DNA of 64,000 bases from Clostridium tepidiprofundi DSM 19306 (GCF_001594005.1 NZ_LTBA01000009.1:1-64000), one strand, 5' to 3'; positions 1 to 64,000 are shown, counted from the first letter of the stretch. A program made the numbers and translations. Notes: generated by a model from the letters alone, not told the origin.

Positions 1-47
1 CTGCGTTCCCAATTTGGGTACGCAGGTTATATTCCTTCTTTTTTTAA
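1..47 (+). terminator. hairpin (ctgcgtTccc / gggTacgcag) followed by a T-run at the window edge; possible terminator of an upstream gene outside the window
   Basis: Inverted repeat at 1-25 with one mismatch, then ttctttttttaa at 35-47. Confidence 0.3.
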
Positions 48-367
48 TATATAAGTTGATTATATATCTTTTGAGTTTCCCGATTTAAAATCACTAAAAC
101 ACTTACTATAAGTCAATTGAATATTAAGGTTTACATAGGTGGCGGAATTTTTACTGATACCTATTATAAAATGTGAAAGATTAAAGAATTTATTATTTTA
201 TTCTTAAATTTTAAAATCAGTCCACCAAAAAAACCACCGTAAAAGAGCAAAAATTAAATATATCAGAGTTATAACAAATGAAATACTATATTCAAAATAC
301 AGGTATATCAATACTTTATAGGATTGCAAATTTATCTAAGTTTATGTTAATGTGATATGGTTTATAA

Positions 368-412
368 TTCGTAATCAGTAGGTCAGGGGTTCAAATCCCC
401 TCGGGAGCACCA
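368..412 (+). other. partial tRNA-like 3' fragment (T-arm aggggTTCAAATcccct + acceptor 3' strand cgggagc + A + CCA); no matching 5' acceptor half upstream, so possible att-site remnant
   Basis: GTTCAAATCC T-loop consensus and encoded CCA at 410-412. The complementary 5' strand gctcccg is absent within 360 nt upstream. Confidence 0.45.
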
Positions 413-442
413 AAGATTTATAAAATATTTAATATCAATGGT

Positions 443-472
443 TCAGGCTGATTTTAGTCTGAGCCTTTTTTA
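443..472 (+). terminator. stem-loop aggct/agcct followed by TTTTTT
   Basis: 5-bp stem, 12-nt loop, T-run at 466-471, directly after the tRNA fragment. Confidence 0.35.
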
Positions 473-655
473 GCTTTTAAAATTGTTTAAAGGTAAGAAA
501 TTAAACTACAAAGTTAATAAGAAAGCATAAGCAGATGAGCATGATTGATAAGCTGATTTAAGGTAGAGAATTATATGATCTAAAGCAAAGATTGTAATTT
601 TTTCGTTATAATGTGGTAAAATTATAGTATACTAAATAAAAAAGGTGGAAAACAG

Positions 656-1528
656 ATGGTTAAAAGAAAAATGAAAAATGTTGAAGATGCTGTTATGAAA
701 AGTATTTTGGATGTTTTTAAAGAGGATGCACTGAAGTTTTTTGGAATAGATTCTAAAATAATAACTGCTGCAAGAACTGAATTAAAAGATTTGCAGATTA
801 ACACATCATTTATGGATTATACCTTTTTACTGGATGATGGTTCATTTATACACTTTGAATTTCAAACCACAAAAAATAGGCAAGATTTATCAAGATTTTT
901 AGCATATGATGCTGTACTTCATTACAAAGAAAATAGACATGTTAATACAATTGTTGTGTATTCGTCAGGTATTAAGAATGCAAAAACAAGTATTGATCTA
1001 GGTTCTATTAAATATTCAGTTCAAGCATTCTATATGGATAGAATTGATGGTGATGAGCAGTATGAACATTTAAAAAATAAGATAGATCAGGGTGAAGCAT
1101 TAACAAGACTGGATTTATTGGCATTGGTGTTTTTACCTATAATGCACAGTGAAAAAGATAAAAATGAACGTATTATAGAATCAATAAAATTGGCAAAAGA
1201 AATAAAAGATAAAGAAAATCAGATGAATTCATTGGCACTACTGTATGCCTTTTCAGAAAAATTTATTGATGATAAAAATATTGATAAGGTTAAGGAGGTT
1301 TTTAGAATGACTGAACTTGGAAAGTTGTTAAAAGAAGAAGGTATTGAAGAAGGCAGAAAACGAGAATTAGTAAGAACATCTATAAGATTACTAACAAAGA
1401 AATTTGGCATATTACCTGAGGATGTAAAGGAAAAATTAGAGAAGGCAGAAATAACGGAACTAGAAATAATAGTTGACAGTATATTAGATTTTAACAAGCT
1501 TGAAGAAGTAAATAAATATTTGAAGTAA
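656..1528 (+). CDS. Rpn family recombination-promoting nuclease / putative transposase (YhgA-like PD-(D/E)XK)
   Basis: 290-aa ORF; N-terminal region with FLLDDGSFIHFEFQ block typical of the Rpn/TIGR01784 family; RBS aaaaggtgga 7 nt before the ATG. Confidence 0.65.
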   Translation: MVKRKMKNVEDAVMKSILDVFKEDALKFFGIDSKIITAARTELKDLQINTSFMDYTFLLDDGSFIHFEFQTTKNRQDLSRFLAYDAVLHYKENRHVNTIVVYSSGIKNAKTSIDLGSIKYSVQAFYMDRIDGDEQYEHLKNKIDQGEALTRLDLLALVFLPIMHSEKDKNERIIESIKLAKEIKDKENQMNSLALLYAFSEKFIDDKNIDKVKEVFRMTELGKLLKEEGIEEGRKRELVRTSIRLLTKKFGILPEDVKEKLEKAEITELEIIVDSILDFNKLEEVNKYLK

Positions 1529-1554
1529 GAAGTCTGTCAAGGGCTTCTTTTTTA
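1529..1554 (+). terminator. rho-independent terminator (gaagUc / gGcuuc + T7)
   Basis: Stem-loop immediately after the stop at 1526-1528, followed by ttttttt. Confidence 0.55.
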
Positions 1555-1666
1555 GTGTGTATTATTTTAGTATTGCATTCGGTAATTAAATAGTATAAAA
1601 TTAGTAGAAAAATAGTATTTTTTTATTTTGTTTGGACATATTATAAATAAAGGTGGTGAGCGTATC

Positions 1667-2911
1667 ATGAAAGAATTAATCGATAAAGCCAATGAACGCT
1701 ATTTTACTAAAAAAGAACTTAAATATAGAATACCTAGAGAAATTAATATTGATAAATTTTGGGGTAAGCTGCAGGAAGAGAGAAAGAAAACTGCTATTTA
1801 TATTCCATTAAAAGATCAAAACGATAATTTTTTTTATTTTAATATAACTGATAATATAAAAAATAATATGTCCATCATTGAAGATACAGCAACAAGAGAT
1901 ATATTTAAATCAATGCCTTATGATGTAGAAATTTCTGTTATTGCAGATTCGTTAATTGATGAGGCATATAATTCTAGTGTAATTGAAGGAGCTTTTTCTA
2001 CAAAAAAACGAACTAAAGAATTAGTAGAAAATGATTCAATTCCTAGAAATAAAAGTGAACAAATGATATTAAACAATTATTATGCATTGCAGTATATTTT
2101 AAATAATATAGATAATCCATTAAATGAAGAAATAATTTTGGATATTTATAGAATATTAACTAAAAATACATTAAATAAAGATGAAATAGTGGATAAATAT
2201 AGAAATGATTTTGTTGGTGTATGGGATAGAAAACAAAATTGCTTTTCTTATAAAGCTCCACATCATAGTAAAGTGCAAGAATTAATGAATTCTTTATTAT
2301 CATTTATTCATAATAATACTGATATTCATCCATTAATTAAAGCTTGTATTATACATTTTTATTTTGTATATATTCATCCATTTTTTGATGGTAATGGAAG
2401 AACTGCAAGGGCGATAAGTTACATGTATTTATTGCAAGAAGGATATGATTTTTTTAGATTTTTTTCTATTTCTAGTATGATAAAAGATGAAAGAAAAAAA
2501 TATTATGAGGCAATAGAAAATACGGAAATATATGATAGTGATATGACTTATTTTGTTGATTATTATTTAACCATGATTGTTAAATCAATGAAAAATGTAA
2601 TTGATAAATTTGAAAAAGAGTATGGAAAAAGATTAATAAGAGATATTTTGGATAAGGTGGGAATAACATTAAGCAAACGCCAATATAAGGTTATAAACTT
2701 TTTTATAGCTGCTAATAAGAATATAATCACAATTGATGAGTATAAAAAGAAAAACAAAATTTCTTATGAAACAGCAAGAACTGATTTAAACCAGCTTACA
2801 TTATTAGGATTTTTTCAAAAAACTAAGATTGGGAAAAAATATGTTTATAAATTTAACAAAGTAAATGAAATAATTAAAAACATTCAAGCATATTATGGTG
2901 ATTTTTATTAA
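1667..2911 (+). CDS. Fic family protein (class II, with N-terminal inhibitory SxxxEG helix)
   Basis: Fic motif HPFFDGNGRTAR and inhibitory-helix motif SSVIEG. Start moved to the ATG at 1667, which follows the RBS aaaggtggtga; the track start at 1628 lacks an RBS. Confidence 0.8.
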   Translation: MKELIDKANERYFTKKELKYRIPREINIDKFWGKLQEERKKTAIYIPLKDQNDNFFYFNITDNIKNNMSIIEDTATRDIFKSMPYDVEISVIADSLIDEAYNSSVIEGAFSTKKRTKELVENDSIPRNKSEQMILNNYYALQYILNNIDNPLNEEIILDIYRILTKNTLNKDEIVDKYRNDFVGVWDRKQNCFSYKAPHHSKVQELMNSLLSFIHNNTDIHPLIKACIIHFYFVYIHPFFDGNGRTARAISYMYLLQEGYDFFRFFSISSMIKDERKKYYEAIENTEIYDSDMTYFVDYYLTMIVKSMKNVIDKFEKEYGKRLIRDILDKVGITLSKRQYKVINFFIAANKNIITIDEYKKKNKISYETARTDLNQLTLLGFFQKTKIGKKYVYKFNKVNEIIKNIQAYYGDFY

Positions 2912-3316
2912 TTTATAATTTAGTCCGTAAAAACACTCTACCTTGTGCCTGTGGATGTAATGGTTTAAAATAATAACCATAAAAACCTTATAAAACAATA
3001 TTTGATATAAATCAAAATTATAGTATAAAACTTGTATACTAAGTATAAAATCGTGTAAGATAAAAATAAAAAATGAGGTACTGTTACTAAACAAAACATC
3101 CAAAAACAAATAATCAAGGTACAGGGTGTTTATCAAAAGCTATCTAACATTGATGTTGATTGCATCACATATTGATAAGGAGGGAAAGTGCTATACTACT
3201 CAGGTGTAAATGCCAATATAATTTTGGTTCTTTCCATACTTAGTTGAATTTATTCTGTTTTGTTGTATAAAATTAAGCTAGTATTTAAATGCGCATAAAT
3301 ATTTGATAATTTTCAA

Positions 3317-4171
3317 CTAACTTTGGAAAGAACCATTCTTGGATTTTCTCTTCATTGAAAACAATGTAAAAACTATAACCGTAATATATCCTAATACTGC
3401 AACTATTGATGATTCTATTCCAAATTTTCCTCCTGTCAAAATAAATGATTTTGATAATAATTTATATGAGAAAATAGCATGTTGATTATATGAAACATTG
3501 ATATCTAATATGTTACCTATCATAATTACATTCCAAATTCCATGAACAATAGCACTACACCAAATTGAACCACTTTCATATACAATTAACGAAAACATGA
3601 TGCCAACGCTTGTTCCTGCTACAAAAAGTAACAATATGTCAATTATATTCATATGCATTCCAATGGCATGTAGGAGTCCGAAAATAATGGAAGGAATAAT
3701 TATGGCAATCACTTTTCCCCATCGTTTTTCCAAGGCTTCCATTATTAAACCTCTAAAGACCATTTCCTCAGTTACACCAGCGCCCAAACCAGTGGTAAAA
3801 ATAGCACGTATCACTATATTTACTAAATGTGCAGTATTCATATTATTCTTTACTAATTCGCCCGAAGTACACAATAATACTGATGAAACTATAACAGGCA
3901 ATAAAATAGCACATAAAATCCAACGAATTTTGATTTTAGACTTGTTAATATGACATTCTTTTAAAGAAATATGTAATAGCTTATTACAAGACAATTTAAT
4001 CAAATTATATGAAATTGAAACATAAGATACTCCGAATAGAATTGCTTTTATCCCGGTAGGCAATGGTAAAGCATATACAAGGTTGCTTATTCCCTGTGCC
4101 AATACTAATATTAAAATTCCTAAAAATATAGCTAATATTGCTTTTTTTGTAGTGAAAATTTCTTTATCCAT
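3317..4171 (-). CDS. CPBP family intramembrane glutamic endopeptidase (CAAX protease / Abi-like)
   Basis: Motifs EEMVFRG (EExxxR), FGLLH (FxxxH) and HGIWN (HxxxN) in a polytopic hydrophobic 284-aa protein. Confidence 0.75.
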   Translation of the reverse strand: MDKEIFTTKKAILAIFLGILILVLAQGISNLVYALPLPTGIKAILFGVSYVSISYNLIKLSCNKLLHISLKECHINKSKIKIRWILCAILLPVIVSSVLLCTSGELVKNNMNTAHLVNIVIRAIFTTGLGAGVTEEMVFRGLIMEALEKRWGKVIAIIIPSIIFGLLHAIGMHMNIIDILLLFVAGTSVGIMFSLIVYESGSIWCSAIVHGIWNVIMIGNILDINVSYNQHAIFSYKLLSKSFILTGGKFGIESSIVAVLGYITVIVFTLFSMKRKSKNGSFQS

Positions 4172-4511
4172 GTCTATCCCCCTTTTTAATTAATGTGTAA
4201 AATTTCACCTTAAAATGTTCTATTATAACATATTTTCCTTAATAATACGTCTTTAATGCAACATTAATTATATCACATTTTCTATATTTATATAAATTAT
4301 TTCATATAATTACACGTAAAAAAGATAACTTTTGGATTTATTCAGCGTTCGTTATATATCAAGGTGTTAAAGCTATTTAATACGGGGGTATTTTTTGCAT
4401 AGGGACACATTTTTAGGGTAATATTTGGATTGGGTATTAAAAGTAACATAACAGAAAATTAATGTAATTTATTTCAAGGTTACATTTATGTATAATTATG
4501 TTAAATATCAA

Positions 4512-4540
4512 TTGATAAATTATAAGTAAAATGGTATAAT
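4512..4540 (+). promoter_or_regulatory. sigma-A-type promoter: TTGATA, 17 nt, TG-n-TATAAT
   Basis: -35 at 4512-4517 and extended -10 tggtataat at 4532-4540; would drive the small ORF, repeat and ABC-2 operon. Confidence 0.45.
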
Positions 4541-4619
4541 TTAAAATTAATGATAGCATTTTAAAATTTACTTGTTGTTTTTGTTAAATTGACTAACAAT
4601 GTAACAGAAGGTTAGCAAA

Positions 4620-4706
4620 ATGAACGAAATAAAGAAATTTTTTCAAATTTCTAAATTTTTGAACAATGAAGAGATGATGATACTAAAGACAAAAACATTT
4701 GAATAA
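4620..4706 (+). CDS. hypothetical 28-aa peptide (MNEIKKFFQISKFLNNEEMMILKTKTFE) in the leader of the ABC-2 transporter operon
   Basis: ATG preceded by gaaggt; clean 87-nt ORF; no homology call possible. Confidence 0.25.
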   Translation: MNEIKKFFQISKFLNNEEMMILKTKTFE

Positions 4707-4820
4707 CGGAAGAAGTAATTCGGGAGGAAACTATTGTAAAGATATTTGTTAATAGTATATGATGTTTATAATTTGATTTTAGAATAAGCCCATAATATAG
4801 ATTAATTATGGACTTATTTT

Positions 4821-4935
4821 ATCGATTCTATAAGATTTCCATTTCTATAAGTGGGAGATTGAAGCGTTTTGCTTCAGGTGGAATAGAGTCTCCATCTGAA
4901 GTACCGATGTTTTGCTTTAGTAAAACGAGTTCACT
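4821..4935 (+). repeat. structured intergenic repeat, copy A (orientation 1)
   Basis: About 85-90% identical to the copy at 58730-58843 and reverse-complement to copies at 9382-9495, 51461-51574 and 57211-57316; internal hairpins ccattt/aagtgg, cttcaggtgga/tccatctgaag, gttttgc/gtaaaac. Confidence 0.85.
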
Positions 4936-4972
4936 AAAATTCATGTATGTGCTATATAGGAGGGAATATATG

Positions 4973-5920
4973 TCATATATTAATATAAAAAAATTAGAAA
5001 AAGTTTATCATGTTAGGGGTACTTCAGAAAAGATTACGGCTATAAAAGGAATTGATTTAAGTATAGAAAAAGGTGAAATTGTTGGTTTAGTAGGATTAAA
5101 TGGTGCTGGTAAGACGACTTTAATAAAGATGGTATGTGGCATAATAAAACCTACGGCAGGTGAAATTACAATAGGTAAGTATATTCCTTACGATAGAAAA
5201 CGAGAATTCTTAAGAAGTATAGGGTTAGTTATGGGTCAAAGGACACAATTATGGTGGGATATAAATCCACTTAATAGTTTTAAAATAGAAAAAGAAATTT
5301 ATAAGATTTCTGATATAGATTATAATAACAGGATAGAGTATATGACTTCATTATTGGATATAAAAGATAAATTACATACACCTGTAAGACAATTGTCACT
5401 TGGACAAAGAATGAAAATGGAATTAGTCCTTTGTTTAATACATAAACCTTCTTTATTGTTATTAGATGAACCAACTATTGGACTTGATATAATGAGTCAA
5501 GTAAGTTTGAGAAAATTTATATATGAATATAACAAAAAAATGGGAAATACTGTACTTATAACAAGTCATAATATGAAAGATATAGATGAAATTTGTGATA
5601 GGCTTATATTGCTAGATAAAGGCAAAATAATATTTAACGCTCCCAAATATAAACTTTATGAAAAATATAAAGATATAAATATATTGTGCATAAAAACAAA
5701 TAAAAAAATAGATACATGTGGATATAAATTTATAACAAATGAAGATTATAAAAGTCAAATTATAGTAGAAAAAAGTTGCGTGGAAAAATGTATTTCTGAT
5801 CTTAAGAAAAAAAATAAAATAGATAAGTATTCTATAAATGACGTAAATCTAGAAATTATTATTAGAATGATATATGGAGATTCTTTTAATCAGGATGGTG
5901 TTAAACATGAAGACATTTAA
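4973..5920 (+). CDS. ABC transporter ATP-binding protein
   Basis: Walker A GLNGAGKTT, signature LSLGQRMK, Walker B LLLLDEP; start at MSYINIKKLEK after RBS aggaggg. The upstream 4808-4972 extension in the track is repeat-derived. Confidence 0.85.
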   Translation, partial: SYINIKKLEKVYHVRGTSEKITAIKGIDLSIEKGEIVGLVGLNGAGKTTLIKMVCGIIKPTAGEITIGKYIPYDRKREFLRSIGLVMGQRTQLWWDINPLNSFKIEKEIYKISDIDYNNRIEYMTSLLDIKDKLHTPVRQLSLGQRMKMELVLCLIHKPSLLLLDEPTIGLDIMSQVSLRKFIYEYNKKMGNTVLITSHNMKDIDEICDRLILLDKGKIIFNAPKYKLYEKYKDINILCIKTNKKIDTCGYKFITNEDYKSQIIVEKSCVEKCISDLKKKNKIDKYSINDVNLEIIIRMIYGDSFNQDGVKHEDI

Positions 5921-6689
5921 AGGAATTTTACTAAATACTTTTATAGAAAGAAAAATATATATGTTTAATACAGTTATGTCCGTATTATTAGGATTTATTC
6001 CTGTATTAGTAATGATATTTCTATGGAATGCAATATATAAAAGTGGACTAAAGATAGATGATTTTAATAAAAATAGCATAATAACATATTTCTTTTTGGT
6101 ATATATAGTGTCTAATATTACAGAAGCATCTAATATAGCTAGAAAAATTAGTGGAGACATACGAAGTGGAGCTATAAATAATATATTGATAAAACCTATT
6201 AATCATTTAAAATATACTTTTTTATTATATTTGTCAGATAAAATAATTGATACAATAATAACAATTATTCCATCAATTGTTTTTGCTTTTCTTGCTAGAA
6301 AATATATAACAATAAATTTACATAAAATGGTACCGTTTTTGTTGGCTCTAATAATAGGGTGTATACTTAACTTTTTAATATATTATATAATTGGACTAAG
6401 TTCTTTCTGGAGTATAAATAATGGAGGTATAATACAACTATGGAATAATTTAATAGCAATAGTATCAGGAAATAAGTTTCCTATATCATTTTTACCTATA
6501 TTTTTTCAGAAAATACTTATATTATTACCGTTTGAATATACGGTGTATTTGCCTATATCTATATTATTAGGGAAAACATTAAGTGTTACTACAATTATGA
6601 TAGAATTTTGTTGGATAATAGTAATGTATATATTATCAAAAATAATATGGAAGAAAGGGGTAGCATTAAATGAAGGAGTTGGTATGTAA
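5907..6689 (+). CDS. ABC-2 type transporter permease
   Basis: Hydrophobic roughly 6-TM protein overlapping the ATPase stop; start at MKTFKG after aggatggtg. Confidence 0.65.
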   Translation: MKTFKGILLNTFIERKIYMFNTVMSVLLGFIPVLVMIFLWNAIYKSGLKIDDFNKNSIITYFFLVYIVSNITEASNIARKISGDIRSGAINNILIKPINHLKYTFLLYLSDKIIDTIITIIPSIVFAFLARKYITINLHKMVPFLLALIIGCILNFLIYYIIGLSSFWSINNGGIIQLWNNLIAIVSGNKFPISFLPIFFQKILILLPFEYTVYLPISILLGKTLSVTTIMIEFCWIIVMYILSKIIWKKGVALNEGVGM

Positions 6690-7453
6690 TGGTATATAAT
6701 AGGCTATTAAAAACTAATTTCTATCGTGAAATGACATATAAAAGTAATTTTTTTACATTTATGATTGTAAACCTTGTAGGATATTTAGGAGATGTTTTAT
6801 TTTACATATTGATATATAATTTTGTGGATTGCATAAATGGGTGGACAAAATATCATATGTTAGGGTTAATTGCAACAGTTTGGATAATAGATAGTCTAAA
6901 TGGGGGTATGTTTCATATGAATGTACTTAGAATTCCAAGGTATGTACAGACATATGATTTAGATTTTATGCTTATTAAGCCAATAAACTCAAGATGGTAT
7001 ATGTCAATGAAATTTGTGAGTTACGGATTATTATTGGGTGTTCCTTTTGGTTCAGCACTTTTAATATATAGTATGGTGAAGGTAGGAATAAGGATATCTG
7101 TGTTTAAGATAATCTTATATGTGATAGCTTTGTTTTCAGGAACTTTAATTATGCATAATATATTTTTTATGATTACTATTTTATCTATAAAACATGTTAA
7201 AGTAAATGCATTAATGAGCGTTTTTTGGAGCATATTAGAGGTTGGTAAATATCCTGAATTTATATATCCATCAAAAATTAGAAAGATTTTTGTGTTTATA
7301 GTTCCGGCTATAGTTATATATAATTATCCAATAAATATACTTGTAAATGAATTTAATATACTAAACGTGTGTATACTATTTAGTATAGCAATTTTATTTA
7401 CACTTATTACCCAATTTACGTGGAAGTATTTCTTAAAATATTATTACAAATAG
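6689..7453 (+). CDS. ABC-2 type transporter permease (second subunit)
   Basis: Hydrophobic 254-aa ORF translationally coupled (ATG overlaps the preceding stop). Confidence 0.65.
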   Translation: MVYNRLLKTNFYREMTYKSNFFTFMIVNLVGYLGDVLFYILIYNFVDCINGWTKYHMLGLIATVWIIDSLNGGMFHMNVLRIPRYVQTYDLDFMLIKPINSRWYMSMKFVSYGLLLGVPFGSALLIYSMVKVGIRISVFKIILYVIALFSGTLIMHNIFFMITILSIKHVKVNALMSVFWSILEVGKYPEFIYPSKIRKIFVFIVPAIVIYNYPINILVNEFNILNVCILFSIAILFTLITQFTWKYFLKYYYK

Positions 7454-7611
7454 AAAATGGTAATATATTATATAAATAATCATAAATATAATAATGAAGT
7501 ATACTAAAAGACAGCTATGCACTATAAAATTGTAATGATATTCTTGAAAAACGGTTTAATTTAATGTATACTGAATATAGTGTATTGTTTTTAATTAATA
7601 ATATATGCTAA

Positions 7612-7640
7612 TTGATAAAAAATAAACAAATTAATATGAT
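7612..7640 (+). promoter_or_regulatory. glp operon promoter: TTGATA, 17 nt, TATGAT
   Basis: -35 at 7612-7617 and -10 at 7635-7640, about 200 nt upstream of glpK. Confidence 0.45.
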
Positions 7641-7666
7641 TATAAACTAAGGTTGAGAAGAGAGAG

Positions 7667-7716
7667 CCGCATTAATTTCAAGTATTATGACTTGAGTTAT
7701 GTGGTTTTTTGTTTTT
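7667..7716 (+). promoter_or_regulatory. leader terminator-like structure (ccgcau...augugg enclosing the ucaagu/acuuga hairpin, then UUUUUUGUUUUU); candidate GlpP antitermination target
   Basis: Nested stems followed by a T-run in the glpK 5' leader; glpP is encoded at the end of the same operon. Confidence 0.35.
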
Positions 7717-7816
7717 ATGCCAGATGAAAATTCAGAAAATTATGAAAAAGATGATAAAAAATTAACAATGTTAAAGTAATAATTAAAATATAATGAAATA
7801 AATTTATCATGATTAA

Positions 7817-9334
<1,518 letters not shown>

Positions 9335-9381
9335 TCGGCATAAGAGTATTCAAATGAGCATCAGATATTAAAGAAATGAAA

Positions 9382-9495
9382 GTGAACTCGTGTTTAGCTA
9401 AAGCAAAACATAGGGACTTTGGGTGGAAAATCTATTTTGACTAAAGTAAAAGGCTTCAATCTCCTAATTATAGAAGTAGGAGATTGAAGAAATGA
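9382..9495 (-). repeat. structured intergenic repeat, copy C (orientation 2, more divergent) in the glpK-glpF spacer
   Basis: Reverse-complement alignment to copies A and B (gtgaactcgtgtttagctaaagcaaaac ... tatagaagtaggag). Confidence 0.75.
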
Positions 9496-9556
9496 TGAAA
9501 TATTTAAATTAGCATTAAATATTTAAAAATGCAAATAAATTTGAGGGGGAAAGAGT

Positions 9557-10261
9557 ATGTCAGAGTATTTGGCTGAGTATTTAGGTACTTTAATGTTGGT
9601 ATTATTAGGGGACGGAGTAGTAGCAAATGTTGTTCTTAATAAAACAAAAGGCCAGAATTCAGGGTGGATTGTAATTACAACTGGTTGGGCTTTGGCAGTT
9701 GCAATACCTGTTTTCATTTTTGGTCCAATAAGTGGAGCACATATAAATCCAGCAGTTACAATAGCTATGGCATCAATAGGAAATTTTGCATGGAGTAAAG
9801 TGCCAGGATTTATTGCTGCTCAGATGGCAGGAGCATTTACAGGAGCAATACTTGTATGGTTGCATTATAGACCTCACTTTGATGCTACTCCTGATAAGGC
9901 TGCTAAATTAGGAGTATTTTGTACAGCACCGGCAATTCGTGACTGGAGCTCAAATATGATAGGTGAATTTATAGGGACTTTTGTATTGGTTTTTGGTATA
10001 CTAGGAGTAGCAAATACTAAAATGGCAGGTGGAATATCTCCACTTGTAGTAGGAGCAATTGTTTTTGTAGTTGGATTAACACTGGGAGGAACAACAGGAT
10101 ATGCTATCAATCCAGCCAGAGACTTGGGTCCACGTTTAGCTCATGCTGTTTTACCTATAAAAGATAAAGGAAGTTCAGACTGGGGATATTCATGGCTCCC
10201 AGTTGTAATGCCTATTCTTGGAGGACTTGTAGGAGCATTAATTTATAACATTATTTTCTAA
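9557..10261 (+). CDS. glpF: glycerol uptake facilitator (aquaglyceroporin)
   Basis: Two NPA boxes (NPAVT, NPARD) in a 6-TM MIP-family protein. Confidence 0.9.
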   Translation: MSEYLAEYLGTLMLVLLGDGVVANVVLNKTKGQNSGWIVITTGWALAVAIPVFIFGPISGAHINPAVTIAMASIGNFAWSKVPGFIAAQMAGAFTGAILVWLHYRPHFDATPDKAAKLGVFCTAPAIRDWSSNMIGEFIGTFVLVFGILGVANTKMAGGISPLVVGAIVFVVGLTLGGTTGYAINPARDLGPRLAHAVLPIKDKGSSDWGYSWLPVVMPILGGLVGALIYNIIF

Positions 10262-10351
10262 AAATCAGAAATTAGGCGAGAATAAGAGAGCCATAGCATA
10301 AGGGAATAATTCCTTAATGTTATGGCTTTTTTGCATATAAGGAGGTATAAT

Positions 10352-11785
10352 ATGTACGATATTACAATTATTGGGACAGGAGTTATTGGATGTAACATAG
10401 CAAGGGAGCTTTCAAGGTACAATCTAAATATATGTGTACTAGAAAGAAATTCAGATATTGCAGAAGGGACAACTAAAGCAAATAGTGCCATAATTCATGC
10501 GGGTCATGATGCCGAGCCGGGTACGTTGAAAGGAAAATTAAATGCTAGAGGTAATAGTATGTTCGATAAATTGTCTAAAGAATTAGATTTCCCTTTTAAG
10601 AGAAATGGTTCTCTTGTTTTATGTTTTGATGAAAATGAAAAAGATAAGCTTTTAGAACTTAAAGAAAGAGGAGAAAAAAATGGAGTTCCTGGTTTGGAAA
10701 TTTTGGAAAAGGAACAAGTATTAAAAAGAGAGCCTTACTTATCAGAAAAAGTTGTTGCAGCTCTTTATGCACCAACTGGAGGAATTGTGTGTCCATATGA
10801 AATGACAATTGCTTTAGCAGAAAATGCTTATACAAATGGTGTAGAATTTTATTTTAATACTTTTGTTAATGATATAGAGAAAAAGAATGATTATTTTATA
10901 GTTAAAACAAAGAACAAATATATTGAAACTAAGATTGTAATAAATGCTGCGGGTTTATATGCAGATAAAATAAATAATATGGTTAGTGAAAATAAAATTA
11001 ATATAATTCCACGTAGAGGAGAATATTGCTTATTTGATAAGTCGGTTGGTAATATGGCTAAATGTACATTATTTCAGTTACCTACTGAATTAGGTAAGGG
11101 CGTACTAGTAACTCCTACTGTGGATGGAAATTTGTTAATTGGACCTAATAGAATAGAAATTGGTGATAAAGAAGATGTAGCAACTACTCAAGAAGGAATA
11201 AGCGAAATTTTAAATAAAGCTAAGCTAACTTTAAAAGAAATTCCAATGAGGCAGCTTATAACTTCCTTTGCAGGACTTAGAGCACATTCTTCGGAAGATG
11301 ATTTTATAATTGGGGAAGCAGAAGATGCTAAAAACTTTATTAATGTTGCTGGAATTGAATCACCGGGATTATCAAGTGCACCTGCTATTGCTGAAATGGT
11401 GGTTAATATTGTTAAAGATAAATTAAATCCAGAATTGAATAAGAAATTCAATCCAATAAGAAAAGGAATACCAAAATTTAGAGAAATGAGCAATGAAGAA
11501 AGGAAAGAATTAATAAATCAAGATGCATCATATGGAAGAATAATATGTAGATGTGAAACGGTTACAGAGGGTGAAATAATCAATGCTATAAAAAGACCAC
11601 TTGGAGCAAGAACATTAGATGGAGTAAAAAGAAGAACAAGGGCAGGAATGGGAAGATGTCAATCAGGTTTTTGCTCAACGAAAATAGCCGATATACTTTC
11701 AAGAGAATTAAATATTTCTAGAATGGATATTGTCAAAAACGAACAAGAATCAAAAATTTTAATAGGGAAGAATAAGACATTATAA
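10352..11785 (+). CDS. glpA: FAD-dependent glycerol-3-phosphate dehydrogenase (GlpA-like, with C-terminal BFD-like [2Fe-2S] domain)
   Basis: GTGVIGCNIA dinucleotide-binding fold; C-terminal CRCETVTEGEI...CQSGFC; start at MYDITIIG after aaggaggt. Confidence 0.8.
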   Translation: MYDITIIGTGVIGCNIARELSRYNLNICVLERNSDIAEGTTKANSAIIHAGHDAEPGTLKGKLNARGNSMFDKLSKELDFPFKRNGSLVLCFDENEKDKLLELKERGEKNGVPGLEILEKEQVLKREPYLSEKVVAALYAPTGGIVCPYEMTIALAENAYTNGVEFYFNTFVNDIEKKNDYFIVKTKNKYIETKIVINAAGLYADKINNMVSENKINIIPRRGEYCLFDKSVGNMAKCTLFQLPTELGKGVLVTPTVDGNLLIGPNRIEIGDKEDVATTQEGISEILNKAKLTLKEIPMRQLITSFAGLRAHSSEDDFIIGEAEDAKNFINVAGIESPGLSSAPAIAEMVVNIVKDKLNPELNKKFNPIRKGIPKFREMSNEERKELINQDASYGRIICRCETVTEGEIINAIKRPLGARTLDGVKRRTRAGMGRCQSGFCSTKIADILSRELNISRMDIVKNEQESKILIGKNKTL

Positions 11786-11807
11786 TATTAGAATGGAGGA
11801 AGCTGTT

Positions 11808-13064
11808 ATGCTTAATTATGATATTGTAATCATAGGTGGTGGTCCTGCGGGTCTTGCAGCTGCTATAAAGGCAAAAGAAGATGGAGTAGATAATATATTA
11901 ATATTGGAAAGAGATAATGTTTTAGGTGGAATTCTTAATCAATGCATACACAATGGATTTGGGCTTCATACATTCAAGGAGGAGTTAACAGGACCTGAAT
12001 ATGCTCAAAGATTTATTGATAAAGTAATTGATATGGAAATACCATACAAGTTAAATACAATGGTAATAAATATAAATTCAGATAAAACAATAATTGCTGT
12101 AAATGAAGAAGAAGGATTATTAGAAATCAAAGCAAAAGCAATAATACTAGCTATGGGATGTAGAGAAAGGCCTAGAGGTGCTATTAATATACCAGGAGAT
12201 AGGGGAGCTGGAATATTCACAGCAGGAACAGCTCAAAAATTTGTTAATATAGATGGATTAATGCCAGGACGTGAAGTAGTTGTGCTCGGTTCTGGAGATA
12301 TTGGTCTTATTATGGCTAGAAGAATGACATTAGAGGGGGCAAAAGTAAAAGCTGTTGTAGAATTGATGCCATATTCTAGTGGACTAAAAAGGAATATTGT
12401 GCAGTGTTTAGATGATTTTAATATTCCATTAAAATTTTCTCATACTGTAATAAATATAAAAGGTAAGTATAGAGTAGAGGGTGTAACCATAGCTAAAGTT
12501 GATGAAAATAGAAAACCAATAAAGGGTACTGAAGAATATATAAAATGCGATACACTTTTGCTTTCTGTGGGTCTTATTCCAGAAAACGAGTTATCTAGAA
12601 ATGCAGGTATTATGCTATCAAATATCACAGGAGGACCTATTGTTAATGAAAGTTTACAAACAAATGTAGAGGGTGTATTTGCATGTGGAAATGTTTTGCA
12701 TGTACATGATTTAGTTGACTTTGTAACAATTGAAAGCTATAATGCTGGGAAAAGTGCGGCAAAATATGTTAAAGGTCAAAGATTCTCTAATGAAGGTAGC
12801 ATAAAAATCGAAGCTAAAGATGGAGTTAGATACACTGTACCTAAAAGCATCAATATTGACAATGTAGAAAAAATGGTTGAATTGAGATTTAGAGTTTCAG
12901 ATGTATATAAAGATAGCTATGTTTCAGTATACTTTGATGATGTTAGAGAAATTTATAAAAAGAAAAAAATACTTACTCCAGGTGAAATGGAAACGGTTAT
13001 TATTACGAATGAAATGCTAAAGAAATATACGGATACTAGAAAAATTACAGTTAGAATAGAATAA
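11808..13064 (+). CDS. NAD(P)/FAD-dependent oxidoreductase partner of GlpA
   Basis: GGGPAG and second GSGDIG Rossmann motifs; conserved GlpA / oxidoreductase / DUF1667 trio. Confidence 0.75.
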   Translation: MLNYDIVIIGGGPAGLAAAIKAKEDGVDNILILERDNVLGGILNQCIHNGFGLHTFKEELTGPEYAQRFIDKVIDMEIPYKLNTMVININSDKTIIAVNEEEGLLEIKAKAIILAMGCRERPRGAINIPGDRGAGIFTAGTAQKFVNIDGLMPGREVVVLGSGDIGLIMARRMTLEGAKVKAVVELMPYSSGLKRNIVQCLDDFNIPLKFSHTVINIKGKYRVEGVTIAKVDENRKPIKGTEEYIKCDTLLLSVGLIPENELSRNAGIMLSNITGGPIVNESLQTNVEGVFACGNVLHVHDLVDFVTIESYNAGKSAAKYVKGQRFSNEGSIKIEAKDGVRYTVPKSINIDNVEKMVELRFRVSDVYKDSYVSVYFDDVREIYKKKKILTPGEMETVIITNEMLKKYTDTRKITVRIE

Positions 13065-13087
13065 TTGTATTCTTGGAGGTGATAAAA

Positions 13088-13456
13088 TTGAGTAATAAGG
13101 TAGAATTAACATGTATAGGTTGTCCAATAGGATGCCAGTTAGAAGTAGAAATAGAAGATAAAAAAATTATAAAAGTAAAAGGAAATTCATGTATAAGAGG
13201 AGAAATATATGCTAAGAAGGAATGTACTAATCCTACAAGAATAGTTACATCTTCGGTGTGTGTTGAGAATGGAGTTATTGATGTAGTTTCTGTTAAAACT
13301 GAAAAAGATGTACCTAAAAACAAGATTTTTAAAGTTGTTGATGAATTAAAAGATGTTGCAGTTAAAGCACCAGTAAAGATAGGGGAAATTATTGTGGAAA
13401 ATGTTGCTAATACTGGTGTGAATATTGTAGCAACTAAAAATGTTGAGGCAAGGTGA
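13088..13456 (+). CDS. DUF1667 domain protein (Cys-rich; CIGCPIGC)
   Basis: Small Cys-cluster protein in the third position of the clostridial glpA trio; TTG start after ggaggtga. Confidence 0.6.
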   Translation: MSNKVELTCIGCPIGCQLEVEIEDKKIIKVKGNSCIRGEIYAKKECTNPTRIVTSSVCVENGVIDVVSVKTEKDVPKNKIFKVVDELKDVAVKAPVKIGEIIVENVANTGVNIVATKNVEAR

Positions 13457-13482
13457 CGCTGAAAGAAGGAGTGTAGCTATAG

Positions 13483-14042
13483 TGAATTTAAAAGACATGA
13501 TTGTAGAAAATCCAGTAATTGCAGCAATTAGAAATGATGAAGAATTAGAAAAAGTGTTATCTAGTGATGTATCAATTGTTTTTATTCTTTATGGAACTAT
13601 AACAAATGTATCGGATATATGTAATAAGTTAAAGTATAAAGGTAAAATTATTTTTATTCATATTGATTTTATAGATGGTATAAAAGCAAATGCAGCGAGC
13701 ATTAAGTTTTTAAAAGATAGCTTGCCAGTCGATGGTATTATAACAACCAAAGCGTCAAGCATAAAATATGTTAAGCAAAATGGTTTGTATGCAATACAGA
13801 GAATATTTCTTATAGATACGCTTTCGGTCGAAACAGGAATAAAAAGTGTTTATGAAACAAAACCGGATGCAATTGAAATAATGCCTGGTATTGCAAGCGA
13901 TGCTATTAAGGATATAAAAAACAATGTTAGAATACCTATTATTGCTGGTGGTCTTGTAAAAACAAAAAAAGATGTAATTAATGCTCTTTCATCTGGGGCA
14001 GTTGCAGTTTCAACGTCAAAATCAGTATTGTGGGATTTATAA
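13483..14042 (+). CDS. glpP: glycerol-3-phosphate responsive antiterminator
   Basis: PVIAAIRN ... RIPIIAGGLV ... AVAVSTS blocks match the GlpP (G3P_antiterm) family; start GTG/ATG ambiguous (13483 or 13498). Confidence 0.8.
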
Positions 14043-14070
14043 AAGGTATAAGGTATTTTCAAAAAAATAA

Positions 14071-14140
14071 GGCATTTGAAAGAAAATAACAAGTCAAAGA
14101 TGCGAAGTATATTTTGTGAACTGTTATTTTCTTAAATGCC
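14071..14140 (+). terminator. long imperfect hairpin after glpP (ggcatttgaaagaaaataac / gttattttcttaaatgcc)
   Basis: About 19-bp imperfect stem with a roughly 30-nt loop. Confidence 0.35.
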
Positions 14141-14364
14141 TAATATTTGAGAATAATTATTTGTGATAAAAGCTATATTTAGTAATAATATATAGCTTTT
14201 ATTTTTTTTAGCTTATAATGTATGAAAAAAATGTTGAAATAGATAATATATTGTAGTAATATATTCGTATGATTTGACGTGGTATAGAAAACTATATATT
14301 AATGTATACTTATAATATGGTTAAGAAAGATAAATGAAATCGATATATTTAAGGAGGCAAGTAA

Positions 14365-15225
14365 ATGGCCGTTAGAATAATTACAGATAGCACATCGTAT
14401 CTTCCAGAAAGCCAAATTAAAAAATATGACATAATAATATCTTCATTAAGTGTTGTATTTGAAAATGAAAGTATTAAGGAGATTGACATAGATAATAGTT
14501 CCTTTTATGAGAGACTGGAAAACAGTACAACCATACCTAAATCTTCTCAGCCCTCAATCAGTGAACTTTATGATATTTTCGAGAAAGAAGTGAAAGCAAA
14601 GAATGATATAGTTGGAATATTTATATCTTCTGAAATGAGTGGTACATATTCTTCAGCTTGTATGGTAAAGAATATGATATTAGATGAATATCCAGATGCA
14701 TCTATTGAAATTGTTGATTCAAGGTCAAATTGCATGCAACTTGGTTATACAGTTATATCTGCAGCTAAAGCGGCGCAAGAAGGAAAAAATATTAGTGAAG
14801 TTGTTTGTATTGCACAAAAAACAATAAGAAGCAGTAAGTTCCTTTTTATTCCAAATACATTAGAATATTTAAAAAAGGGTGGTAGAATAGGGAATGCAAG
14901 TGCGTTAATAGGTTCTTTATTGAAGATAAAACCAATATTAACTGTATCAAAAGGTAAAACAGATATTGTTACCAAAGTGAGAACAAAAAAGAAAGCCCTT
15001 CAGACAATAATAGATATATTTATTAAAGACGGCAAAGAGTATGGTTTAGAAAAGGTAATAGTGCATCATATTAATGATAGAGAAGGTGCAATGGAATTTG
15101 CAGATCAAATCAAAAAAATAATTGGGAAACAGGTTCAGATAAGTAATATAGGCCCTGTTATTGGAGCACATGTTGGACCAGGTGCATTAGGAATAGTGTA
15201 TTGTACAAACAATGAAATGGTATAA
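14365..15225 (+). CDS. DegV family fatty-acid-binding protein
   Basis: RIITDSTSYLP N-terminus and overall DegV organisation; RBS aaggagg. Confidence 0.85.
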   Translation: MAVRIITDSTSYLPESQIKKYDIIISSLSVVFENESIKEIDIDNSSFYERLENSTTIPKSSQPSISELYDIFEKEVKAKNDIVGIFISSEMSGTYSSACMVKNMILDEYPDASIEIVDSRSNCMQLGYTVISAAKAAQEGKNISEVVCIAQKTIRSSKFLFIPNTLEYLKKGGRIGNASALIGSLLKIKPILTVSKGKTDIVTKVRTKKKALQTIIDIFIKDGKEYGLEKVIVHHINDREGAMEFADQIKKIIGKQVQISNIGPVIGAHVGPGALGIVYCTNNEMV

Positions 15226-15250
15226 ATAATGATATGATAATTTTTGAATA

Positions 15251-15285
15251 ATATAGACCCTCATATTTTATTGTGAGGGTCTATA
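15251..15285 (+). terminator. perfect 13-bp hairpin atatagaccctca / tgagggtctatat
   Basis: Seen directly; weak U-tract. Confidence 0.5.
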
Positions 15286-15416
15286 TACATATATTAACCA
15301 AATAATGCATAATTTAACTTAGAATTTATGAGAGTAATTTGTTGAAGCTAGTTATTAAAAAGGTATATAATGAATAGGTATGATATAGTACATTACAAGC
15401 AGAGGGGGAACAGATT

Positions 15417-17030
15417 TTGACGAAAAAAAAGAAAGGTGCTTTGGTGGTATCTGTAATAATAATTGTTGTACTGATTTCAGGTTTTTTATATGCTTTTTAT
15501 TCTTACGAAAAGTATAGTCATGTCATCAAAAAAAATAATATAAAATTAAAAGGTGATATTAACACAAAATCGGATGAAAAAGGTGATGAAAATTCTAAAA
15601 AAGAAAAAGATAAATATAAAGAAATTGATGGTATATCAAATATTCTACTGGTAGGTATTGATGCAAGAACGCTTAATGAACCTTCAAGATCAGATGCAAT
15701 AATGATTTTAACATTAGATAATGTACATAAAAAAATAAAACTAACATCGATAATGAGGGACACATATGTAGAAATACCTAAGCATGGAGAGCAAAAAATA
15801 ACACATGCTTTTGCCTATGGAGGAATAGATTTATTAAAGGACACTATTGAAAGGAATTTTAAAATTAAAATTGATAACTTTGCAATTATTAATTTTGATG
15901 GATTTAAGGAATTGATAGATAGTATTGGCGGCTTAGAGATTAATGTAAAAGATAGTGAATTAAGAGAATTAAACAGATGTATATTGTTAGAAATACAAGA
16001 TAATCCAAAGTTAAAATTAAAAGACGCACACTATTTAAAGAAATCTGGCTTGCAACTTTTAAATGGGCAACAAGTACTTGCATATTCAAGAATGAGGCAT
16101 ATAGGAAATGGATGCTATGATAGATCTAAAAGACAGAGATATGTTGTTAATTTAATTGCTGATAAATTAAGGGATACTTCATTGCTCAAATATCCAACTG
16201 TTGCTCAAAAATTGCTTAAATGTGTAAGAACTGATCTGCAGTTTACTGAGGCACTAAATGTTGCATATACGGCATATAAAATAGGAGATTTTAACATAGA
16301 ACAATTGCAAATACCAGCTGATAAGTTAAGTTATGGGCGAATTTATAAGGATAAAGGATGGGTATTGCTAATAGATAAGGAACAAAATACTGATGTTCTT
16401 CATAAATTTATTTTCGATGATATTAAGTATGATCCTTCGAAATATAGGACTTTTATATATAGTAAATCAAAATATTATTATAAGCCACCAGTGGAAAAGA
16501 AAAAGATTGATGAAGATAAAAAACAGGATAATACAGATAAAAATGATGCGGGCAAACAAAAAGATGTTAATAATCAAGATATTAATAATCAAAACGATAC
16601 AGACAAATCAAAAGAAAATAATGAAAAAGATACTATAGATAATTCTAAACATAATAATAAACAAGAAGATAATATTAAGAATGATGATTCTACTAATAGT
16701 GAAACAAAAGATGAACAAGATAATCAAAACAAATTAAATGATAATGATAAGCAAACAAAACAAACAGAAGAAGATGATCAAACGGAAGAAAATAAACAAA
16801 CTGATCAAGATAAACAAACAGAGCAAGATAATCAAAACACTGAACAAAATAAGAATAAGAATAGCCAAAACGATAAAAGCAATGATAATGCAAAAAATAA
16901 AGATAAGCAAAGTGATATAGTAGATTTAGATGATAAAAGTTTTTATGAAGATGCTACTTCGAATGATAAAGTAAATACTAAAGCTAGTAGTGATAATAAT
17001 ACGGATGAAAAATCAAGCGATAAACAATAG
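15417..17030 (+). CDS. LCP family protein (LytR-CpsA-Psr) with a roughly 200-aa D/K/N/Q/T-rich low-complexity C-terminal tail
   Basis: N-terminal TM anchor, LCP core (LLVGIDAR ... SIMRDTYV ... FAYGG ... LAYSRMRH), then a repetitive KQTEQDNQN tail. Confidence 0.8.
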   Translation: MTKKKKGALVVSVIIIVVLISGFLYAFYSYEKYSHVIKKNNIKLKGDINTKSDEKGDENSKKEKDKYKEIDGISNILLVGIDARTLNEPSRSDAIMILTLDNVHKKIKLTSIMRDTYVEIPKHGEQKITHAFAYGGIDLLKDTIERNFKIKIDNFAIINFDGFKELIDSIGGLEINVKDSELRELNRCILLEIQDNPKLKLKDAHYLKKSGLQLLNGQQVLAYSRMRHIGNGCYDRSKRQRYVVNLIADKLRDTSLLKYPTVAQKLLKCVRTDLQFTEALNVAYTAYKIGDFNIEQLQIPADKLSYGRIYKDKGWVLLIDKEQNTDVLHKFIFDDIKYDPSKYRTFIYSKSKYYYKPPVEKKKIDEDKKQDNTDKNDAGKQKDVNNQDINNQNDTDKSKENNEKDTIDNSKHNNKQEDNIKNDDSTNSETKDEQDNQNKLNDNDKQTKQTEEDDQTEENKQTDQDKQTEQDNQNTEQNKNKNSQNDKSNDNAKNKDKQSDIVDLDDKSFYEDATSNDKVNTKASSDNNTDEKSSDKQ

Positions 17031-17069
17031 TTTATCTTAAGGAGTTGGTTACGAAAAGGAGAGATATAA

Positions 17070-18548
17070 GTGTCTAAAAGTAAAAAGATTATTTTAGGAA
17101 TAATAATAGCATGTATTACGGCAGTCGTGTTTGCAGGGGTTTCTTACTATTCTTATGTTTATTATTCCTATAAGAAAACTAGTTATGTTGAGGAAAAAGA
17201 ACAAAATCAAAGTAACGACAATGAAAACAATAAAGAGATAAATAATAGAGATAAAAAAGTAGATAATAGCAATGAAAATGACAATAAAGAGAGCAATAAA
17301 AATAATGATAAAGAAGAATTAAAATATAAAGAGGTTGAAGGAATAACAAATATATTGTTAGTTGGGACAGATGCTAGAGATTATACTAAAAAGTCAAGAG
17401 CAGATACTATAATGATTTTAACAATAGATGATATTCACAAAAAAATAAAATTAACTTCCATAATGAGGGATACATATGTATCAATTCCGGGGCATGGTGA
17501 ACAAAAAATAAATCACTCATTTGCATACGGCAAAGCATCGTTGTTAATGAAGACTATAGAATCGAATTTCAATATTAAGTTGGATAAATATGCTGTAATA
17601 AATTTCTTTGGATTTAAAGATTTAGTAGATACGATAGGTGGATTAGATATAAATGTAAGTGAAGCTGAAAGGAAAGAATTAAACAGATGTATAATAGGAT
17701 TAGAAAATTATAAAAAGGATTTCTTTGGAGAGAAACCTCACTACTTAAAAAAATCTGGTTTGCAGCATTTGGATGGACAACAGGTTTTAGCGTATGCTAG
17801 AATGAGGCACATAGAAAGAGGTTGCTATTCAAGAGATGAAAGGCAAAGAAAAGTTGTTAATATGATTGCTAAAAAATTAAAAAATATATCTATACTAAAA
17901 TATCCTGAAGTGCTTTCAAAATTATTTCCTTGTGTTAAGACTAATATAGAATTTACTGAGGCACTCAATTTAGGATATACTATATACAAAATAGGAGATT
18001 TGAACATAAAACAACTTCAAGTTCCAGCAACAAAATTAAGTCATGGAATGATATATAAGAATAAAGGATGGGTTTTACTTATAGATAAAACTCAAAATAC
18101 AAATATGATTCATAACTTTATTTTCAAAGATATTCCCTATGATGCTTCTAAATATAAAATGTTTGACTATGTTAAATCAAGATATTATTATAAACCTCAA
18201 ATTAAGGATAATAGCAAGAAAATATCAACCAAAATTAATGACAGTATTACTGATAATACGAGTGGCAAGAGTATTATTAAAGATAGTAAAAAGAATAGTA
18301 AAAAGGATGATAAAAAAGATAACGATATTAGGAATGCCAATAAGACTGATAACAAAAATGATAATAAAACTGATGAAAAAATCAATAATAAAGATAAAAA
18401 CGATACTGTGTTTGATTTGGATGATAAAGAATTTTATACCAATGGTGTCCAAAATAATAGTGATACCAATAATGGAAATGAGCTAATAAATGATAAAAAT
18501 GATAAAAATGATAAAAAAAATACCGAGGACACAAAAAACCCTGATTAA
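17070..18548 (+). CDS. LCP family protein paralog with a D/K/N-rich low-complexity tail
   Basis: Same LCP core blocks as the upstream paralog, about 60% identical by eye; GTG start after aaaaggagag. Confidence 0.8.
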   Translation: MSKSKKIILGIIIACITAVVFAGVSYYSYVYYSYKKTSYVEEKEQNQSNDNENNKEINNRDKKVDNSNENDNKESNKNNDKEELKYKEVEGITNILLVGTDARDYTKKSRADTIMILTIDDIHKKIKLTSIMRDTYVSIPGHGEQKINHSFAYGKASLLMKTIESNFNIKLDKYAVINFFGFKDLVDTIGGLDINVSEAERKELNRCIIGLENYKKDFFGEKPHYLKKSGLQHLDGQQVLAYARMRHIERGCYSRDERQRKVVNMIAKKLKNISILKYPEVLSKLFPCVKTNIEFTEALNLGYTIYKIGDLNIKQLQVPATKLSHGMIYKNKGWVLLIDKTQNTNMIHNFIFKDIPYDASKYKMFDYVKSRYYYKPQIKDNSKKISTKINDSITDNTSGKSIIKDSKKNSKKDDKKDNDIRNANKTDNKNDNKTDEKINNKDKNDTVFDLDDKEFYTNGVQNNSDTNNGNELINDKNDKNDKKNTEDTKNPD

Positions 18549-18560
18549 TCAGGGTTTTTT
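18533..18560. terminator. bidirectional terminator aaaaaaccctgatt / aatcagggtttttt shared by the convergent LCP and MFS genes
   Basis: Perfect palindrome flanked by an A-run and a T-run; both stop codons lie inside it. Confidence 0.75.
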
Positions 18561-19822
18561 GTGTGTAAATATAAGAATCTGTTAATCACTATTATAAATA
18601 TACCTATAAATAGGAATAAAGCATAAATAGAGTACTTATCAGCTATATATCCAAACAAAGGAGCTAAAACAATAGAAAAAAGGGATTTCAACTGACTGTC
18701 AACTGACATAACTGTTGCTCTTTCATGCTTGCTCATATTATCACCACATACAGCAACAACTAAAGGCCTTCTAGCATCTTTTAGAAGGTATAGAATGAAG
18801 AAAATAATGATGATTATAATAGTAAAATTGTTTTTAATTGCAGCAAATAATGCAAAACAAGCAATTCCCATTATATCGAAAAAAATGTTCATTAATTTAC
18901 TAGAGTTATATTTATTATTCAGTCTATAAACATTTCTTGAAGCTATTGAGCTAAATATATAAAATACACCATATATTATTCCAAGATAAATTTTCATAAT
19001 AGCATCTTTATTAAAATCATTAAAATATGAAATAGTAAATACAAGTAAAGTGGATTTTAAAATAGGCTGTATATAATCCTTTATAGTTTTAAATATTCCA
19101 TTATATAATGATGAACTTAAAAGAACTTTAGTCAATAATTTATTGGTAAAAATGCTCTTTAGCTGAATAGGAATTTGCTTTAAAAATTCAGCAATACTTA
19201 AGCTGGTTTTACGTCTTTCATCTAAGCTATTTGGGTATGACCAAATTAATAAGAAATCAAGAATGTACGGTACAATGCAAAGCAAAAATATCCATCTTAT
19301 TGTGGGAAGATTCAAAACAAAAATTATTGATAAAAATGCTGATATAGAAGAACCAATTAGAGAAAATGAGCGAGTTCTACCATATACAAATGTTTTATAC
19401 TCAAACCATTCTTTTTGTTCTAAGTATGAGTAAATCATTGCTTTGTGTGTTCCAGAACGAAATGCTTCTCCTAATCCAAAGAAAATCATTGCTAAAGATA
19501 GCAAATAAAAATTTGTACCTATAAAAAATAAAACAAATGAAATAATATAAAATGTAAAACATATCATAAGTTCTTTTTTTCTCCCATAATTATCGGCAAA
19601 AATACCAGAGGGAATTTCAAAAATATAAGTAATGATTTCCTTTATTGAAAACAAAAGACCAATTTTAAAGAGATTTAATCCTAATGATAAAAGATAAATC
19701 CATAAATAAGGTTCAAAAAATCTTAGATTTTTTAATAAACCATAAAAACAAAATTTCCATATTTGACTATCTTTTTTGATTTGGTTGTAAATGGTCAAAG
19801 TATCACCTCTTTTCATATTCAA
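18545..19822 (-). CDS. MFS transporter
   Basis: 425-aa, roughly 12-TM hydrophobic protein with MFS-like loop motifs (GADNYGRKK). Confidence 0.7.
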   Translation of the reverse strand: MNMKRGDTLTIYNQIKKDSQIWKFCFYGLLKNLRFFEPYLWIYLLSLGLNLFKIGLLFSIKEIITYIFEIPSGIFADNYGRKKELMICFTFYIISFVLFFIGTNFYLLSLAMIFFGLGEAFRSGTHKAMIYSYLEQKEWFEYKTFVYGRTRSFSLIGSSISAFLSIIFVLNLPTIRWIFLLCIVPYILDFLLIWSYPNSLDERRKTSLSIAEFLKQIPIQLKSIFTNKLLTKVLLSSSLYNGIFKTIKDYIQPILKSTLLVFTISYFNDFNKDAIMKIYLGIIYGVFYIFSSIASRNVYRLNNKYNSSKLMNIFFDIMGIACFALFAAIKNNFTIIIIIIFFILYLLKDARRPLVVAVCGDNMSKHERATVMSVDSQLKSLFSIVLAPLFGYIADKYSIYALFLFIGIFIIVINRFLYLHTKNPD

Positions 19823-20002
19823 GAATATTTTATCACATTTTAGTACTAAAGAATATTTTTCATGATAAAAAGTAAATAAAAATAAGTAATAAAAACAATA
19901 TTATTTTAATAAAATTTTAAAGGAAAAATTATGATTATATAGAAATAAATAATATAAATTATATAATGGTTAAAGGAGAGATCGGTTAAAGGGGAGATGT
20001 AT

Positions 20003-20641
20003 ATGTCATCTTGGTGGAACAACCTTACAGGGTTTCAAAGGTTTTTTTGGGGAATGGCAATTCCGTTTACAGTATTGTTCATTATTGAAATGATTATCAT
20101 GGCTATGGGAATTGATAATAGTGGCGATTTTGATGGTGATTTGAGTAGTAGTGGAGATGTAGATAATGGAATTGATATAGACATTGATGATAATTCGGAC
20201 ATGAAGATTCCTTTGAATTTTAGATTATTTACTATTAGAAATTTTATTATTTTTGGTGCCATTTTTTCTTGGGCAGGTATTGTAGGTATTAAAAACAATT
20301 ACAGTAAGTTTAAAACATTAGTTTTTGCGTTTTCACTTGCATTTGTAGTTGTTTTGATATTATCAATAATTTTCTGTTTATTGTTAAAGGCAACTCAAAG
20401 TGGAACTATGGACTTAAAGAATGCAATAGGCAGTGAAGGAGAAGTATATTTTACTATTCCTGAAAATGGAAAGGGGGAAGGTAAGATACAAGTGATTATT
20501 CAAGGAGCACTTAGAGAATTGGAGGCGATAAGTAACAAGGGGGAGATTAGAACAGGCGAAAAGGTAAGGGTGATAGGTATCAATGAGAAAAATAAATTGA
20601 TAGTTGAACCAATAATATTAATTGATGAAGGGGAGATATAA
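20003..20641 (+). CDS. NfeD-like membrane protein with C-terminal OB-fold (YuaF-like)
   Basis: TM helices plus a C-terminal beta-rich domain, immediately upstream of and coupled to the flotillin gene. Confidence 0.6.
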   Translation: MSSWWNNLTGFQRFFWGMAIPFTVLFIIEMIIMAMGIDNSGDFDGDLSSSGDVDNGIDIDIDDNSDMKIPLNFRLFTIRNFIIFGAIFSWAGIVGIKNNYSKFKTLVFAFSLAFVVVLILSIIFCLLLKATQSGTMDLKNAIGSEGEVYFTIPENGKGEGKIQVIIQGALRELEAISNKGEIRTGEKVRVIGINEKNKLIVEPIILIDEGEI

Positions 20642-20643
20642 TA

Positions 20644-22074
20644 ATGGGTGGAATAGTATTAATTACTATTATTGCAGTTGCGATTTTTATAACTGTTATA
20701 GCATTGCTTTCAAGATACAAGAGATGTCCTTCTGACAAAATACTTGTTATTTACGGTAAGACTGGTAAAAGCAGAGAAGGTGTAGCTAGATCTGCTAGAT
20801 GTATTCACGGTGGAGCTGCGTTTGTTTGCCCAATAATTCAGAGTTATGAGTTCTTAGATTTGACTCCAATGTCCATTGAAGTAAATCTTACTAATGCATT
20901 GAGTAAGCAGCACATAAGAGTCGATGTTCCATCGAGATTTACTGTTGGTATTTCTGTAGAAGAAGGTATTATGACTAATGCTGCAGAAAGATTATTAGGG
21001 CTTAAAACTAGTCAAATTCAGGATTTAGCAAAAGATATCATTTTTGGTCAGCTTAGATTGGTTATAGCTACCATGGATATTGAAGAGATAAATTCTGATA
21101 GAGATAAGTTTTTAGCAAATGTAACAAGTAATGTTGAAGCTGAACTTAAGAAAATAGGTCTTAAACTTATAAATGTAAATATTACTGATATTAATGATGA
21201 ATCAGGATATATTGAAGCTTTAGGTAAAGAGGCTGCAGCTAAAGCAATTAATGATGCTAAGAAGAGTGTTGCTGAAAAGAATAGAGACGGTGCTATTGGT
21301 GAAGCTGAGGCTAAAAGAGAAGAAAGAATTAGAGTATCTGAAGCTAATTCTAAGGCTGTTGAGGGTGAAAACATTGCAAAAATTACAGTTGCTAATTCAG
21401 AAGCAGAAAGAAGATTAAAACAAGCAGAAGCAGAAAGAAAAGCAGTTGCAGCAGAAAAAGTTCAAGCTGCTAAAGCATTGGAAGAAGCATATGCTGCTGA
21501 AATGGAATCTGAAAAAGCTCGTGCAGAGAGAGAAAGAGCAACTAAATATGCGGATGTTGTAGTACATGCTGAAATTGAAAAACAAAGAGTTGAAATTGAA
21601 GCAGAGGCTGAGGCAGAAAAAATAAGACGACATGCAAAAGGTGAAGCAGATGCTATATTAGCTAAAATGGAAGCAGAAGCAAAAGGTGCTATGGAAATAC
21701 TTTCAAAACAAGCTGAAGGTTTTGAGAAACTTGTTAAAGCAGCAGGCAATAATTCTAAAGATGCAGTTATGCTTATGATTGCAGACAAATTACCTGAGAT
21801 TGCTAAAATTCAAGCAGAAGCTATTAAAAATATTAAATTTGATAAGATTACTGTTTGGGACACTATGGGTGGTAAAGGAGATGGTACTTCATCAACAGCT
21901 AATTTCTTGTCTGGTATGATGAAAACTATTCCTCCTATGGAAGATGTATTTAAAATGACAGGAATGGAATTGCCAAATTATTTTAAAGGAAAAGTTGATA
22001 ACAATGAAAAAGAGGAGTATAATGAAGTCAAGGTGGCTTCAGTTGTTGAGGATGATGTAAAAGATAATAAATAA
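20644..22074 (+). CDS. flotillin-like SPFH/band-7 protein (FloT/YuaG-like)
   Basis: N-terminal TM, SPFH core, long A/E/K-rich coiled-coil (EAEAEAEKIRRHAKGEADA). Confidence 0.85.
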   Translation: MGGIVLITIIAVAIFITVIALLSRYKRCPSDKILVIYGKTGKSREGVARSARCIHGGAAFVCPIIQSYEFLDLTPMSIEVNLTNALSKQHIRVDVPSRFTVGISVEEGIMTNAAERLLGLKTSQIQDLAKDIIFGQLRLVIATMDIEEINSDRDKFLANVTSNVEAELKKIGLKLINVNITDINDESGYIEALGKEAAAKAINDAKKSVAEKNRDGAIGEAEAKREERIRVSEANSKAVEGENIAKITVANSEAERRLKQAEAERKAVAAEKVQAAKALEEAYAAEMESEKARAERERATKYADVVVHAEIEKQRVEIEAEAEAEKIRRHAKGEADAILAKMEAEAKGAMEILSKQAEGFEKLVKAAGNNSKDAVMLMIADKLPEIAKIQAEAIKNIKFDKITVWDTMGGKGDGTSSTANFLSGMMKTIPPMEDVFKMTGMELPNYFKGKVDNNEKEEYNEVKVASVVEDDVKDNK

Positions 22075-22097
22075 AAATATATTTGCAATTATAATTT

Positions 22098-22124
22098 AAT
22101 CCCCCTGGGTAAGCTAGGGGGATT
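22098..22124 (+). terminator. terminator hairpin aatccccct / agggggatt
   Basis: Perfect 9-bp GC-rich stem after the flotillin stop. Confidence 0.65.
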
Positions 22125-22227
22125 AAATTATGATTTTGACAAAATAACTCGAAGTTACTTTAAAAGTTTGATATAATAAGTTAGGGGAAAGACAATATTC
22201 AACTAATCCTGTAAGAGGAGGATTAAA

Positions 22228-23193
22228 ATGGAAAATAAGACAATACATCAATTTAATAAAGGTGATAAAATCCAAGGATACTTTCTTATTAAAGATGTAA
22301 GTTGTAAAATTACAAATGGAAGCAATAATAAATTTTTAGATATTAATTTAGTTGATAAAACAGGAGAAATAAATGCAAAACTCTGGAATTGCAATGAAGA
22401 TCAAGAAAATATGTTTAATGATAACATGCTTGTTAAAATTAGAGGAAATATATTAGAGTGGAAAGGAAAATTACAACTTAAGATAGAACTTATAAGACCA
22501 ATAACAGATGAAGATGATATTAATATTGAAGATTATGTTCCTACTGCTCCTGAAAACCCAAGGATAATGTATGATTTAATATTAAAGTATGTTGATAGGA
22601 TTAAAAATAATGATATTAGAAACATTGTTGTGGCAATTTTAGATGAAATAGGACCTAGTATTATGTATTATCCTGCTGCAAAATCTAATCATCATGCAAT
22701 AAGGTCTGGATTATTGTATCATATGTCTACAATGTTAAAAGCAGGGGATAGATTGAGTGAAGTATATGATTTTATTGATAAAGATTTATTGTTTGCGGGT
22801 ATAATATTGCATGATATTGCTAAAATAGATGAAATGGATTCGAGTGAACTTGGAATTGTAAGTGAGTATACTGTGGAAGGGCAGTTATTAGGACATATCG
22901 TAATGGGAGTTAGAAAAGTGGAAATTGCTGCTCAAAAAGTAAAAGCAGATAAAGAAATTTCAATGTTGCTTCAGCATATGATATTGACACATCATTATGA
23001 GCCTGAATATGGAAGTCCTAAGAAGCCTATGATACCTGAAGCAGAGCTTTTACATTATCTTGACATAATGGATGCGAGAATGTATGATATGAAAAAAGCT
23101 TTGAAGGATGTTGAAACTGGAAGTTTTTCTGATAGAATTTGGTCTTTAGATAATTTGAGTGTGTACAAAAGTAAAATTGATAATATTAAATAA
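22228..23193 (+). CDS. yhaM: 3'-5' exoribonuclease YhaM-like (OB-fold + HD domain)
   Basis: N-terminal OB-fold (GEINAKLWN) followed by the HD motif ILHDIAKI ... HH. Confidence 0.7.
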   Translation: MENKTIHQFNKGDKIQGYFLIKDVSCKITNGSNNKFLDINLVDKTGEINAKLWNCNEDQENMFNDNMLVKIRGNILEWKGKLQLKIELIRPITDEDDINIEDYVPTAPENPRIMYDLILKYVDRIKNNDIRNIVVAILDEIGPSIMYYPAAKSNHHAIRSGLLYHMSTMLKAGDRLSEVYDFIDKDLLFAGIILHDIAKIDEMDSSELGIVSEYTVEGQLLGHIVMGVRKVEIAAQKVKADKEISMLLQHMILTHHYEPEYGSPKKPMIPEAELLHYLDIMDARMYDMKKALKDVETGSFSDRIWSLDNLSVYKSKIDNIK

Positions 23194-23206
23194 AGGTGTG
23201 GTGATT

Positions 23207-23419
23207 ATGAAAGGTATTATTGATAGATTTGAAGGACAATTTGCTATAGTCGAATTGGATGATGGCGAAATTGTAAACGTACCTAAAATAAGAATGCCTT
23301 CTGATGCTGAAGAAGGTATGGTTATAGATATAGATGAAACTATAACTATCAATTATAAAGAAACAGAAATTAGAAAAACGGAAAATGATTCTTTAGCAAA
23401 AGAACTATGGGAAGACTAG
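23207..23419 (+). CDS. small DUF3006-like protein
   Basis: 70-aa ORF MKGIIDRFEGQFAIVELDDGE after RBS aaggtgtggtg. Confidence 0.45.
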   Translation: MKGIIDRFEGQFAIVELDDGEIVNVPKIRMPSDAEEGMVIDIDETITINYKETEIRKTENDSLAKELWED

Positions 23420-23470
23420 AATTAGAAGCAAATCATTTAAAGTACAATGGTTTGCTTCTAATTCATTTTG
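23420..23470 (+). terminator. terminator: 13-bp perfect stem aattagaagcaaa / tttgcttctaatt + TTTTGG
   Basis: Seen directly after the stop at 23417-23419. Confidence 0.7.
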
Positions 23471-23640
23471 GAGATTGTGCTTTTGAGTTTTATTCTATGT
23501 ATATTATTTTTGCAAAATTAGAAGTGATCATTTGATATTATGCAAAAACACGAATTATTTAAATGGAATTCATAAAAATATTCGTATTTTTATTGACTAG
23601 TATTAGGGGGTCTGATATTATATATACGGAGGGGATTGCT

Positions 23641-25068
23641 TTGAAAAATTATTATGATGTTATAATTGTAGGTGCAGGTCCTGCAGGTATTTTTACAGCT
23701 TTAGAAATTACTAAATTAAAACCTGATTTAAGTGTTTTGATTGTCGATAAAGGAAGAAATATTGAAAAAAGAGTATGTCCTGCGAGAAAGACTGGAAAAT
23801 GCGTAAAATGTAATCCTTGTGGAATAACTTTTGGTTGGTCTGGAGCAGGAGCTTTTTCTGATGGTAAGCTTTCTTTAAGTCCAGAAGTTGGCGGCAGAAT
23901 ATTGGATTATTATTCAGAAGATGAATCAATAAAATTAATTCAATATTGTGATGATATATATTTGAAATTTGGGGCAAATGAAACTGTTCATGGTTTAAAT
24001 AATGAGAGAGTAGAAGAAATTAAATATGAAGCAAGTAAGCATAATATAAGACTTATAGAATGCCCAGTTAGGCACTTAGGAACTGAGTTAGCTTATGAAG
24101 TTTTAAAGAAAATGTACTACCATTTAATAGAGAATACCAAAACTGAATTTTATGAGCTTGCTGAAGTTGATAAAATTCTTGTAGAGAATAATAAAGCTGT
24201 TGGTATTATAATAAATAACAAAGAAGGACAAATTAAAGTAGAAGGTGGTTTTGTAATAGCAGCTCCAGGAAGAGGAGGGGCTGAATGGTTATCAAAGGAA
24301 GCTAAGAGATTGAATGTAAGCGTTAAGAATAATGCGGTTGATATTGGAGTTAGAGTTGAAGTACCGAATTCAATAATGGATCATTTAACTAAAGATTTAT
24401 ATGAAGCTAAATTGGTTTATTATTCAGATACATTTGATAATAAAGTTAGAACGTTTTGTATGAATCCAGGTGGCGTTGTTTCAGAAGAGCATTATGATGA
24501 TAACGGTAAAGAATTTGCAGTTGTTAATGGACATAGTTATTCTCAAAAAGGATTAAGAACAGAAAATACTAATTTCGCAGTTCTGGTATCTACAACATTT
24601 ACAGAACCATTTAATCAGCCTATAGAGTATGGAAAATCTATTGCTAAGCTTGGCAATATGCTTACAGGTGGAGGAATTATGGTTCAAAGGTTGGGTGATT
24701 TGATAAAGGGCAGAAGAACAAATGCTTCAAGATTGAAAAAATCGACTACAATTCCAACTTTGAAATCAGCAATTCCAGGTGATTTGAGTTTTGCTCTTCC
24801 ACAAAGGCATTTAACTTCTATTATTGAAGCACTTAAAGCATTTGATAGTATAGCGCCTGGATTATATAGCAAAAATACTTTATTATATGGTGTAGAGGTT
24901 AAGTTTTATTCAAGTAAATTTGAAACTAACAATTCTTTTGAAACTGAGATTGAAAATTTATATACAATAGGTGATGGTGCAGGAATTACTAGAGGATTGA
25001 TGCAAGCATCAGTTACCGGTGTTGTAGTTGCAAGAGATATTGCAGATAAAATTTCTAAAAACGATTAA
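23641..25068 (+). CDS. FAD-dependent protein (COG2509-like NAD(P)/FAD-dependent oxidoreductase)
   Basis: VIIVGAGPAGIFTA dinucleotide-binding motif; TTG start after acggagggg; the longer track start lacks an RBS. Confidence 0.7.
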   Translation: MKNYYDVIIVGAGPAGIFTALEITKLKPDLSVLIVDKGRNIEKRVCPARKTGKCVKCNPCGITFGWSGAGAFSDGKLSLSPEVGGRILDYYSEDESIKLIQYCDDIYLKFGANETVHGLNNERVEEIKYEASKHNIRLIECPVRHLGTELAYEVLKKMYYHLIENTKTEFYELAEVDKILVENNKAVGIIINNKEGQIKVEGGFVIAAPGRGGAEWLSKEAKRLNVSVKNNAVDIGVRVEVPNSIMDHLTKDLYEAKLVYYSDTFDNKVRTFCMNPGGVVSEEHYDDNGKEFAVVNGHSYSQKGLRTENTNFAVLVSTTFTEPFNQPIEYGKSIAKLGNMLTGGGIMVQRLGDLIKGRRTNASRLKKSTTIPTLKSAIPGDLSFALPQRHLTSIIEALKAFDSIAPGLYSKNTLLYGVEVKFYSSKFETNNSFETEIENLYTIGDGAGITRGLMQASVTGVVVARDIADKISKND

Positions 25069-25121
25069 TTATTGGTGTTTGTTTGCAAAGATAAGTTTTT
25101 ATTGATATCTATAGATTATAA

Positions 25122-26435
<1,314 letters not shown>

Positions 26436-26448
26436 TTGTAGATGGTGT

Positions 26449-26512
26449 TTAGTAAGTAAAAAAAGGGCTGTCGCATTACCAATTAAAAATTGCTAATGTG
26501 CAGCTCTTTTTT
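26449..26512. terminator. imperfect long hairpin between convergent purA and the flavoprotein gene, then TTTTTT
   Basis: gggctgtcgcattaccaatt / aattgctaatgtgcagctc partial complementarity. Confidence 0.4.
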
Positions 26513-26554
26513 AGGCTATATTTTTGAAGAAAATATAGCTGGTTTAATGTAAAT

Positions 26555-27811
26555 TTAGTTTTTATGGCAGGCACTTTTTGCTGCTATAAATCCTGAACTC
26601 CAAGCCCATTGGAGATTAAATCCACCACAATCGCCATCTACGTCAAGTATTTCACCTGCAAAATAAAGATTTTTTACGATTTTAGATTCAAGAGTTTTAG
26701 GATTGATTTCTAGGGTGTCAACGCCTCCAGCAGTTACTTGAGAATTGTTGAAAGATTTAGTTCCTATGACATCAAATGACCATTCTTTAAGTAATCGCAA
26801 TATGTTATTCTGTTCTTTCCAAGTGATATCGTAACATGGTTTATGTATATCATTTATTCCAGCTTCCTTCAAAAGTATAGGAATAATTTTCTTGTTTATT
26901 ATTCCTATAAATGAATTATGTATGCTTCTATATCCGAAAGTTCCCCAGTGATTTTCTAGAAAGTCTTTTAATTTGTCATATTCAAATTCAGGCAATAAGT
27001 CGACTTTCAGTGTAATATTGTCATTTTTAAGTGAATGATAAGATGCTATTCTGCTTAGTTGAAAAACGGGTATACCTGATATACCGTAATCTGTAAATAG
27101 TATTTCTCCATATTCTTTTCTTATTAAAGTGTTATTTATGAATATGGATACTGAACCGTTAAATTTTATTCCAGATAAAGCTTTTAATTTGTTATAGTTT
27201 AGTTTTATTTGAACTAATGATGGAATAGGGTCAATTATTTTATGTCCAAGTTGTTTTGCTAACTTATATCCTGAACCGTCAGAACCGGTTTTAGGATAAG
27301 ATTTTCCTCCAGTGCATAGAATTAGTTTTTTACATTCAAATATATTTCCATCATGAGTATGCAAGTTAAACAAGCTATCTTTAATAGCTATTTCAAACAC
27401 TTTAGAGTTTGTATATACGGGTATTGATTTGTCTTCTAAGGACAGTCTGAATATATCTAATACAGAAGATGCTTGAAGTGACATAGGATACATTTTACCT
27501 TCATCTAATGTGATTAAATGAAGTCCGAGTGTATTAAAAAAGTTAATGGTATCCTTGACGGTGAAATTATTGAGAACAAACTCAGGAAAATTTTTATTAT
27601 TACAATGATATCTATTTATATTGATATTTATATTTGATATATTGCAGCGACCATTTCCAGTGGAAAGTATTTTTTTGCCGATTCTATCTGTACTTTCTAA
27701 AATAGCCACATCGATTCCCATATCTTTTGCAGTGATAGCTGATATTATTCCTGATGCACCACCACCAATAATTATTAATTCATGCTTCAATATAATCGTT
27801 TCCTTTCTCAT
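26555..27811 (-). CDS. HI0933/BaiN-like NAD(P)/FAD-dependent flavoprotein (aminoacetone oxidase family)
   Basis: IIIGGGASGIISA N-terminus and C-terminal GEILDVDGDCGGFNLQWAW block; start placed at MRKETII (27811), could be 27868. Confidence 0.8.
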   Translation of the reverse strand: MRKETIILKHELIIIGGGASGIISAITAKDMGIDVAILESTDRIGKKILSTGNGRCNISNINININRYHCNNKNFPEFVLNNFTVKDTINFFNTLGLHLITLDEGKMYPMSLQASSVLDIFRLSLEDKSIPVYTNSKVFEIAIKDSLFNLHTHDGNIFECKKLILCTGGKSYPKTGSDGSGYKLAKQLGHKIIDPIPSLVQIKLNYNKLKALSGIKFNGSVSIFINNTLIRKEYGEILFTDYGISGIPVFQLSRIASYHSLKNDNITLKVDLLPEFEYDKLKDFLENHWGTFGYRSIHNSFIGIINKKIIPILLKEAGINDIHKPCYDITWKEQNNILRLLKEWSFDVIGTKSFNNSQVTAGGVDTLEINPKTLESKIVKNLYFAGEILDVDGDCGGFNLQWAWSSGFIAAKSACHKN

Positions 27812-27937
27812 ATTATTTTTGTTAGTATTGCTAATATTAATTATAATTATTTTAAGAAAAAGTAGCAATGAATATTGATGAATTCTATGTATTAGTGCTT
27901 GGAAAATATTAATTGAATAAAAAAATAAAAAAATGTG

Positions 27938-27966
27938 TTGACATGAGGGCTATTTTTATGTATGAT
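27938..27966 (+). promoter_or_regulatory. tRNA operon promoter P1: TTGACA, 17 nt, TATGAT
   Basis: Near-consensus sigma-A hexamers. Confidence 0.6.
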
Positions 27967-28022
27967 ATAGCTTGTCGGGTTGATTGGTGTGTGAAAATCT
28001 TAAAATAATAATCCAATCATGT

Positions 28023-28052
28023 ATTGACAGAAGCAAATCTCGTGTGATAAAA
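28023..28052 (+). promoter_or_regulatory. tRNA operon promoter P2: TTGACA, 18 nt, TG-extended TAAAAT; a third TTGACA at 28100 gives stacked promoters
   Basis: Tandem promoters are typical of stable-RNA operons. Confidence 0.5.
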
Positions 28053-28145
28053 TTAAAACCTGTGAGGGAGCAAATAGTTCCTTAATTAAGTATGAAGTGT
28101 TGACATAGATGGGTTAAAAAGTATTGCATGTGATGGAGTAAACAT

Positions 28146-28220
28146 GGCTCCTTGGTCAAGCGGTTAAGACATCGCCCTTTCACGGCGGTAACAGGGGTTC
28201 GATTCCCCTAGGAGTCACCA
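28146..28220 (+). tRNA. tRNA-Glu (TTC)
   Basis: Cloverleaf with anticodon loop cuUUCac and encoded CCA. Confidence 0.9.
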
Positions 28221-28226
28221 TAATGT

Positions 28227-28302
28227 GGGCGCATAGCTCAGCTGGGAGAGCACTTGCCTTACAAGCAAGGGGTCACAGGTTCGAGCCCTGTTGTGCCCAC
28301 CA
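28227..28302 (+). tRNA. tRNA-Val (TAC)
   Basis: GGGCGCATAGCTCAGCTGGGAGAGC, anticodon loop cuUACaa, CCA encoded. Confidence 0.9.
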
Positions 28303-28459
28303 CTTTAAATAAGGTACCAGGTACTAGGAATAAACAAGTTTTTCTCCTAGCACTTAGCATGAATTCTGGTAGCTAGTTGCTAAATCGCGAGTTTGTTTTG
28401 GAGACTAGTGATTAGAGGTTAGCACCTAGACCTAGCACCTAAATCTTATATAATAACGC

Positions 28460-28536
28460 GGCCCGGTGGCTCAGATGGTTAGAGTGCCGGCCTGTCACGC
28501 CGGAGGTCGAGGGTTCGATCCCCTTCCGGGTCGCCA
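28460..28536 (+). tRNA. tRNA-Asp (GTC)
   Basis: Anticodon loop cuGUCac, GGTTCGATCC T-loop, discriminator G, CCA encoded. Confidence 0.9.
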
Positions 28537-28559
28537 AAGTATTTGTCAAGAGTAAATAT

Positions 28560-28634
28560 GGCTCCTTGGTCAAGCGGTTAAGACATCGCCCTTTCACGGC
28601 GGTAACAGGGGTTCGATTCCCCTAGGAGTCACCA
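28560..28634 (+). tRNA. tRNA-Glu (TTC), second copy
   Basis: Identical to the 28146-28220 copy. Confidence 0.9.
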
Positions 28635-28640
28635 TAATGT

Positions 28641-28716
28641 GGGCGCATAGCTCAGCTGGGAGAGCACTTGCCTTACAAGCAAGGGGTCACAGGTTCGAAC
28701 CCTGTTGTGCCCACCA
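28641..28716 (+). tRNA. tRNA-Val (TAC), second copy (T-loop ttcgaAc vs ttcgaGc)
   Basis: Identical to the first copy except one T-loop position. Confidence 0.9.
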
Positions 28717-28873
28717 CTTTAAATGAGGTACCAAGTACTAGGAATAAGCAAGTTTTTCTCCTAGCACTTAGCATGAATTCTAGTAGCTAGTTGCTAAATC
28801 GCGAGTTTGTTTTGGAGACTGGTGATTAGAGAGTGGTACTTAGATTTAGCACTTAAATCTTGTATAATAACGC

Positions 28874-28950
28874 GGCCCGGTGGCTCAGATGGTTAGAGTG
28901 CCGGCCTGTCACGCCGGAGGTCGAGGGTTCGATCCCCTTCCGGGTCGCCA
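28874..28950 (+). tRNA. tRNA-Asp (GTC), second copy
   Basis: Identical to the 28460-28536 copy. Confidence 0.9.
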
Positions 28951-28955
28951 AATAT

Positions 28956-29031
28956 GCTGGCATGGCTCAATTGGTAGAGCAGCTGACTTGTAATCAGCAG
29001 GTTGTAGGTTCAAGTCCTATTGCCAGCTCCA
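28956..29031 (+). tRNA. tRNA-Thr (TGT)
   Basis: Anticodon loop cuUGUaa, acceptor gctggca / tgccagc, CCA encoded. Confidence 0.9.
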
Positions 29032-29032
29032 T

Positions 29033-29067
29033 AAAAAAGTCCTAAACTTATAGTTTAGGACTTTTTT
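29033..29067. terminator. bidirectional terminator AAAAAA-gtcctaaac / gtttaggac-TTTTTT
   Basis: Perfect 9-bp stem flanked by A- and T-runs between the tRNA operon and the convergent dnaI-like gene. Confidence 0.8.
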
Positions 29068-30049
29068 ATGTGCTAATTTTGTTGAAATTATTTTTTATTC
29101 TGATATCATCACCATAGAATTTGCAAATTGTAAAATTGCCCAATAACCTTGATGACATTCTTTCGGAATATAAATCCAAAATATCTTCTAGCGAAAAATT
29201 TGTTGATATTATCATTTTCTTTTTTTTAATCAACTTCTTGTTTATAAAATTAAAAAAATCAGATTTTGATGAGCTTGTCATTGGTTCTGAACCTAAGTCA
29301 TCAATTATAAGTAAATCACAGTCCATAATGAGTTTTTCTATGTTAAAAGCATTATTAAACTTTATTTCTCTCAAATCGTTTATTAAACTTTCTGCAGTTC
29401 TATATACTACTAGATTTCCACTATCTAATAATTCTTTTGCAATGCAGTGACTTAAAAAAGTTTTGCCAGTACCGGATGTACCGTAAAACAGTAAATTTTC
29501 ATTAGAATGATTAAAATTTTTAACGAATGAGTGAGCAATATTAAGATTTTTTTTCATATTTTGTCTAGGGCTATCAATACCATCTGATATTCTATGAGTA
29601 TCATAGTATTCGATATTAAAGTTTGAGAAATTATTTTGCTCTAGTAAATCTTTTAAATCTGAATCTTCATAGTAGAGTTGTACTAATTTTTTGTAGTAAC
29701 AAGAACATTTTTTTGTTCCTATAAATCCAGTATCTTTACATTTATTGCAATGATAATGAATATTTAAATAATCCATAGGGTATTTGTGAGCCACTAGCAA
29801 TTCAGTTTTCCTAATTCTTAAATCAGTTATTTCTTTTTTTAAATTTGATAGATATTCTTCTCTTTTTTCTACATTTTTAAAGGCTAAAAGAGCAACTTCA
29901 ATGCAAAGATTTCCTATTTTGCGTTCTATATCTAGAACTTCAGGAATGATTTTTTTGATTTCTTCTCTCCGTTCTCTTAAATTATTTTCTTCATATTCTC
30001 GTATTTCTTCATACATTTTTAATATTTTAGTTTGATAACCTTTAATCAT
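29066..30049 (-). CDS. dnaI: DnaI/DnaC-like AAA+ helicase loader with N-terminal Cys-rich (Zn-finger-like) region
   Basis: Walker A FYGTSGTGKTFL, Walker B LLIIDDLG; N-terminal HCNKC ... CSC. Confidence 0.75.
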   Translation of the reverse strand: MIKGYQTKILKMYEEIREYEENNLRERREEIKKIIPEVLDIERKIGNLCIEVALLAFKNVEKREEYLSNLKKEITDLRIRKTELLVAHKYPMDYLNIHYHCNKCKDTGFIGTKKCSCYYKKLVQLYYEDSDLKDLLEQNNFSNFNIEYYDTHRISDGIDSPRQNMKKNLNIAHSFVKNFNHSNENLLFYGTSGTGKTFLSHCIAKELLDSGNLVVYRTAESLINDLREIKFNNAFNIEKLIMDCDLLIIDDLGSEPMTSSSKSDFFNFINKKLIKKKKMIISTNFSLEDILDLYSERMSSRLLGNFTICKFYGDDIRIKNNFNKIST

Positions 30050-31037
30050 GTTTATCCCATCCTAATAATTTCTTTTCTAATTCGGTAAAATTATAGCTTC
30101 TTTGATGATAATTAGTAAAGCTATCTTTTTGTCTTGAATTTTTATATGATGATTTATGTTTATATATTGATTTTTGTTTATCTTTCTTTTCTATTTCTTC
30201 TACAGATCTTAAATTATCTTTGAACCAATTGTTTAAAATTGCATCTATATATTTAAAATCAGCTTTATTGATTCTTTCAAAAGTTATGTCACATGCTTTA
30301 TAAATTACATCTAAAGAAAATTTATAAACGTTTATCCATTTTAGCAATAACTTTTCTTGAGGTTTCATAACATCAGAGTTGTTGATACCTAAATAATTTA
30401 AAATCTTTCTTATTTTTATCCAGTTGTCTTCATGTTTTTTAATAAAAATCTGAGCATCATTGACATCATTGATATTTGAGTCATGCCATGATAGTGCTAT
30501 TTTTTCAATATATCTGTAATCGACCTTACCTTTTGAAGCACAGTATTGAATTAAAAGTAGAATTAATTCAGGTGAAAAATTGAAATCTTTATGCCAACTG
30601 AGATACATGGTTATCTCTTTAGAAGAAAGTGAACGACCTAAAAGTTTTTCTATATCATGTAACATATCTTTAAGAGAAGTATTGTTTAATTCTTCAAGAA
30701 TATTTATATTTTCATTACTGTCTTCTTCTAAAGAACTAATATCAATAAATTCTATACTATAATTTCCCTTAGAATCAATAGGTTTCATTTTAATTAAACC
30801 TTGTTCACTCCAATAATTCCATGCATTTAGTACATCTGATTCAAGAAGTTGTAATTTGCTTGAAATCATATCAGATGAAACACCGAGTTCTCCTGATAAA
30901 CAATATTTTAAACCAAGTAAATATACTTTTATATATTCACCTCTTGCTTTTGGCATAAATCTGTCTATAAAAATGTTGCTTACAGGAGTATATTTATTAT
31001 ACTTATTATAAAATGTGAAAGTGCTCATAATATGCAC
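30042..31037 (-). CDS. DnaD-domain replication initiation / membrane attachment protein (DnaB/DnaD-like)
   Basis: C-terminal DnaD-type block (ILNNWFKDNLRSVEEIE); 8-nt overlap with the downstream dnaI-like gene suggests an operon. Confidence 0.65.
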   Translation of the reverse strand: MHIMSTFTFYNKYNKYTPVSNIFIDRFMPKARGEYIKVYLLGLKYCLSGELGVSSDMISSKLQLLESDVLNAWNYWSEQGLIKMKPIDSKGNYSIEFIDISSLEEDSNENINILEELNNTSLKDMLHDIEKLLGRSLSSKEITMYLSWHKDFNFSPELILLLIQYCASKGKVDYRYIEKIALSWHDSNINDVNDAQIFIKKHEDNWIKIRKILNYLGINNSDVMKPQEKLLLKWINVYKFSLDVIYKACDITFERINKADFKYIDAILNNWFKDNLRSVEEIEKKDKQKSIYKHKSSYKNSRQKDSFTNYHQRSYNFTELEKKLLGWDKHD

Positions 31038-31241
31038 CCTTTCTATATAAATGAAATTTAATTTTTACACTTTTAATTTTTACATAGAAAACAAAAGTGC
31101 ATAGTAATTAATATCAATGATTGTAACAAGTATTATATAGCATGATTGATTAAAAATCAAATTGAATAGAGTGCATTATAAATTTTAAATTATAAATTTA
31201 AAAAGGATTTTAGACTAATAATGTTGAATGAGATAATATTA

Positions 31242-31250
31242 TGGTATAAT
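31242..31250 (+). promoter_or_regulatory. extended -10 promoter element TGgTATAAT
   Basis: About 45 nt upstream of the small ORF at 31294. Confidence 0.4.
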
Positions 31251-31293
31251 TAGATACGTAAGTATAAATAAGGAATAGCACAGGAGGAATTAT

Positions 31294-31506
31294 ATGGAAT
31301 TATATGTACTAATAAGTTCACTAGCTGATATATTTTGCAATATTGCTTTAGTTGGAACTGTTATAACCATATTACTATTTATAGTTACTTTGATATTTAA
31401 CATTTCTTCAATGAAGAAAATAGTCCTTTATTTTTGTGGAATGTTTACAATAATATGGATTTTACAAGTAGGATGTAATGTTTATTTGTTGATTAATTTG
31501 ACTTAA
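31294..31506 (+). CDS. hypothetical 70-aa two-TM membrane peptide
   Basis: Strong RBS aggagga 8 nt upstream; two hydrophobic helices; precedes the TCS/ABC module. Confidence 0.4.
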   Translation: MELYVLISSLADIFCNIALVGTVITILLFIVTLIFNISSMKKIVLYFCGMFTIIWILQVGCNVYLLINLT

Positions 31507-31594
31507 TAAGAACTAAAGAAATTGGACATGCAAAGAAGCATGTCTAATTTAATAATTTTATATAAATTATTTTGCCTAGTGGGGAGGGTAAAAA

Positions 31595-32287
31595 ATGTAT
31601 AAAATTCTTGTTGTTGAAGATGATGAATCATTAGGTAGGGGATTACAATTTGCACTTCAGAAAGAAGGATTTGAAGTTAATTTAGCGAGAACACTATCAG
31701 AAGGTAAAAGTTATTTTTATTCTACAAAAAACGATTTGATTTTGTTAGATGTAATGCTTCCTGATGGAAATGGTTTTGAATTTTGTAAAGAAATAAGGAA
31801 AGAATCTGATATAGCGATTATATTTTTAACGGCATGTGATGAAGAGGTAAATGTTGTACTTGGGTTAGATATTGGGGCAGATGATTATATAACAAAGCCA
31901 TTTAGAGTAAGGGAATTGATATCGAGAATTAAAGCTATTTTAAGAAGAAGTGAAAAGATAAACAAAATGCATACAAATTCTATAAAATGTAATGACTTAG
32001 TGTTTTATTCTTTTGAAAGAAAATTAATTAAAAATGGAAAAGAAATTATGTTAACTACAATGGAATATAAGTTAATCGATATGTTTTTGAATAATCCTAT
32101 GAGAATATTGAGTAGAAATAATATTTTAGAAAAATTGTGGGATTTAAATGGTGAATTCGTTGATGATAATACACTTTCAGTATATATTAGAAGACTTAGA
32201 GAAAAAATTGAGGATGATGCTTCACATCCACAGTACATAACTACAGTTAGAGGAATAGGATATAAATGGAACAAGAGGTGTAGTTAA
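31595..32287 (+). CDS. OmpR-family response regulator
   Basis: Receiver (LVVEDD ... D ... K) plus winged-helix trans_reg_C (TVRGIGYK). Confidence 0.9.
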   Translation: MYKILVVEDDESLGRGLQFALQKEGFEVNLARTLSEGKSYFYSTKNDLILLDVMLPDGNGFEFCKEIRKESDIAIIFLTACDEEVNVVLGLDIGADDYITKPFRVRELISRIKAILRRSEKINKMHTNSIKCNDLVFYSFERKLIKNGKEIMLTTMEYKLIDMFLNNPMRILSRNNILEKLWDLNGEFVDDNTLSVYIRRLREKIEDDASHPQYITTVRGIGYKWNKRCS

Positions 32288-32288
32288 C

Positions 32289-33545
32289 ATGAAGAATTCA
32301 GTTATAAAAAATCCAGAATTTAAAAACATTTTTATTAGTGCGAGTATTATTTTTATAGGTATTAATTTTATTTATATATTGAGTATGTATTTTACTTGGA
32401 CAGGTCTTAATAGAAAAATAATAATGAAAAATTTATGCTATATAGGAAAAGCTGTGAGTAAGAACCCAGAATTAGAGAGTGATATCATGGAATCAATATT
32501 AAATGATGCGGATGATAGGTACATAGAATTGGGAAAATCTATTGCGTCTAAATATGGTTATAAACCCAACATAAAATTAAACATCGCTCCTATTATTTAT
32601 GATTATTATAAGATGAATATTGCATATAATATTATTTTTTTTATAGCCATTATAGCGGCTTTATACATAATTCTTTATAAAAACTTCAAAGTATTATATG
32701 ATAAGTTGAGTTATTTGTGTATATCAACTGAAAAGATAGTAGATGGAAATTTCAAAGTCAAATTGTTTAAGGAAAAAGAGGGAGAACTATCAAAGTTAAA
32801 TTTTGAATTTAATAGAATGTCAAAATGTTTGCAATTGACACTAGAGGAATTACGAGAAGAGAAGAAACTGTTGAAAAATATGATATCTGACATTTCACAT
32901 CAATTAAAAACTCCTCTTACATCTTTGAAGATGTTTAATGAATTACTATTAGATGGTGCAGATGAACAGACAGATGTTAGACGTGAATTCTTGGGGAAAA
33001 GTTTAGTTCAGATAGATAGAATGGAGTGGCTCATACACACATTATTGAAAATGGCAAGATTGGAGACTGGTGTAATTGAACTAAACAAGGAAGAGAGTGA
33101 TTTGTGTGAAGCTATTAAAGAAGAAATAATGTCACTAAATATGAAGATAAAAATGAAAAACATTCAAGTTATTACTAATGGGCTAGATAAGCCACTTTAC
33201 TTAAAATTCGATAAAAAATGGATGGGTGAGGCTATTAGAAATGTGATTAATAATGCAGTAGTGTATACTCCAAATTACGGAACAATAACTATTTCAGCAG
33301 AGAAGAAAGAAGGCATAATAAGAATAATTATTGAAGATACAGGTATAGGTATATCGAAAGAAGATTTACCACATATATTTAGTAGATTTTATCAGGGAAA
33401 GAATAGTAAAACTATGTCACAAAATGGAAGTGGAGTTGGATTGTCTTTAACTAAATTAATAATTGAAAAGCATAATGGAGTTATTGAGGTAAATAGTTTT
33501 TTAGGTGAAGGCAGTACATTTAAGTTTATATTACCAATGGAGTGA
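32289..33545 (+). CDS. sensor histidine kinase (two TM segments, HisKA + HATPase_c)
   Basis: H-box SHQLKTPLTSL, N-box and G2 box GSGVGLSL. Confidence 0.9.
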   Translation: MKNSVIKNPEFKNIFISASIIFIGINFIYILSMYFTWTGLNRKIIMKNLCYIGKAVSKNPELESDIMESILNDADDRYIELGKSIASKYGYKPNIKLNIAPIIYDYYKMNIAYNIIFFIAIIAALYIILYKNFKVLYDKLSYLCISTEKIVDGNFKVKLFKEKEGELSKLNFEFNRMSKCLQLTLEELREEKKLLKNMISDISHQLKTPLTSLKMFNELLLDGADEQTDVRREFLGKSLVQIDRMEWLIHTLLKMARLETGVIELNKEESDLCEAIKEEIMSLNMKIKMKNIQVITNGLDKPLYLKFDKKWMGEAIRNVINNAVVYTPNYGTITISAEKKEGIIRIIIEDTGIGISKEDLPHIFSRFYQGKNSKTMSQNGSGVGLSLTKLIIEKHNGVIEVNSFLGEGSTFKFILPME

Positions 33546-33607
33546 ACTAGTTTTTTAAAGTAAAACATTGAGACTTTGTATAAATATTGATGTTTTGGAG
33601 TGAAAAT

Positions 33608-34270
33608 ATGAATATATTAAGGACTTGTAATTTAACTAAGATATATGGAAAAGGTGCAGCAAAAGTAGAGGCAATTAAAAATGTTAATATTTCGGTTGAA
33701 GCTGGAGAATTTGTAGCTATAATGGGACCAAGCGGTTCGGGCAAGAGTACATTGCTTCATATGATAGGTGGATTGGACAAGTCCACATCAGGAAATGTTT
33801 TTATAGATGATGAAGATATATATTTACTTAAAGAAGAAGAACTATCTATTTTCAGGAGAAGAAATGTAGGATTTATTTTTCAGTTTTGCGATCTCATACC
33901 TTCACTTACAGTTGAAGAAAATATACTGCTTCCATTATTGCTTGATAATAAACATTGGGATAGAAAATATTTTGATGAAATCGTTAATTTGCTTGGAATA
34001 AGTGAAAAATGCAATAGTCTTCCTAATACATTGTCAGGAGGACAAAAGCAAAGAACATCAATAGCAAGGGCGTTAATGTCAAAACCATTGATTATTTTAG
34101 CGGATGAACCAACTGGTAATTTAGATACTAAAAATAGTGAAAATGTATTAGACTTACTTCAACTTACCGTTAAAAGATATCATCAGACATTGATTATGAT
34201 AACACATGATCAGTATATTGCAAAACGTGCTGATAGAATTATAAACATTATAGATGGACAGGTTATCTAA
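33608..34270 (+). CDS. ABC transporter ATP-binding protein (MacB/BceA-like)
   Basis: GPSGSGKST, LSGGQKQR, ILADEPTGNLD; start at MNILRT. Confidence 0.85.
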   Translation: MNILRTCNLTKIYGKGAAKVEAIKNVNISVEAGEFVAIMGPSGSGKSTLLHMIGGLDKSTSGNVFIDDEDIYLLKEEELSIFRRRNVGFIFQFCDLIPSLTVEENILLPLLLDNKHWDRKYFDEIVNLLGISEKCNSLPNTLSGGQKQRTSIARALMSKPLIILADEPTGNLDTKNSENVLDLLQLTVKRYHQTLIMITHDQYIAKRADRIINIIDGQVI

Positions 34271-34286
34271 AAAAGGTGATGGTAAA

Positions 34287-36752
34287 ATGGATAATTATTT
34301 ATGCATAATGCTGAAATTCATAGTAAGAGAAAATAAAAGAACATTACTAAAATGTTGTAGTATTTTTTTATCATCATTGCTTATAACAGCTATATTTTTT
34401 ATAGTTATAAATATAAAGAATAGTCAAATAGAGCAAGCAAAGAAAGTAAGTGGTGATTATCACGTAGAAATTAGAAATATTAACGTTAACAAAATAAATG
34501 TATTAAAAAATCATATAAATGTTGATGAAATTGGTATAAAAAAAGAACTTGTAACTTCTCAACTAACTCAAAATATGATTTTTGTTGATATAGGTTATTA
34601 TGATGAGAATGCATTAAAAATGCTTAATGCACAAATAATAAAGGGCAGATTACCTAAAAATGAAAATGAGATTGTTTTAGAGGAGTCTGTAGTAAAGCGA
34701 TTATGTTTAGATGAAAAATTGGATCAGATTGTATGTTTGTTCTTTCCAAAACAGAAGTATGTTACTCAATATGGAGGCATATCAGAGAGAGAAATGTCTA
34801 TTTATTACAAATTGGTAGGGATATTAAAAGATAGGCCTCAAGAAAAGGTGACAATAAATACACTCGGTTTGGTATCAGCGGATTCAATTGATAATTTTAA
34901 TCTTGCAGATATAAATTATGATATATATGTAAGAATTAAAGATAATTTATCTATATATAATGCTATTGATGAAATAAAGAATGATTTAAATATTAGTAAA
35001 AAAGATATTTATTACAATACTGAGCTAATAAATAAGGTAAATGTGGATGTATACAAAAATACACATTTAATAGTGTGTTTAATTGCTATACTTGTTGCTT
35101 CAGGATTAATGCTTAATATTTTTAATATTTCAGACATAGGTACTTTTAGAAAAATTGGATTGCTTTATTCTATTGGTATGACATATAAGCAAATTAGGCG
35201 GATTTTCTTAATTGAGATATTAATTCTATCTATGATGAGCATACCATTTGGAGTATTAGTAGGTACAGAGATATCAAAATTATTGGTAGTTAAATTATTA
35301 CATTTTCAAAACGGTATATCATGTGTAAAAATAGATGGAAGATTTATAGGTATAAGTGTAGTAGCTAGTTTTGTTTCAATAATGCTTGCAATAATTATAC
35401 CCATTATAAAGATAAGATCATATTCAATAGCCGATTTGTTGAAACTTAATATGTGCATTGAAGAACACAAATATTATGATGAAAAAACTATAAAAAATAG
35501 CGTTATGAATTTATTTGGAATAAATACGAAAATTGCATATAGAAATGTGTGGAGAAATAGAAGAAGAGCAATTTTGACAATAGTATCTTTAAGTTCTGCA
35601 ATTATGTTATTTATTATGATAAGTTCTGTTTGCTATAGTTTTAATCCAATTGAAATTGCAAGAAAATATAATGTTTCTGATTATATTATAAAAGGATTTG
35701 AAAATACAGGGTATTTGATGAATGATTATTCTAAAATAGCTTCGCTAAAAGGTGTAGAAAAGATATATAGAACCCATATGGATACTATTTATGTAAAAGT
35801 AAAAGTAAGCAATAACTTCAAGGGAGAAAGTGAAGTAAATACATTTGAGTATAAAAGAATTAATAGACATAATCAATATACATTGTTTAAGGGTAATCTT
35901 TATGGATACACTAATGAAACATTAAAGTTAGCAAAAGATGATATTATTAGTGGCTATATTAATATAGATAACATGAAAAATAGCAATATTGTTATAATGG
36001 TTAAAGATGATTATTCGAATGATTTAGATTTAAAAGTTGGAGATGATATTGTTATACTAAACAATGACAAAAAATTAAAGTGCAAGATAGGAGCTATTGT
36101 TTCATATCTTCCTATAAGAATACTTGGTGAAAGCAATGGGCCGAGTTTTGTTGTTCATGAAAATATTTATAGTAAATTTATAGGAGCTAAAACATATAGT
36201 CAATTTAATATAGATATTATTGATGATGCGGATAAGCAAACACTGGAAGTACTTAGCAATAATTTTAATAGCATTGCTCATAATATCACTGATGGTTCTG
36301 TTGTTTCTTTTAGAGAAGAAATAAAAAAATACGAAGGCTATAAAAGACAAATAAATATTTTATTTTTGAGTTTAATGACAATTATTATTGGAGTTGGTAT
36401 ATTCAGTATTATGAATACAGTAAATATAAATATGACTTTAAGAATTAAGGAATTTGCGTTGTTTAGGACGTATGGTATGACAAAAGGACAACTGAGGAAA
36501 ACAGTAATTATGGAAGGGATTATATATGGAGTTTTTAGTTCGTTTTGGGGAACTGTAATGGGGGTTATTTTTTCAAAGATTGTGTTTATATTTATGAGCA
36601 AGTATTTTCCGTATGTGCCGTGGAGTATATGGTTAAAATCAATTGTCTATGCATGTATAGGGTGTGTTTCATTGAGTATATTATCGTCTATTATACCGTT
36701 AATTAATTTTCATAAAGTTAGAGTAGTTGATGTAATAAGAAATGATAGATAA
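34287..36752 (+). CDS. ABC transporter permease, FtsX-like (two FtsX domains with large extracytoplasmic regions; BceB-like)
   Basis: About 820 aa, TM clusters at the N-terminus, middle and C-terminus, translationally coupled to the ATPase. Confidence 0.75.
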   Translation: MDNYLCIMLKFIVRENKRTLLKCCSIFLSSLLITAIFFIVINIKNSQIEQAKKVSGDYHVEIRNINVNKINVLKNHINVDEIGIKKELVTSQLTQNMIFVDIGYYDENALKMLNAQIIKGRLPKNENEIVLEESVVKRLCLDEKLDQIVCLFFPKQKYVTQYGGISEREMSIYYKLVGILKDRPQEKVTINTLGLVSADSIDNFNLADINYDIYVRIKDNLSIYNAIDEIKNDLNISKKDIYYNTELINKVNVDVYKNTHLIVCLIAILVASGLMLNIFNISDIGTFRKIGLLYSIGMTYKQIRRIFLIEILILSMMSIPFGVLVGTEISKLLVVKLLHFQNGISCVKIDGRFIGISVVASFVSIMLAIIIPIIKIRSYSIADLLKLNMCIEEHKYYDEKTIKNSVMNLFGINTKIAYRNVWRNRRRAILTIVSLSSAIMLFIMISSVCYSFNPIEIARKYNVSDYIIKGFENTGYLMNDYSKIASLKGVEKIYRTHMDTIYVKVKVSNNFKGESEVNTFEYKRINRHNQYTLFKGNLYGYTNETLKLAKDDIISGYINIDNMKNSNIVIMVKDDYSNDLDLKVGDDIVILNNDKKLKCKIGAIVSYLPIRILGESNGPSFVVHENIYSKFIGAKTYSQFNIDIIDDADKQTLEVLSNNFNSIAHNITDGSVVSFREEIKKYEGYKRQINILFLSLMTIIIGVGIFSIMNTVNINMTLRIKEFALFRTYGMTKGQLRKTVIMEGIIYGVFSSFWGTVMGVIFSKIVFIFMSKYFPYVPWSIWLKSIVYACIGCVSLSILSSIIPLINFHKVRVVDVIRNDR

Positions 36753-36778
36753 TATTTTGTTTATGGAGTGAAGAAAGC

Positions 36779-38485
36779 ATGAAAAACAAGTTTGATTTAT
36801 TAAATGAATTAAAAAGAATAAATGGTAAAGGGTATAAAGCATATAAAGATATTCAAGGAATGTATGAGTTTGATAAGTATATTCTCAGTATAGATTATGT
36901 TCAGGGGGATCCTTTTGCGTCACCTTCGAGAATTAGAGTTATTATAAAACAAAAATATGCAGGATTTCCGTATGAATTATTTGATAAGGAGCATAAAAAA
37001 ATAGCAGTTGTAGATCATTTAACACGTTTATTTTATAGTAATTTAATAAAATATTATAACAGAATCAGTGGTTCTGGGAAAAGTGGATTGATAAGCATAG
37101 ATGTGTGTGGTCAAGAGATTTTGGATAGAACATCAATTTTTATAAATAAGGAAAAAGTGGAAGTTAGGTTAGAAATAGGTCTTCCTGCGTCAGGGAGAAG
37201 AATATTGGCTGATAGAGCAGAAGATATGTTATTGACTGTTTTACCTAGTATAATTGAAAAAACTTTATTTTATAACAATATAAACAAAAAAGCATTGATT
37301 AAGCATATTCAGTTAATTGAAGATCAAGTGTTCATAAGAGAGCAATTAAAACAAAAAAAATTGATTGCATTTATAGCAGATGGAGCAATATTGCCTAGAG
37401 AAAGTGGAGTATCAGATAAACCTATGAAAAAGGGAAGTATACCTTTTAAGTCACCTGAATCGCTTAAAAAGAGTTTTGACTTACCTAATAGAGGAGAAAT
37501 CATAGGAATGGCAATACCAGAAGGCGTTACATTAATAGTAGGTGGAGGATATCATGGTAAATCTACACTGCTTAAAGCATTGGAATTGGGTGTATATAAT
37601 CATATAGAAGGGGATGGGCGTGAGTTTGTAATTACTGAAGAAACAGCTGTTAAAATAAGAGCGGAAGATGGAAGAAGAATTGAAAAAGTTAATATTACAC
37701 CATTTATAACTAATCTACCAAATGGCAAGGATACATATAAGTTTTGTACTGAGAATGCCAGTGGAAGCACCTCACAGGCTGCAAATATAATGGAAGCAAT
37801 AGAGATAAACTCAAAAGTATTGCTTATTGATGAAGATACAAGTGCTACAAATTTTATGATAAGAGATAAAAAAATGCAGAGATTGGTTAACAGAGATAAA
37901 GAGCCTATTACTCCCTTTATTGATAGGGTAAGGAGCTTGTACAATAAAAATAATATTTCTACTATTGTAGTTGTAGGTAGTTCTGGAGAGTATTTTAATA
38001 AGGCTGATACTGTTATAATGATGGATGAGTATATACCTAAGGATGTTACAGACATAGCAAAAAAGATAGCTAATAATACGTACGAAATGGTACATGATAG
38101 CAATGATGATAGCTATTCAATTAATAACAGCCGTGTGGTTCTAAAATCAAGTTTTTCTAAAGAGTATAAAGGAGTAAAATTAAAAACTAGAGGATTGAAC
38201 ACAATTATATACAATAAAGATTCTATTGAATTGAATTATGTTGAACAGCTAGTACATAGTAGTCAAACAAAGTGCATTGCTAATATTATTTATTATATTA
38301 TGAACAATATAGTAGATAATAAGAAAAATATGAGTGAAATTGTTAATGAAGTTTATTCTTTAATTAAGAAAAATGGTTTAGAAGTGGTTTCAAGTTATAA
38401 AGGACACCCAGGGAATATGGCATTACCAAGAAAATTTGAAATAGCAGCAACTTTAAATAGATTTAGGAATTTGCATATTAAGTAA
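36779..38485 (+). CDS. predicted ATPase of the ABC class (COG3044-like, ABC-ATPase domain protein)
   Basis: 568 aa, Walker A GGGYHGKSTLL, Walker B-like VLLIDEDTSATNF; family call from memory of length and motif layout. Confidence 0.55.
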   Translation: MKNKFDLLNELKRINGKGYKAYKDIQGMYEFDKYILSIDYVQGDPFASPSRIRVIIKQKYAGFPYELFDKEHKKIAVVDHLTRLFYSNLIKYYNRISGSGKSGLISIDVCGQEILDRTSIFINKEKVEVRLEIGLPASGRRILADRAEDMLLTVLPSIIEKTLFYNNINKKALIKHIQLIEDQVFIREQLKQKKLIAFIADGAILPRESGVSDKPMKKGSIPFKSPESLKKSFDLPNRGEIIGMAIPEGVTLIVGGGYHGKSTLLKALELGVYNHIEGDGREFVITEETAVKIRAEDGRRIEKVNITPFITNLPNGKDTYKFCTENASGSTSQAANIMEAIEINSKVLLIDEDTSATNFMIRDKKMQRLVNRDKEPITPFIDRVRSLYNKNNISTIVVVGSSGEYFNKADTVIMMDEYIPKDVTDIAKKIANNTYEMVHDSNDDSYSINNSRVVLKSSFSKEYKGVKLKTRGLNTIIYNKDSIELNYVEQLVHSSQTKCIANIIYYIMNNIVDNKKNMSEIVNEVYSLIKKNGLEVVSSYKGHPGNMALPRKFEIAATLNRFRNLHIK

Positions 38486-38558
38486 TTCAAAATAATGGTA
38501 CAAAATATCAATAAATGAATAAAATAATAGTGTATTAATTTATTGATGAGGGAGTTAT

Positions 38559-39080
38559 ATGAGTTATACAACAAAAGGCATACCACAAGGTAGAGCATAT
38601 TATTGGCTTAATAAAGTTAGGGAGTCTGCTATTGGAGAGCTCGTTGCTATAAACGAGTACAGAGATCACATATCAAAGTCAAATGTGGAGGAAATAAACG
38701 ATTTGTGGCGGCATATAATGAGAGAAGAAAAAAGACATTATGGTATGTTTTTAGAAATTATAAGAATGTATGATATGCAAGAAATGAATAAATTCATCAA
38801 AGTAAAAGAGCATGGTACCTGTATTGAAAAAGAAAAAGTACATTGTTATAAAATTGATAGTAAAGAATGCATACTTAACCTTTTAAGAACTGACATAAAA
38901 GGTGAACTTGAAGCTATTATACTATATGAGCAGCAGATGGTGGAAATACCTGAATTGAGAGTTAGAGAAGTTTACAGGCATATTGTTGGTGATGAAAAAA
39001 AACATGTTGAGGAATTAACAGCAATGCTTATGAAATACGATAGAGATAATTATGGTGCTATAGAAAAATTTAATATTTAA
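38559..39080 (+). CDS. ferritin-like four-helix-bundle protein with two ExxH motifs
   Basis: REEKRHYGM and GDEKKHVEEL, the diiron-carboxylate motif pair. Confidence 0.45.
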   Translation: MSYTTKGIPQGRAYYWLNKVRESAIGELVAINEYRDHISKSNVEEINDLWRHIMREEKRHYGMFLEIIRMYDMQEMNKFIKVKEHGTCIEKEKVHCYKIDSKECILNLLRTDIKGELEAIILYEQQMVEIPELRVREVYRHIVGDEKKHVEELTAMLMKYDRDNYGAIEKFNI

Positions 39081-39086
39081 AATTCT

Positions 39087-39112
39087 GGGCGAGTAATCTA
39101 CTCGCCTTAATT
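39087..39112. terminator. bidirectional terminator gggcgagta / tactcgcc
   Basis: 8-bp GC stem between convergent genes. Confidence 0.65.
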
Positions 39113-39121
39113 TGTATTCGC

Positions 39122-39472
39122 TCAAGTGGATTTTGATGAATATTTAGGTTGGACAGATGACACGAACCAGTTATTGTTAGAATCTTTTTCTAGGAAAAAG
39201 TATATTATTTCATTTCTTCCTGTATATGCTGTGTATCTGTATATATCAAATCTATATCCATATCCATCATAGAATTTTTTGGTGTTTTTGATTTTTATTT
39301 TTTCGGCAGCAGATTGTCCATCTCTTTGCTTAACAAAATCATAAATAGCTTTACCAGGACCAGAAGAAACATCAGTGATAATGACATTTTTATAATTAAT
39401 GTACTCAAATATTCCAATTAATATTAAAATAAAACAAATAAAAAGAAATAATGTTGAATGGTTTTTTTTCAT
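39122..39472 (-). CDS. hypothetical secreted/membrane-anchored protein (signal anchor, 116 aa)
   Basis: N-terminal hydrophobic segment LFLFICFILILIGIF; no recognisable motif. Confidence 0.45.
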   Translation of the reverse strand: MKKNHSTLFLFICFILILIGIFEYINYKNVIITDVSSGPGKAIYDFVKQRDGQSAAEKIKIKNTKKFYDGYGYRFDIYRYTAYTGRNEIIYFFLEKDSNNNWFVSSVQPKYSSKST

Positions 39473-39613
39473 ATGATTACCTCCTATAGCATATACTTCA
39501 TTGACTATATAATTATATCACAAATTAACAGAAAATTTTAATAGTTCTAATAATATTTTTGTAATTAATATTTTTCGATATTTTGAGAAGACTATGAGTT
39601 ATATTGAAAAATA

Positions 39614-39674
39614 TTGACAAAAATTTTTTAATATTGTATACTTTGATTATCAAAATAATTGATTATCAAAATAA
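39614..39674 (+). promoter_or_regulatory. fab promoter (TTGACA, 17 nt, TATACT) immediately followed by two tandem copies of TTGATTATCAAAATAA (palindromic half-sites TTGAT/ATCAA); candidate FabT operator
   Basis: Exact 16-bp direct repeat at 39643-39658 and 39659-39674, abutting the -10. Confidence 0.5.
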
Positions 39675-39697
39675 ATACTGTTTAAGTGGTGAATTAA

Positions 39698-40150
39698 ATG
39701 ACTAAAAGTGTTAGTGTATTAAATGAATTATTAATAGAATTGTTCAATGATATATTAATTATTGAACAAAACACATTAAAAGATGGAAAATTTAAAGATA
39801 TATCTATTACAGAGATACATACCATTGAAGCGATTGGAATGTACAAAAGCAGGACTATGTCCGAAATTGCACAGGATTTAAATATTACAGTTGGTACATT
39901 AACGATAGCTATTAATAATTTGGTTAGAAAAGGGTATGCTGTAAGAGAGAGAAGTGAAAAAGACAGAAGAGTTGTTATGGTTAGTCTAACAAGAAAAGGT
40001 AAACTTGCATATAGACTGCACGAAAAATTTCATTCTGATATGATTAAATACACAATAGAGGGATTGAATGAGACAGAGGAAGCTATATTGATTAATTCTT
40101 TGGAGAAATTAAACAATTACCTAAAACAGAAATACAATTTGAAAGATTAA
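39698..40150 (+). CDS. fabT: MarR-family transcriptional regulator, FabT-like
   Basis: wHTH MarR core (ITVGTLTIAINNLVRKGY...R...DRR), positioned first in the FASII cluster as in streptococci and clostridia. Confidence 0.7.
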   Translation: MTKSVSVLNELLIELFNDILIIEQNTLKDGKFKDISITEIHTIEAIGMYKSRTMSEIAQDLNITVGTLTIAINNLVRKGYAVRERSEKDRRVVMVSLTRKGKLAYRLHEKFHSDMIKYTIEGLNETEEAILINSLEKLNNYLKQKYNLKD

Positions 40151-40170
40151 AAGAAAGAAGGCATTATGAT

Positions 40171-41154
40171 ATGGGTTATGCTAAGATTATTGGGGTTGGT
40201 AAATACCTTCCAGATAATGTTGTAACGAATGAATATTTAAGTACCATAGTTGAAACAAATGATGAATGGATAAGTACAAGAACGGGAATGAAGGAAAGAA
40301 GAATCACTACTGGTGAGGATACAACGGATTTAGCTGTGGAAGCTGCTAAAAATGCATTATATAATGCAGGAATATCTGCTGAGGAAATTGATTTGATTAT
40401 TGTTGCTACAACTTCTCCGGATTCGTTGATTCCATGTATGGCATGTAGAGTTCAGGAACAAATAGGAGCAGTAAATGCTGCTGCATTTGATTTGACAGCT
40501 GCATGTTCAGGACTTATATATGGATTAAACATAGGAAAGAATTTTATATGTTCTGGTCAATTTAAAAAAGTACTAGTGATTGGTTCAGAAGTATTATCAA
40601 AGATAGTGGATTGGACTGATAGAAATACATGTGTGCTCTTTGGAGATGGAGCTTCAGCTCTAGTTATTGCAGAGAGTGAAGACATTGACGGAATAAAGAG
40701 CGTACATATTGGAGCAGATGGTAGTAAGGGAAAGTATCTTACTTGTTCAGCTTTAAAATTGGAAAATATTTTTGTTAATGATGATAAAGAATACGATAAT
40801 AAAATAAGAATGAATGGTAAGGAAATTTTTAAATTTGCTGTTAACATAATTAGCGACAGTATAAGGCAAATTCTTGATGAAAATAATCTATCAATGGATG
40901 ATATAAAGTATGTTGTATGTCATCAAGCGAATTCTAGAATTATCGAATTTGCGGCTAAAAGGTTAAATGCAGATGTTAAAAAATTTTATATGGACATGGA
41001 TAAGTTCGGAAATACATCTAGTGCTAGCATAGGGATAGCATTAGATGATATTGTAAAAGATGGTATGCTTAATAAAGGTGATAAAGTAATTATTGCTGGC
41101 TTTGGTGGAGGTTTGACTTGGGGTAGTGCACTTATTGAGTGGGCAATAGAGTAG
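40171..41154 (+). CDS. fabH: 3-oxoacyl-ACP synthase III
   Basis: Active-site AACSG ... H ... N blocks; N-terminal IGVGKYLPD. Confidence 0.9.
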   Translation: MGYAKIIGVGKYLPDNVVTNEYLSTIVETNDEWISTRTGMKERRITTGEDTTDLAVEAAKNALYNAGISAEEIDLIIVATTSPDSLIPCMACRVQEQIGAVNAAAFDLTAACSGLIYGLNIGKNFICSGQFKKVLVIGSEVLSKIVDWTDRNTCVLFGDGASALVIAESEDIDGIKSVHIGADGSKGKYLTCSALKLENIFVNDDKEYDNKIRMNGKEIFKFAVNIISDSIRQILDENNLSMDDIKYVVCHQANSRIIEFAAKRLNADVKKFYMDMDKFGNTSSASIGIALDDIVKDGMLNKGDKVIIAGFGGGLTWGSALIEWAIE

Positions 41155-41193
41155 AAATATAGATATTAATTAAATTTACAGGAGGAATTTAAA

Positions 41194-41424
41194 ATGATTC
41201 TTGAAAAAGTAAAAAACATAATAGTTGATCAATTAGGAGTAGATGAAGAAGAGGTAAAATTAGAGGCAAATTTAATTGATGATTTAGGAGTAGATTCATT
41301 GGAAATATTTGAAATAGTAATGTCTTTAGAAGATGAGTTTGGCATTGAAATACCTAATGAAGATATAGAAGGTATTAAAACTGTTAAGGAAATTGTTGAT
41401 TATATCGAAAGAAGAACAAAATAG
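41194..41424 (+). CDS. acpP: acyl carrier protein
   Basis: [14 protein letters not shown] phosphopantetheine-attachment motif. Confidence 0.9.
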
Positions 41425-41508
41425 ATACTTGATATGAAATGCGTGGTATACAAGATTTTTGTATGCCATTTTTAAGAATTTTCAAGAGAATGTGAAGGAG
41501 AGAGAAAC

Positions 41509-42444
41509 ATGTTTAAGTCGGAAATGTGTGAATTATTAAATATAGAGTATCCAATAATTCAGGGTGCAATGGCATGGATTGCTGACAGCAGTCTTGCATC
41601 AGCAGTTTCAAATGCAGGAGGATTAGGTATTATTGCTGCGGGTACAGCACCGGTTGATATGGTACGAGAAGAGATAATTAAGGCTAAACAATTGACAGAT
41701 AAACCTTTTGGAGTAAATATAATGCTTTTGAGTGAAAATGCAGATGAGGTTGCAAAATTGGTTTGCGAACTCGGAGTAAAGGTTGTTACGACTGGTGCAG
41801 GAAATCCAGGTAAATATATTGATATGTGGAAAGAGCATGATATTAAGGTTATTCCTGTTGTTGCGTCTGTTGCACTTGCAAAAAGAATGGAAAGAGCTGG
41901 AGTTGATGCTATTGTTGCTGAAGGATGTGAATCTGGAGGTCACGTTGGAGAACTTACTACAATGGCTTTAGTTCCTCAAGTAGTTGATGCTGTCAATATT
42001 CCAGTTATAGCTGCTGGAGGGGTTGGAGATGGTAGAGGTATTTCGGCTGCATTTATGCTAGGTGCAAGTGGAGTACAGGTTGGTACTAGATTTTTAGTTG
42101 CAGAGGAATGTACAGTACATGATAAATACAAGGAAAAAATTATAAAAGCTAAGGATATAGATACTATAGTTACAGGAAGACCTACGGGACATCCAGTTAG
42201 AGTTATTAGAAATAAGCTTACAAGAAGGATGCAAAAATTAGAAAAAGAAGGCTTTTCATTGGAAAAATTTAATGAATTGGGTACAGGTGCATTAAGAAGA
42301 GCAGTAAAAGATGGAGATATAGATATGGGGTCAGTAATGGCGGGACAAATCGCTGGACTTGTGAATAAAAAACAGACATGCAAAGAAATTATTGAACAAA
42401 TGTTTAAAGAGGCATATGAAAATATAGAGAAATTTAAAAAATGA
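41509..42444 (+). CDS. fabK: enoyl-ACP reductase II (NMO-family FMN enzyme)
   Basis: PIIQGAMAWI ... GGLGII ... AAGGVGDGRG blocks. Confidence 0.85.
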   Translation: MFKSEMCELLNIEYPIIQGAMAWIADSSLASAVSNAGGLGIIAAGTAPVDMVREEIIKAKQLTDKPFGVNIMLLSENADEVAKLVCELGVKVVTTGAGNPGKYIDMWKEHDIKVIPVVASVALAKRMERAGVDAIVAEGCESGGHVGELTTMALVPQVVDAVNIPVIAAGGVGDGRGISAAFMLGASGVQVGTRFLVAEECTVHDKYKEKIIKAKDIDTIVTGRPTGHPVRVIRNKLTRRMQKLEKEGFSLEKFNELGTGALRRAVKDGDIDMGSVMAGQIAGLVNKKQTCKEIIEQMFKEAYENIEKFKK

Positions 42445-42464
42445 TTGGAATGGAGTTGAATACT

Positions 42465-43406
42465 ATGGGGAAAATAGCATTTATTTTTTCCGGACAGGGT
42501 GCTCAATATGTAGGCATGGGAAAAGAACTTTATGATAATATAGATAGTTCAAAGGAAGTATTTGATATTGCAGATAGAGAACTTAATATGCCAATAAGCA
42601 ATTTATGCTTTGAAGGCAGCGAAGAAGAACTTAATTTGACTGAAAATACTCAACCAGCTATTCTTACAACAAGTATAGCTGCACTCAAAGCGATTGAAGA
42701 ACGCGGAATTAAGTGTGATATTACAGCAGGTTTAAGCCTTGGAGAATATTCTGCTTTAGTATGCAGTGGAGCATTAACATTTAGTGATGCAGTAAAGCTT
42801 GTTAAAAAAAGAGGTAAATTTATGCAAGAGGCTGTACCTGAAGGGGTAGGGACAATGGCGGCTATCATTGGATTAGAAGCAGATAGTGTAGTAGAGGCAT
42901 GTAGAAGAGCAGAAATATATGGTTTTGTAAAAGTTGCAAACTTTAATTGTCCCAAACAGATTGTTATAGCAGGAGAAATAAAAGCTGTTGAGAATGCTTG
43001 TGAAATAGCTAAAGAACTAGGTGCAAAAAGAGCTATAATGTTAAATTTAAGTGCACCATTCCATACAGAAATGTTAAAACCAGCAGCTGAAAAACTTGAG
43101 AACGAACTAAAATATATAGATATTAGTGATTTAAATATACCTGTTATGACAAATGTTACAGGTACTTATATAGAAAATAAGAATGATATCAAAGAAATTT
43201 TAAAGAAACAGGTTATGAGTGCTGTACTTTGGGAAAAAATAATAAGAAACATGGTTAATGATGGAGTTGATACATTTATCGAAATAGGTCCAGGAAAAGT
43301 ATTGAGCGGATTTGTTAAAAAAGTTGATAGAAAGCTTACTGTATTTAATGTTGAAGATATTAAATCTTTAGAAAAGACAGTAGAAGGGCTGAAAGGTAGA
43401 GAATAA
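42465..43406 (+). CDS. fabD: malonyl-CoA:ACP transacylase
   Basis: FSGQGAQ and active-site GLSLGEYSAL; start at MGKIAF after the ggag RBS. Confidence 0.9.
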   Translation: MGKIAFIFSGQGAQYVGMGKELYDNIDSSKEVFDIADRELNMPISNLCFEGSEEELNLTENTQPAILTTSIAALKAIEERGIKCDITAGLSLGEYSALVCSGALTFSDAVKLVKKRGKFMQEAVPEGVGTMAAIIGLEADSVVEACRRAEIYGFVKVANFNCPKQIVIAGEIKAVENACEIAKELGAKRAIMLNLSAPFHTEMLKPAAEKLENELKYIDISDLNIPVMTNVTGTYIENKNDIKEILKKQVMSAVLWEKIIRNMVNDGVDTFIEIGPGKVLSGFVKKVDRKLTVFNVEDIKSLEKTVEGLKGRE

Positions 43407-43420
43407 AGGAGTGTGAAATT

Positions 43421-44161
43421 GTGTTTAAGGATAAAGTAGTGATTGTCACAGGTGCCAGTAGAGGTATAGGAAGAGCGATAGCATTAAAATTTGCCAAACT
43501 TGGAGCAAACATAGTAGTTAATTATAGAAATAGTGTTGAAGCAGTAGAAAAGGTCAAAACTGAAATAGAAGAATTGGGTGGTAAGGCATTAATTGTTCAA
43601 GGAGATGTTTCTAATTTTGAAGATGCTAAATTTATAATTGATAGAGCAGTAGAGGAATTTGGGAAAATAGATATACTCGTAAATAATGCAGGTATAACTA
43701 AAGATGGATTGCTTTTAAGGATGAAAGAAGATGATTTTGATAAGGTGATTAATGTAAATTTAAAAGGTGCATTTAATTGTATAAGACACGTTACACCAAT
43801 AATGATGAAACAGAGAAATGGTAAAATAATTAATATTTCTTCTGTTATAGGTATTTGTGGAAATGCGGGTCAAGTGAATTATTCTGCGGCAAAGGCGGGA
43901 ATAATAGGAATGACAAAGTCAACAGCAAAGGAACTTGCTTCAAGGGGAATTACAGTAAACGCAATAGCACCTGGATATATAGTAACAGATATGACTGAAG
44001 TTCTACCTGAAAAAGTAAAAAAGAATATGGAATCAATCATTCCTTTAAAAAGGCTAGGCAAGCCTGAAGATGTAGCAAATTTAGCAGCATTTTTAGCATC
44101 TGATGATGCAGCATATATAACAGGTCAAGTTATCAATGTAGATGGTGGAATGGTAATGTAG
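43421..44161 (+). CDS. fabG: 3-oxoacyl-ACP reductase
   Basis: TGASRGIG, NNAG, YSAAK SDR triad; GTG start. Confidence 0.9.
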   Translation: MFKDKVVIVTGASRGIGRAIALKFAKLGANIVVNYRNSVEAVEKVKTEIEELGGKALIVQGDVSNFEDAKFIIDRAVEEFGKIDILVNNAGITKDGLLLRMKEDDFDKVINVNLKGAFNCIRHVTPIMMKQRNGKIINISSVIGICGNAGQVNYSAAKAGIIGMTKSTAKELASRGITVNAIAPGYIVTDMTEVLPEKVKKNMESIIPLKRLGKPEDVANLAAFLASDDAAYITGQVINVDGGMVM

Positions 44162-44294
44162 GTAAGGCATATTGAAAAATAACTATTCAGTAGTGTATTT
44201 AATTTGTTATTTTTTTAAATGATTTATAGATAGTGAGAATTTTGCAAAATTGATAAACATGATAAATATAACATAGAATAGAAGGGGAATTTTT

Positions 44295-45536
44295 ATGAGT
44301 AATAGAGTTGTGATAACAGGAATAGGAGTAGTTTCTCCTATAGGTAACAATATAGAAGAATTTTGGAATGGAATAAGAGAAGGGAAATGTGGTATAGATA
44401 ATATATCAGCATTTGATGCTTCAAATTTTAAGGTGAAAGTAGCTGGAGAAGTTAAAGATTTTAATCCAGAGGTTGCGCTTGATAAGAGGGAAGCAAGGAG
44501 AATGGATAGATACTGTCAGCTTGCTATGGTTGCGGCTAAAGAGGCAGTTGAGGATTCTAAATTAGATATTGATAGTGTCAACAAGGAAAGATTTGGAGTA
44601 ATTATTGGTTCAGGAATCGGTGGATTAAGCACTATGGAAAAGGAGCATGAAAAGCTTTTAAATAAGGGGCCGAATAGAGTTTCGCCTTTTATGATACCTA
44701 TGCTTATTGGTAATATGGCTTCAGGAAATGTAGCTATTAAGTATGGTGCAAAGGGAATTTGTACAGCTGTTGTTACTGCATGTGCGACAGGAACAAATGC
44801 AGTAGGAGATGCATATAGAGCAATTAAATATGGTTTAGCTGACATCATGATAACAGGGGGAGCGGAAGCAGCTGTAACACCATTAGCTGTTGCAGGATTT
44901 ACGAGCCTTACTGCATTGAGCAAAAGTGAAGATCCAAAGAGAGCATCCATACCTTTTGATAAAGATAGAGATGGCTTTGTTATGGGTGAGGGTGCAGGAA
45001 TACTCATTTTAGAATCATTAGACAATGCACTAGCTAGAGGAGCTAAAATATATGCAGAAATTATTGGCTATGGTGAAACTTGTGATGCTCACCATATAAC
45101 TGCACCTGCACCAGGTGGTGAAGGTGGTGCAAGAGCTATGAAATTGGCTATTCAAGAGGGTGGCATACAACCAGAAGATGTATCATATATTAATGCACAT
45201 GGAACAAGTACGTATTACAACGATAAATATGAAACAGAAGCAATTAAGACAGTTCTTGGTAAGCATGCTTATGAAATACCTGTGAATTCTACTAAATCAA
45301 TGACAGGACATCTTCTTGGTGCAACTGGGGCAGTAGAAGCTATAGTGTGTGCAAAATCATTACAGGAAGGATTTGTTCATGCAACAGTTGGATTAAGGGA
45401 ACCAGATGAGGGTTGTGATTTGGATTATGTAATGAATGAAGGTAGAGATGTTGATATTAAATATGCATTATCAAATTCTCTTGGATTTGGAGGTCATAAT
45501 GCAACATTATTATTTAGAAAGTGGGAAGGTAAATAA
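44295..45536 (+). CDS. fabF: 3-oxoacyl-ACP synthase II
   Basis: KAS I/II active-site C (ACATG), [13 protein letters not shown]. Confidence 0.9.
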
Positions 45537-45538
45537 TT

Positions 45539-46012
45539 ATGGATTATAAGGCTATTCAGGAATTAATAAAAACATTGAGTCAATCTAATGTTACAACACT
45601 TGAAATAGAATCAGATGGTGTTCGTATTAAGATGTGCAAAGATGAGAACAAGAGAAAAAGCAATAATGAAGTTGAATTTATTAAACAAGATGAAAAAATT
45701 GAGAATGTGAGCGATGATGCATCAACAAGTATACCAAAGGAAAATGAAATAGTTGTTGATGATAAGAATATTGAAATAGTTAAATCACCAATTGTAGGAA
45801 CTTTTTATGAATCATCTGCACCAGGGAAAGAGCCATTTGTGAAAGTGGGTTCTAAAGTTAATGTGGGAGATACTCTTTGCATAATTGAAGCTATGAAGCT
45901 CATGAATGAAATCACAAGTGAAGTAAATGGTGAAATTGTTGAAATACTAGTTGAAAATGAAGATATGGTTGAGTATGGTCAGCCGATATTTAAGATAAAC
46001 ACAAAGAGCTAG
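45539..46012 (+). CDS. accB: biotin carboxyl carrier protein
   Basis: EAMKLMNEI biotinylation motif. Confidence 0.9.
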
Positions 46013-46068
46013 CAACTGGTATTCTTGTATTGCTATCCAACAAAAAAAGATTAGATAGGAGTAGATAT

Positions 46069-46521
46069 ATGAATAATGGTGTTGAAAAAATAAGTTTAGA
46101 TATTAAAGAAATTATGGAAATAATTCCTCATAGATACCCTTTTTTGTTTGTTGATAGGATTGAAGAATTGGAACCAGGTAAAAGGGCAGTAGGATATAAA
46201 AATATAACAATGAATGAATATTTTTTTCAAGGACATTTTCCAGATGAGCCTGTAGTTCCTGGAGTAATAATGATAGAGGCGTTAGCACAAGTTGGTGCAG
46301 TTGCATTACTTAGTATGGAAGAATTTAAAGGTAGAATTGCTTACTTTGGAGGAATTAATAAGGCAAAGTTTAGGAGAAAGGTTGTACCAGGGGATACTAT
46401 AAGAATGGAAGTTGAAATAATAAAAATGAAAGGTCCAGCTGGTATAGGAAAAGCAATTGCAACAGTTAATGGAGAAAAAGCGGTATCTGCTGAATTAATG
46501 TTTGCGGTAGGAAAAGAATAA
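46069..46521 (+). CDS. fabZ: 3-hydroxyacyl-ACP dehydratase
   Basis: [11 protein letters not shown] ... FFQGHFP hotdog motifs; start at MNNGVEK after ataggag. Confidence 0.9.
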
Positions 46522-46586
46522 TTTGATGGGAGGGAGTCAAATTGTGGCAAGTAGAGTGTTTAAGCTGCAATTTGACGATATAGTAT

Positions 46587-47930
46587 ATGTTCAAGAAGAT
46601 ATTAATTGCTAATAGGGGTGAAATTGCAGTTAGAATAATAAGAGCATGTCGTGAAATGGGAATTCAAACTGTAGCAGTTTACTCAGAAGCAGATAGGGAC
46701 GCTATACATACTGACCTTGCAGATGAGGCTGTGTGTATTGGTTCACCAAAACCTAAGGATAGCTATCTTAATGAAAAGAATATAATAAGTGCAGCTGTGC
46801 TTACGGGTGCAGAAGCAATTCACCCTGGATTTGGTTTTTTATCAGAGAACAGTAAATTTGCAGAGATGTGTAAGGAGTGCAATATTGTTTTTATAGGTCC
46901 TGATGCTGAAGTAATTGATAAAATGGGTAATAAATCAAATGCTAGAAAAATAATGGCTAATGCAGGTGTTCCTATTATTAGAGGGTCAGAAGGTGTTGTT
47001 AAGGATGAAATTGATGGACTTAAAATTGCAGATGATATTGGATATCCTGTTATGATAAAAGCATCAGCAGGTGGTGGAGGAAGAGGAATCAGAATTGTTA
47101 GAAATAGAGAAGATTTTATAAATGAGTTTAGAACTGCAAAATCAGAAGCAAAGATTGCTTTTGGTGATGATGATATGTATATAGAAAAATTTATTGAAAA
47201 TCCTAGACACGTAGAATTTCAAATACTTGCGGATAATTATGGAAATACTGTGTACTTAGGAGAGAGAGATTGTTCTATACAGAGAAGAAATCAGAAAATA
47301 CTTGAAGAAGCTCCATGCCCTATTATGACAGAGGAATTAAGAAGAAATATGGGAAATGCGGCTGTTAGGGCAGCAAGAGCAGTAAACTATAAAAATGCTG
47401 GTACAATAGAGTTTCTGTTGGATAAAGATTTTAATTTCTATTTTATGGAAATGAATACTAGAATACAAGTAGAACATCCTATTACTGAAATGGTTACAGG
47501 TATTGATTTAGTAAAGGAGCAGATAAAAATAGCAAGTGGAGAAAAGTTAGAAATATCACAAGATGATATAAAAATACAAGGCCATGCAATTGAATGTAGA
47601 ATTAATGCAGAAGATCCTGCTAGAGGCTTTATGCCATCACCGGGAACTATAGAACTTGTGCATATGCCAGGAGGATTGGGTGTAAGATTGGATGGTGCAA
47701 TTTATCAGGGATATAAGATTCCACCAAATTATGATTCTATGCTTGCAAAATTGATTGTATATGGCAAAACACGTAATGAAGCTATTAATAGAATGAGAAG
47801 AGCATTGGGTGAGTTTATCGTTGAAGGTGTAAAAACTAATATTGAGTTTCACTACAATATTTTAAATAATGATAAATTTCTAAGTTCTGATATTGATACA
47901 GGGTTCATCAATAAAGAATTTGGACTATAA
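46587..47930 (+). CDS. accC: biotin carboxylase
   Basis: [15 protein letters not shown]-terminus and ATP-grasp blocks. Confidence 0.95.
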
Positions 47931-47945
47931 TAGAGGTGATATACC

Positions 47946-48809
47946 GTGAAGTTGTCTAATATTTTTAAAAAGAATAGATATATAACTGTTAATAGGAATA
48001 ATGCACCTGAAATAAACGAATTAAGTAAACCTAATATACCAAGTGGAATGTGGATAAAGTGTGATAGATGTAAAAAGATATTTTATAGAAAAGATATAGA
48101 AAATAATATGATGACATGTAAGGAATGCAATAAGCATTTTAGAATAGGTGCATGGGAAAGAATAAAAATTACTGTTGATGAAGGAAGTTTTGAAGAATTT
48201 GATAAATATATGACTTCAACTAATCCATTGGATTATCCAGGATATGATGAGAAGGTAAATAAGTTAAAGAATAAAACTAAGTTAAATGAAGCTGTTATTA
48301 CAGGAAAAGGTAAGATAAAGGGAAATGATGTTATTATTGCTGTTATGGATCCTTCATTTATGATGGGAAGTATGGGTTCAGTAGTGGGTGAAAAGATAAC
48401 AAGAGCTGTTGAAAAAGCGACAGAAGAAAAATTACCCATAGTGATTTTTACTGCTTCTGGTGGAGCAAGAATGCAGGAGGGAATGTTCTCTCTTATGCAG
48501 ATGGCAAAGGTGAGTGCAGCTATTTCAAGGCATGATAAAGCTGGATTGTTATATATTACAGTACTTACAGACCCGACAACTGGAGGGGTTACTGCTAGTT
48601 TTGCTATGTTAGGTGATATAATTATTTCAGAGCCAGGTGCACTTATAGGATTTGCAGGCAAGAGAGTAATACAGCAGACTATTAAACAGGAACTTCCAAA
48701 AGAGTTTCAAAGTGCAGAATTTTTGCTTAAAAAAGGATTTATAGACAAGATAGTTGACAGAAAAGATATGAAGAATGTTTTAGCTATTTTATTAAGTCTG
48801 CATAAATAG
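47946..48809 (+). CDS. accD: acetyl-CoA carboxylase carboxyltransferase beta subunit
   Basis: N-terminal C4 zinc finger CDRC ... CKEC plus the CT domain; GTG start. Confidence 0.9.
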
Positions 48810-48820
48810 GAGTGAAAGAT

Positions 48821-49771
48821 ATGGTTGCTTTGGATTTTGAGAAAAATCTTGAAAATTTAAAAGAAAAGATAGAAGAATTGAAGAAAATTTCAATTGAACA
48901 GAATATTGATTTATCTGATGAAATTAAAAAACTAGAGATTAAGCTTAACGATATGGAAAAAGAAGCATATAAGAATTTAAGTGCATGGGATAAAGTCAAA
49001 ATATCAAGGTTACTAGAGAGGCCAACTGCACTTGATTATATAAAAAGAATATTTGATTCTTTCATTGAACTTCATGGTGATAGAAGCTATGCTGATGATA
49101 CTTCTATTTTGTGTGGAATAGGGAGTTTTAAAGGTATACCAGTTACAATAGTTGCACAACAAAAAGGAAGAGATACTAATGAAAATATAAAAAGAAATTT
49201 TGGCATGCCTCATCCTGAAGGATATAGGAAAGCTTTAAGAATGATGAAACAAGCAGAAAAATTTAAAAGACCTATTATATGTTTTGTAGATACTCCAGGT
49301 GCTTTCCCGGGTATTGGTGCAGAAGAAAGAGGACAGGGTGAAGCGATTGCTAGAAATCTTATGGAAATGTCATCTTTGAAAACACCTATCATTTCTATTG
49401 TTATTGGAGAAGGTGGTAGCGGTGGGGCACTTGCTTTGGCTGTTGGGGATGAAATATGGATGCTCGAACATTCCGTATATTCAATACTATCTCCTGAAGG
49501 ATTTGCAAGCATATTATTTAAAGATGCATCAAAAGCAGCTGAAGCAGCAGAATACATGAAAATAACTGCTCAAGATCTTTATAATTACGGTATAATAGAC
49601 AAAATAATAAAAGAACCAATTGGTGGAGCACATAAAAATCCAGATGAAATGGCTAAAAATATTAAAATAAGTTTGCAAGAAGCAATAAAGAGACTTATTA
49701 ATGAACCTATTGAATTGGTTGTAGAAAAAAGATATGAAAAATTTAGGAAAATGGGTAAAGTAGTTGAGTAA
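48821..49771 (+). CDS. accA: acetyl-CoA carboxylase carboxyltransferase alpha subunit
   Basis: GGSGGALA oxyanion-hole block; ATG at 48821 after aggagtg. Confidence 0.9.
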
Positions 49772-49781
49772 GTTAAAAAAA

Positions 49782-49820
49782 AGACATACAGTGAGAGAGA
49801 TCCATTATTACTGTATGTCT
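49782..49820. terminator. bidirectional terminator agacatacagt / actgtatgtct between accA and the convergent SASP gene
   Basis: Perfect 11-bp stem with a flanking A-run and T-rich 3' side. Confidence 0.7.
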
Positions 49821-49969
49821 AAAAATTTATGGAACTATATCTATTTATATATATTCTATATTTTATAGATATATCCTTTATTTTGTTAAAAAAATATAAA
49901 AAAAAATTAGAATTATATACCATATATAGGGTATATAGAAGAAAATTTATACAATATGTTATGCAAATA

Positions 49970-50206
49970 CTATTTTTTATTTGCCATCTTTTTTTCTACT
50001 GAAGCTATCATTTCTTTGACCATTTGGCCACCTAAATTTCCGGCTCCTGCCATTTTACCAACTATTTTTGACGGAATATTTCCTTTGTATTCTTTATTTT
50101 TTGAGTATTCCTTTGTTTGACTTTCCATATTTAGTTCGCGAGCTACCTCCATTTTAAATTTATTTAGTTTTTCTTTTGCCTCGGGTACTACAGGTTTGTT
50201 AGACAT
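49970..50206 (-). CDS. sspA: alpha/beta-type small acid-soluble spore protein
   Basis: PVVPEAKEKLNKFKMEVARELNM and GGQMVKEMI match the two conserved SASP helices. Confidence 0.85.
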   Translation of the reverse strand: MSNKPVVPEAKEKLNKFKMEVARELNMESQTKEYSKNKEYKGNIPSKIVGKMAGAGNLGGQMVKEMIASVEKKMANKK

Positions 50207-50554
50207 AAAAATTCTCCTTTCTTAAATAATCTATATATTTATTTTTTACATAAAATAAAATAGAATACGGATAAATTCTTGTTAGAATAAAATGAATAAT
50301 ATTCAAGACCTATAATATTGTTGTATTAAGTGATATAATACTTGGTATAAAGTAAAAGTAAGAGTAAAAGTAAATATGTTTAATTATGTAATGAATAAAT
50401 ATTATGATAGTTATTTTGATTAATTCAGTATCACAAATTGATGTGCTAAGTTATTTGTGAACTATTGTAATGATATTGCATATTAAAGCAATATATATTT
50501 AATATGGAGGTGAATATTAGCTTAAATATCTATGGTGGTATTGTTAAGCTAGAA

Positions 50555-51421
50555 ATGATGAAGAAATTATCTAGAAATGATTTATGTTGGTGTGGTAGTG
50601 GAAAAAAATATAAAAAATGTCATATGGAACAGGATGAATATTTAAGGAAATTAGGAAATGAATTAGGTTTCAAAATTCCGAGAGATATAATAAAAACAAA
50701 AGAACAGATTGAGGGTATTAGAAAAAGTGGGGAAGTGACAAAAGGAGCATTAGATTTAGTAGGTGAAAGAATAAAAGCTGGTGTTACTACGGATGAAATA
50801 AATACATGGGTACATGAATTTACCATTGAACATGGTGCGTATCCAGCACCATTAGGATATGGAGGATTTCCTAAGAGTGTATGTACATCAATAAATAATG
50901 TTGTTTGTCATGGTATTCCTGATGATACCGTATTAAAAGAAGGAGATATAATAAATGTTGATGTAACGTCAATATTAGATGGTTACTATGCAGATGCAAG
51001 CAGAATGTATATTATTGGAGAGGCTTCAGAAGAGGCTATTAATCTTGTTAATGATACGAAAATAGCAATGGAGAAGGGTATTGAGCAGGTTAAGCCCTTC
51101 AATACGGTAGGAGATATTGGATATGCAATTCAAAGCTTTGCTGAATTCAAGGGATATTCCGTTGTATATGAGTATGGAGGACATGGAGTAGGAGTAAAAT
51201 TTCATGAAGAACCTTTTGTGGCACATGTAGGAAAAAGAGGAGAAGGAATGGTGTTGTTGCCAGGAATGGTGTTTACAATAGAACCAATGATAAATATTGG
51301 TAGACCAGAAACTAAGGTTCTTGAAGATGATTGGACTGCTGTAACAATTGATGGAAGTTTGTCTGCACAATGGGAACACACGATTTTAGTTACTGAAAAC
51401 GGATATGATATATTAACTTAA
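50555..51421 (+). CDS. map: type I methionine aminopeptidase with N-terminal SEC-C zinc finger
   Basis: CWCGSGKKYKKCH, then the pita-bread metal ligands (D...D...H...E...E); start ambiguous (50504, 50555 or 50558). Confidence 0.85.
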   Translation: MMKKLSRNDLCWCGSGKKYKKCHMEQDEYLRKLGNELGFKIPRDIIKTKEQIEGIRKSGEVTKGALDLVGERIKAGVTTDEINTWVHEFTIEHGAYPAPLGYGGFPKSVCTSINNVVCHGIPDDTVLKEGDIINVDVTSILDGYYADASRMYIIGEASEEAINLVNDTKIAMEKGIEQVKPFNTVGDIGYAIQSFAEFKGYSVVYEYGGHGVGVKFHEEPFVAHVGKRGEGMVLLPGMVFTIEPMINIGRPETKVLEDDWTAVTIDGSLSAQWEHTILVTENGYDILT

Positions 51422-51427
51422 TGAGTG

Positions 51428-51458
51428 CAAAAAATGTCCTTAGGGGCATTTTTTTTAT
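51428..51458 (+). terminator. terminator aaaaaugucc / gggcauuuuuuu
   Basis: Hairpin plus T8 right after the map stop. Confidence 0.6.
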
Positions 51459-51460
51459 CC

Positions 51461-51574
51461 AGTAAATTCGTTTTGCTAAAGCAAAATATCGAGACTTCAG
51501 GTGGAGACTCTACTCCACCTGAAGCAAAAGCTTCAAACTTCCACTTATAGAAGTGGGAGTTTTGTAAAATCGAT
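51461..51574 (-). repeat. structured intergenic repeat, copy D (orientation 2)
   Basis: Reverse complement aligns along its full length with copies A and B; perfect hairpin cttcaggtgga / tccacctgaag. Confidence 0.85.
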
Positions 51575-51690
51575 AAATTTGTTATGTTATTTATATAATA
51601 ATTATGTAAAATAAAGAATATTTTACATTGAAATTAACCCTCAAAATATACAATATTTAAATTTTATCACTATATTTTACACAAAAAATT

Positions 51691-51699
51691 TGGTATAAT
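51691..51699 (+). promoter_or_regulatory. extended -10 promoter TGgTATAAT for the giant gene
   Basis: About 85 nt upstream of the GTG start. Confidence 0.45.
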
Positions 51700-51784
51700 T
51701 AAAACGAGTATGAATAAATTATATTTTTTAAAATCATGTGTATTGAGGTAATTTAAAATAATATTAAATTTTGGAAGTGATATA

Positions 51785-54700
51785 GTGAAGATTATTAATA
51801 ATAGATATAGAATAATAAGAAAATTATCTCATAGTAAAGTCAAATCATCTTTTCTTGTATCAGATGTACTAAAAAATAGCAAAAGGGTAAAAATTGATAT
51901 TTTAAATTCTGAATACATTCCAGAAAAATTAATAAATTTTTATGTGGAGTCTTTTATTAAGTTGAGCAATATAATTAGTTCTAATATAATTAGAGTATAT
52001 GATTTTGGATTAGTAAAATTCATTGACAGCAAAGCACTAGAGAAGAAACAATATTTTTATACTTCTGAATATTTTGAAAAAAGCGAAAAACTTATAGACG
52101 TTGTAAATATAGAGGATAATGAGAATATTTTAGAATTTTTTGTTCAAATTTGTTATGCAATTAATTATCTTCATTTGAGAGGTATGTTTTATAATAGTAT
52201 AAATACTGACAATATATTAATTATAAAGGATAATGGTACAAAAAGAGTTATGTTAAAAGATATGGCTTCGATTGAATTGGAAAAATATTTTTATTCTCAG
52301 GGAAAAGGAAATATTAAATATTCTAGCAAATCATCGATTTTGTATAATAATATGGCTAGTAATAGTACAGATATGTATCTTTTAGGCGAATCTATGTTTT
52401 ATCTTTTATGCAAAAAAAATAATAGATTTGAAGAGACATATGCATATGATGAATTGATAGAAAAGATAGATGAGTTTGCGTTATACCATTGTGATAATGA
52501 ATTTGATTTAAATATATTAAAAATAATAAGAAATATGGTTAAAGAGCCATCAGATAGACAATTTGAAAATATTGGACAAGTTATAGAAGAAATAAACAAA
52601 ACATTTAATAAACAATATAAATATTATAAAAGGAATGAAATAGAGAGACTTACATTTAATTTTGAGTTAATAGGAAGAGAATATGAAAAATCGGAAGTAA
52701 TAAAAACGTATGATATGATAAAAAATGGTGCAATATCTAGTAGTTTTATATTTATACATGGTGAAATGGGTATAGGAAAGACTAAATTATTGAAGAATAT
52801 TGAATATACTTTAAGATTAGATGGTGCTAATATTTATTCGTCGTATGGTCTTAATATGGTAAATAAAGGTACGAATAAAGCTTTTATTGAAATTTTAAAG
52901 AAGATTATTATTGAGAGTAATAATATAAATTTGAGTAAATATGATTCAGAATTAATCAAATTTATTCCTGAATTGAGCAAAAGAAGAAATGTCATCCCAT
53001 CAAAACCGTTAGATGGAAATAAAGAAAAGCTTAGATTGATAAACAGGAGTTCTGGATTTGTAAATGAAGTAATTTGCAATAGAAAAGTTGTTTTTATAAT
53101 AGATAATTTTCATTTAGCAGATGAATTTACCATTGATTTTTTTAAATATCTATTGTTTCATGATTTGGGTAATTTTTTATTTGTTGTATCATATTGTGAT
53201 GGTGAATGTTTATTAAATAAAGAATTTATCAGATTTATGAATGAGATTTTTCAAAAATCAAATTCAAAAAGAATCTTGTTAGAGGGATTGAATATTGGTC
53301 AAACATCAAAGATGATTCAGAACATTTTAAATATGCCTAAAGAACCAATGAAATTCACGGAAAGTATTTATGCCAAAACACGTGGTAATCCGCTGTTTGT
53401 TAAGGAAATTATAAAGAATTTATTCACAAAAAAAATTATTTATATTGATAAAAAAACGGGTCAGTGGTTTACAGATTATAAAAATGAAGAGTTGCCTATA
53501 CCAATAAATATTGAGCAAGCGGTATTAGTTCAAATAAAAGAAACTGATGAGTTTTCATATAAAATTTTATCAATAATTTCCATATTCAACAAACCTGTTT
53601 CTATAAACATAATAAAAGAATTTATAGATGCAGATAAAGAAAAAATTGAAAAAACAGTTGAATGTTTAATGACTAAAGGAGTTTTATGTAAACATATTGA
53701 GGATAAAGGATTTGCATATGATTATTACAATATGATTTTAAAAAATGCAATATATAATAAGATTTGCATAGAGGATAGGAATAAAAACCATAAATTAGCT
53801 GCTGCTATACTTGAAAACCAGTATAAGGATGGTAGGGAAGAATACTTACAGGAATTGATATATCATTTAGAGCGGTCATATCAAAAACAAAAAATAATTG
53901 ACTATTGCGTAAAAAATTCTCAAAAAATGTTAAAATTTAAAAATACAAGTGATGCCTTAAAAAATTTGGAAAAAGCATTGTCAATGTATGATAAGGAGTC
54001 GGTAGAGCAAAATAAAATAGATATAGTGTATTTAATAGCTAATATATATTTTGAAAATTCAGAATATGATTTAGCAATGACATATTTCAGAAATTTGATA
54101 GATATTTCTATAAATGTAGGTAATAAAATATATCAAATTTATGCTATGAATAAAATTGCAAAAATATATATGGATAGAAATAAATTTGATATAATGAAAG
54201 ATATAATAAAAGAAGTGGAAAAATTATTACGAAATGTAAAATGTATAGAAGGATATATAGAATGGAGTTATTTACAAGCATATGTTTATTTAATCAATCA
54301 AGAATATAAAAAAGGTGAAGAATTATGTGAGAAATCTTTAAAATTATGCGGAAATAAATGTTATGAACTTAAAGGTAGACTTTATAATATTCTTGGTAAT
54401 ATTTATTTACAGAATTCTGAAACAGATAAAGCTATAATGTGTTTTAAGGCTAGTATTATAAATTTTGAAGTTGTTAAGCAAATAAAAGGAGTTATAATTG
54501 CATCGAATAACATTGGAGTAATATATGGCGATTTTTATCAAAATTTTGATGAGGCATTAAAATATTATTACAAAATACTTAAAATATGTATTGATAATAA
54601 TTTTATATTATGGGAAACTAAAGTAAAAACAAACATTGCATCAATATATTTTAATAAAACGAATTATAAAATGGTAATAGAATATTTGGAAAATGTTATT

Positions 54701-57193
54701 GATGTGTGTGAAAAAAATAATTTTAAAGGATACTTGTTTAATGCCTATGTAGTTATTGCAAATACATATTTAAGAATTAATAAATTTGATAAGGCGTTCA
54801 AATATTATCAGATAAGCAGTGATGAAATGGATGAACAAATAGATAAGATAAGATTTTCTGGCGAATATAGAATAATGGAAGCAGAGTTGCATTTGAAATT
54901 TGGTGATATAAAAATAGCAAAGGAAAGTATTGGAAAAGCTTTAAATATATATAAGTATGAGAAGTCTATACTAAAAACTAAAGCTGAATTATTATTGTTT
55001 ATAATTAATATTTTAGATGGTCAGGAAAATATAGATGATAATATCATTGTAGAGTTTAAAGATATATTAGGTAGATATTCAAATATTGAGAATAGGTTAG
55101 AAATTATATATGAGGTGTGTATTCATCTATATAAAAATAAAAAAAATGATTTATTATATAAAATTTTTAATTATGCTGAAAAATTAGATTGTGATATAAA
55201 ACAAAAATGTATAAAAGCTAAACGATTATTTTTAAAGTCATTATTTGAAAAAAATGAATTAAAAAAATTAGAATTATTGATAAATGCATTAGACATGAGT
55301 AAAGATGATAAGTGTATTTGTTGGAACATATATGTTGATATGGGAGATTATTATTTTAGAAGAAGTAGATATTACTATGCACTAATTTATTATTTTGAAG
55401 CATGTCATGTAGCTAAAAGTTTATTATTATCTATTCCTGAGAATTATAGAGTTAATTTTGCTAAATTTAAATGTATTTCAGAACCATTTAATAAATTTAT
55501 AAATGCAAAAAATTATATCAATAATTGTAGTTATTTGGATGTTTGTAATAAGGGGATAACTTCTTTAGGAGATATTAATGAATTATTTTCATTTGTTGAC
55601 TACAATGATGTCATAAATGATGAAAAAATTATTTGTTTTGCTAGAAAATTATATAATTTATCTTTTTATGATGATGTTAGGGACATTAACGACGTATTAA
55701 TATATTTGAATAATAATGATGTTAGTAATATTAATATGATAAATAAATATATGGCTTATATGACATTAGCGAGTACAAGTTTGATAATATTGGATGAAAA
55801 TGATGAATTTAATGTAATTGCCTCAACTAGTGCAAATACAGTACTTGATAAAGATAAACTTAAAATAATAAATAAAGTTAAGGATACTTCGAATGTTTTG
55901 ATGGTTTCTAAATTTTATAATAGTTTATATGAAGTAGGTATACTTCCTAAGGATATGAGTGCAGTTATGTGTTTGCCTATTATAATAAATGATGTATATG
56001 ATGATTGCTTTGAAGATAATAGAAGAAAGAATATGTTTGATAGAGAAATTATTCAAGGATATATTTACATGGAGTCTAACAGAAGTTTAAATAATTTTAC
56101 ATATACTACGCTTAAAGAGTGTTTGATTGTAAGTAAATTAGTAGGCGTAATACTTGATAAAATCAAAATAAAAACAGATGCATCTATTGATAAATTAACT
56201 GGTACTTTGACTAGAAAATATTTGGAGTTAAATATAAAAGAAGTATTAGAAAAAGCTAATAATTATGGCGGAAAGTTTTCTATGATAATGTTTGATTTAG
56301 ATGATTTTAAAAGTATAAATGATAATTTTGGTCATCAGACAGGAGATTTTGTTCTCTCTAAAATATGTGAAATAGTTAAAAAGAGTATTAGAAAATCTGA
56401 TATATTAGGAAGATATGGAGGGGAAGAATTTATAGTGATACTTCCTAATACTGATATTGATGATGCAGAAATTGTTGCTGAAAAGTTAAGAAGTAATGTC
56501 CATAATTCGAGATTATTAGGTGATAAAAGGGAAATCACGATTAGCATGGGGTTGGTGAACTATCCTAGACATGCCCAATGGGGTAACGAGCTTATTGAAA
56601 AAGTTGATCAGGCATTATATGTTGCTAAAGAAAATGGTAAAAATCAATATAGAGTATGGAGCGATGAGTTTAAAGATACTATAAAGAGAAGTAATAAGCT
56701 TTCAGGAATTATTACTGGAAATTCGGTTCAAGATCAAAGAAATGTACTTACTATGATTGAATTGGTTAATTTAATTGATGAAGAACTTAGTAAAGATGAG
56801 AAAATATTTAAATTTTTGGGGAGGATTATTGAAACTACAGAGGCGGAAAAGGGAATGTTAGCAATTGTTAAAAACGGAAGAATAGAAAAAAAATATTGCA
56901 GAGAAATATTTAAGTCAAAGTACGTAGAAAATATAAATTATAATGAAAATATTATTAATTTTGTTATATCAAAAAAAGAAGGAACTTATCTAATTGATTG
57001 GGATAATATAACTAAATATAACAATATTACAGGTGTGCCCGACTGGAATTCAGTGATCTGTGTGCCAATTACCCAAAATAAAACAGTGCTTGGGGTGGTA
57101 TATCTATGCGTATCTACAGCTCAAAAGGAATTCAATTTTGGTGATTTTAATTTTGTTAATATACTCTCTGAGCTTGCTATACCGATTATTTAA
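51785..57193 (+). CDS. 1,802-aa multidomain signalling protein: degenerate Ser/Thr kinase-like domain, STAND-type ATPase (AAA_16-like), TPR repeats, GAF, GGDEF diguanylate cyclase, C-terminal GAF
   Basis: Kinase-like N-terminus lacking the HRD Asp (YNSINTDNILI) and the Gly-loop glycines; Walker A GEMGIGKT, Walker B VVFIIDNFH; long TPR region; GGDEF motifs DLDDFKSINDNFGHQTGD and RYGGEEF; GAF-like CVPI ... GVVYL at the C-terminus. Confidence 0.85.
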   Translation: MKIINNRYRIIRKLSHSKVKSSFLVSDVLKNSKRVKIDILNSEYIPEKLINFYVESFIKLSNIISSNIIRVYDFGLVKFIDSKALEKKQYFYTSEYFEKSEKLIDVVNIEDNENILEFFVQICYAINYLHLRGMFYNSINTDNILIIKDNGTKRVMLKDMASIELEKYFYSQGKGNIKYSSKSSILYNNMASNSTDMYLLGESMFYLLCKKNNRFEETYAYDELIEKIDEFALYHCDNEFDLNILKIIRNMVKEPSDRQFENIGQVIEEINKTFNKQYKYYKRNEIERLTFNFELIGREYEKSEVIKTYDMIKNGAISSSFIFIHGEMGIGKTKLLKNIEYTLRLDGANIYSSYGLNMVNKGTNKAFIEILKKIIIESNNINLSKYDSELIKFIPELSKRRNVIPSKPLDGNKEKLRLINRSSGFVNEVICNRKVVFIIDNFHLADEFTIDFFKYLLFHDLGNFLFVVSYCDGECLLNKEFIRFMNEIFQKSNSKRILLEGLNIGQTSKMIQNILNMPKEPMKFTESIYAKTRGNPLFVKEIIKNLFTKKIIYIDKKTGQWFTDYKNEELPIPINIEQAVLVQIKETDEFSYKILSIISIFNKPVSINIIKEFIDADKEKIEKTVECLMTKGVLCKHIEDKGFAYDYYNMILKNAIYNKICIEDRNKNHKLAAAILENQYKDGREEYLQELIYHLERSYQKQKIIDYCVKNSQKMLKFKNTSDALKNLEKALSMYDKESVEQNKIDIVYLIANIYFENSEYDLAMTYFRNLIDISINVGNKIYQIYAMNKIAKIYMDRNKFDIMKDIIKEVEKLLRNVKCIEGYIEWSYLQAYVYLINQEYKKGEELCEKSLKLCGNKCYELKGRLYNILGNIYLQNSETDKAIMCFKASIINFEVVKQIKGVIIASNNIGVIYGDFYQNFDEALKYYYKILKICIDNNFILWETKVKTNIASIYFNKTNYKMVIEYLENVIDVCEKNNFKGYLFNAYVVIANTYLRINKFDKAFKYYQISSDEMDEQIDKIRFSGEYRIMEAELHLKFGDIKIAKESIGKALNIYKYEKSILKTKAELLLFIINILDGQENIDDNIIVEFKDILGRYSNIENRLEIIYEVCIHLYKNKKNDLLYKIFNYAEKLDCDIKQKCIKAKRLFLKSLFEKNELKKLELLINALDMSKDDKCICWNIYVDMGDYYFRRSRYYYALIYYFEACHVAKSLLLSIPENYRVNFAKFKCISEPFNKFINAKNYINNCSYLDVCNKGITSLGDINELFSFVDYNDVINDEKIICFARKLYNLSFYDDVRDINDVLIYLNNNDVSNINMINKYMAYMTLASTSLIILDENDEFNVIASTSANTVLDKDKLKIINKVKDTSNVLMVSKFYNSLYEVGILPKDMSAVMCLPIIINDVYDDCFEDNRRKNMFDREIIQGYIYMESNRSLNNFTYTTLKECLIVSKLVGVILDKIKIKTDASIDKLTGTLTRKYLELNIKEVLEKANNYGGKFSMIMFDLDDFKSINDNFGHQTGDFVLSKICEIVKKSIRKSDILGRYGGEEFIVILPNTDIDDAEIVAEKLRSNVHNSRLLGDKREITISMGLVNYPRHAQWGNELIEKVDQALYVAKENGKNQYRVWSDEFKDTIKRSNKLSGIITGNSVQDQRNVLTMIELVNLIDEELSKDEKIFKFLGRIIETTEAEKGMLAIVKNGRIEKKYCREIFKSKYVENINYNENIINFVISKKEGTYLIDWDNITKYNNITGVPDWNSVICVPITQNKTVLGVVYLCVSTAQKEFNFGDFNFVNILSELAIPII

Positions 57194-57210
57194 TTGATAA
57201 GGTATTGGTG

Positions 57211-57316
57211 AAGGTGAATATGTTTTGCTAAAGAAAAACATAGGGACTTCAAGTGGAGGCTCTATTCCAACTGAAGTAAAATGCTTCAATTTCCCATTTA
57301 TAGAAGTTCTAATATG
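57211..57316 (-). repeat. structured intergenic repeat, copy E (orientation 2)
   Basis: Aligns with copy D; begins 18 nt after the giant gene stop. Confidence 0.8.
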
Positions 57317-57400
57317 TTTTTTTAAAAATAACTTAAGAAAATATTTTTAACATGAATATATATGTACTATGGATTAATTTTAAAGATAGGGGTATATATT

Positions 57401-58726
57401 ATGAAAAAGAAGAAAGAAAAGCAGTTAAAGGATAAGAATATGGCAAAAAACAATATTAAAGATTTATATGAGTTAACACCTCAGAATATGTCTTCTGTTG
57501 TTAATAAAAAACCAGGAATAAGCATAAAATTCAACAGTATTTATGAAAATATAGATTTATATTCATTTAGAATGAGTATTGATGATAGAATTGTTTCTTC
57601 TGTAGTGAATAAGCAATATGCTATTTATAAACCTAGAAAAGATTTAAAACATGGTAAACATAGTGTTGAAGTGAGCTTTAAGGATATAAATAATAGGGAT
57701 GTTCAAGTTGAATGGTATTTCTACACGATTGATGAAAAAACAAAATATAGGCTATATTTTGGAGTACCTCACAGTCATACAAATATTTCAAGTGGAGTGG
57801 GTAGTCCAATAGAAGCTTATACAAAAAGCAGAAAAAGAGAATTGGATTATTTAATAATTACAGATCATTCGAGGCGTTTAAGTGGGAAAGGTACTATGAG
57901 TATCAATAAATTAAAAAGGGGGAAAGATTTTGATAAATGGGATTTGACAAATTATGAGGCTGGCATAGTCAATAAGAAGCATAAAAAGTTCTTGGCATTA
58001 GCTGGATTTGAGTTGAGTACTTCATTTTGGGGACATGTAAATGTATATAATTCAAGGGACTATATAAGAAATAAAATGAAAAATTTATACATGTTTTATG
58101 AATGGCTGAATACTAGAAATAATGCAATAATTTCCATTAATCATCCTAATGAAAGTTCAGCTGATATAGAGTATTCACTAGAACTTGATGAATATTTAAA
58201 TTTTATTGAAGTTGCAAATGGAATACCACCAAAGAAATACATGAGAAGAGAGCATATATATTTTAAATTATTGGATAAAGGTTGGCATTTAGGTGTACTA
58301 AATAGTCAGGATAATCATAAGGATGATTGGGGAATATCGGATAATTTGACAGTAATAGCAGCAGAAAAACTCACTAAAAAAGCATTTTTTGAGGCATTAA
58401 AAATGAGACGTACTTATTCAACAGAAAGTAGAACATTAAAGTTAATTGTAAAGTGCAATGGATATTATATGGGAAGTATTATTAATTGCAATATAGGTGA
58501 TAATATAGATTTTGAAATAATTGCAGAGGATAGAAAAAATAAAATTGATAAAATAGAGATAATATCTAATGGTGGTATAACAATTGAATCTAAAAATGAT
58601 TTTAAAAACAAAAATAAGATAATATGGAAACCTCAAATAGTACTTGATAAAAAAAACAGATGGTATGTTGTTAAAGTAACATTGTATAATGATAAATTTG
58701 CTATTGCCTCGGCAATATTTTGTTGA
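57401..58726 (+). CDS. PHP-domain metallohydrolase (CehA/McbA-like) with an N-terminal beta-rich domain
   Basis: PHP motif series HSH-T ... DH ... H ... NHP ... D-x-H; start at MKKKKEK after gatagggg. Confidence 0.6.
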   Translation: MKKKKEKQLKDKNMAKNNIKDLYELTPQNMSSVVNKKPGISIKFNSIYENIDLYSFRMSIDDRIVSSVVNKQYAIYKPRKDLKHGKHSVEVSFKDINNRDVQVEWYFYTIDEKTKYRLYFGVPHSHTNISSGVGSPIEAYTKSRKRELDYLIITDHSRRLSGKGTMSINKLKRGKDFDKWDLTNYEAGIVNKKHKKFLALAGFELSTSFWGHVNVYNSRDYIRNKMKNLYMFYEWLNTRNNAIISINHPNESSADIEYSLELDEYLNFIEVANGIPPKKYMRREHIYFKLLDKGWHLGVLNSQDNHKDDWGISDNLTVIAAEKLTKKAFFEALKMRRTYSTESRTLKLIVKCNGYYMGSIINCNIGDNIDFEIIAEDRKNKIDKIEIISNGGITIESKNDFKNKNKIIWKPQIVLDKKNRWYVVKVTLYNDKFAIASAIFC

Positions 58727-58729
58727 TTG

Positions 58730-58843
58730 ATCGATTCTATAAGATTCCTACTTCTATAAGTGGGAGGTTAAAGCTTCTTGCTTCAGACGGAGTAGAGTTT
58801 CCACCTGAAGTTCCGATGTTTTGCTTTAGCAAAACGAGTTCGC
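58730..58843 (+). repeat. structured intergenic repeat, copy B (orientation 1)
   Basis: About 85-90% identical to copy A along its full length. Confidence 0.85.
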
Positions 58844-58915
58844 TTTGTAAAAATATAACTTTTTAGAATTATATTCGTATATTATGTGAGGGGGTAAAAA
58901 GAAGGGGGAATTTTA

Positions 58916-59833
58916 ATGAAAAATTTATACAGAAAGTACGTAATAGTGCTATTGCTGGCATTTGCAGTATCCTTTATATTTATTGGATGTGGTGCAGAAA
59001 AGAAGAATTTAAAGGATTCAGCTACCATAACAGAAAGTGCTAGAGATGAAAATAAAAGTGATAGCAAAGGGTCAATGGCTTTAAATGATAATAATTATGG
59101 GCAACATATTAAAGATAATAGCAAAATAATAGTTTACAAAACTATTGAATTAGAAACACTAAAGTTTGATGAAGTAAAAAATAAAATTTTACAGAGAACT
59201 AAAGCATATGGTGGGTATGTACAAAGTTCAAATATAGAAGGTATTGGTATTAGACAAAAACATGATAATGCAAATAGATATGCTAATTTAGTGCTAAGAA
59301 TACCTAAAAATAATCTAAGGAATTTTGAGAATGATATTAACAATCTTGATTGTAGTATTGTTGATATCAGCACAAGAACTGAAGATGTAACAATGCAGTA
59401 TTTTGATACAGAAGCACATTTAAAGTCATTAAAAATTGAAGAAGAAAGATTGTTAAATTTACTCAAAAAGACTGGAGAATTAAAGGACATAATTCAGGTA
59501 GAAAGAGAATTGCAGAATGTTAGATATGAAATTGAAAAATTAACTGGTTCATTGAGAAAATTGGACAATTTAGTTGAATATACAACATTTACTGTGCATA
59601 TACGAGAAGTTCATGAGATTAAAGAAAACCCTGTAACCATGGGAGAACGCATAATAAGTGCATTTAAAACATCTGTTAAATATTTAGTTAAATTCTTCAA
59701 AGAAATTTTGATTATAATATTTGCTATAATTCCTTTTGCAATTGTTTTTGGCATTATAGGATTTATAGTGTACAAAACTATTATAAAATTAAAGAAAAAT
59801 AGTGGACATAATGAAATAGATGATAATAAATAG
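58916..59833 (+). CDS. lipoprotein with coiled-coil region and C-terminal TM anchor (possibly DUF4349; family name from memory, not searchable here)
   Basis: Lipobox FIGC after the signal peptide; central coiled-coil; C-terminal hydrophobic helix. Confidence 0.5.
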   Translation: MKNLYRKYVIVLLLAFAVSFIFIGCGAEKKNLKDSATITESARDENKSDSKGSMALNDNNYGQHIKDNSKIIVYKTIELETLKFDEVKNKILQRTKAYGGYVQSSNIEGIGIRQKHDNANRYANLVLRIPKNNLRNFENDINNLDCSIVDISTRTEDVTMQYFDTEAHLKSLKIEEERLLNLLKKTGELKDIIQVERELQNVRYEIEKLTGSLRKLDNLVEYTTFTVHIREVHEIKENPVTMGERIISAFKTSVKYLVKFFKEILIIIFAIIPFAIVFGIIGFIVYKTIIKLKKNSGHNEIDDNK

Positions 59834-59982
59834 TATATATTTAGTTATCAAATAAAATAATATAAAGTGGATACAATGATAAATCATATTGAATAATATT
59901 CCAATGTGATTTATTATTGTATTATAGCATATATTATTTGTTTGATTAATGTAATGGCTTAGAGTCTTATTTTTTATCAATT

Positions 59983-60044
59983 TTATAGATTCTCGTTTTT
60001 GTAAGTGGAAGATTGAAGCTTTTGTTTCGAAAAACTAGTTCACT
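59983..60044 (+). repeat. truncated repeat copy F (internal-deletion derivative retaining the 5' module and 3' end)
   Basis: tatagattctcgtttttgtaagtggaagattgaagcttttg joined to aaaaactagttcact; the central hairpin module is missing. Confidence 0.6.
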
Positions 60045-60169
60045 TAATTATATTTAACTAAAAAGCCCCCACTTTAGCGTGAGCAAGTAGAGGGATAATT
60101 CACTTACACAATATATATAGTTGATTGAATAAAAGTTAAAGCGAAATTATATTGAAAGGGGAGAGAGTG

Positions 60170-63097
60170 ATGAAATTTGAAATTAACAAAGTTTATCATG
60201 GATTTAAGTTGATTGAAGAAAAGGAAGTAAAAGAACTGAATTCAATTGGCAGAATATTTGAACATGAAAAAAGTGGGGCTAGATTATTTCAATTGCAAAA
60301 TGATGATGACAATAAGTTTTTTTCTATAGCTTTTAGAACACCGCCAGAGGATAGCACGGGGCTTCCTCATATACTAGAACATTCTGTACTTTGCGGTTCA
60401 AGAAAATTCCCAATGAAGGAGCCTTTTGTTGAATTATTAAAAGGATCATTGAACACATTTTTGAATGCAATGACGTTTCCAGATAAAACTATGTATCCTG
60501 TAGCTAGCAGGAATGAAAAGGATTTTTTCAATTTAATGGATGTATATTTGGATGCTGTATTTTACCCTAATCTAATAAATACTCCAGAGATATTAATGCA
60601 AGAAGGGTGGCATTATGAAATAGAAGATAAAAATGATGATATTACATATAAAGGTGTGGTATACAATGAAATGAAAGGTGCATTTTCTTCGCCAGAAGGT
60701 GTATTAATGCGTAAAATACAAGAATCTTTATTCGAGGATACTGTTTATTCAAATGAATCAGGTGGAGATCCAGAAGAGATTCCTAAACTCACTCAAGAAA
60801 GATTTGTTGAGTTTCACAAAAAGTATTATCACCCATCAAATAGCTATATTTTCTTATATGGTGATGGAGATTTAGATAAACAACTTGAGTTTATAAATGA
60901 TAACTATTTAAAAGATTTTGATAGAATTACGGTTGATTCTGAAATTAATTATCAGAAACCATACGAAAAAATGAAAACGGTAGAGGAGTTTTATCCTATT
61001 TCTATTGAAGATAGTGAGAATGATAAAACATTTTTAAGCATGAATTTTGTTACAGGCAAATCAACAGATCCAGAAGTTTATTTTGCTATGGAAATATTAG
61101 AATACTTGCTACTTGAAAATTCAGCAGCTCCGCTAAAAAAGGCACTTGTTGATGCTGAACTCGGTAAAGATGTATTTGGACAATTTGATAGTTCTATATT
61201 GCAACCAACTTTCAGTGTTATAATCAAGAACTCTAATGAGGATAAAAGTGAAAAATTCAAAAAAGTTGTTTTTGAAACTTTAAATAAATTGGTAGAAGAT
61301 GGTATAGACAAGAAATTAATTGAGGCATGTATAAACATAACTGAATTCAAGCTCAGAGAAGCAGATTTAGGTGGATATCCTAAGGGATTACATTACAATA
61401 TGTGTGCATTAGATAGTTGGCTTTATAACGGTTCGCCATTTACTAATTTAGAATATGACAGTATATTAAATAAGATTAAATCAGCACTAACAACTGATTA
61501 TTTTGAAGAATTAATAAAGAAATATTTGTTATATAACAATCACAGTACTATGCTTATATTAAAACCTAAAAAAGGTATGGCAGAAGAAAAAGATAGAGAA
61601 TTAAAACAAAAACTTAAGGATTATAAAGCTAGTTTATCAGAAAAAGAAATCGAAAAATTAGTTGAGCAGACATTAAAGCTTAAAAAGAGGCAGATAACAC
61701 CGGATTCAAAGGAAGATTTAGAAACAATACCTATGGTTTCTATTGATGATATAGATAAAAAGGCAGAGGAAATTCCACAGCAGATAAAAGAGGAGAATGG
61801 AGTTAATATTTTATATCATAATATTTTTACAAGTGGTATAGCATATATTGATTTATATTTTGATACTTCAATGTTAAAGAGAGAACTTATACCATATATT
61901 AATCTTTTATCTGGTATTTTAGGTAAAATAAGCACAGAAAAAAGTCATTATTCAGAGCTTTCAAATGAAATAAACATAAATACAGGAGGAATACAATTTA
62001 CTAGCAGTGCATTTGGGGATGTTAAGTACACAGATAAATTTTACCCTAAATTTATTGTAAAATCTAAAGTATTACCTAATAAAATACCACAGCTTATGAA
62101 TTTGCTTCATGAAATTATTTCTACTAGCAATTTTGACGATAAGAAGAGAATTAAAGAAATAATTCAGCAGATGAAATCAAGAGAAGAAATGAAAATATTC
62201 GAAAGAGGTCATATTGTTGCTGCGAATAGAGTAATGTCTTATTTTTCGCATGCAGGAAGATATATGGATGAGTTGAATGGATTAGGTTTTTATAAGTTTA
62301 TAACAAATTTAGAGAAAAATTACGAAACAATGTCTGAAGAAATCATAAACAATTTAAAAGAAGTATATAACACTATATTTAATAAGAACAATTTAGTTGT
62401 GAGCATTACATCAGAAGAAACAGAATATGCTGATATTATTAAAAATCTATCAACTATGACGGATAAGCTTAAAACTATTGAATTTAATACTCAAGAATAT
62501 TTATTTGATATTGATAGAAAAAATGAGGGTTTACTTACTTCTGGAAATGTACAATATGTAGCAAAAGGTTATAATTTTAAAAAATTAGGTTATAAGTATG
62601 ATGGTACAATGCTTGTACTTAAAACCATTATTAATATGGATTATCTATGGAATAAAGTACGTGTTCAAGGTGGAGCGTATGGATGTTTTATGAGAGTTAC
62701 CAAAGGTGGAACTATTGGATTTTCTTCATATAGAGATCCAAATTTAAAAGAGACTTTAAATGTTTATGATAATACTGTTGATTATGTAAAAAATATTGAA
62801 CTATCAGAGAGAGAAATGACAAAATATATAATAGGAACTATTAGTGAACTTGATCAGCCATTGACACCTTCCATGAAAGGAGAAAGAGCATCAACTAACT
62901 TTTTTAGAAATATAAGTCAAGAATACTTGCAGAATGAGAGAGATAACGTTTTGAATGTTAATGTAGAAAAATTAAAGAAATTTGCTGATGTGATAGAGGA
63001 TATTGTTTCTAAAGATTATTATTGCGTTTTGGGTAATGAAACAAAAATAAAAGAGAATAAAGATATATTTAAAGAGCTTGTTACGGTGTTTGAGTAA
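60170..63097 (+). CDS. M16C family zinc metallopeptidase (insulinase/PreP-like)
   Basis: Inverted zinc motif HILEHSVLCGS (HxxEH) and about 975 aa length. Confidence 0.85.
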   Translation: MKFEINKVYHGFKLIEEKEVKELNSIGRIFEHEKSGARLFQLQNDDDNKFFSIAFRTPPEDSTGLPHILEHSVLCGSRKFPMKEPFVELLKGSLNTFLNAMTFPDKTMYPVASRNEKDFFNLMDVYLDAVFYPNLINTPEILMQEGWHYEIEDKNDDITYKGVVYNEMKGAFSSPEGVLMRKIQESLFEDTVYSNESGGDPEEIPKLTQERFVEFHKKYYHPSNSYIFLYGDGDLDKQLEFINDNYLKDFDRITVDSEINYQKPYEKMKTVEEFYPISIEDSENDKTFLSMNFVTGKSTDPEVYFAMEILEYLLLENSAAPLKKALVDAELGKDVFGQFDSSILQPTFSVIIKNSNEDKSEKFKKVVFETLNKLVEDGIDKKLIEACINITEFKLREADLGGYPKGLHYNMCALDSWLYNGSPFTNLEYDSILNKIKSALTTDYFEELIKKYLLYNNHSTMLILKPKKGMAEEKDRELKQKLKDYKASLSEKEIEKLVEQTLKLKKRQITPDSKEDLETIPMVSIDDIDKKAEEIPQQIKEENGVNILYHNIFTSGIAYIDLYFDTSMLKRELIPYINLLSGILGKISTEKSHYSELSNEININTGGIQFTSSAFGDVKYTDKFYPKFIVKSKVLPNKIPQLMNLLHEIISTSNFDDKKRIKEIIQQMKSREEMKIFERGHIVAANRVMSYFSHAGRYMDELNGLGFYKFITNLEKNYETMSEEIINNLKEVYNTIFNKNNLVVSITSEETEYADIIKNLSTMTDKLKTIEFNTQEYLFDIDRKNEGLLTSGNVQYVAKGYNFKKLGYKYDGTMLVLKTIINMDYLWNKVRVQGGAYGCFMRVTKGGTIGFSSYRDPNLKETLNVYDNTVDYVKNIELSEREMTKYIIGTISELDQPLTPSMKGERASTNFFRNISQEYLQNERDNVLNVNVEKLKKFADVIEDIVSKDYYCVLGNETKIKENKDIFKELVTVFE

Positions 63098-63101
63098 AAA
63101 C

Positions 63102-63141
63102 AAAATGATGGTTTTCTATTAACGTAGAAAATCATCATTTT
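63102..63141 (+). terminator. terminator aaaatgatgGttttcta / tagaaaaTcatcatttt
   Basis: 17-bp stem with one G-U pair. Confidence 0.65.
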
Positions 63142-63213
63142 AAGCATTTGATGATAAAAGAGTATCATTTTATATATTATACTTATCAAGTTACAAAATC
63201 CATGGAGGAGTAA

Positions 63214-64000
63214 TATGAGTATTAAAGCATTATTCACATATGATTATGGTAAAGAAAAGATGAATTCCATAAAAAAATTAGGATATGATATTACAATCAT
63301 TAATGAAAGAGATATTGAATATTGCAACGAAATTAAAGAAACTGAGGTGCTAGTATGTTATAATCCATTTGAAACATTGGATATAAGTAAAATGGATAAA
63401 CTAAGATGGATACAACTTTCAAGTATAGGTATAGACCAGCTTCCAGTAGAAATTGCTATTGCTAAAAATATAGTAGTTACCAACAATAGAGGGGGATATT
63501 CTATTCCTATTGGAGAATGGATTGTACTTAAAACACTTGAGATGCTAAAGAACAGTAAAAGGTTATATATGCAGCAGATGGGCAAAAAATGGAGAATAGA
63601 TACAAGTATTTTAGAGTTGTACGGTAAAACAATTGGTTTTGTTGGGACAGGGACAATAGCTAGGGAAGCGGCAAAGAGACTTAAGGGGTTTGAAGTGAAT
63701 ATATTAGGTGTGAATACTAAGGGTAGGTGTACTGAATATTTTGATAAATGCTTTTCAATAGAAGAATTAGATAAAATGCTTTCATTGAGTGATATAGTTG
63801 TTATTACAATACCATATACTGAAACAACCCATAAGTTGATAGATTGTAAAAGATTTTCTTCAATGAAAAATGGTGTGTATTTTATAAATGTGGCACGAGG
63901 AAATGTTGTTGATGAGTGTGAACTTATTAAAAATTTAAAGAATAAAAAAATAAAAGCAGCTGCATTAGATGTTTTTGAAGATGAGCCATTATCAATGGAT
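63214..64000 (+). CDS. D-isomer-specific 2-hydroxyacid dehydrogenase (partial; continues past the window end)
   Basis: ATG after ggaggagt; NAD fold GFVGTGTIAREAA; no stop before 64000, so absent from the ORF track. Confidence 0.75.

Follow-up and report, generated by a model that had tools for sequence, protein, structure and literature searches.

Copies of a hairpin-bearing repeat in the window

An intergenic repeat occurs in the window, a 64,000-nt stretch of Clostridium tepidiprofundi DSM 19306, as five full copies, a short copy and an additional 3' fragment, located by alignment, a repeat finder, nhmmer and a covariance model run with filters off (Table 1). Every copy listed in the initial annotation is recovered by these methods within a few bases of where it had been placed; the count of 'six full-length copies' falls to five full copies plus the truncated one that was also listed, and the fragment at 33542-33577 had been missed. 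When the window was shuffled 100 times with its dinucleotides preserved, a degenerate pattern that fits all five copies had 0 matches. Neither tnpA nor tnpB is found within the window itself.

The copies are all intergenic, as had been claimed. ORF 4808-5920 does overlap copy A, but from the sequence we read its start as over-extended: in the alignment, an AGGAGGG resembling a ribosome-binding site and an ATG, the candidate true start, closely follow the copy. Copy C lies between glpK and glpF, at a site which carries no element in a relative with ~93% nucleotide identity. Copy D is flanked by a methionine aminopeptidase gene and a gene for an 1,802-aa kinase/GGDEF protein, and copy E begins immediately past the stop of the giant gene. 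Of the window copies, only copy E is matched at the equivalent position in the relative (L041 9548-9620), and the matching copy adjoins a TnpB C-terminal fragment. The site of copy B is empty in an 80% relative (L043) and that of copy F is empty in both L041 and L043. Copy F ends in TTCAC followed by T, has a degenerate hairpin 1 and shares the AAAAACTAGTTCAC variant with the 33542-33577 fragment. Starting 13 nt downstream of it is a remnant of an IS605 right end, 85% identical to the corresponding end of the complete L044 IS605.

Table 1. Repeat copies, related remnants and empty insertion sites in the window. The span includes the adjacent 5-nt motif and the following T.
Feature	Position	Strand	Span	Remarks
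Copy A, full element, 112 nt	4823..4934	+	4818-4935	Adjacent TTTAT at 4818-4822
Copy A, hairpin 1	4836-4857	+
Copy A, hairpin 2	4871-4901	+
Copy A, hairpin 3	4909-4926	+
Copy A, right end		+		Terminal TTCAC, then T at 4935
Copy C, full	9382..9494	-	9381-9499	Most diverged copy, 94/120 to consensus
Copy C, adjacent motif	9495-9499	-		TTCAT
Empty site	15267..15271	+		TTTAT then T; full copy exactly here in relative (L002 9537-9657)
Empty site	23489..23493	+		GAGTTTTAT|TCTATG; full copy exactly here in relative (L033 9371-9486)
Right-end-only fragment	33542..33577	-		...GTTTTACTTTAAAAAACTAGTTCAC; repeat finder, nhmmer, covariance model; E ~0.01-0.04
Empty site	50287..50291	-		TTTAT on - strand, T next; pair with L041
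Copy D, full element	51462..51572	-	51461-51577	TTTAT at 51573-51577 (- strand)
Copy E, left end truncated	57214..57317	-		First ~15-25 nt of left end missing
Copy B, full element	58732..58843	+	58727-58844	Adjacent motif now TTGAT (58727-58731); terminal motif TTCGC
Copy F, short form, 66 nt	59978..60043	+		Hairpin 2 missing; TTTAT at 59973-59977
IS605 (tnpA+tnpB type) right-end remnant	60057..60104	+		GCCCCCACTTTAGCGTGAGCAAGTAGAGGGATAATTCAC

Architecture and boundaries of the element

The unit is ~112 nt long (CGATTC...GAGTTCAC) and encodes no protein. The three-hairpin architecture described initially holds: stem cells in the alignment of 64 copies are paired in 90.4% of cases, a share that drops to 31-52% once the partners are shifted by 1-3 columns, and the suggested check for covariation gives double changes in 29 cells compared with 14.4 in shuffles (0/500). 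The left-end hairpin, CTCCCACTT-CTAT-AAGTGGGAG, stands 13 nt in from the left end, and the right-end hairpin, GTTTTGC-TTTA-GCAAAAC, 8 nt before the terminal motif TTCAC; the two have no sequence similarity. The unit is asymmetric, its left and right ends being distinct: CGATTC... and ...GAGTTCAC are not complementary in sequence, and there are no terminal inverted repeats.

The boundaries were defined on 67 distinct full copies, pooled from the window and the relative (one metagenome), and are sharp (TTTAT | C...GAGTTCAC | T). Information content rises from ~0 to >1 bit exactly at TTTAT and is ~0 again directly past ...GAGTTCACT, the flanks outside the element being unrelated among the copies. 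Counted by position, TTTAT is matched by T in 67, T in 66, T in 56, A in 63 and T in 65 of the 67. This conserved flanking motif is on the left side only; the base that follows the element is T in 65/67 copies. The terminal motif TTCAC departs from TTTAT at two positions, 3 and 5, and the same is reported for ISGst2 (PMC10055086).

A short form, 66 nt long in copy F and 68 nt in L041, keeps only hairpins 1 and 3 and is seen at four loci, one of them with a clean junction. The truncated window copy (59973-60044) does lack the whole central hairpin, as first noticed, but the resemblance to modular BOX/REP elements noted for it does not hold: the short form arises by deletion between two 8-nt direct repeats (TTTTGCTT) inside the element, one on either side of the central hairpin, and not by module shuffling. 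The central palindrome is dispensable, and the recurrence of short forms with hairpins 1 and 3 alone fits these two hairpins as the functional ends.

Insertion sites and turnover

Four clean pairs of filled and empty sites follow the scheme TTTAT|T -> TTTAT[C...TTCAC]T: insertion is precise and 3' of TTTAT. The motif is already present in all four empty sites, the T after the element is part of the target in 4/4 pairs, and no target-site duplication is found in any of the four. Three of the empty sites are in the window. The one at 15267 lies in the loop of a terminator-like hairpin (15256-15281) downstream of degV, and at 50287 the relative carries a 68-nt short-form copy exactly in place (L041 ~2618-2685). 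The fourth pair sets the intact tnpB of L044-L049 against L026 and L009. Turnover of positions is fast: across ~37 kb of orthologous sequence only one of ~9 copies is at a shared position.

Abundance and genomic context

Looking for further copies in related genomes, as the initial annotation advised, gives ~70 full copies, plus 15 partial ones, within ~370 kb of the relative, which by extrapolation corresponds to roughly 240-440 copies per genome. No copies were found in 185,579 representative genomes, and other metagenome and viral sequences gave only chance matches. Copies are more frequent between convergent than divergent gene pairs (10 vs 2), ~20% directly follow a terminator hairpin, and some are inserted within the coding sequences of tnpA and tnpB. 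Orientation shows no dependence on flanking transcription, in agreement with the initial reading (19 co-oriented and 22 anti-oriented copies in tandem gene contexts), and it has no bias with respect to the G-rich (leading) strand, with 36 copies in the same and 33 in the opposite sense.

Relation to IS605 and its transposase

The initial advice to search for an IS200-like transposase or TnpB pointed in the right direction: the lineage has both. Over 46 nt, beginning at the target motif, the left end of the repeat aligns with that of a complete IS605 of 1,764 bp (tnpA + tnpB) in L044, with a score of 40 compared with 13.8 +/- 2.6 in shuffles (0/500). The last 8 nt of the repeat are identical to the right end of the same IS605; beyond these the similarity is marginal (24 vs 12.3 +/- 2.4, 1/500) and the right-end hairpins are unrelated in sequence. 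The two end hairpins of the complete IS605 are themselves only loosely alike. This single related IS605 that is complete and readable uses the target TTTAA, not TTTAT.

The TnpA of this IS605 (P0183) is 91% identical to TnpA P0209 (KYH35229.1) of C. tepidiprofundi DSM 19306, an intact Y1 transposase with HIH and the tyrosine preserved, which is encoded on a contig other than the window's. The relative's TnpA matches Pfam Y1_Tnp at 7e-40, and its best match among solved structures is ISHp608 TnpA. In the loci of the relative that were examined, the one full-length tnpA no longer encodes either HUH histidine (YVN). An autonomous element combining both ends of the repeat with a tnpA was not found in the sequence examined.

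Directly 5' of the left hairpin foot, the repeat has the 4 nt AAGA (target TTAT) and IS605 has AAGT (target TTAA); in this comparison of two elements the guide tetranucleotides differ only where the targets differ. A solo left-end remnant, which has no obvious fit to this guide rule, is present on a C. estertheticum plasmid.

Comparison with TnpB elements and with Rfam recognized no guide-RNA (omega RNA) scaffold in the repeat. For the TnpB elements compared, scaffold homology does not support an omega-RNA-bearing element: the 3' region of a second tnpB element has no similarity to the repeat (18 vs 18.5 +/- 2.9), the IS605 right end is marginal, and Rfam gives no match.

Interpretation as a probable transposon moved in trans

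The repeat is very probably a palindrome-associated transposable element (PATE), a non-autonomous transposon of the IS200/IS605 family that TnpA moves in trans, because of its junctions, the TTTAT/TTCAC motifs, the left-end homology to IS605 and the intact Y1 transposase in the species. It has several marks of a PATE: a fixed motif in the empty site, neither duplication nor inverted repeats, subterminal hairpins, no coding capacity and a Y1 TnpA available in the genome. A Y1 HUH transposase (TnpA) from an IS605 elsewhere in the genome would bind the end hairpins on the top strand of single-stranded DNA and cleave after the flanking TTTAT and after TTCAC. A single-stranded circle would be released and then pasted 3' of another TTTAT with no target duplication ('peel and paste'). 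We infer that the mover is this particular TnpA and its substrate single-stranded DNA. Neighbouring genes are probably affected only incidentally, and copies would survive at tolerated places, which are mostly gene 3' ends and positions just past terminators.

Two expectations of a PATE do not agree with the data. The left and right hairpins are not similar, and the orientation bias towards the lagging-strand template, which is typical of the IS200/IS605 family (though not strictly defining), is absent. From IS608 one would expect the hairpins at the two ends to be alike, since a single TnpA binds both; their dissimilarity is a caveat to the PATE reading, not an exclusion of it. Under that reading the lack of leading/lagging bias, the unlike right-end hairpin and the strong preference for T after the insertion point are unexplained; the cited IS200/IS605 literature yielded no requirement for T just after the insertion point.

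The strongest competitor, although improbable, is a REP/REPIN-type element moved by a domesticated RAYT, whose palindromes are kept for host roles such as mRNA stabilization or termination. High copy number, intergenic location, the excess at gene 3' ends and after terminator hairpins and the common Y1 transposase superfamily all suit it, and one JGI record calls a close TnpA homologue a 'REP-associated tyrosine transposase'. However, the unit is asymmetric with distinct ends and does not have the form of a 20-40-nt palindrome, single or as an inverted pair, and these ends carry the IS605-type TTTAT/TTCAC and not the GTAG/CGTC head given for most REPs in a survey (PMC3733652). The related tnpA shares a multi-copy IS605 of 1.76 kb with tnpB and is not a single-copy gene bracketed by REPs, and positions turn over quickly between 93% relatives. 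Of the initial proposal of a mobile REP/BOX/MITE-like element, the mobile, non-autonomous repeat stands; the REP/BOX/MITE type does not, given the asymmetric 112-nt unit with neither inverted repeats nor duplication.

Still less credible is a structured RNA (small RNA, 3'-UTR stabilizer or terminator/attenuator cassette) with the RNA fold selected at each locus. It could draw on the three stable hairpins, with fold z-scores down to -5.7 (top) and -7.3 (bottom strand) in some copies, on the excess of double changes over shuffles, and on hairpin 2 of copy A, which followed by CCGATGTTTT scores as a weak terminator-like site. Yet both strands fold about equally well, and stem mismatches are strand-symmetric (89 G:T, 90 A:C), a balance that favours neither strand and counts against a selected RNA. 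Rfam offers no family match; only seven tRNAs reach the gathering score in the window, and around copy A there are only chance-level matches at E up to 10. Orthologous sites in the 93% relative are empty with no replacement, copies lie within the coding sequences of tnpA and tnpB, four copies have lost hairpin 2, and orientation takes no account of flanking genes. The initial doubt about a riboswitch or other cis-regulatory RNA is borne out; the transcript-stabilizing or attenuating cassette offered in its place is without support, the mismatches favouring no strand and the copies coming and going between close relatives.

A classical cut-and-paste MITE derived from an inverted-repeat IS (IS630/Tc1, IS1, IS4, IS5 etc.), like RUP/Correia, has the least claim of all: size, copy number and intergenic distribution are MITE-like, but terminal inverted repeats and target-site duplication (4/4 pairs) are absent, the motif is at the left flank only, and the junction sequences contradict the inverted-repeat type (RUP, Correia, ERIC).

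Comparison with known systems

The repeat shares with REPINs (REP-RAYT) and BOX elements a high copy number, hairpins and an intergenic location, and REPINs also need a relative of the Y1 transposases. BOX elements are streptococcal boxA-B-C mosaics with no known transposase. Neither REPINs nor BOX elements have the TTTAT/TTCAC end structure. REPINs consist of two short palindromes in a symmetric arrangement, and the RAYT that serves them is domesticated and single-copy (PMC3337134).

IS608 and ISDra2 resemble the repeat in insertion 3' of a fixed 4-5-nt motif, the lack of inverted repeats and duplication, and subterminal hairpins. In IS608 the target TTAC goes with the guide AAAG (PMC5027513), and the guide tetranucleotides of the PATE and IS605 match this register, a match resting on two elements. 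Insertions of IS608 and ISDra2 favour the lagging-strand template (PMC5027513). The repeat is unlike both in having no coding capacity, no lagging-strand bias, unlike end hairpins and a +1 T preference.

Closer are the PATEs. Those of Haloquadratum walsbyi (PMC3119063) are also short, ends-only derivatives that lack a transposase and have palindromic ends. In Halanaerobium hydrogeniformans the PATE-like element, likewise an ends-only derivative with palindromic ends and without transposase, is a single 271-nt copy which retains the tnpB end and a 160-nt right end (PMC7290912). Unlike it, the C. tepidiprofundi repeat is 112 nt, has no tnpB sequence, is multi-copy and shows recent turnover. Such ends-only elements derive from IS200/IS605 or IS1341-type elements.

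Another parallel is in Geobacillus stearothermophilus, like C. tepidiprofundi a thermophilic member of the Bacillota. Its ISGst2 has the adjacent motif TTTAT and terminal TTCAC, the same pair as in the repeat, and the same genome holds PATE-like elements that are likewise gene-less, with IS200/IS605-type left and right ends, and are predicted to be mobile in trans by one TnpA with no target duplication (Meers et al. 2023, PMC10055086). Apart from the motifs the sequences are unrelated. PATE elements often encode a guide RNA (omega RNA) (PMC10055086), whereas the repeat has no recognizable scaffold. G. stearothermophilus has 47 IS elements with similar ends in total (PMC10055086), compared with the extrapolated few hundred PATE copies here. 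The view that this is not a described family stands for the sequence family, but not for the kind, non-autonomous IS200/IS605 PATEs being already described (PMC3119063, PMC10055086, PMC7290912). The repeat is an unusually abundant new sequence family of this described element type, not a new kind of system.

A repeat family with three hairpins

The six intervals reported in the initial annotation align as one repeat family, and a repeat finder also links them, some as direct and some as inverted repeats. The count of six full-length copies does not stand; the tally is five plus a truncated one, and copy E lacks the left end. Folding of the copies bears out the three-hairpin architecture (hairpins 1, 2 and 3 from left to right). 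A profile made from the five long copies and run on the window recovers these at E = 1e-30 to 1e-39 and the short copy at 59977-60048 (E = 8e-4), and adds a fragment absent from the earlier list (E about 0.01), giving 5 full and 2 partial copies in the 64 kb. With filters off, a covariance model of 64 copies hits these seven locations in the window and no others, and a degenerate pattern fitting all five long copies has 0 matches in 100 shuffles. The repeat matches no Rfam family: the whole window in gathering mode yields tRNAs only, and the region around copy A in E-value mode only chance-level matches. A seven-tRNA cluster lies at 28136-29028, where a 300-nt segment is repeated 414 nt downstream with 95% identity (28136-28435 and 28550-28849).

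Coordinates of repeat copies, filled/empty pairs and IS605-type pieces (window coordinates unless a fetched locus, L0xx, is named)
Feature	Location	Strand	Sequence or remark
Copy A	4823-4934	+
Copy B	58732-58843	+
Copy C	9382-9494	-
Copy D	51462-51572	-
Copy E	57214-57317	-
Copy F, short form	59978-60043	+
Extra fragment	33540-33577	-
Copies with inverted hairpin 2 loop	L009 10642-10761; L041 11414-11533
Pair (i)	3' of degV		window empty: GACCCTCATATTTTAT/TGTGAGGGTC; relative: full copy between TTTAT and T
Pair (ii)	23489		empty: GAGTTTTAT/TCTATG; relative: GAGTTTTAT(CAATC...GAGTTAAG)TCTATA
Pair (iii)	IS605 tnpB		five contigs intact: GCATTTAT/TATTC; two relative contigs: GCATTTAT(CAATTC...GAGTTCAC)TATTC
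Pair (iv)	50287		empty: CATTTTAT/TCTAAC; relative: 68-nt short-form copy at the same point
IS605 (tnpA+tnpB) right-end remnant, 48 nt	60057-60104	+	GCCCCCACTTTAGCGTGAGCAAGTAGAGGGATAATTCAC, 85% identical to the complete IS605 (L044)
Repeat within or adjoining IS605 genes	L015 5990-7441; L026 6661-7302; L009 10438-10915; L002 1645-1842; L010 11187-11291
Left-end-like remnant, C. estertheticum plasmid pCF005-A	L050 1488-1530		TTTAA/CGA...CTCCCACTTCTATAAGTGGGAG
Left-end-like remnant, C. tagluense plasmid pCM008-B	L051 1488-1535		TTTAA/CGA...CTCCCACTTCTATAAGTGGGAG

Boundaries and internal rearrangements

In an alignment of 67 distinct full copies, each with 40-nt flanks, the information per column is close to zero in the flanks, exceeds 1 bit from TTTAT exactly, and is again close to zero directly past ...GAGTTCACT. 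The consensus starts with TTTAT, CGATTCTATAAGA and hairpin 1 (CTCCCACTT-CTAT-AAGTGGGAG), continues through ATTCAAGCTTTTT, hairpin 2 (GCTTCAGGTGGAG-TAGAGT-CTCCACCTGAAG) and TCCCGAT, and closes with hairpin 3 (GTTTTGC-TTTA-GCAAAAC) and GAGTTCAC, the element end, followed by T. There are no inverted repeats between the two ends of the consensus. In 65 of the 67 copies a T stands directly 3' of the element, and in all four filled/empty pairs (see below) that base comes from the target; thus the effective target looks like TTTAT/T. At four IS605 right ends examined the next base is T, A, A and T. Four independent copies lack hairpin 2, which was deleted between two TTTTGCTT direct repeats inside the element, and in some copies its 6-nt loop is inverted (ACTCTA, not TAGAGT) over an unchanged stem, which suggests from the sequences that the central palindrome may flip. 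A check for an outward promoter gave nothing above shuffle expectation.

Filled and empty sites

Contigs of metagenome sample 3300011013 represent a close relative, with 92-94% nucleotide identity to the window over aligned blocks. Orthologous regions of the two genomes differ in which sites are occupied, and four junctions are clean (pairs i-iv). In each of the four the insert is C...TTCAC, TTTAT pre-exists in the empty site and nothing is duplicated; in pair (i) the TTTAT of the window sits in the loop of a terminator-like hairpin. Only copy E, among about 9 copies in about 37 kb of comparable sequence, has a positional counterpart, which places most insertions after the split of these genomes, about 7% apart. 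Sites C and D, whose junctions are not clean, were rejected as pairs, the first for an extra 46 nt, the second for diverged flanks.

Other differences from the relative were also seen. The approximately 46 nt from the glpK stop to copy C (9335-9380) have no counterpart in its glpK-glpF spacer, and a 2.2-kb segment (19870-22121) with ORFs at 19997-20641 and 20644-22074 is missing from it (L033 7961-8004). The DUF4349 gene (58916-59833) is also present in an 80% relative (L043) and missing from the 93% relative (L041), where a full repeat copy lies at the deletion junction (11326-11743). IS remnants and repeat copies are clustered around the 1,802-aa kinase/AAA/TPR/GAF/GGDEF gene (51741-57281), which shares only about 72% identity with the ortholog of the relative, against 90-94% in the flanking regions. 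At 15417-18548 lie two adjoining ORFs with LytR_cpsA_psr-family orthologs in the relative; 300-nt stretches of the two, at a spacing of 1,710 nt, show about 72% identity, and from sequence the pair looks like a tandem gene duplication.

The copies are intergenic in 67 of 70 cases, with convergent gene pairs exceeding divergent ones (10 to 2). In 13 of 67 copies the left flank (45 nt up to and including TTTAT) has a folding energy of -8 kcal/mol or lower, compared with only 4.7% of random TTTAT sites, and nearly all 13 are terminator-like hairpins whose T-run ends in TTTAT. This settling pattern could reflect tolerated positions, accessible single-stranded loops and T-tracts, or both.

Probable assignment to the IS200/IS605 family

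‘Peel and paste’ transposition of the IS200/IS605 family by a Y1 HUH transposase is recognised by subterminal hairpins, ends lacking inverted repeats, and duplication-free insertion on the 3' side of a fixed pentanucleotide (PMC5027513, PMC10055086). We regard the repeat as very probably a palindrome-associated transposable element (PATE), a non-autonomous member of this family; PATEs as a kind have been described since 2011 (PMC3119063).

The suggested search for an IS200-like or TnpB gene was a sound lead: both occur in the lineage outside the window, which itself contains neither tnpA nor tnpB. A decayed IS605 with tnpA (Pfam Y1_Tnp, 7e-40) and tnpB fragments is present in the relative, and C. 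tepidiprofundi has an intact TnpA (KYH35229.1; HIH motif and tyrosine kept) on a contig other than that of the window. A complete 1,764-bp IS605 from another metagenome (L044; right end ...GGGAGAGTTCAC) encodes a TnpA with 92% identity to the copy of the relative and 91% to KYH35229.1. The PATE left end aligns with that of the complete IS605 for 46 nt from the target motif (score 40 vs 13.8 +/- 2.6, 0/500 shuffles); of the right ends the last 8 nt are identical and the remainder is only marginally similar. IS605 is presumably the element on which the repeat depends, and none of the loci examined yielded an autonomous element bearing the two PATE ends. A likeness of the right end of a TnpB remnant in L041 to the PATE right end (...AAGTTCATT) was rejected as being at chance level; comparison with L017 sets the boundary of that element at ...GGCAACGG.

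In the relative the repeat has landed repeatedly inside the tnpA and tnpB genes of IS605; in tnpB it sits at ATAAA, with one junction common to three contigs, and it abuts N-terminal tnpA fragments. Several IS605 copies there have internal deletions, and in the single full-length tnpA of these loci the two histidines of the HUH motif are gone (YVN). In the window, an IS605 right-end remnant starts 13 nt downstream of copy F; as the spacer holding both is empty in both relatives (L041, L043), two different IS605-type pieces have landed side by side.

Distribution and copy number

The glycerol kinase encoded in the window shares 100% identity with that of C. tepidiprofundi DSM 19306, a moderate thermophile isolated from the chimney of a hydrothermal vent, whose draft genome spans 3.06 Mb over 175 contigs (PMC4866863). 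Across 185,579 representative genomes, a collection evidently without this strain, a pattern scan gave one chance match only (Calothrix). The same scan of JGI metagenomes found 32 stretches with the repeat, all in sample 3300011013; four other metagenome matches (L006, L023, L027, L040) were judged by eye to be chance, and viral contigs lack the repeat, the model finding nothing where the pattern hit the single viral candidate (L052). The plasmid matches were limited to solitary left-end-like remnants lacking an adjoining transposase (C. estertheticum and C. tagluense); both bear the exact hairpin 1, which is thus common to IS605-type ends in other Clostridium species.

Further copies beyond the window are plentiful: a profile search finds about 70 full and 15 partial ones in about 370 kb of the relative. 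Loci fetched via a protein, a route that does not favour the repeat, contain 3 full copies in 20 kb and 3 full plus 3 partial ones in 21 kb. Extrapolated rather than counted, this is about 240-440 copies per 3 Mb, which would amount to about 1-1.6% of such a genome.

Alternative readings

IS608 and ISDra2 prefer the lagging-strand template (PMC5027513), and excision from either strand was seen by Meers et al. (PMC10055086). The repeat departs from the IS608 picture in three respects: it shows no orientation bias with regard to the G-rich strand (36:33), its right-end hairpin resembles neither the left-end one nor that of the IS605 right end, and the +1 T is strong. The target of the complete IS605, TTTAA, also fails to match TTTAT. 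In a further reading, hairpins 2 and 3 would be a guide-RNA scaffold read towards the right end. Each copy would then give an omega-type RNA with its own 3' flank as guide, serving in trans a TnpB- or IscB-like nuclease from another part of the genome, and several hundred copies would form a gene-less system for homing or retention across the genome. A second option is that the unlike hairpins and the strict T stem from a mode of TnpA recognition differing from that of IS608. We consider this pair of options quite improbable. The window and the loci of the relative offer no support for a guide RNA, and both the strand-symmetric stem mismatches (89 G:T vs 90 A:C) and the recurrent loss of hairpin 2 speak against it.

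The evidence also speaks against a functional RNA. Its stems are 90.4% paired and double changes in them are somewhat above shuffles (29 cells vs 14.4, 0/500), but a transcript of one strand would be expected to accept G:U and not A:C, and the mismatches are as symmetric as stated; moreover, the fold is about equally strong for both strands, tandem contexts are co-oriented with the flanking genes in 19 cases and anti-oriented in 22, orthologous sites without the element have no substitute, and the central hairpin is the part lost in four independent copies.

Comparison with known elements

Read as a PATE, this conspicuous repeat is explained as ordinary selfish DNA with an exact annotation rule (TTTAT, 112 nt with three hairpins, then T). 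Repeats of this kind fragment short-read assemblies and are liable to be misread as small RNAs or terminators. A very compact, high-copy, recently active, ends-only IS200/IS605 derivative would be of modest interest to transposon specialists; the family of sequences, how abundant it is and its confinement to a single deep-sea Clostridium lineage appear not to have been reported in the literature.

In the IS200/IS605 family a DNA guide within the element reads the target (PMC5027513). Immediately 5' of the left hairpin stand the tetranucleotides AAGA (PATE) and AAGT (complete IS605), which differ where the targets (TTTAT vs TTTAA) differ. This rule was set aside as evidence: the register of IS608 agrees with both the PATE and the IS605 of L044, n = 2 only, and one plasmid remnant does not clearly fit. 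ISGst2 of Geobacillus stearothermophilus has the same pair of adjacent TTTAT and terminal TTCAC, differing at positions 3 and 5, and gene-less PATE-like elements with similar ends were also identified in that genome, a close functional parallel to the present repeat (PMC10055086).
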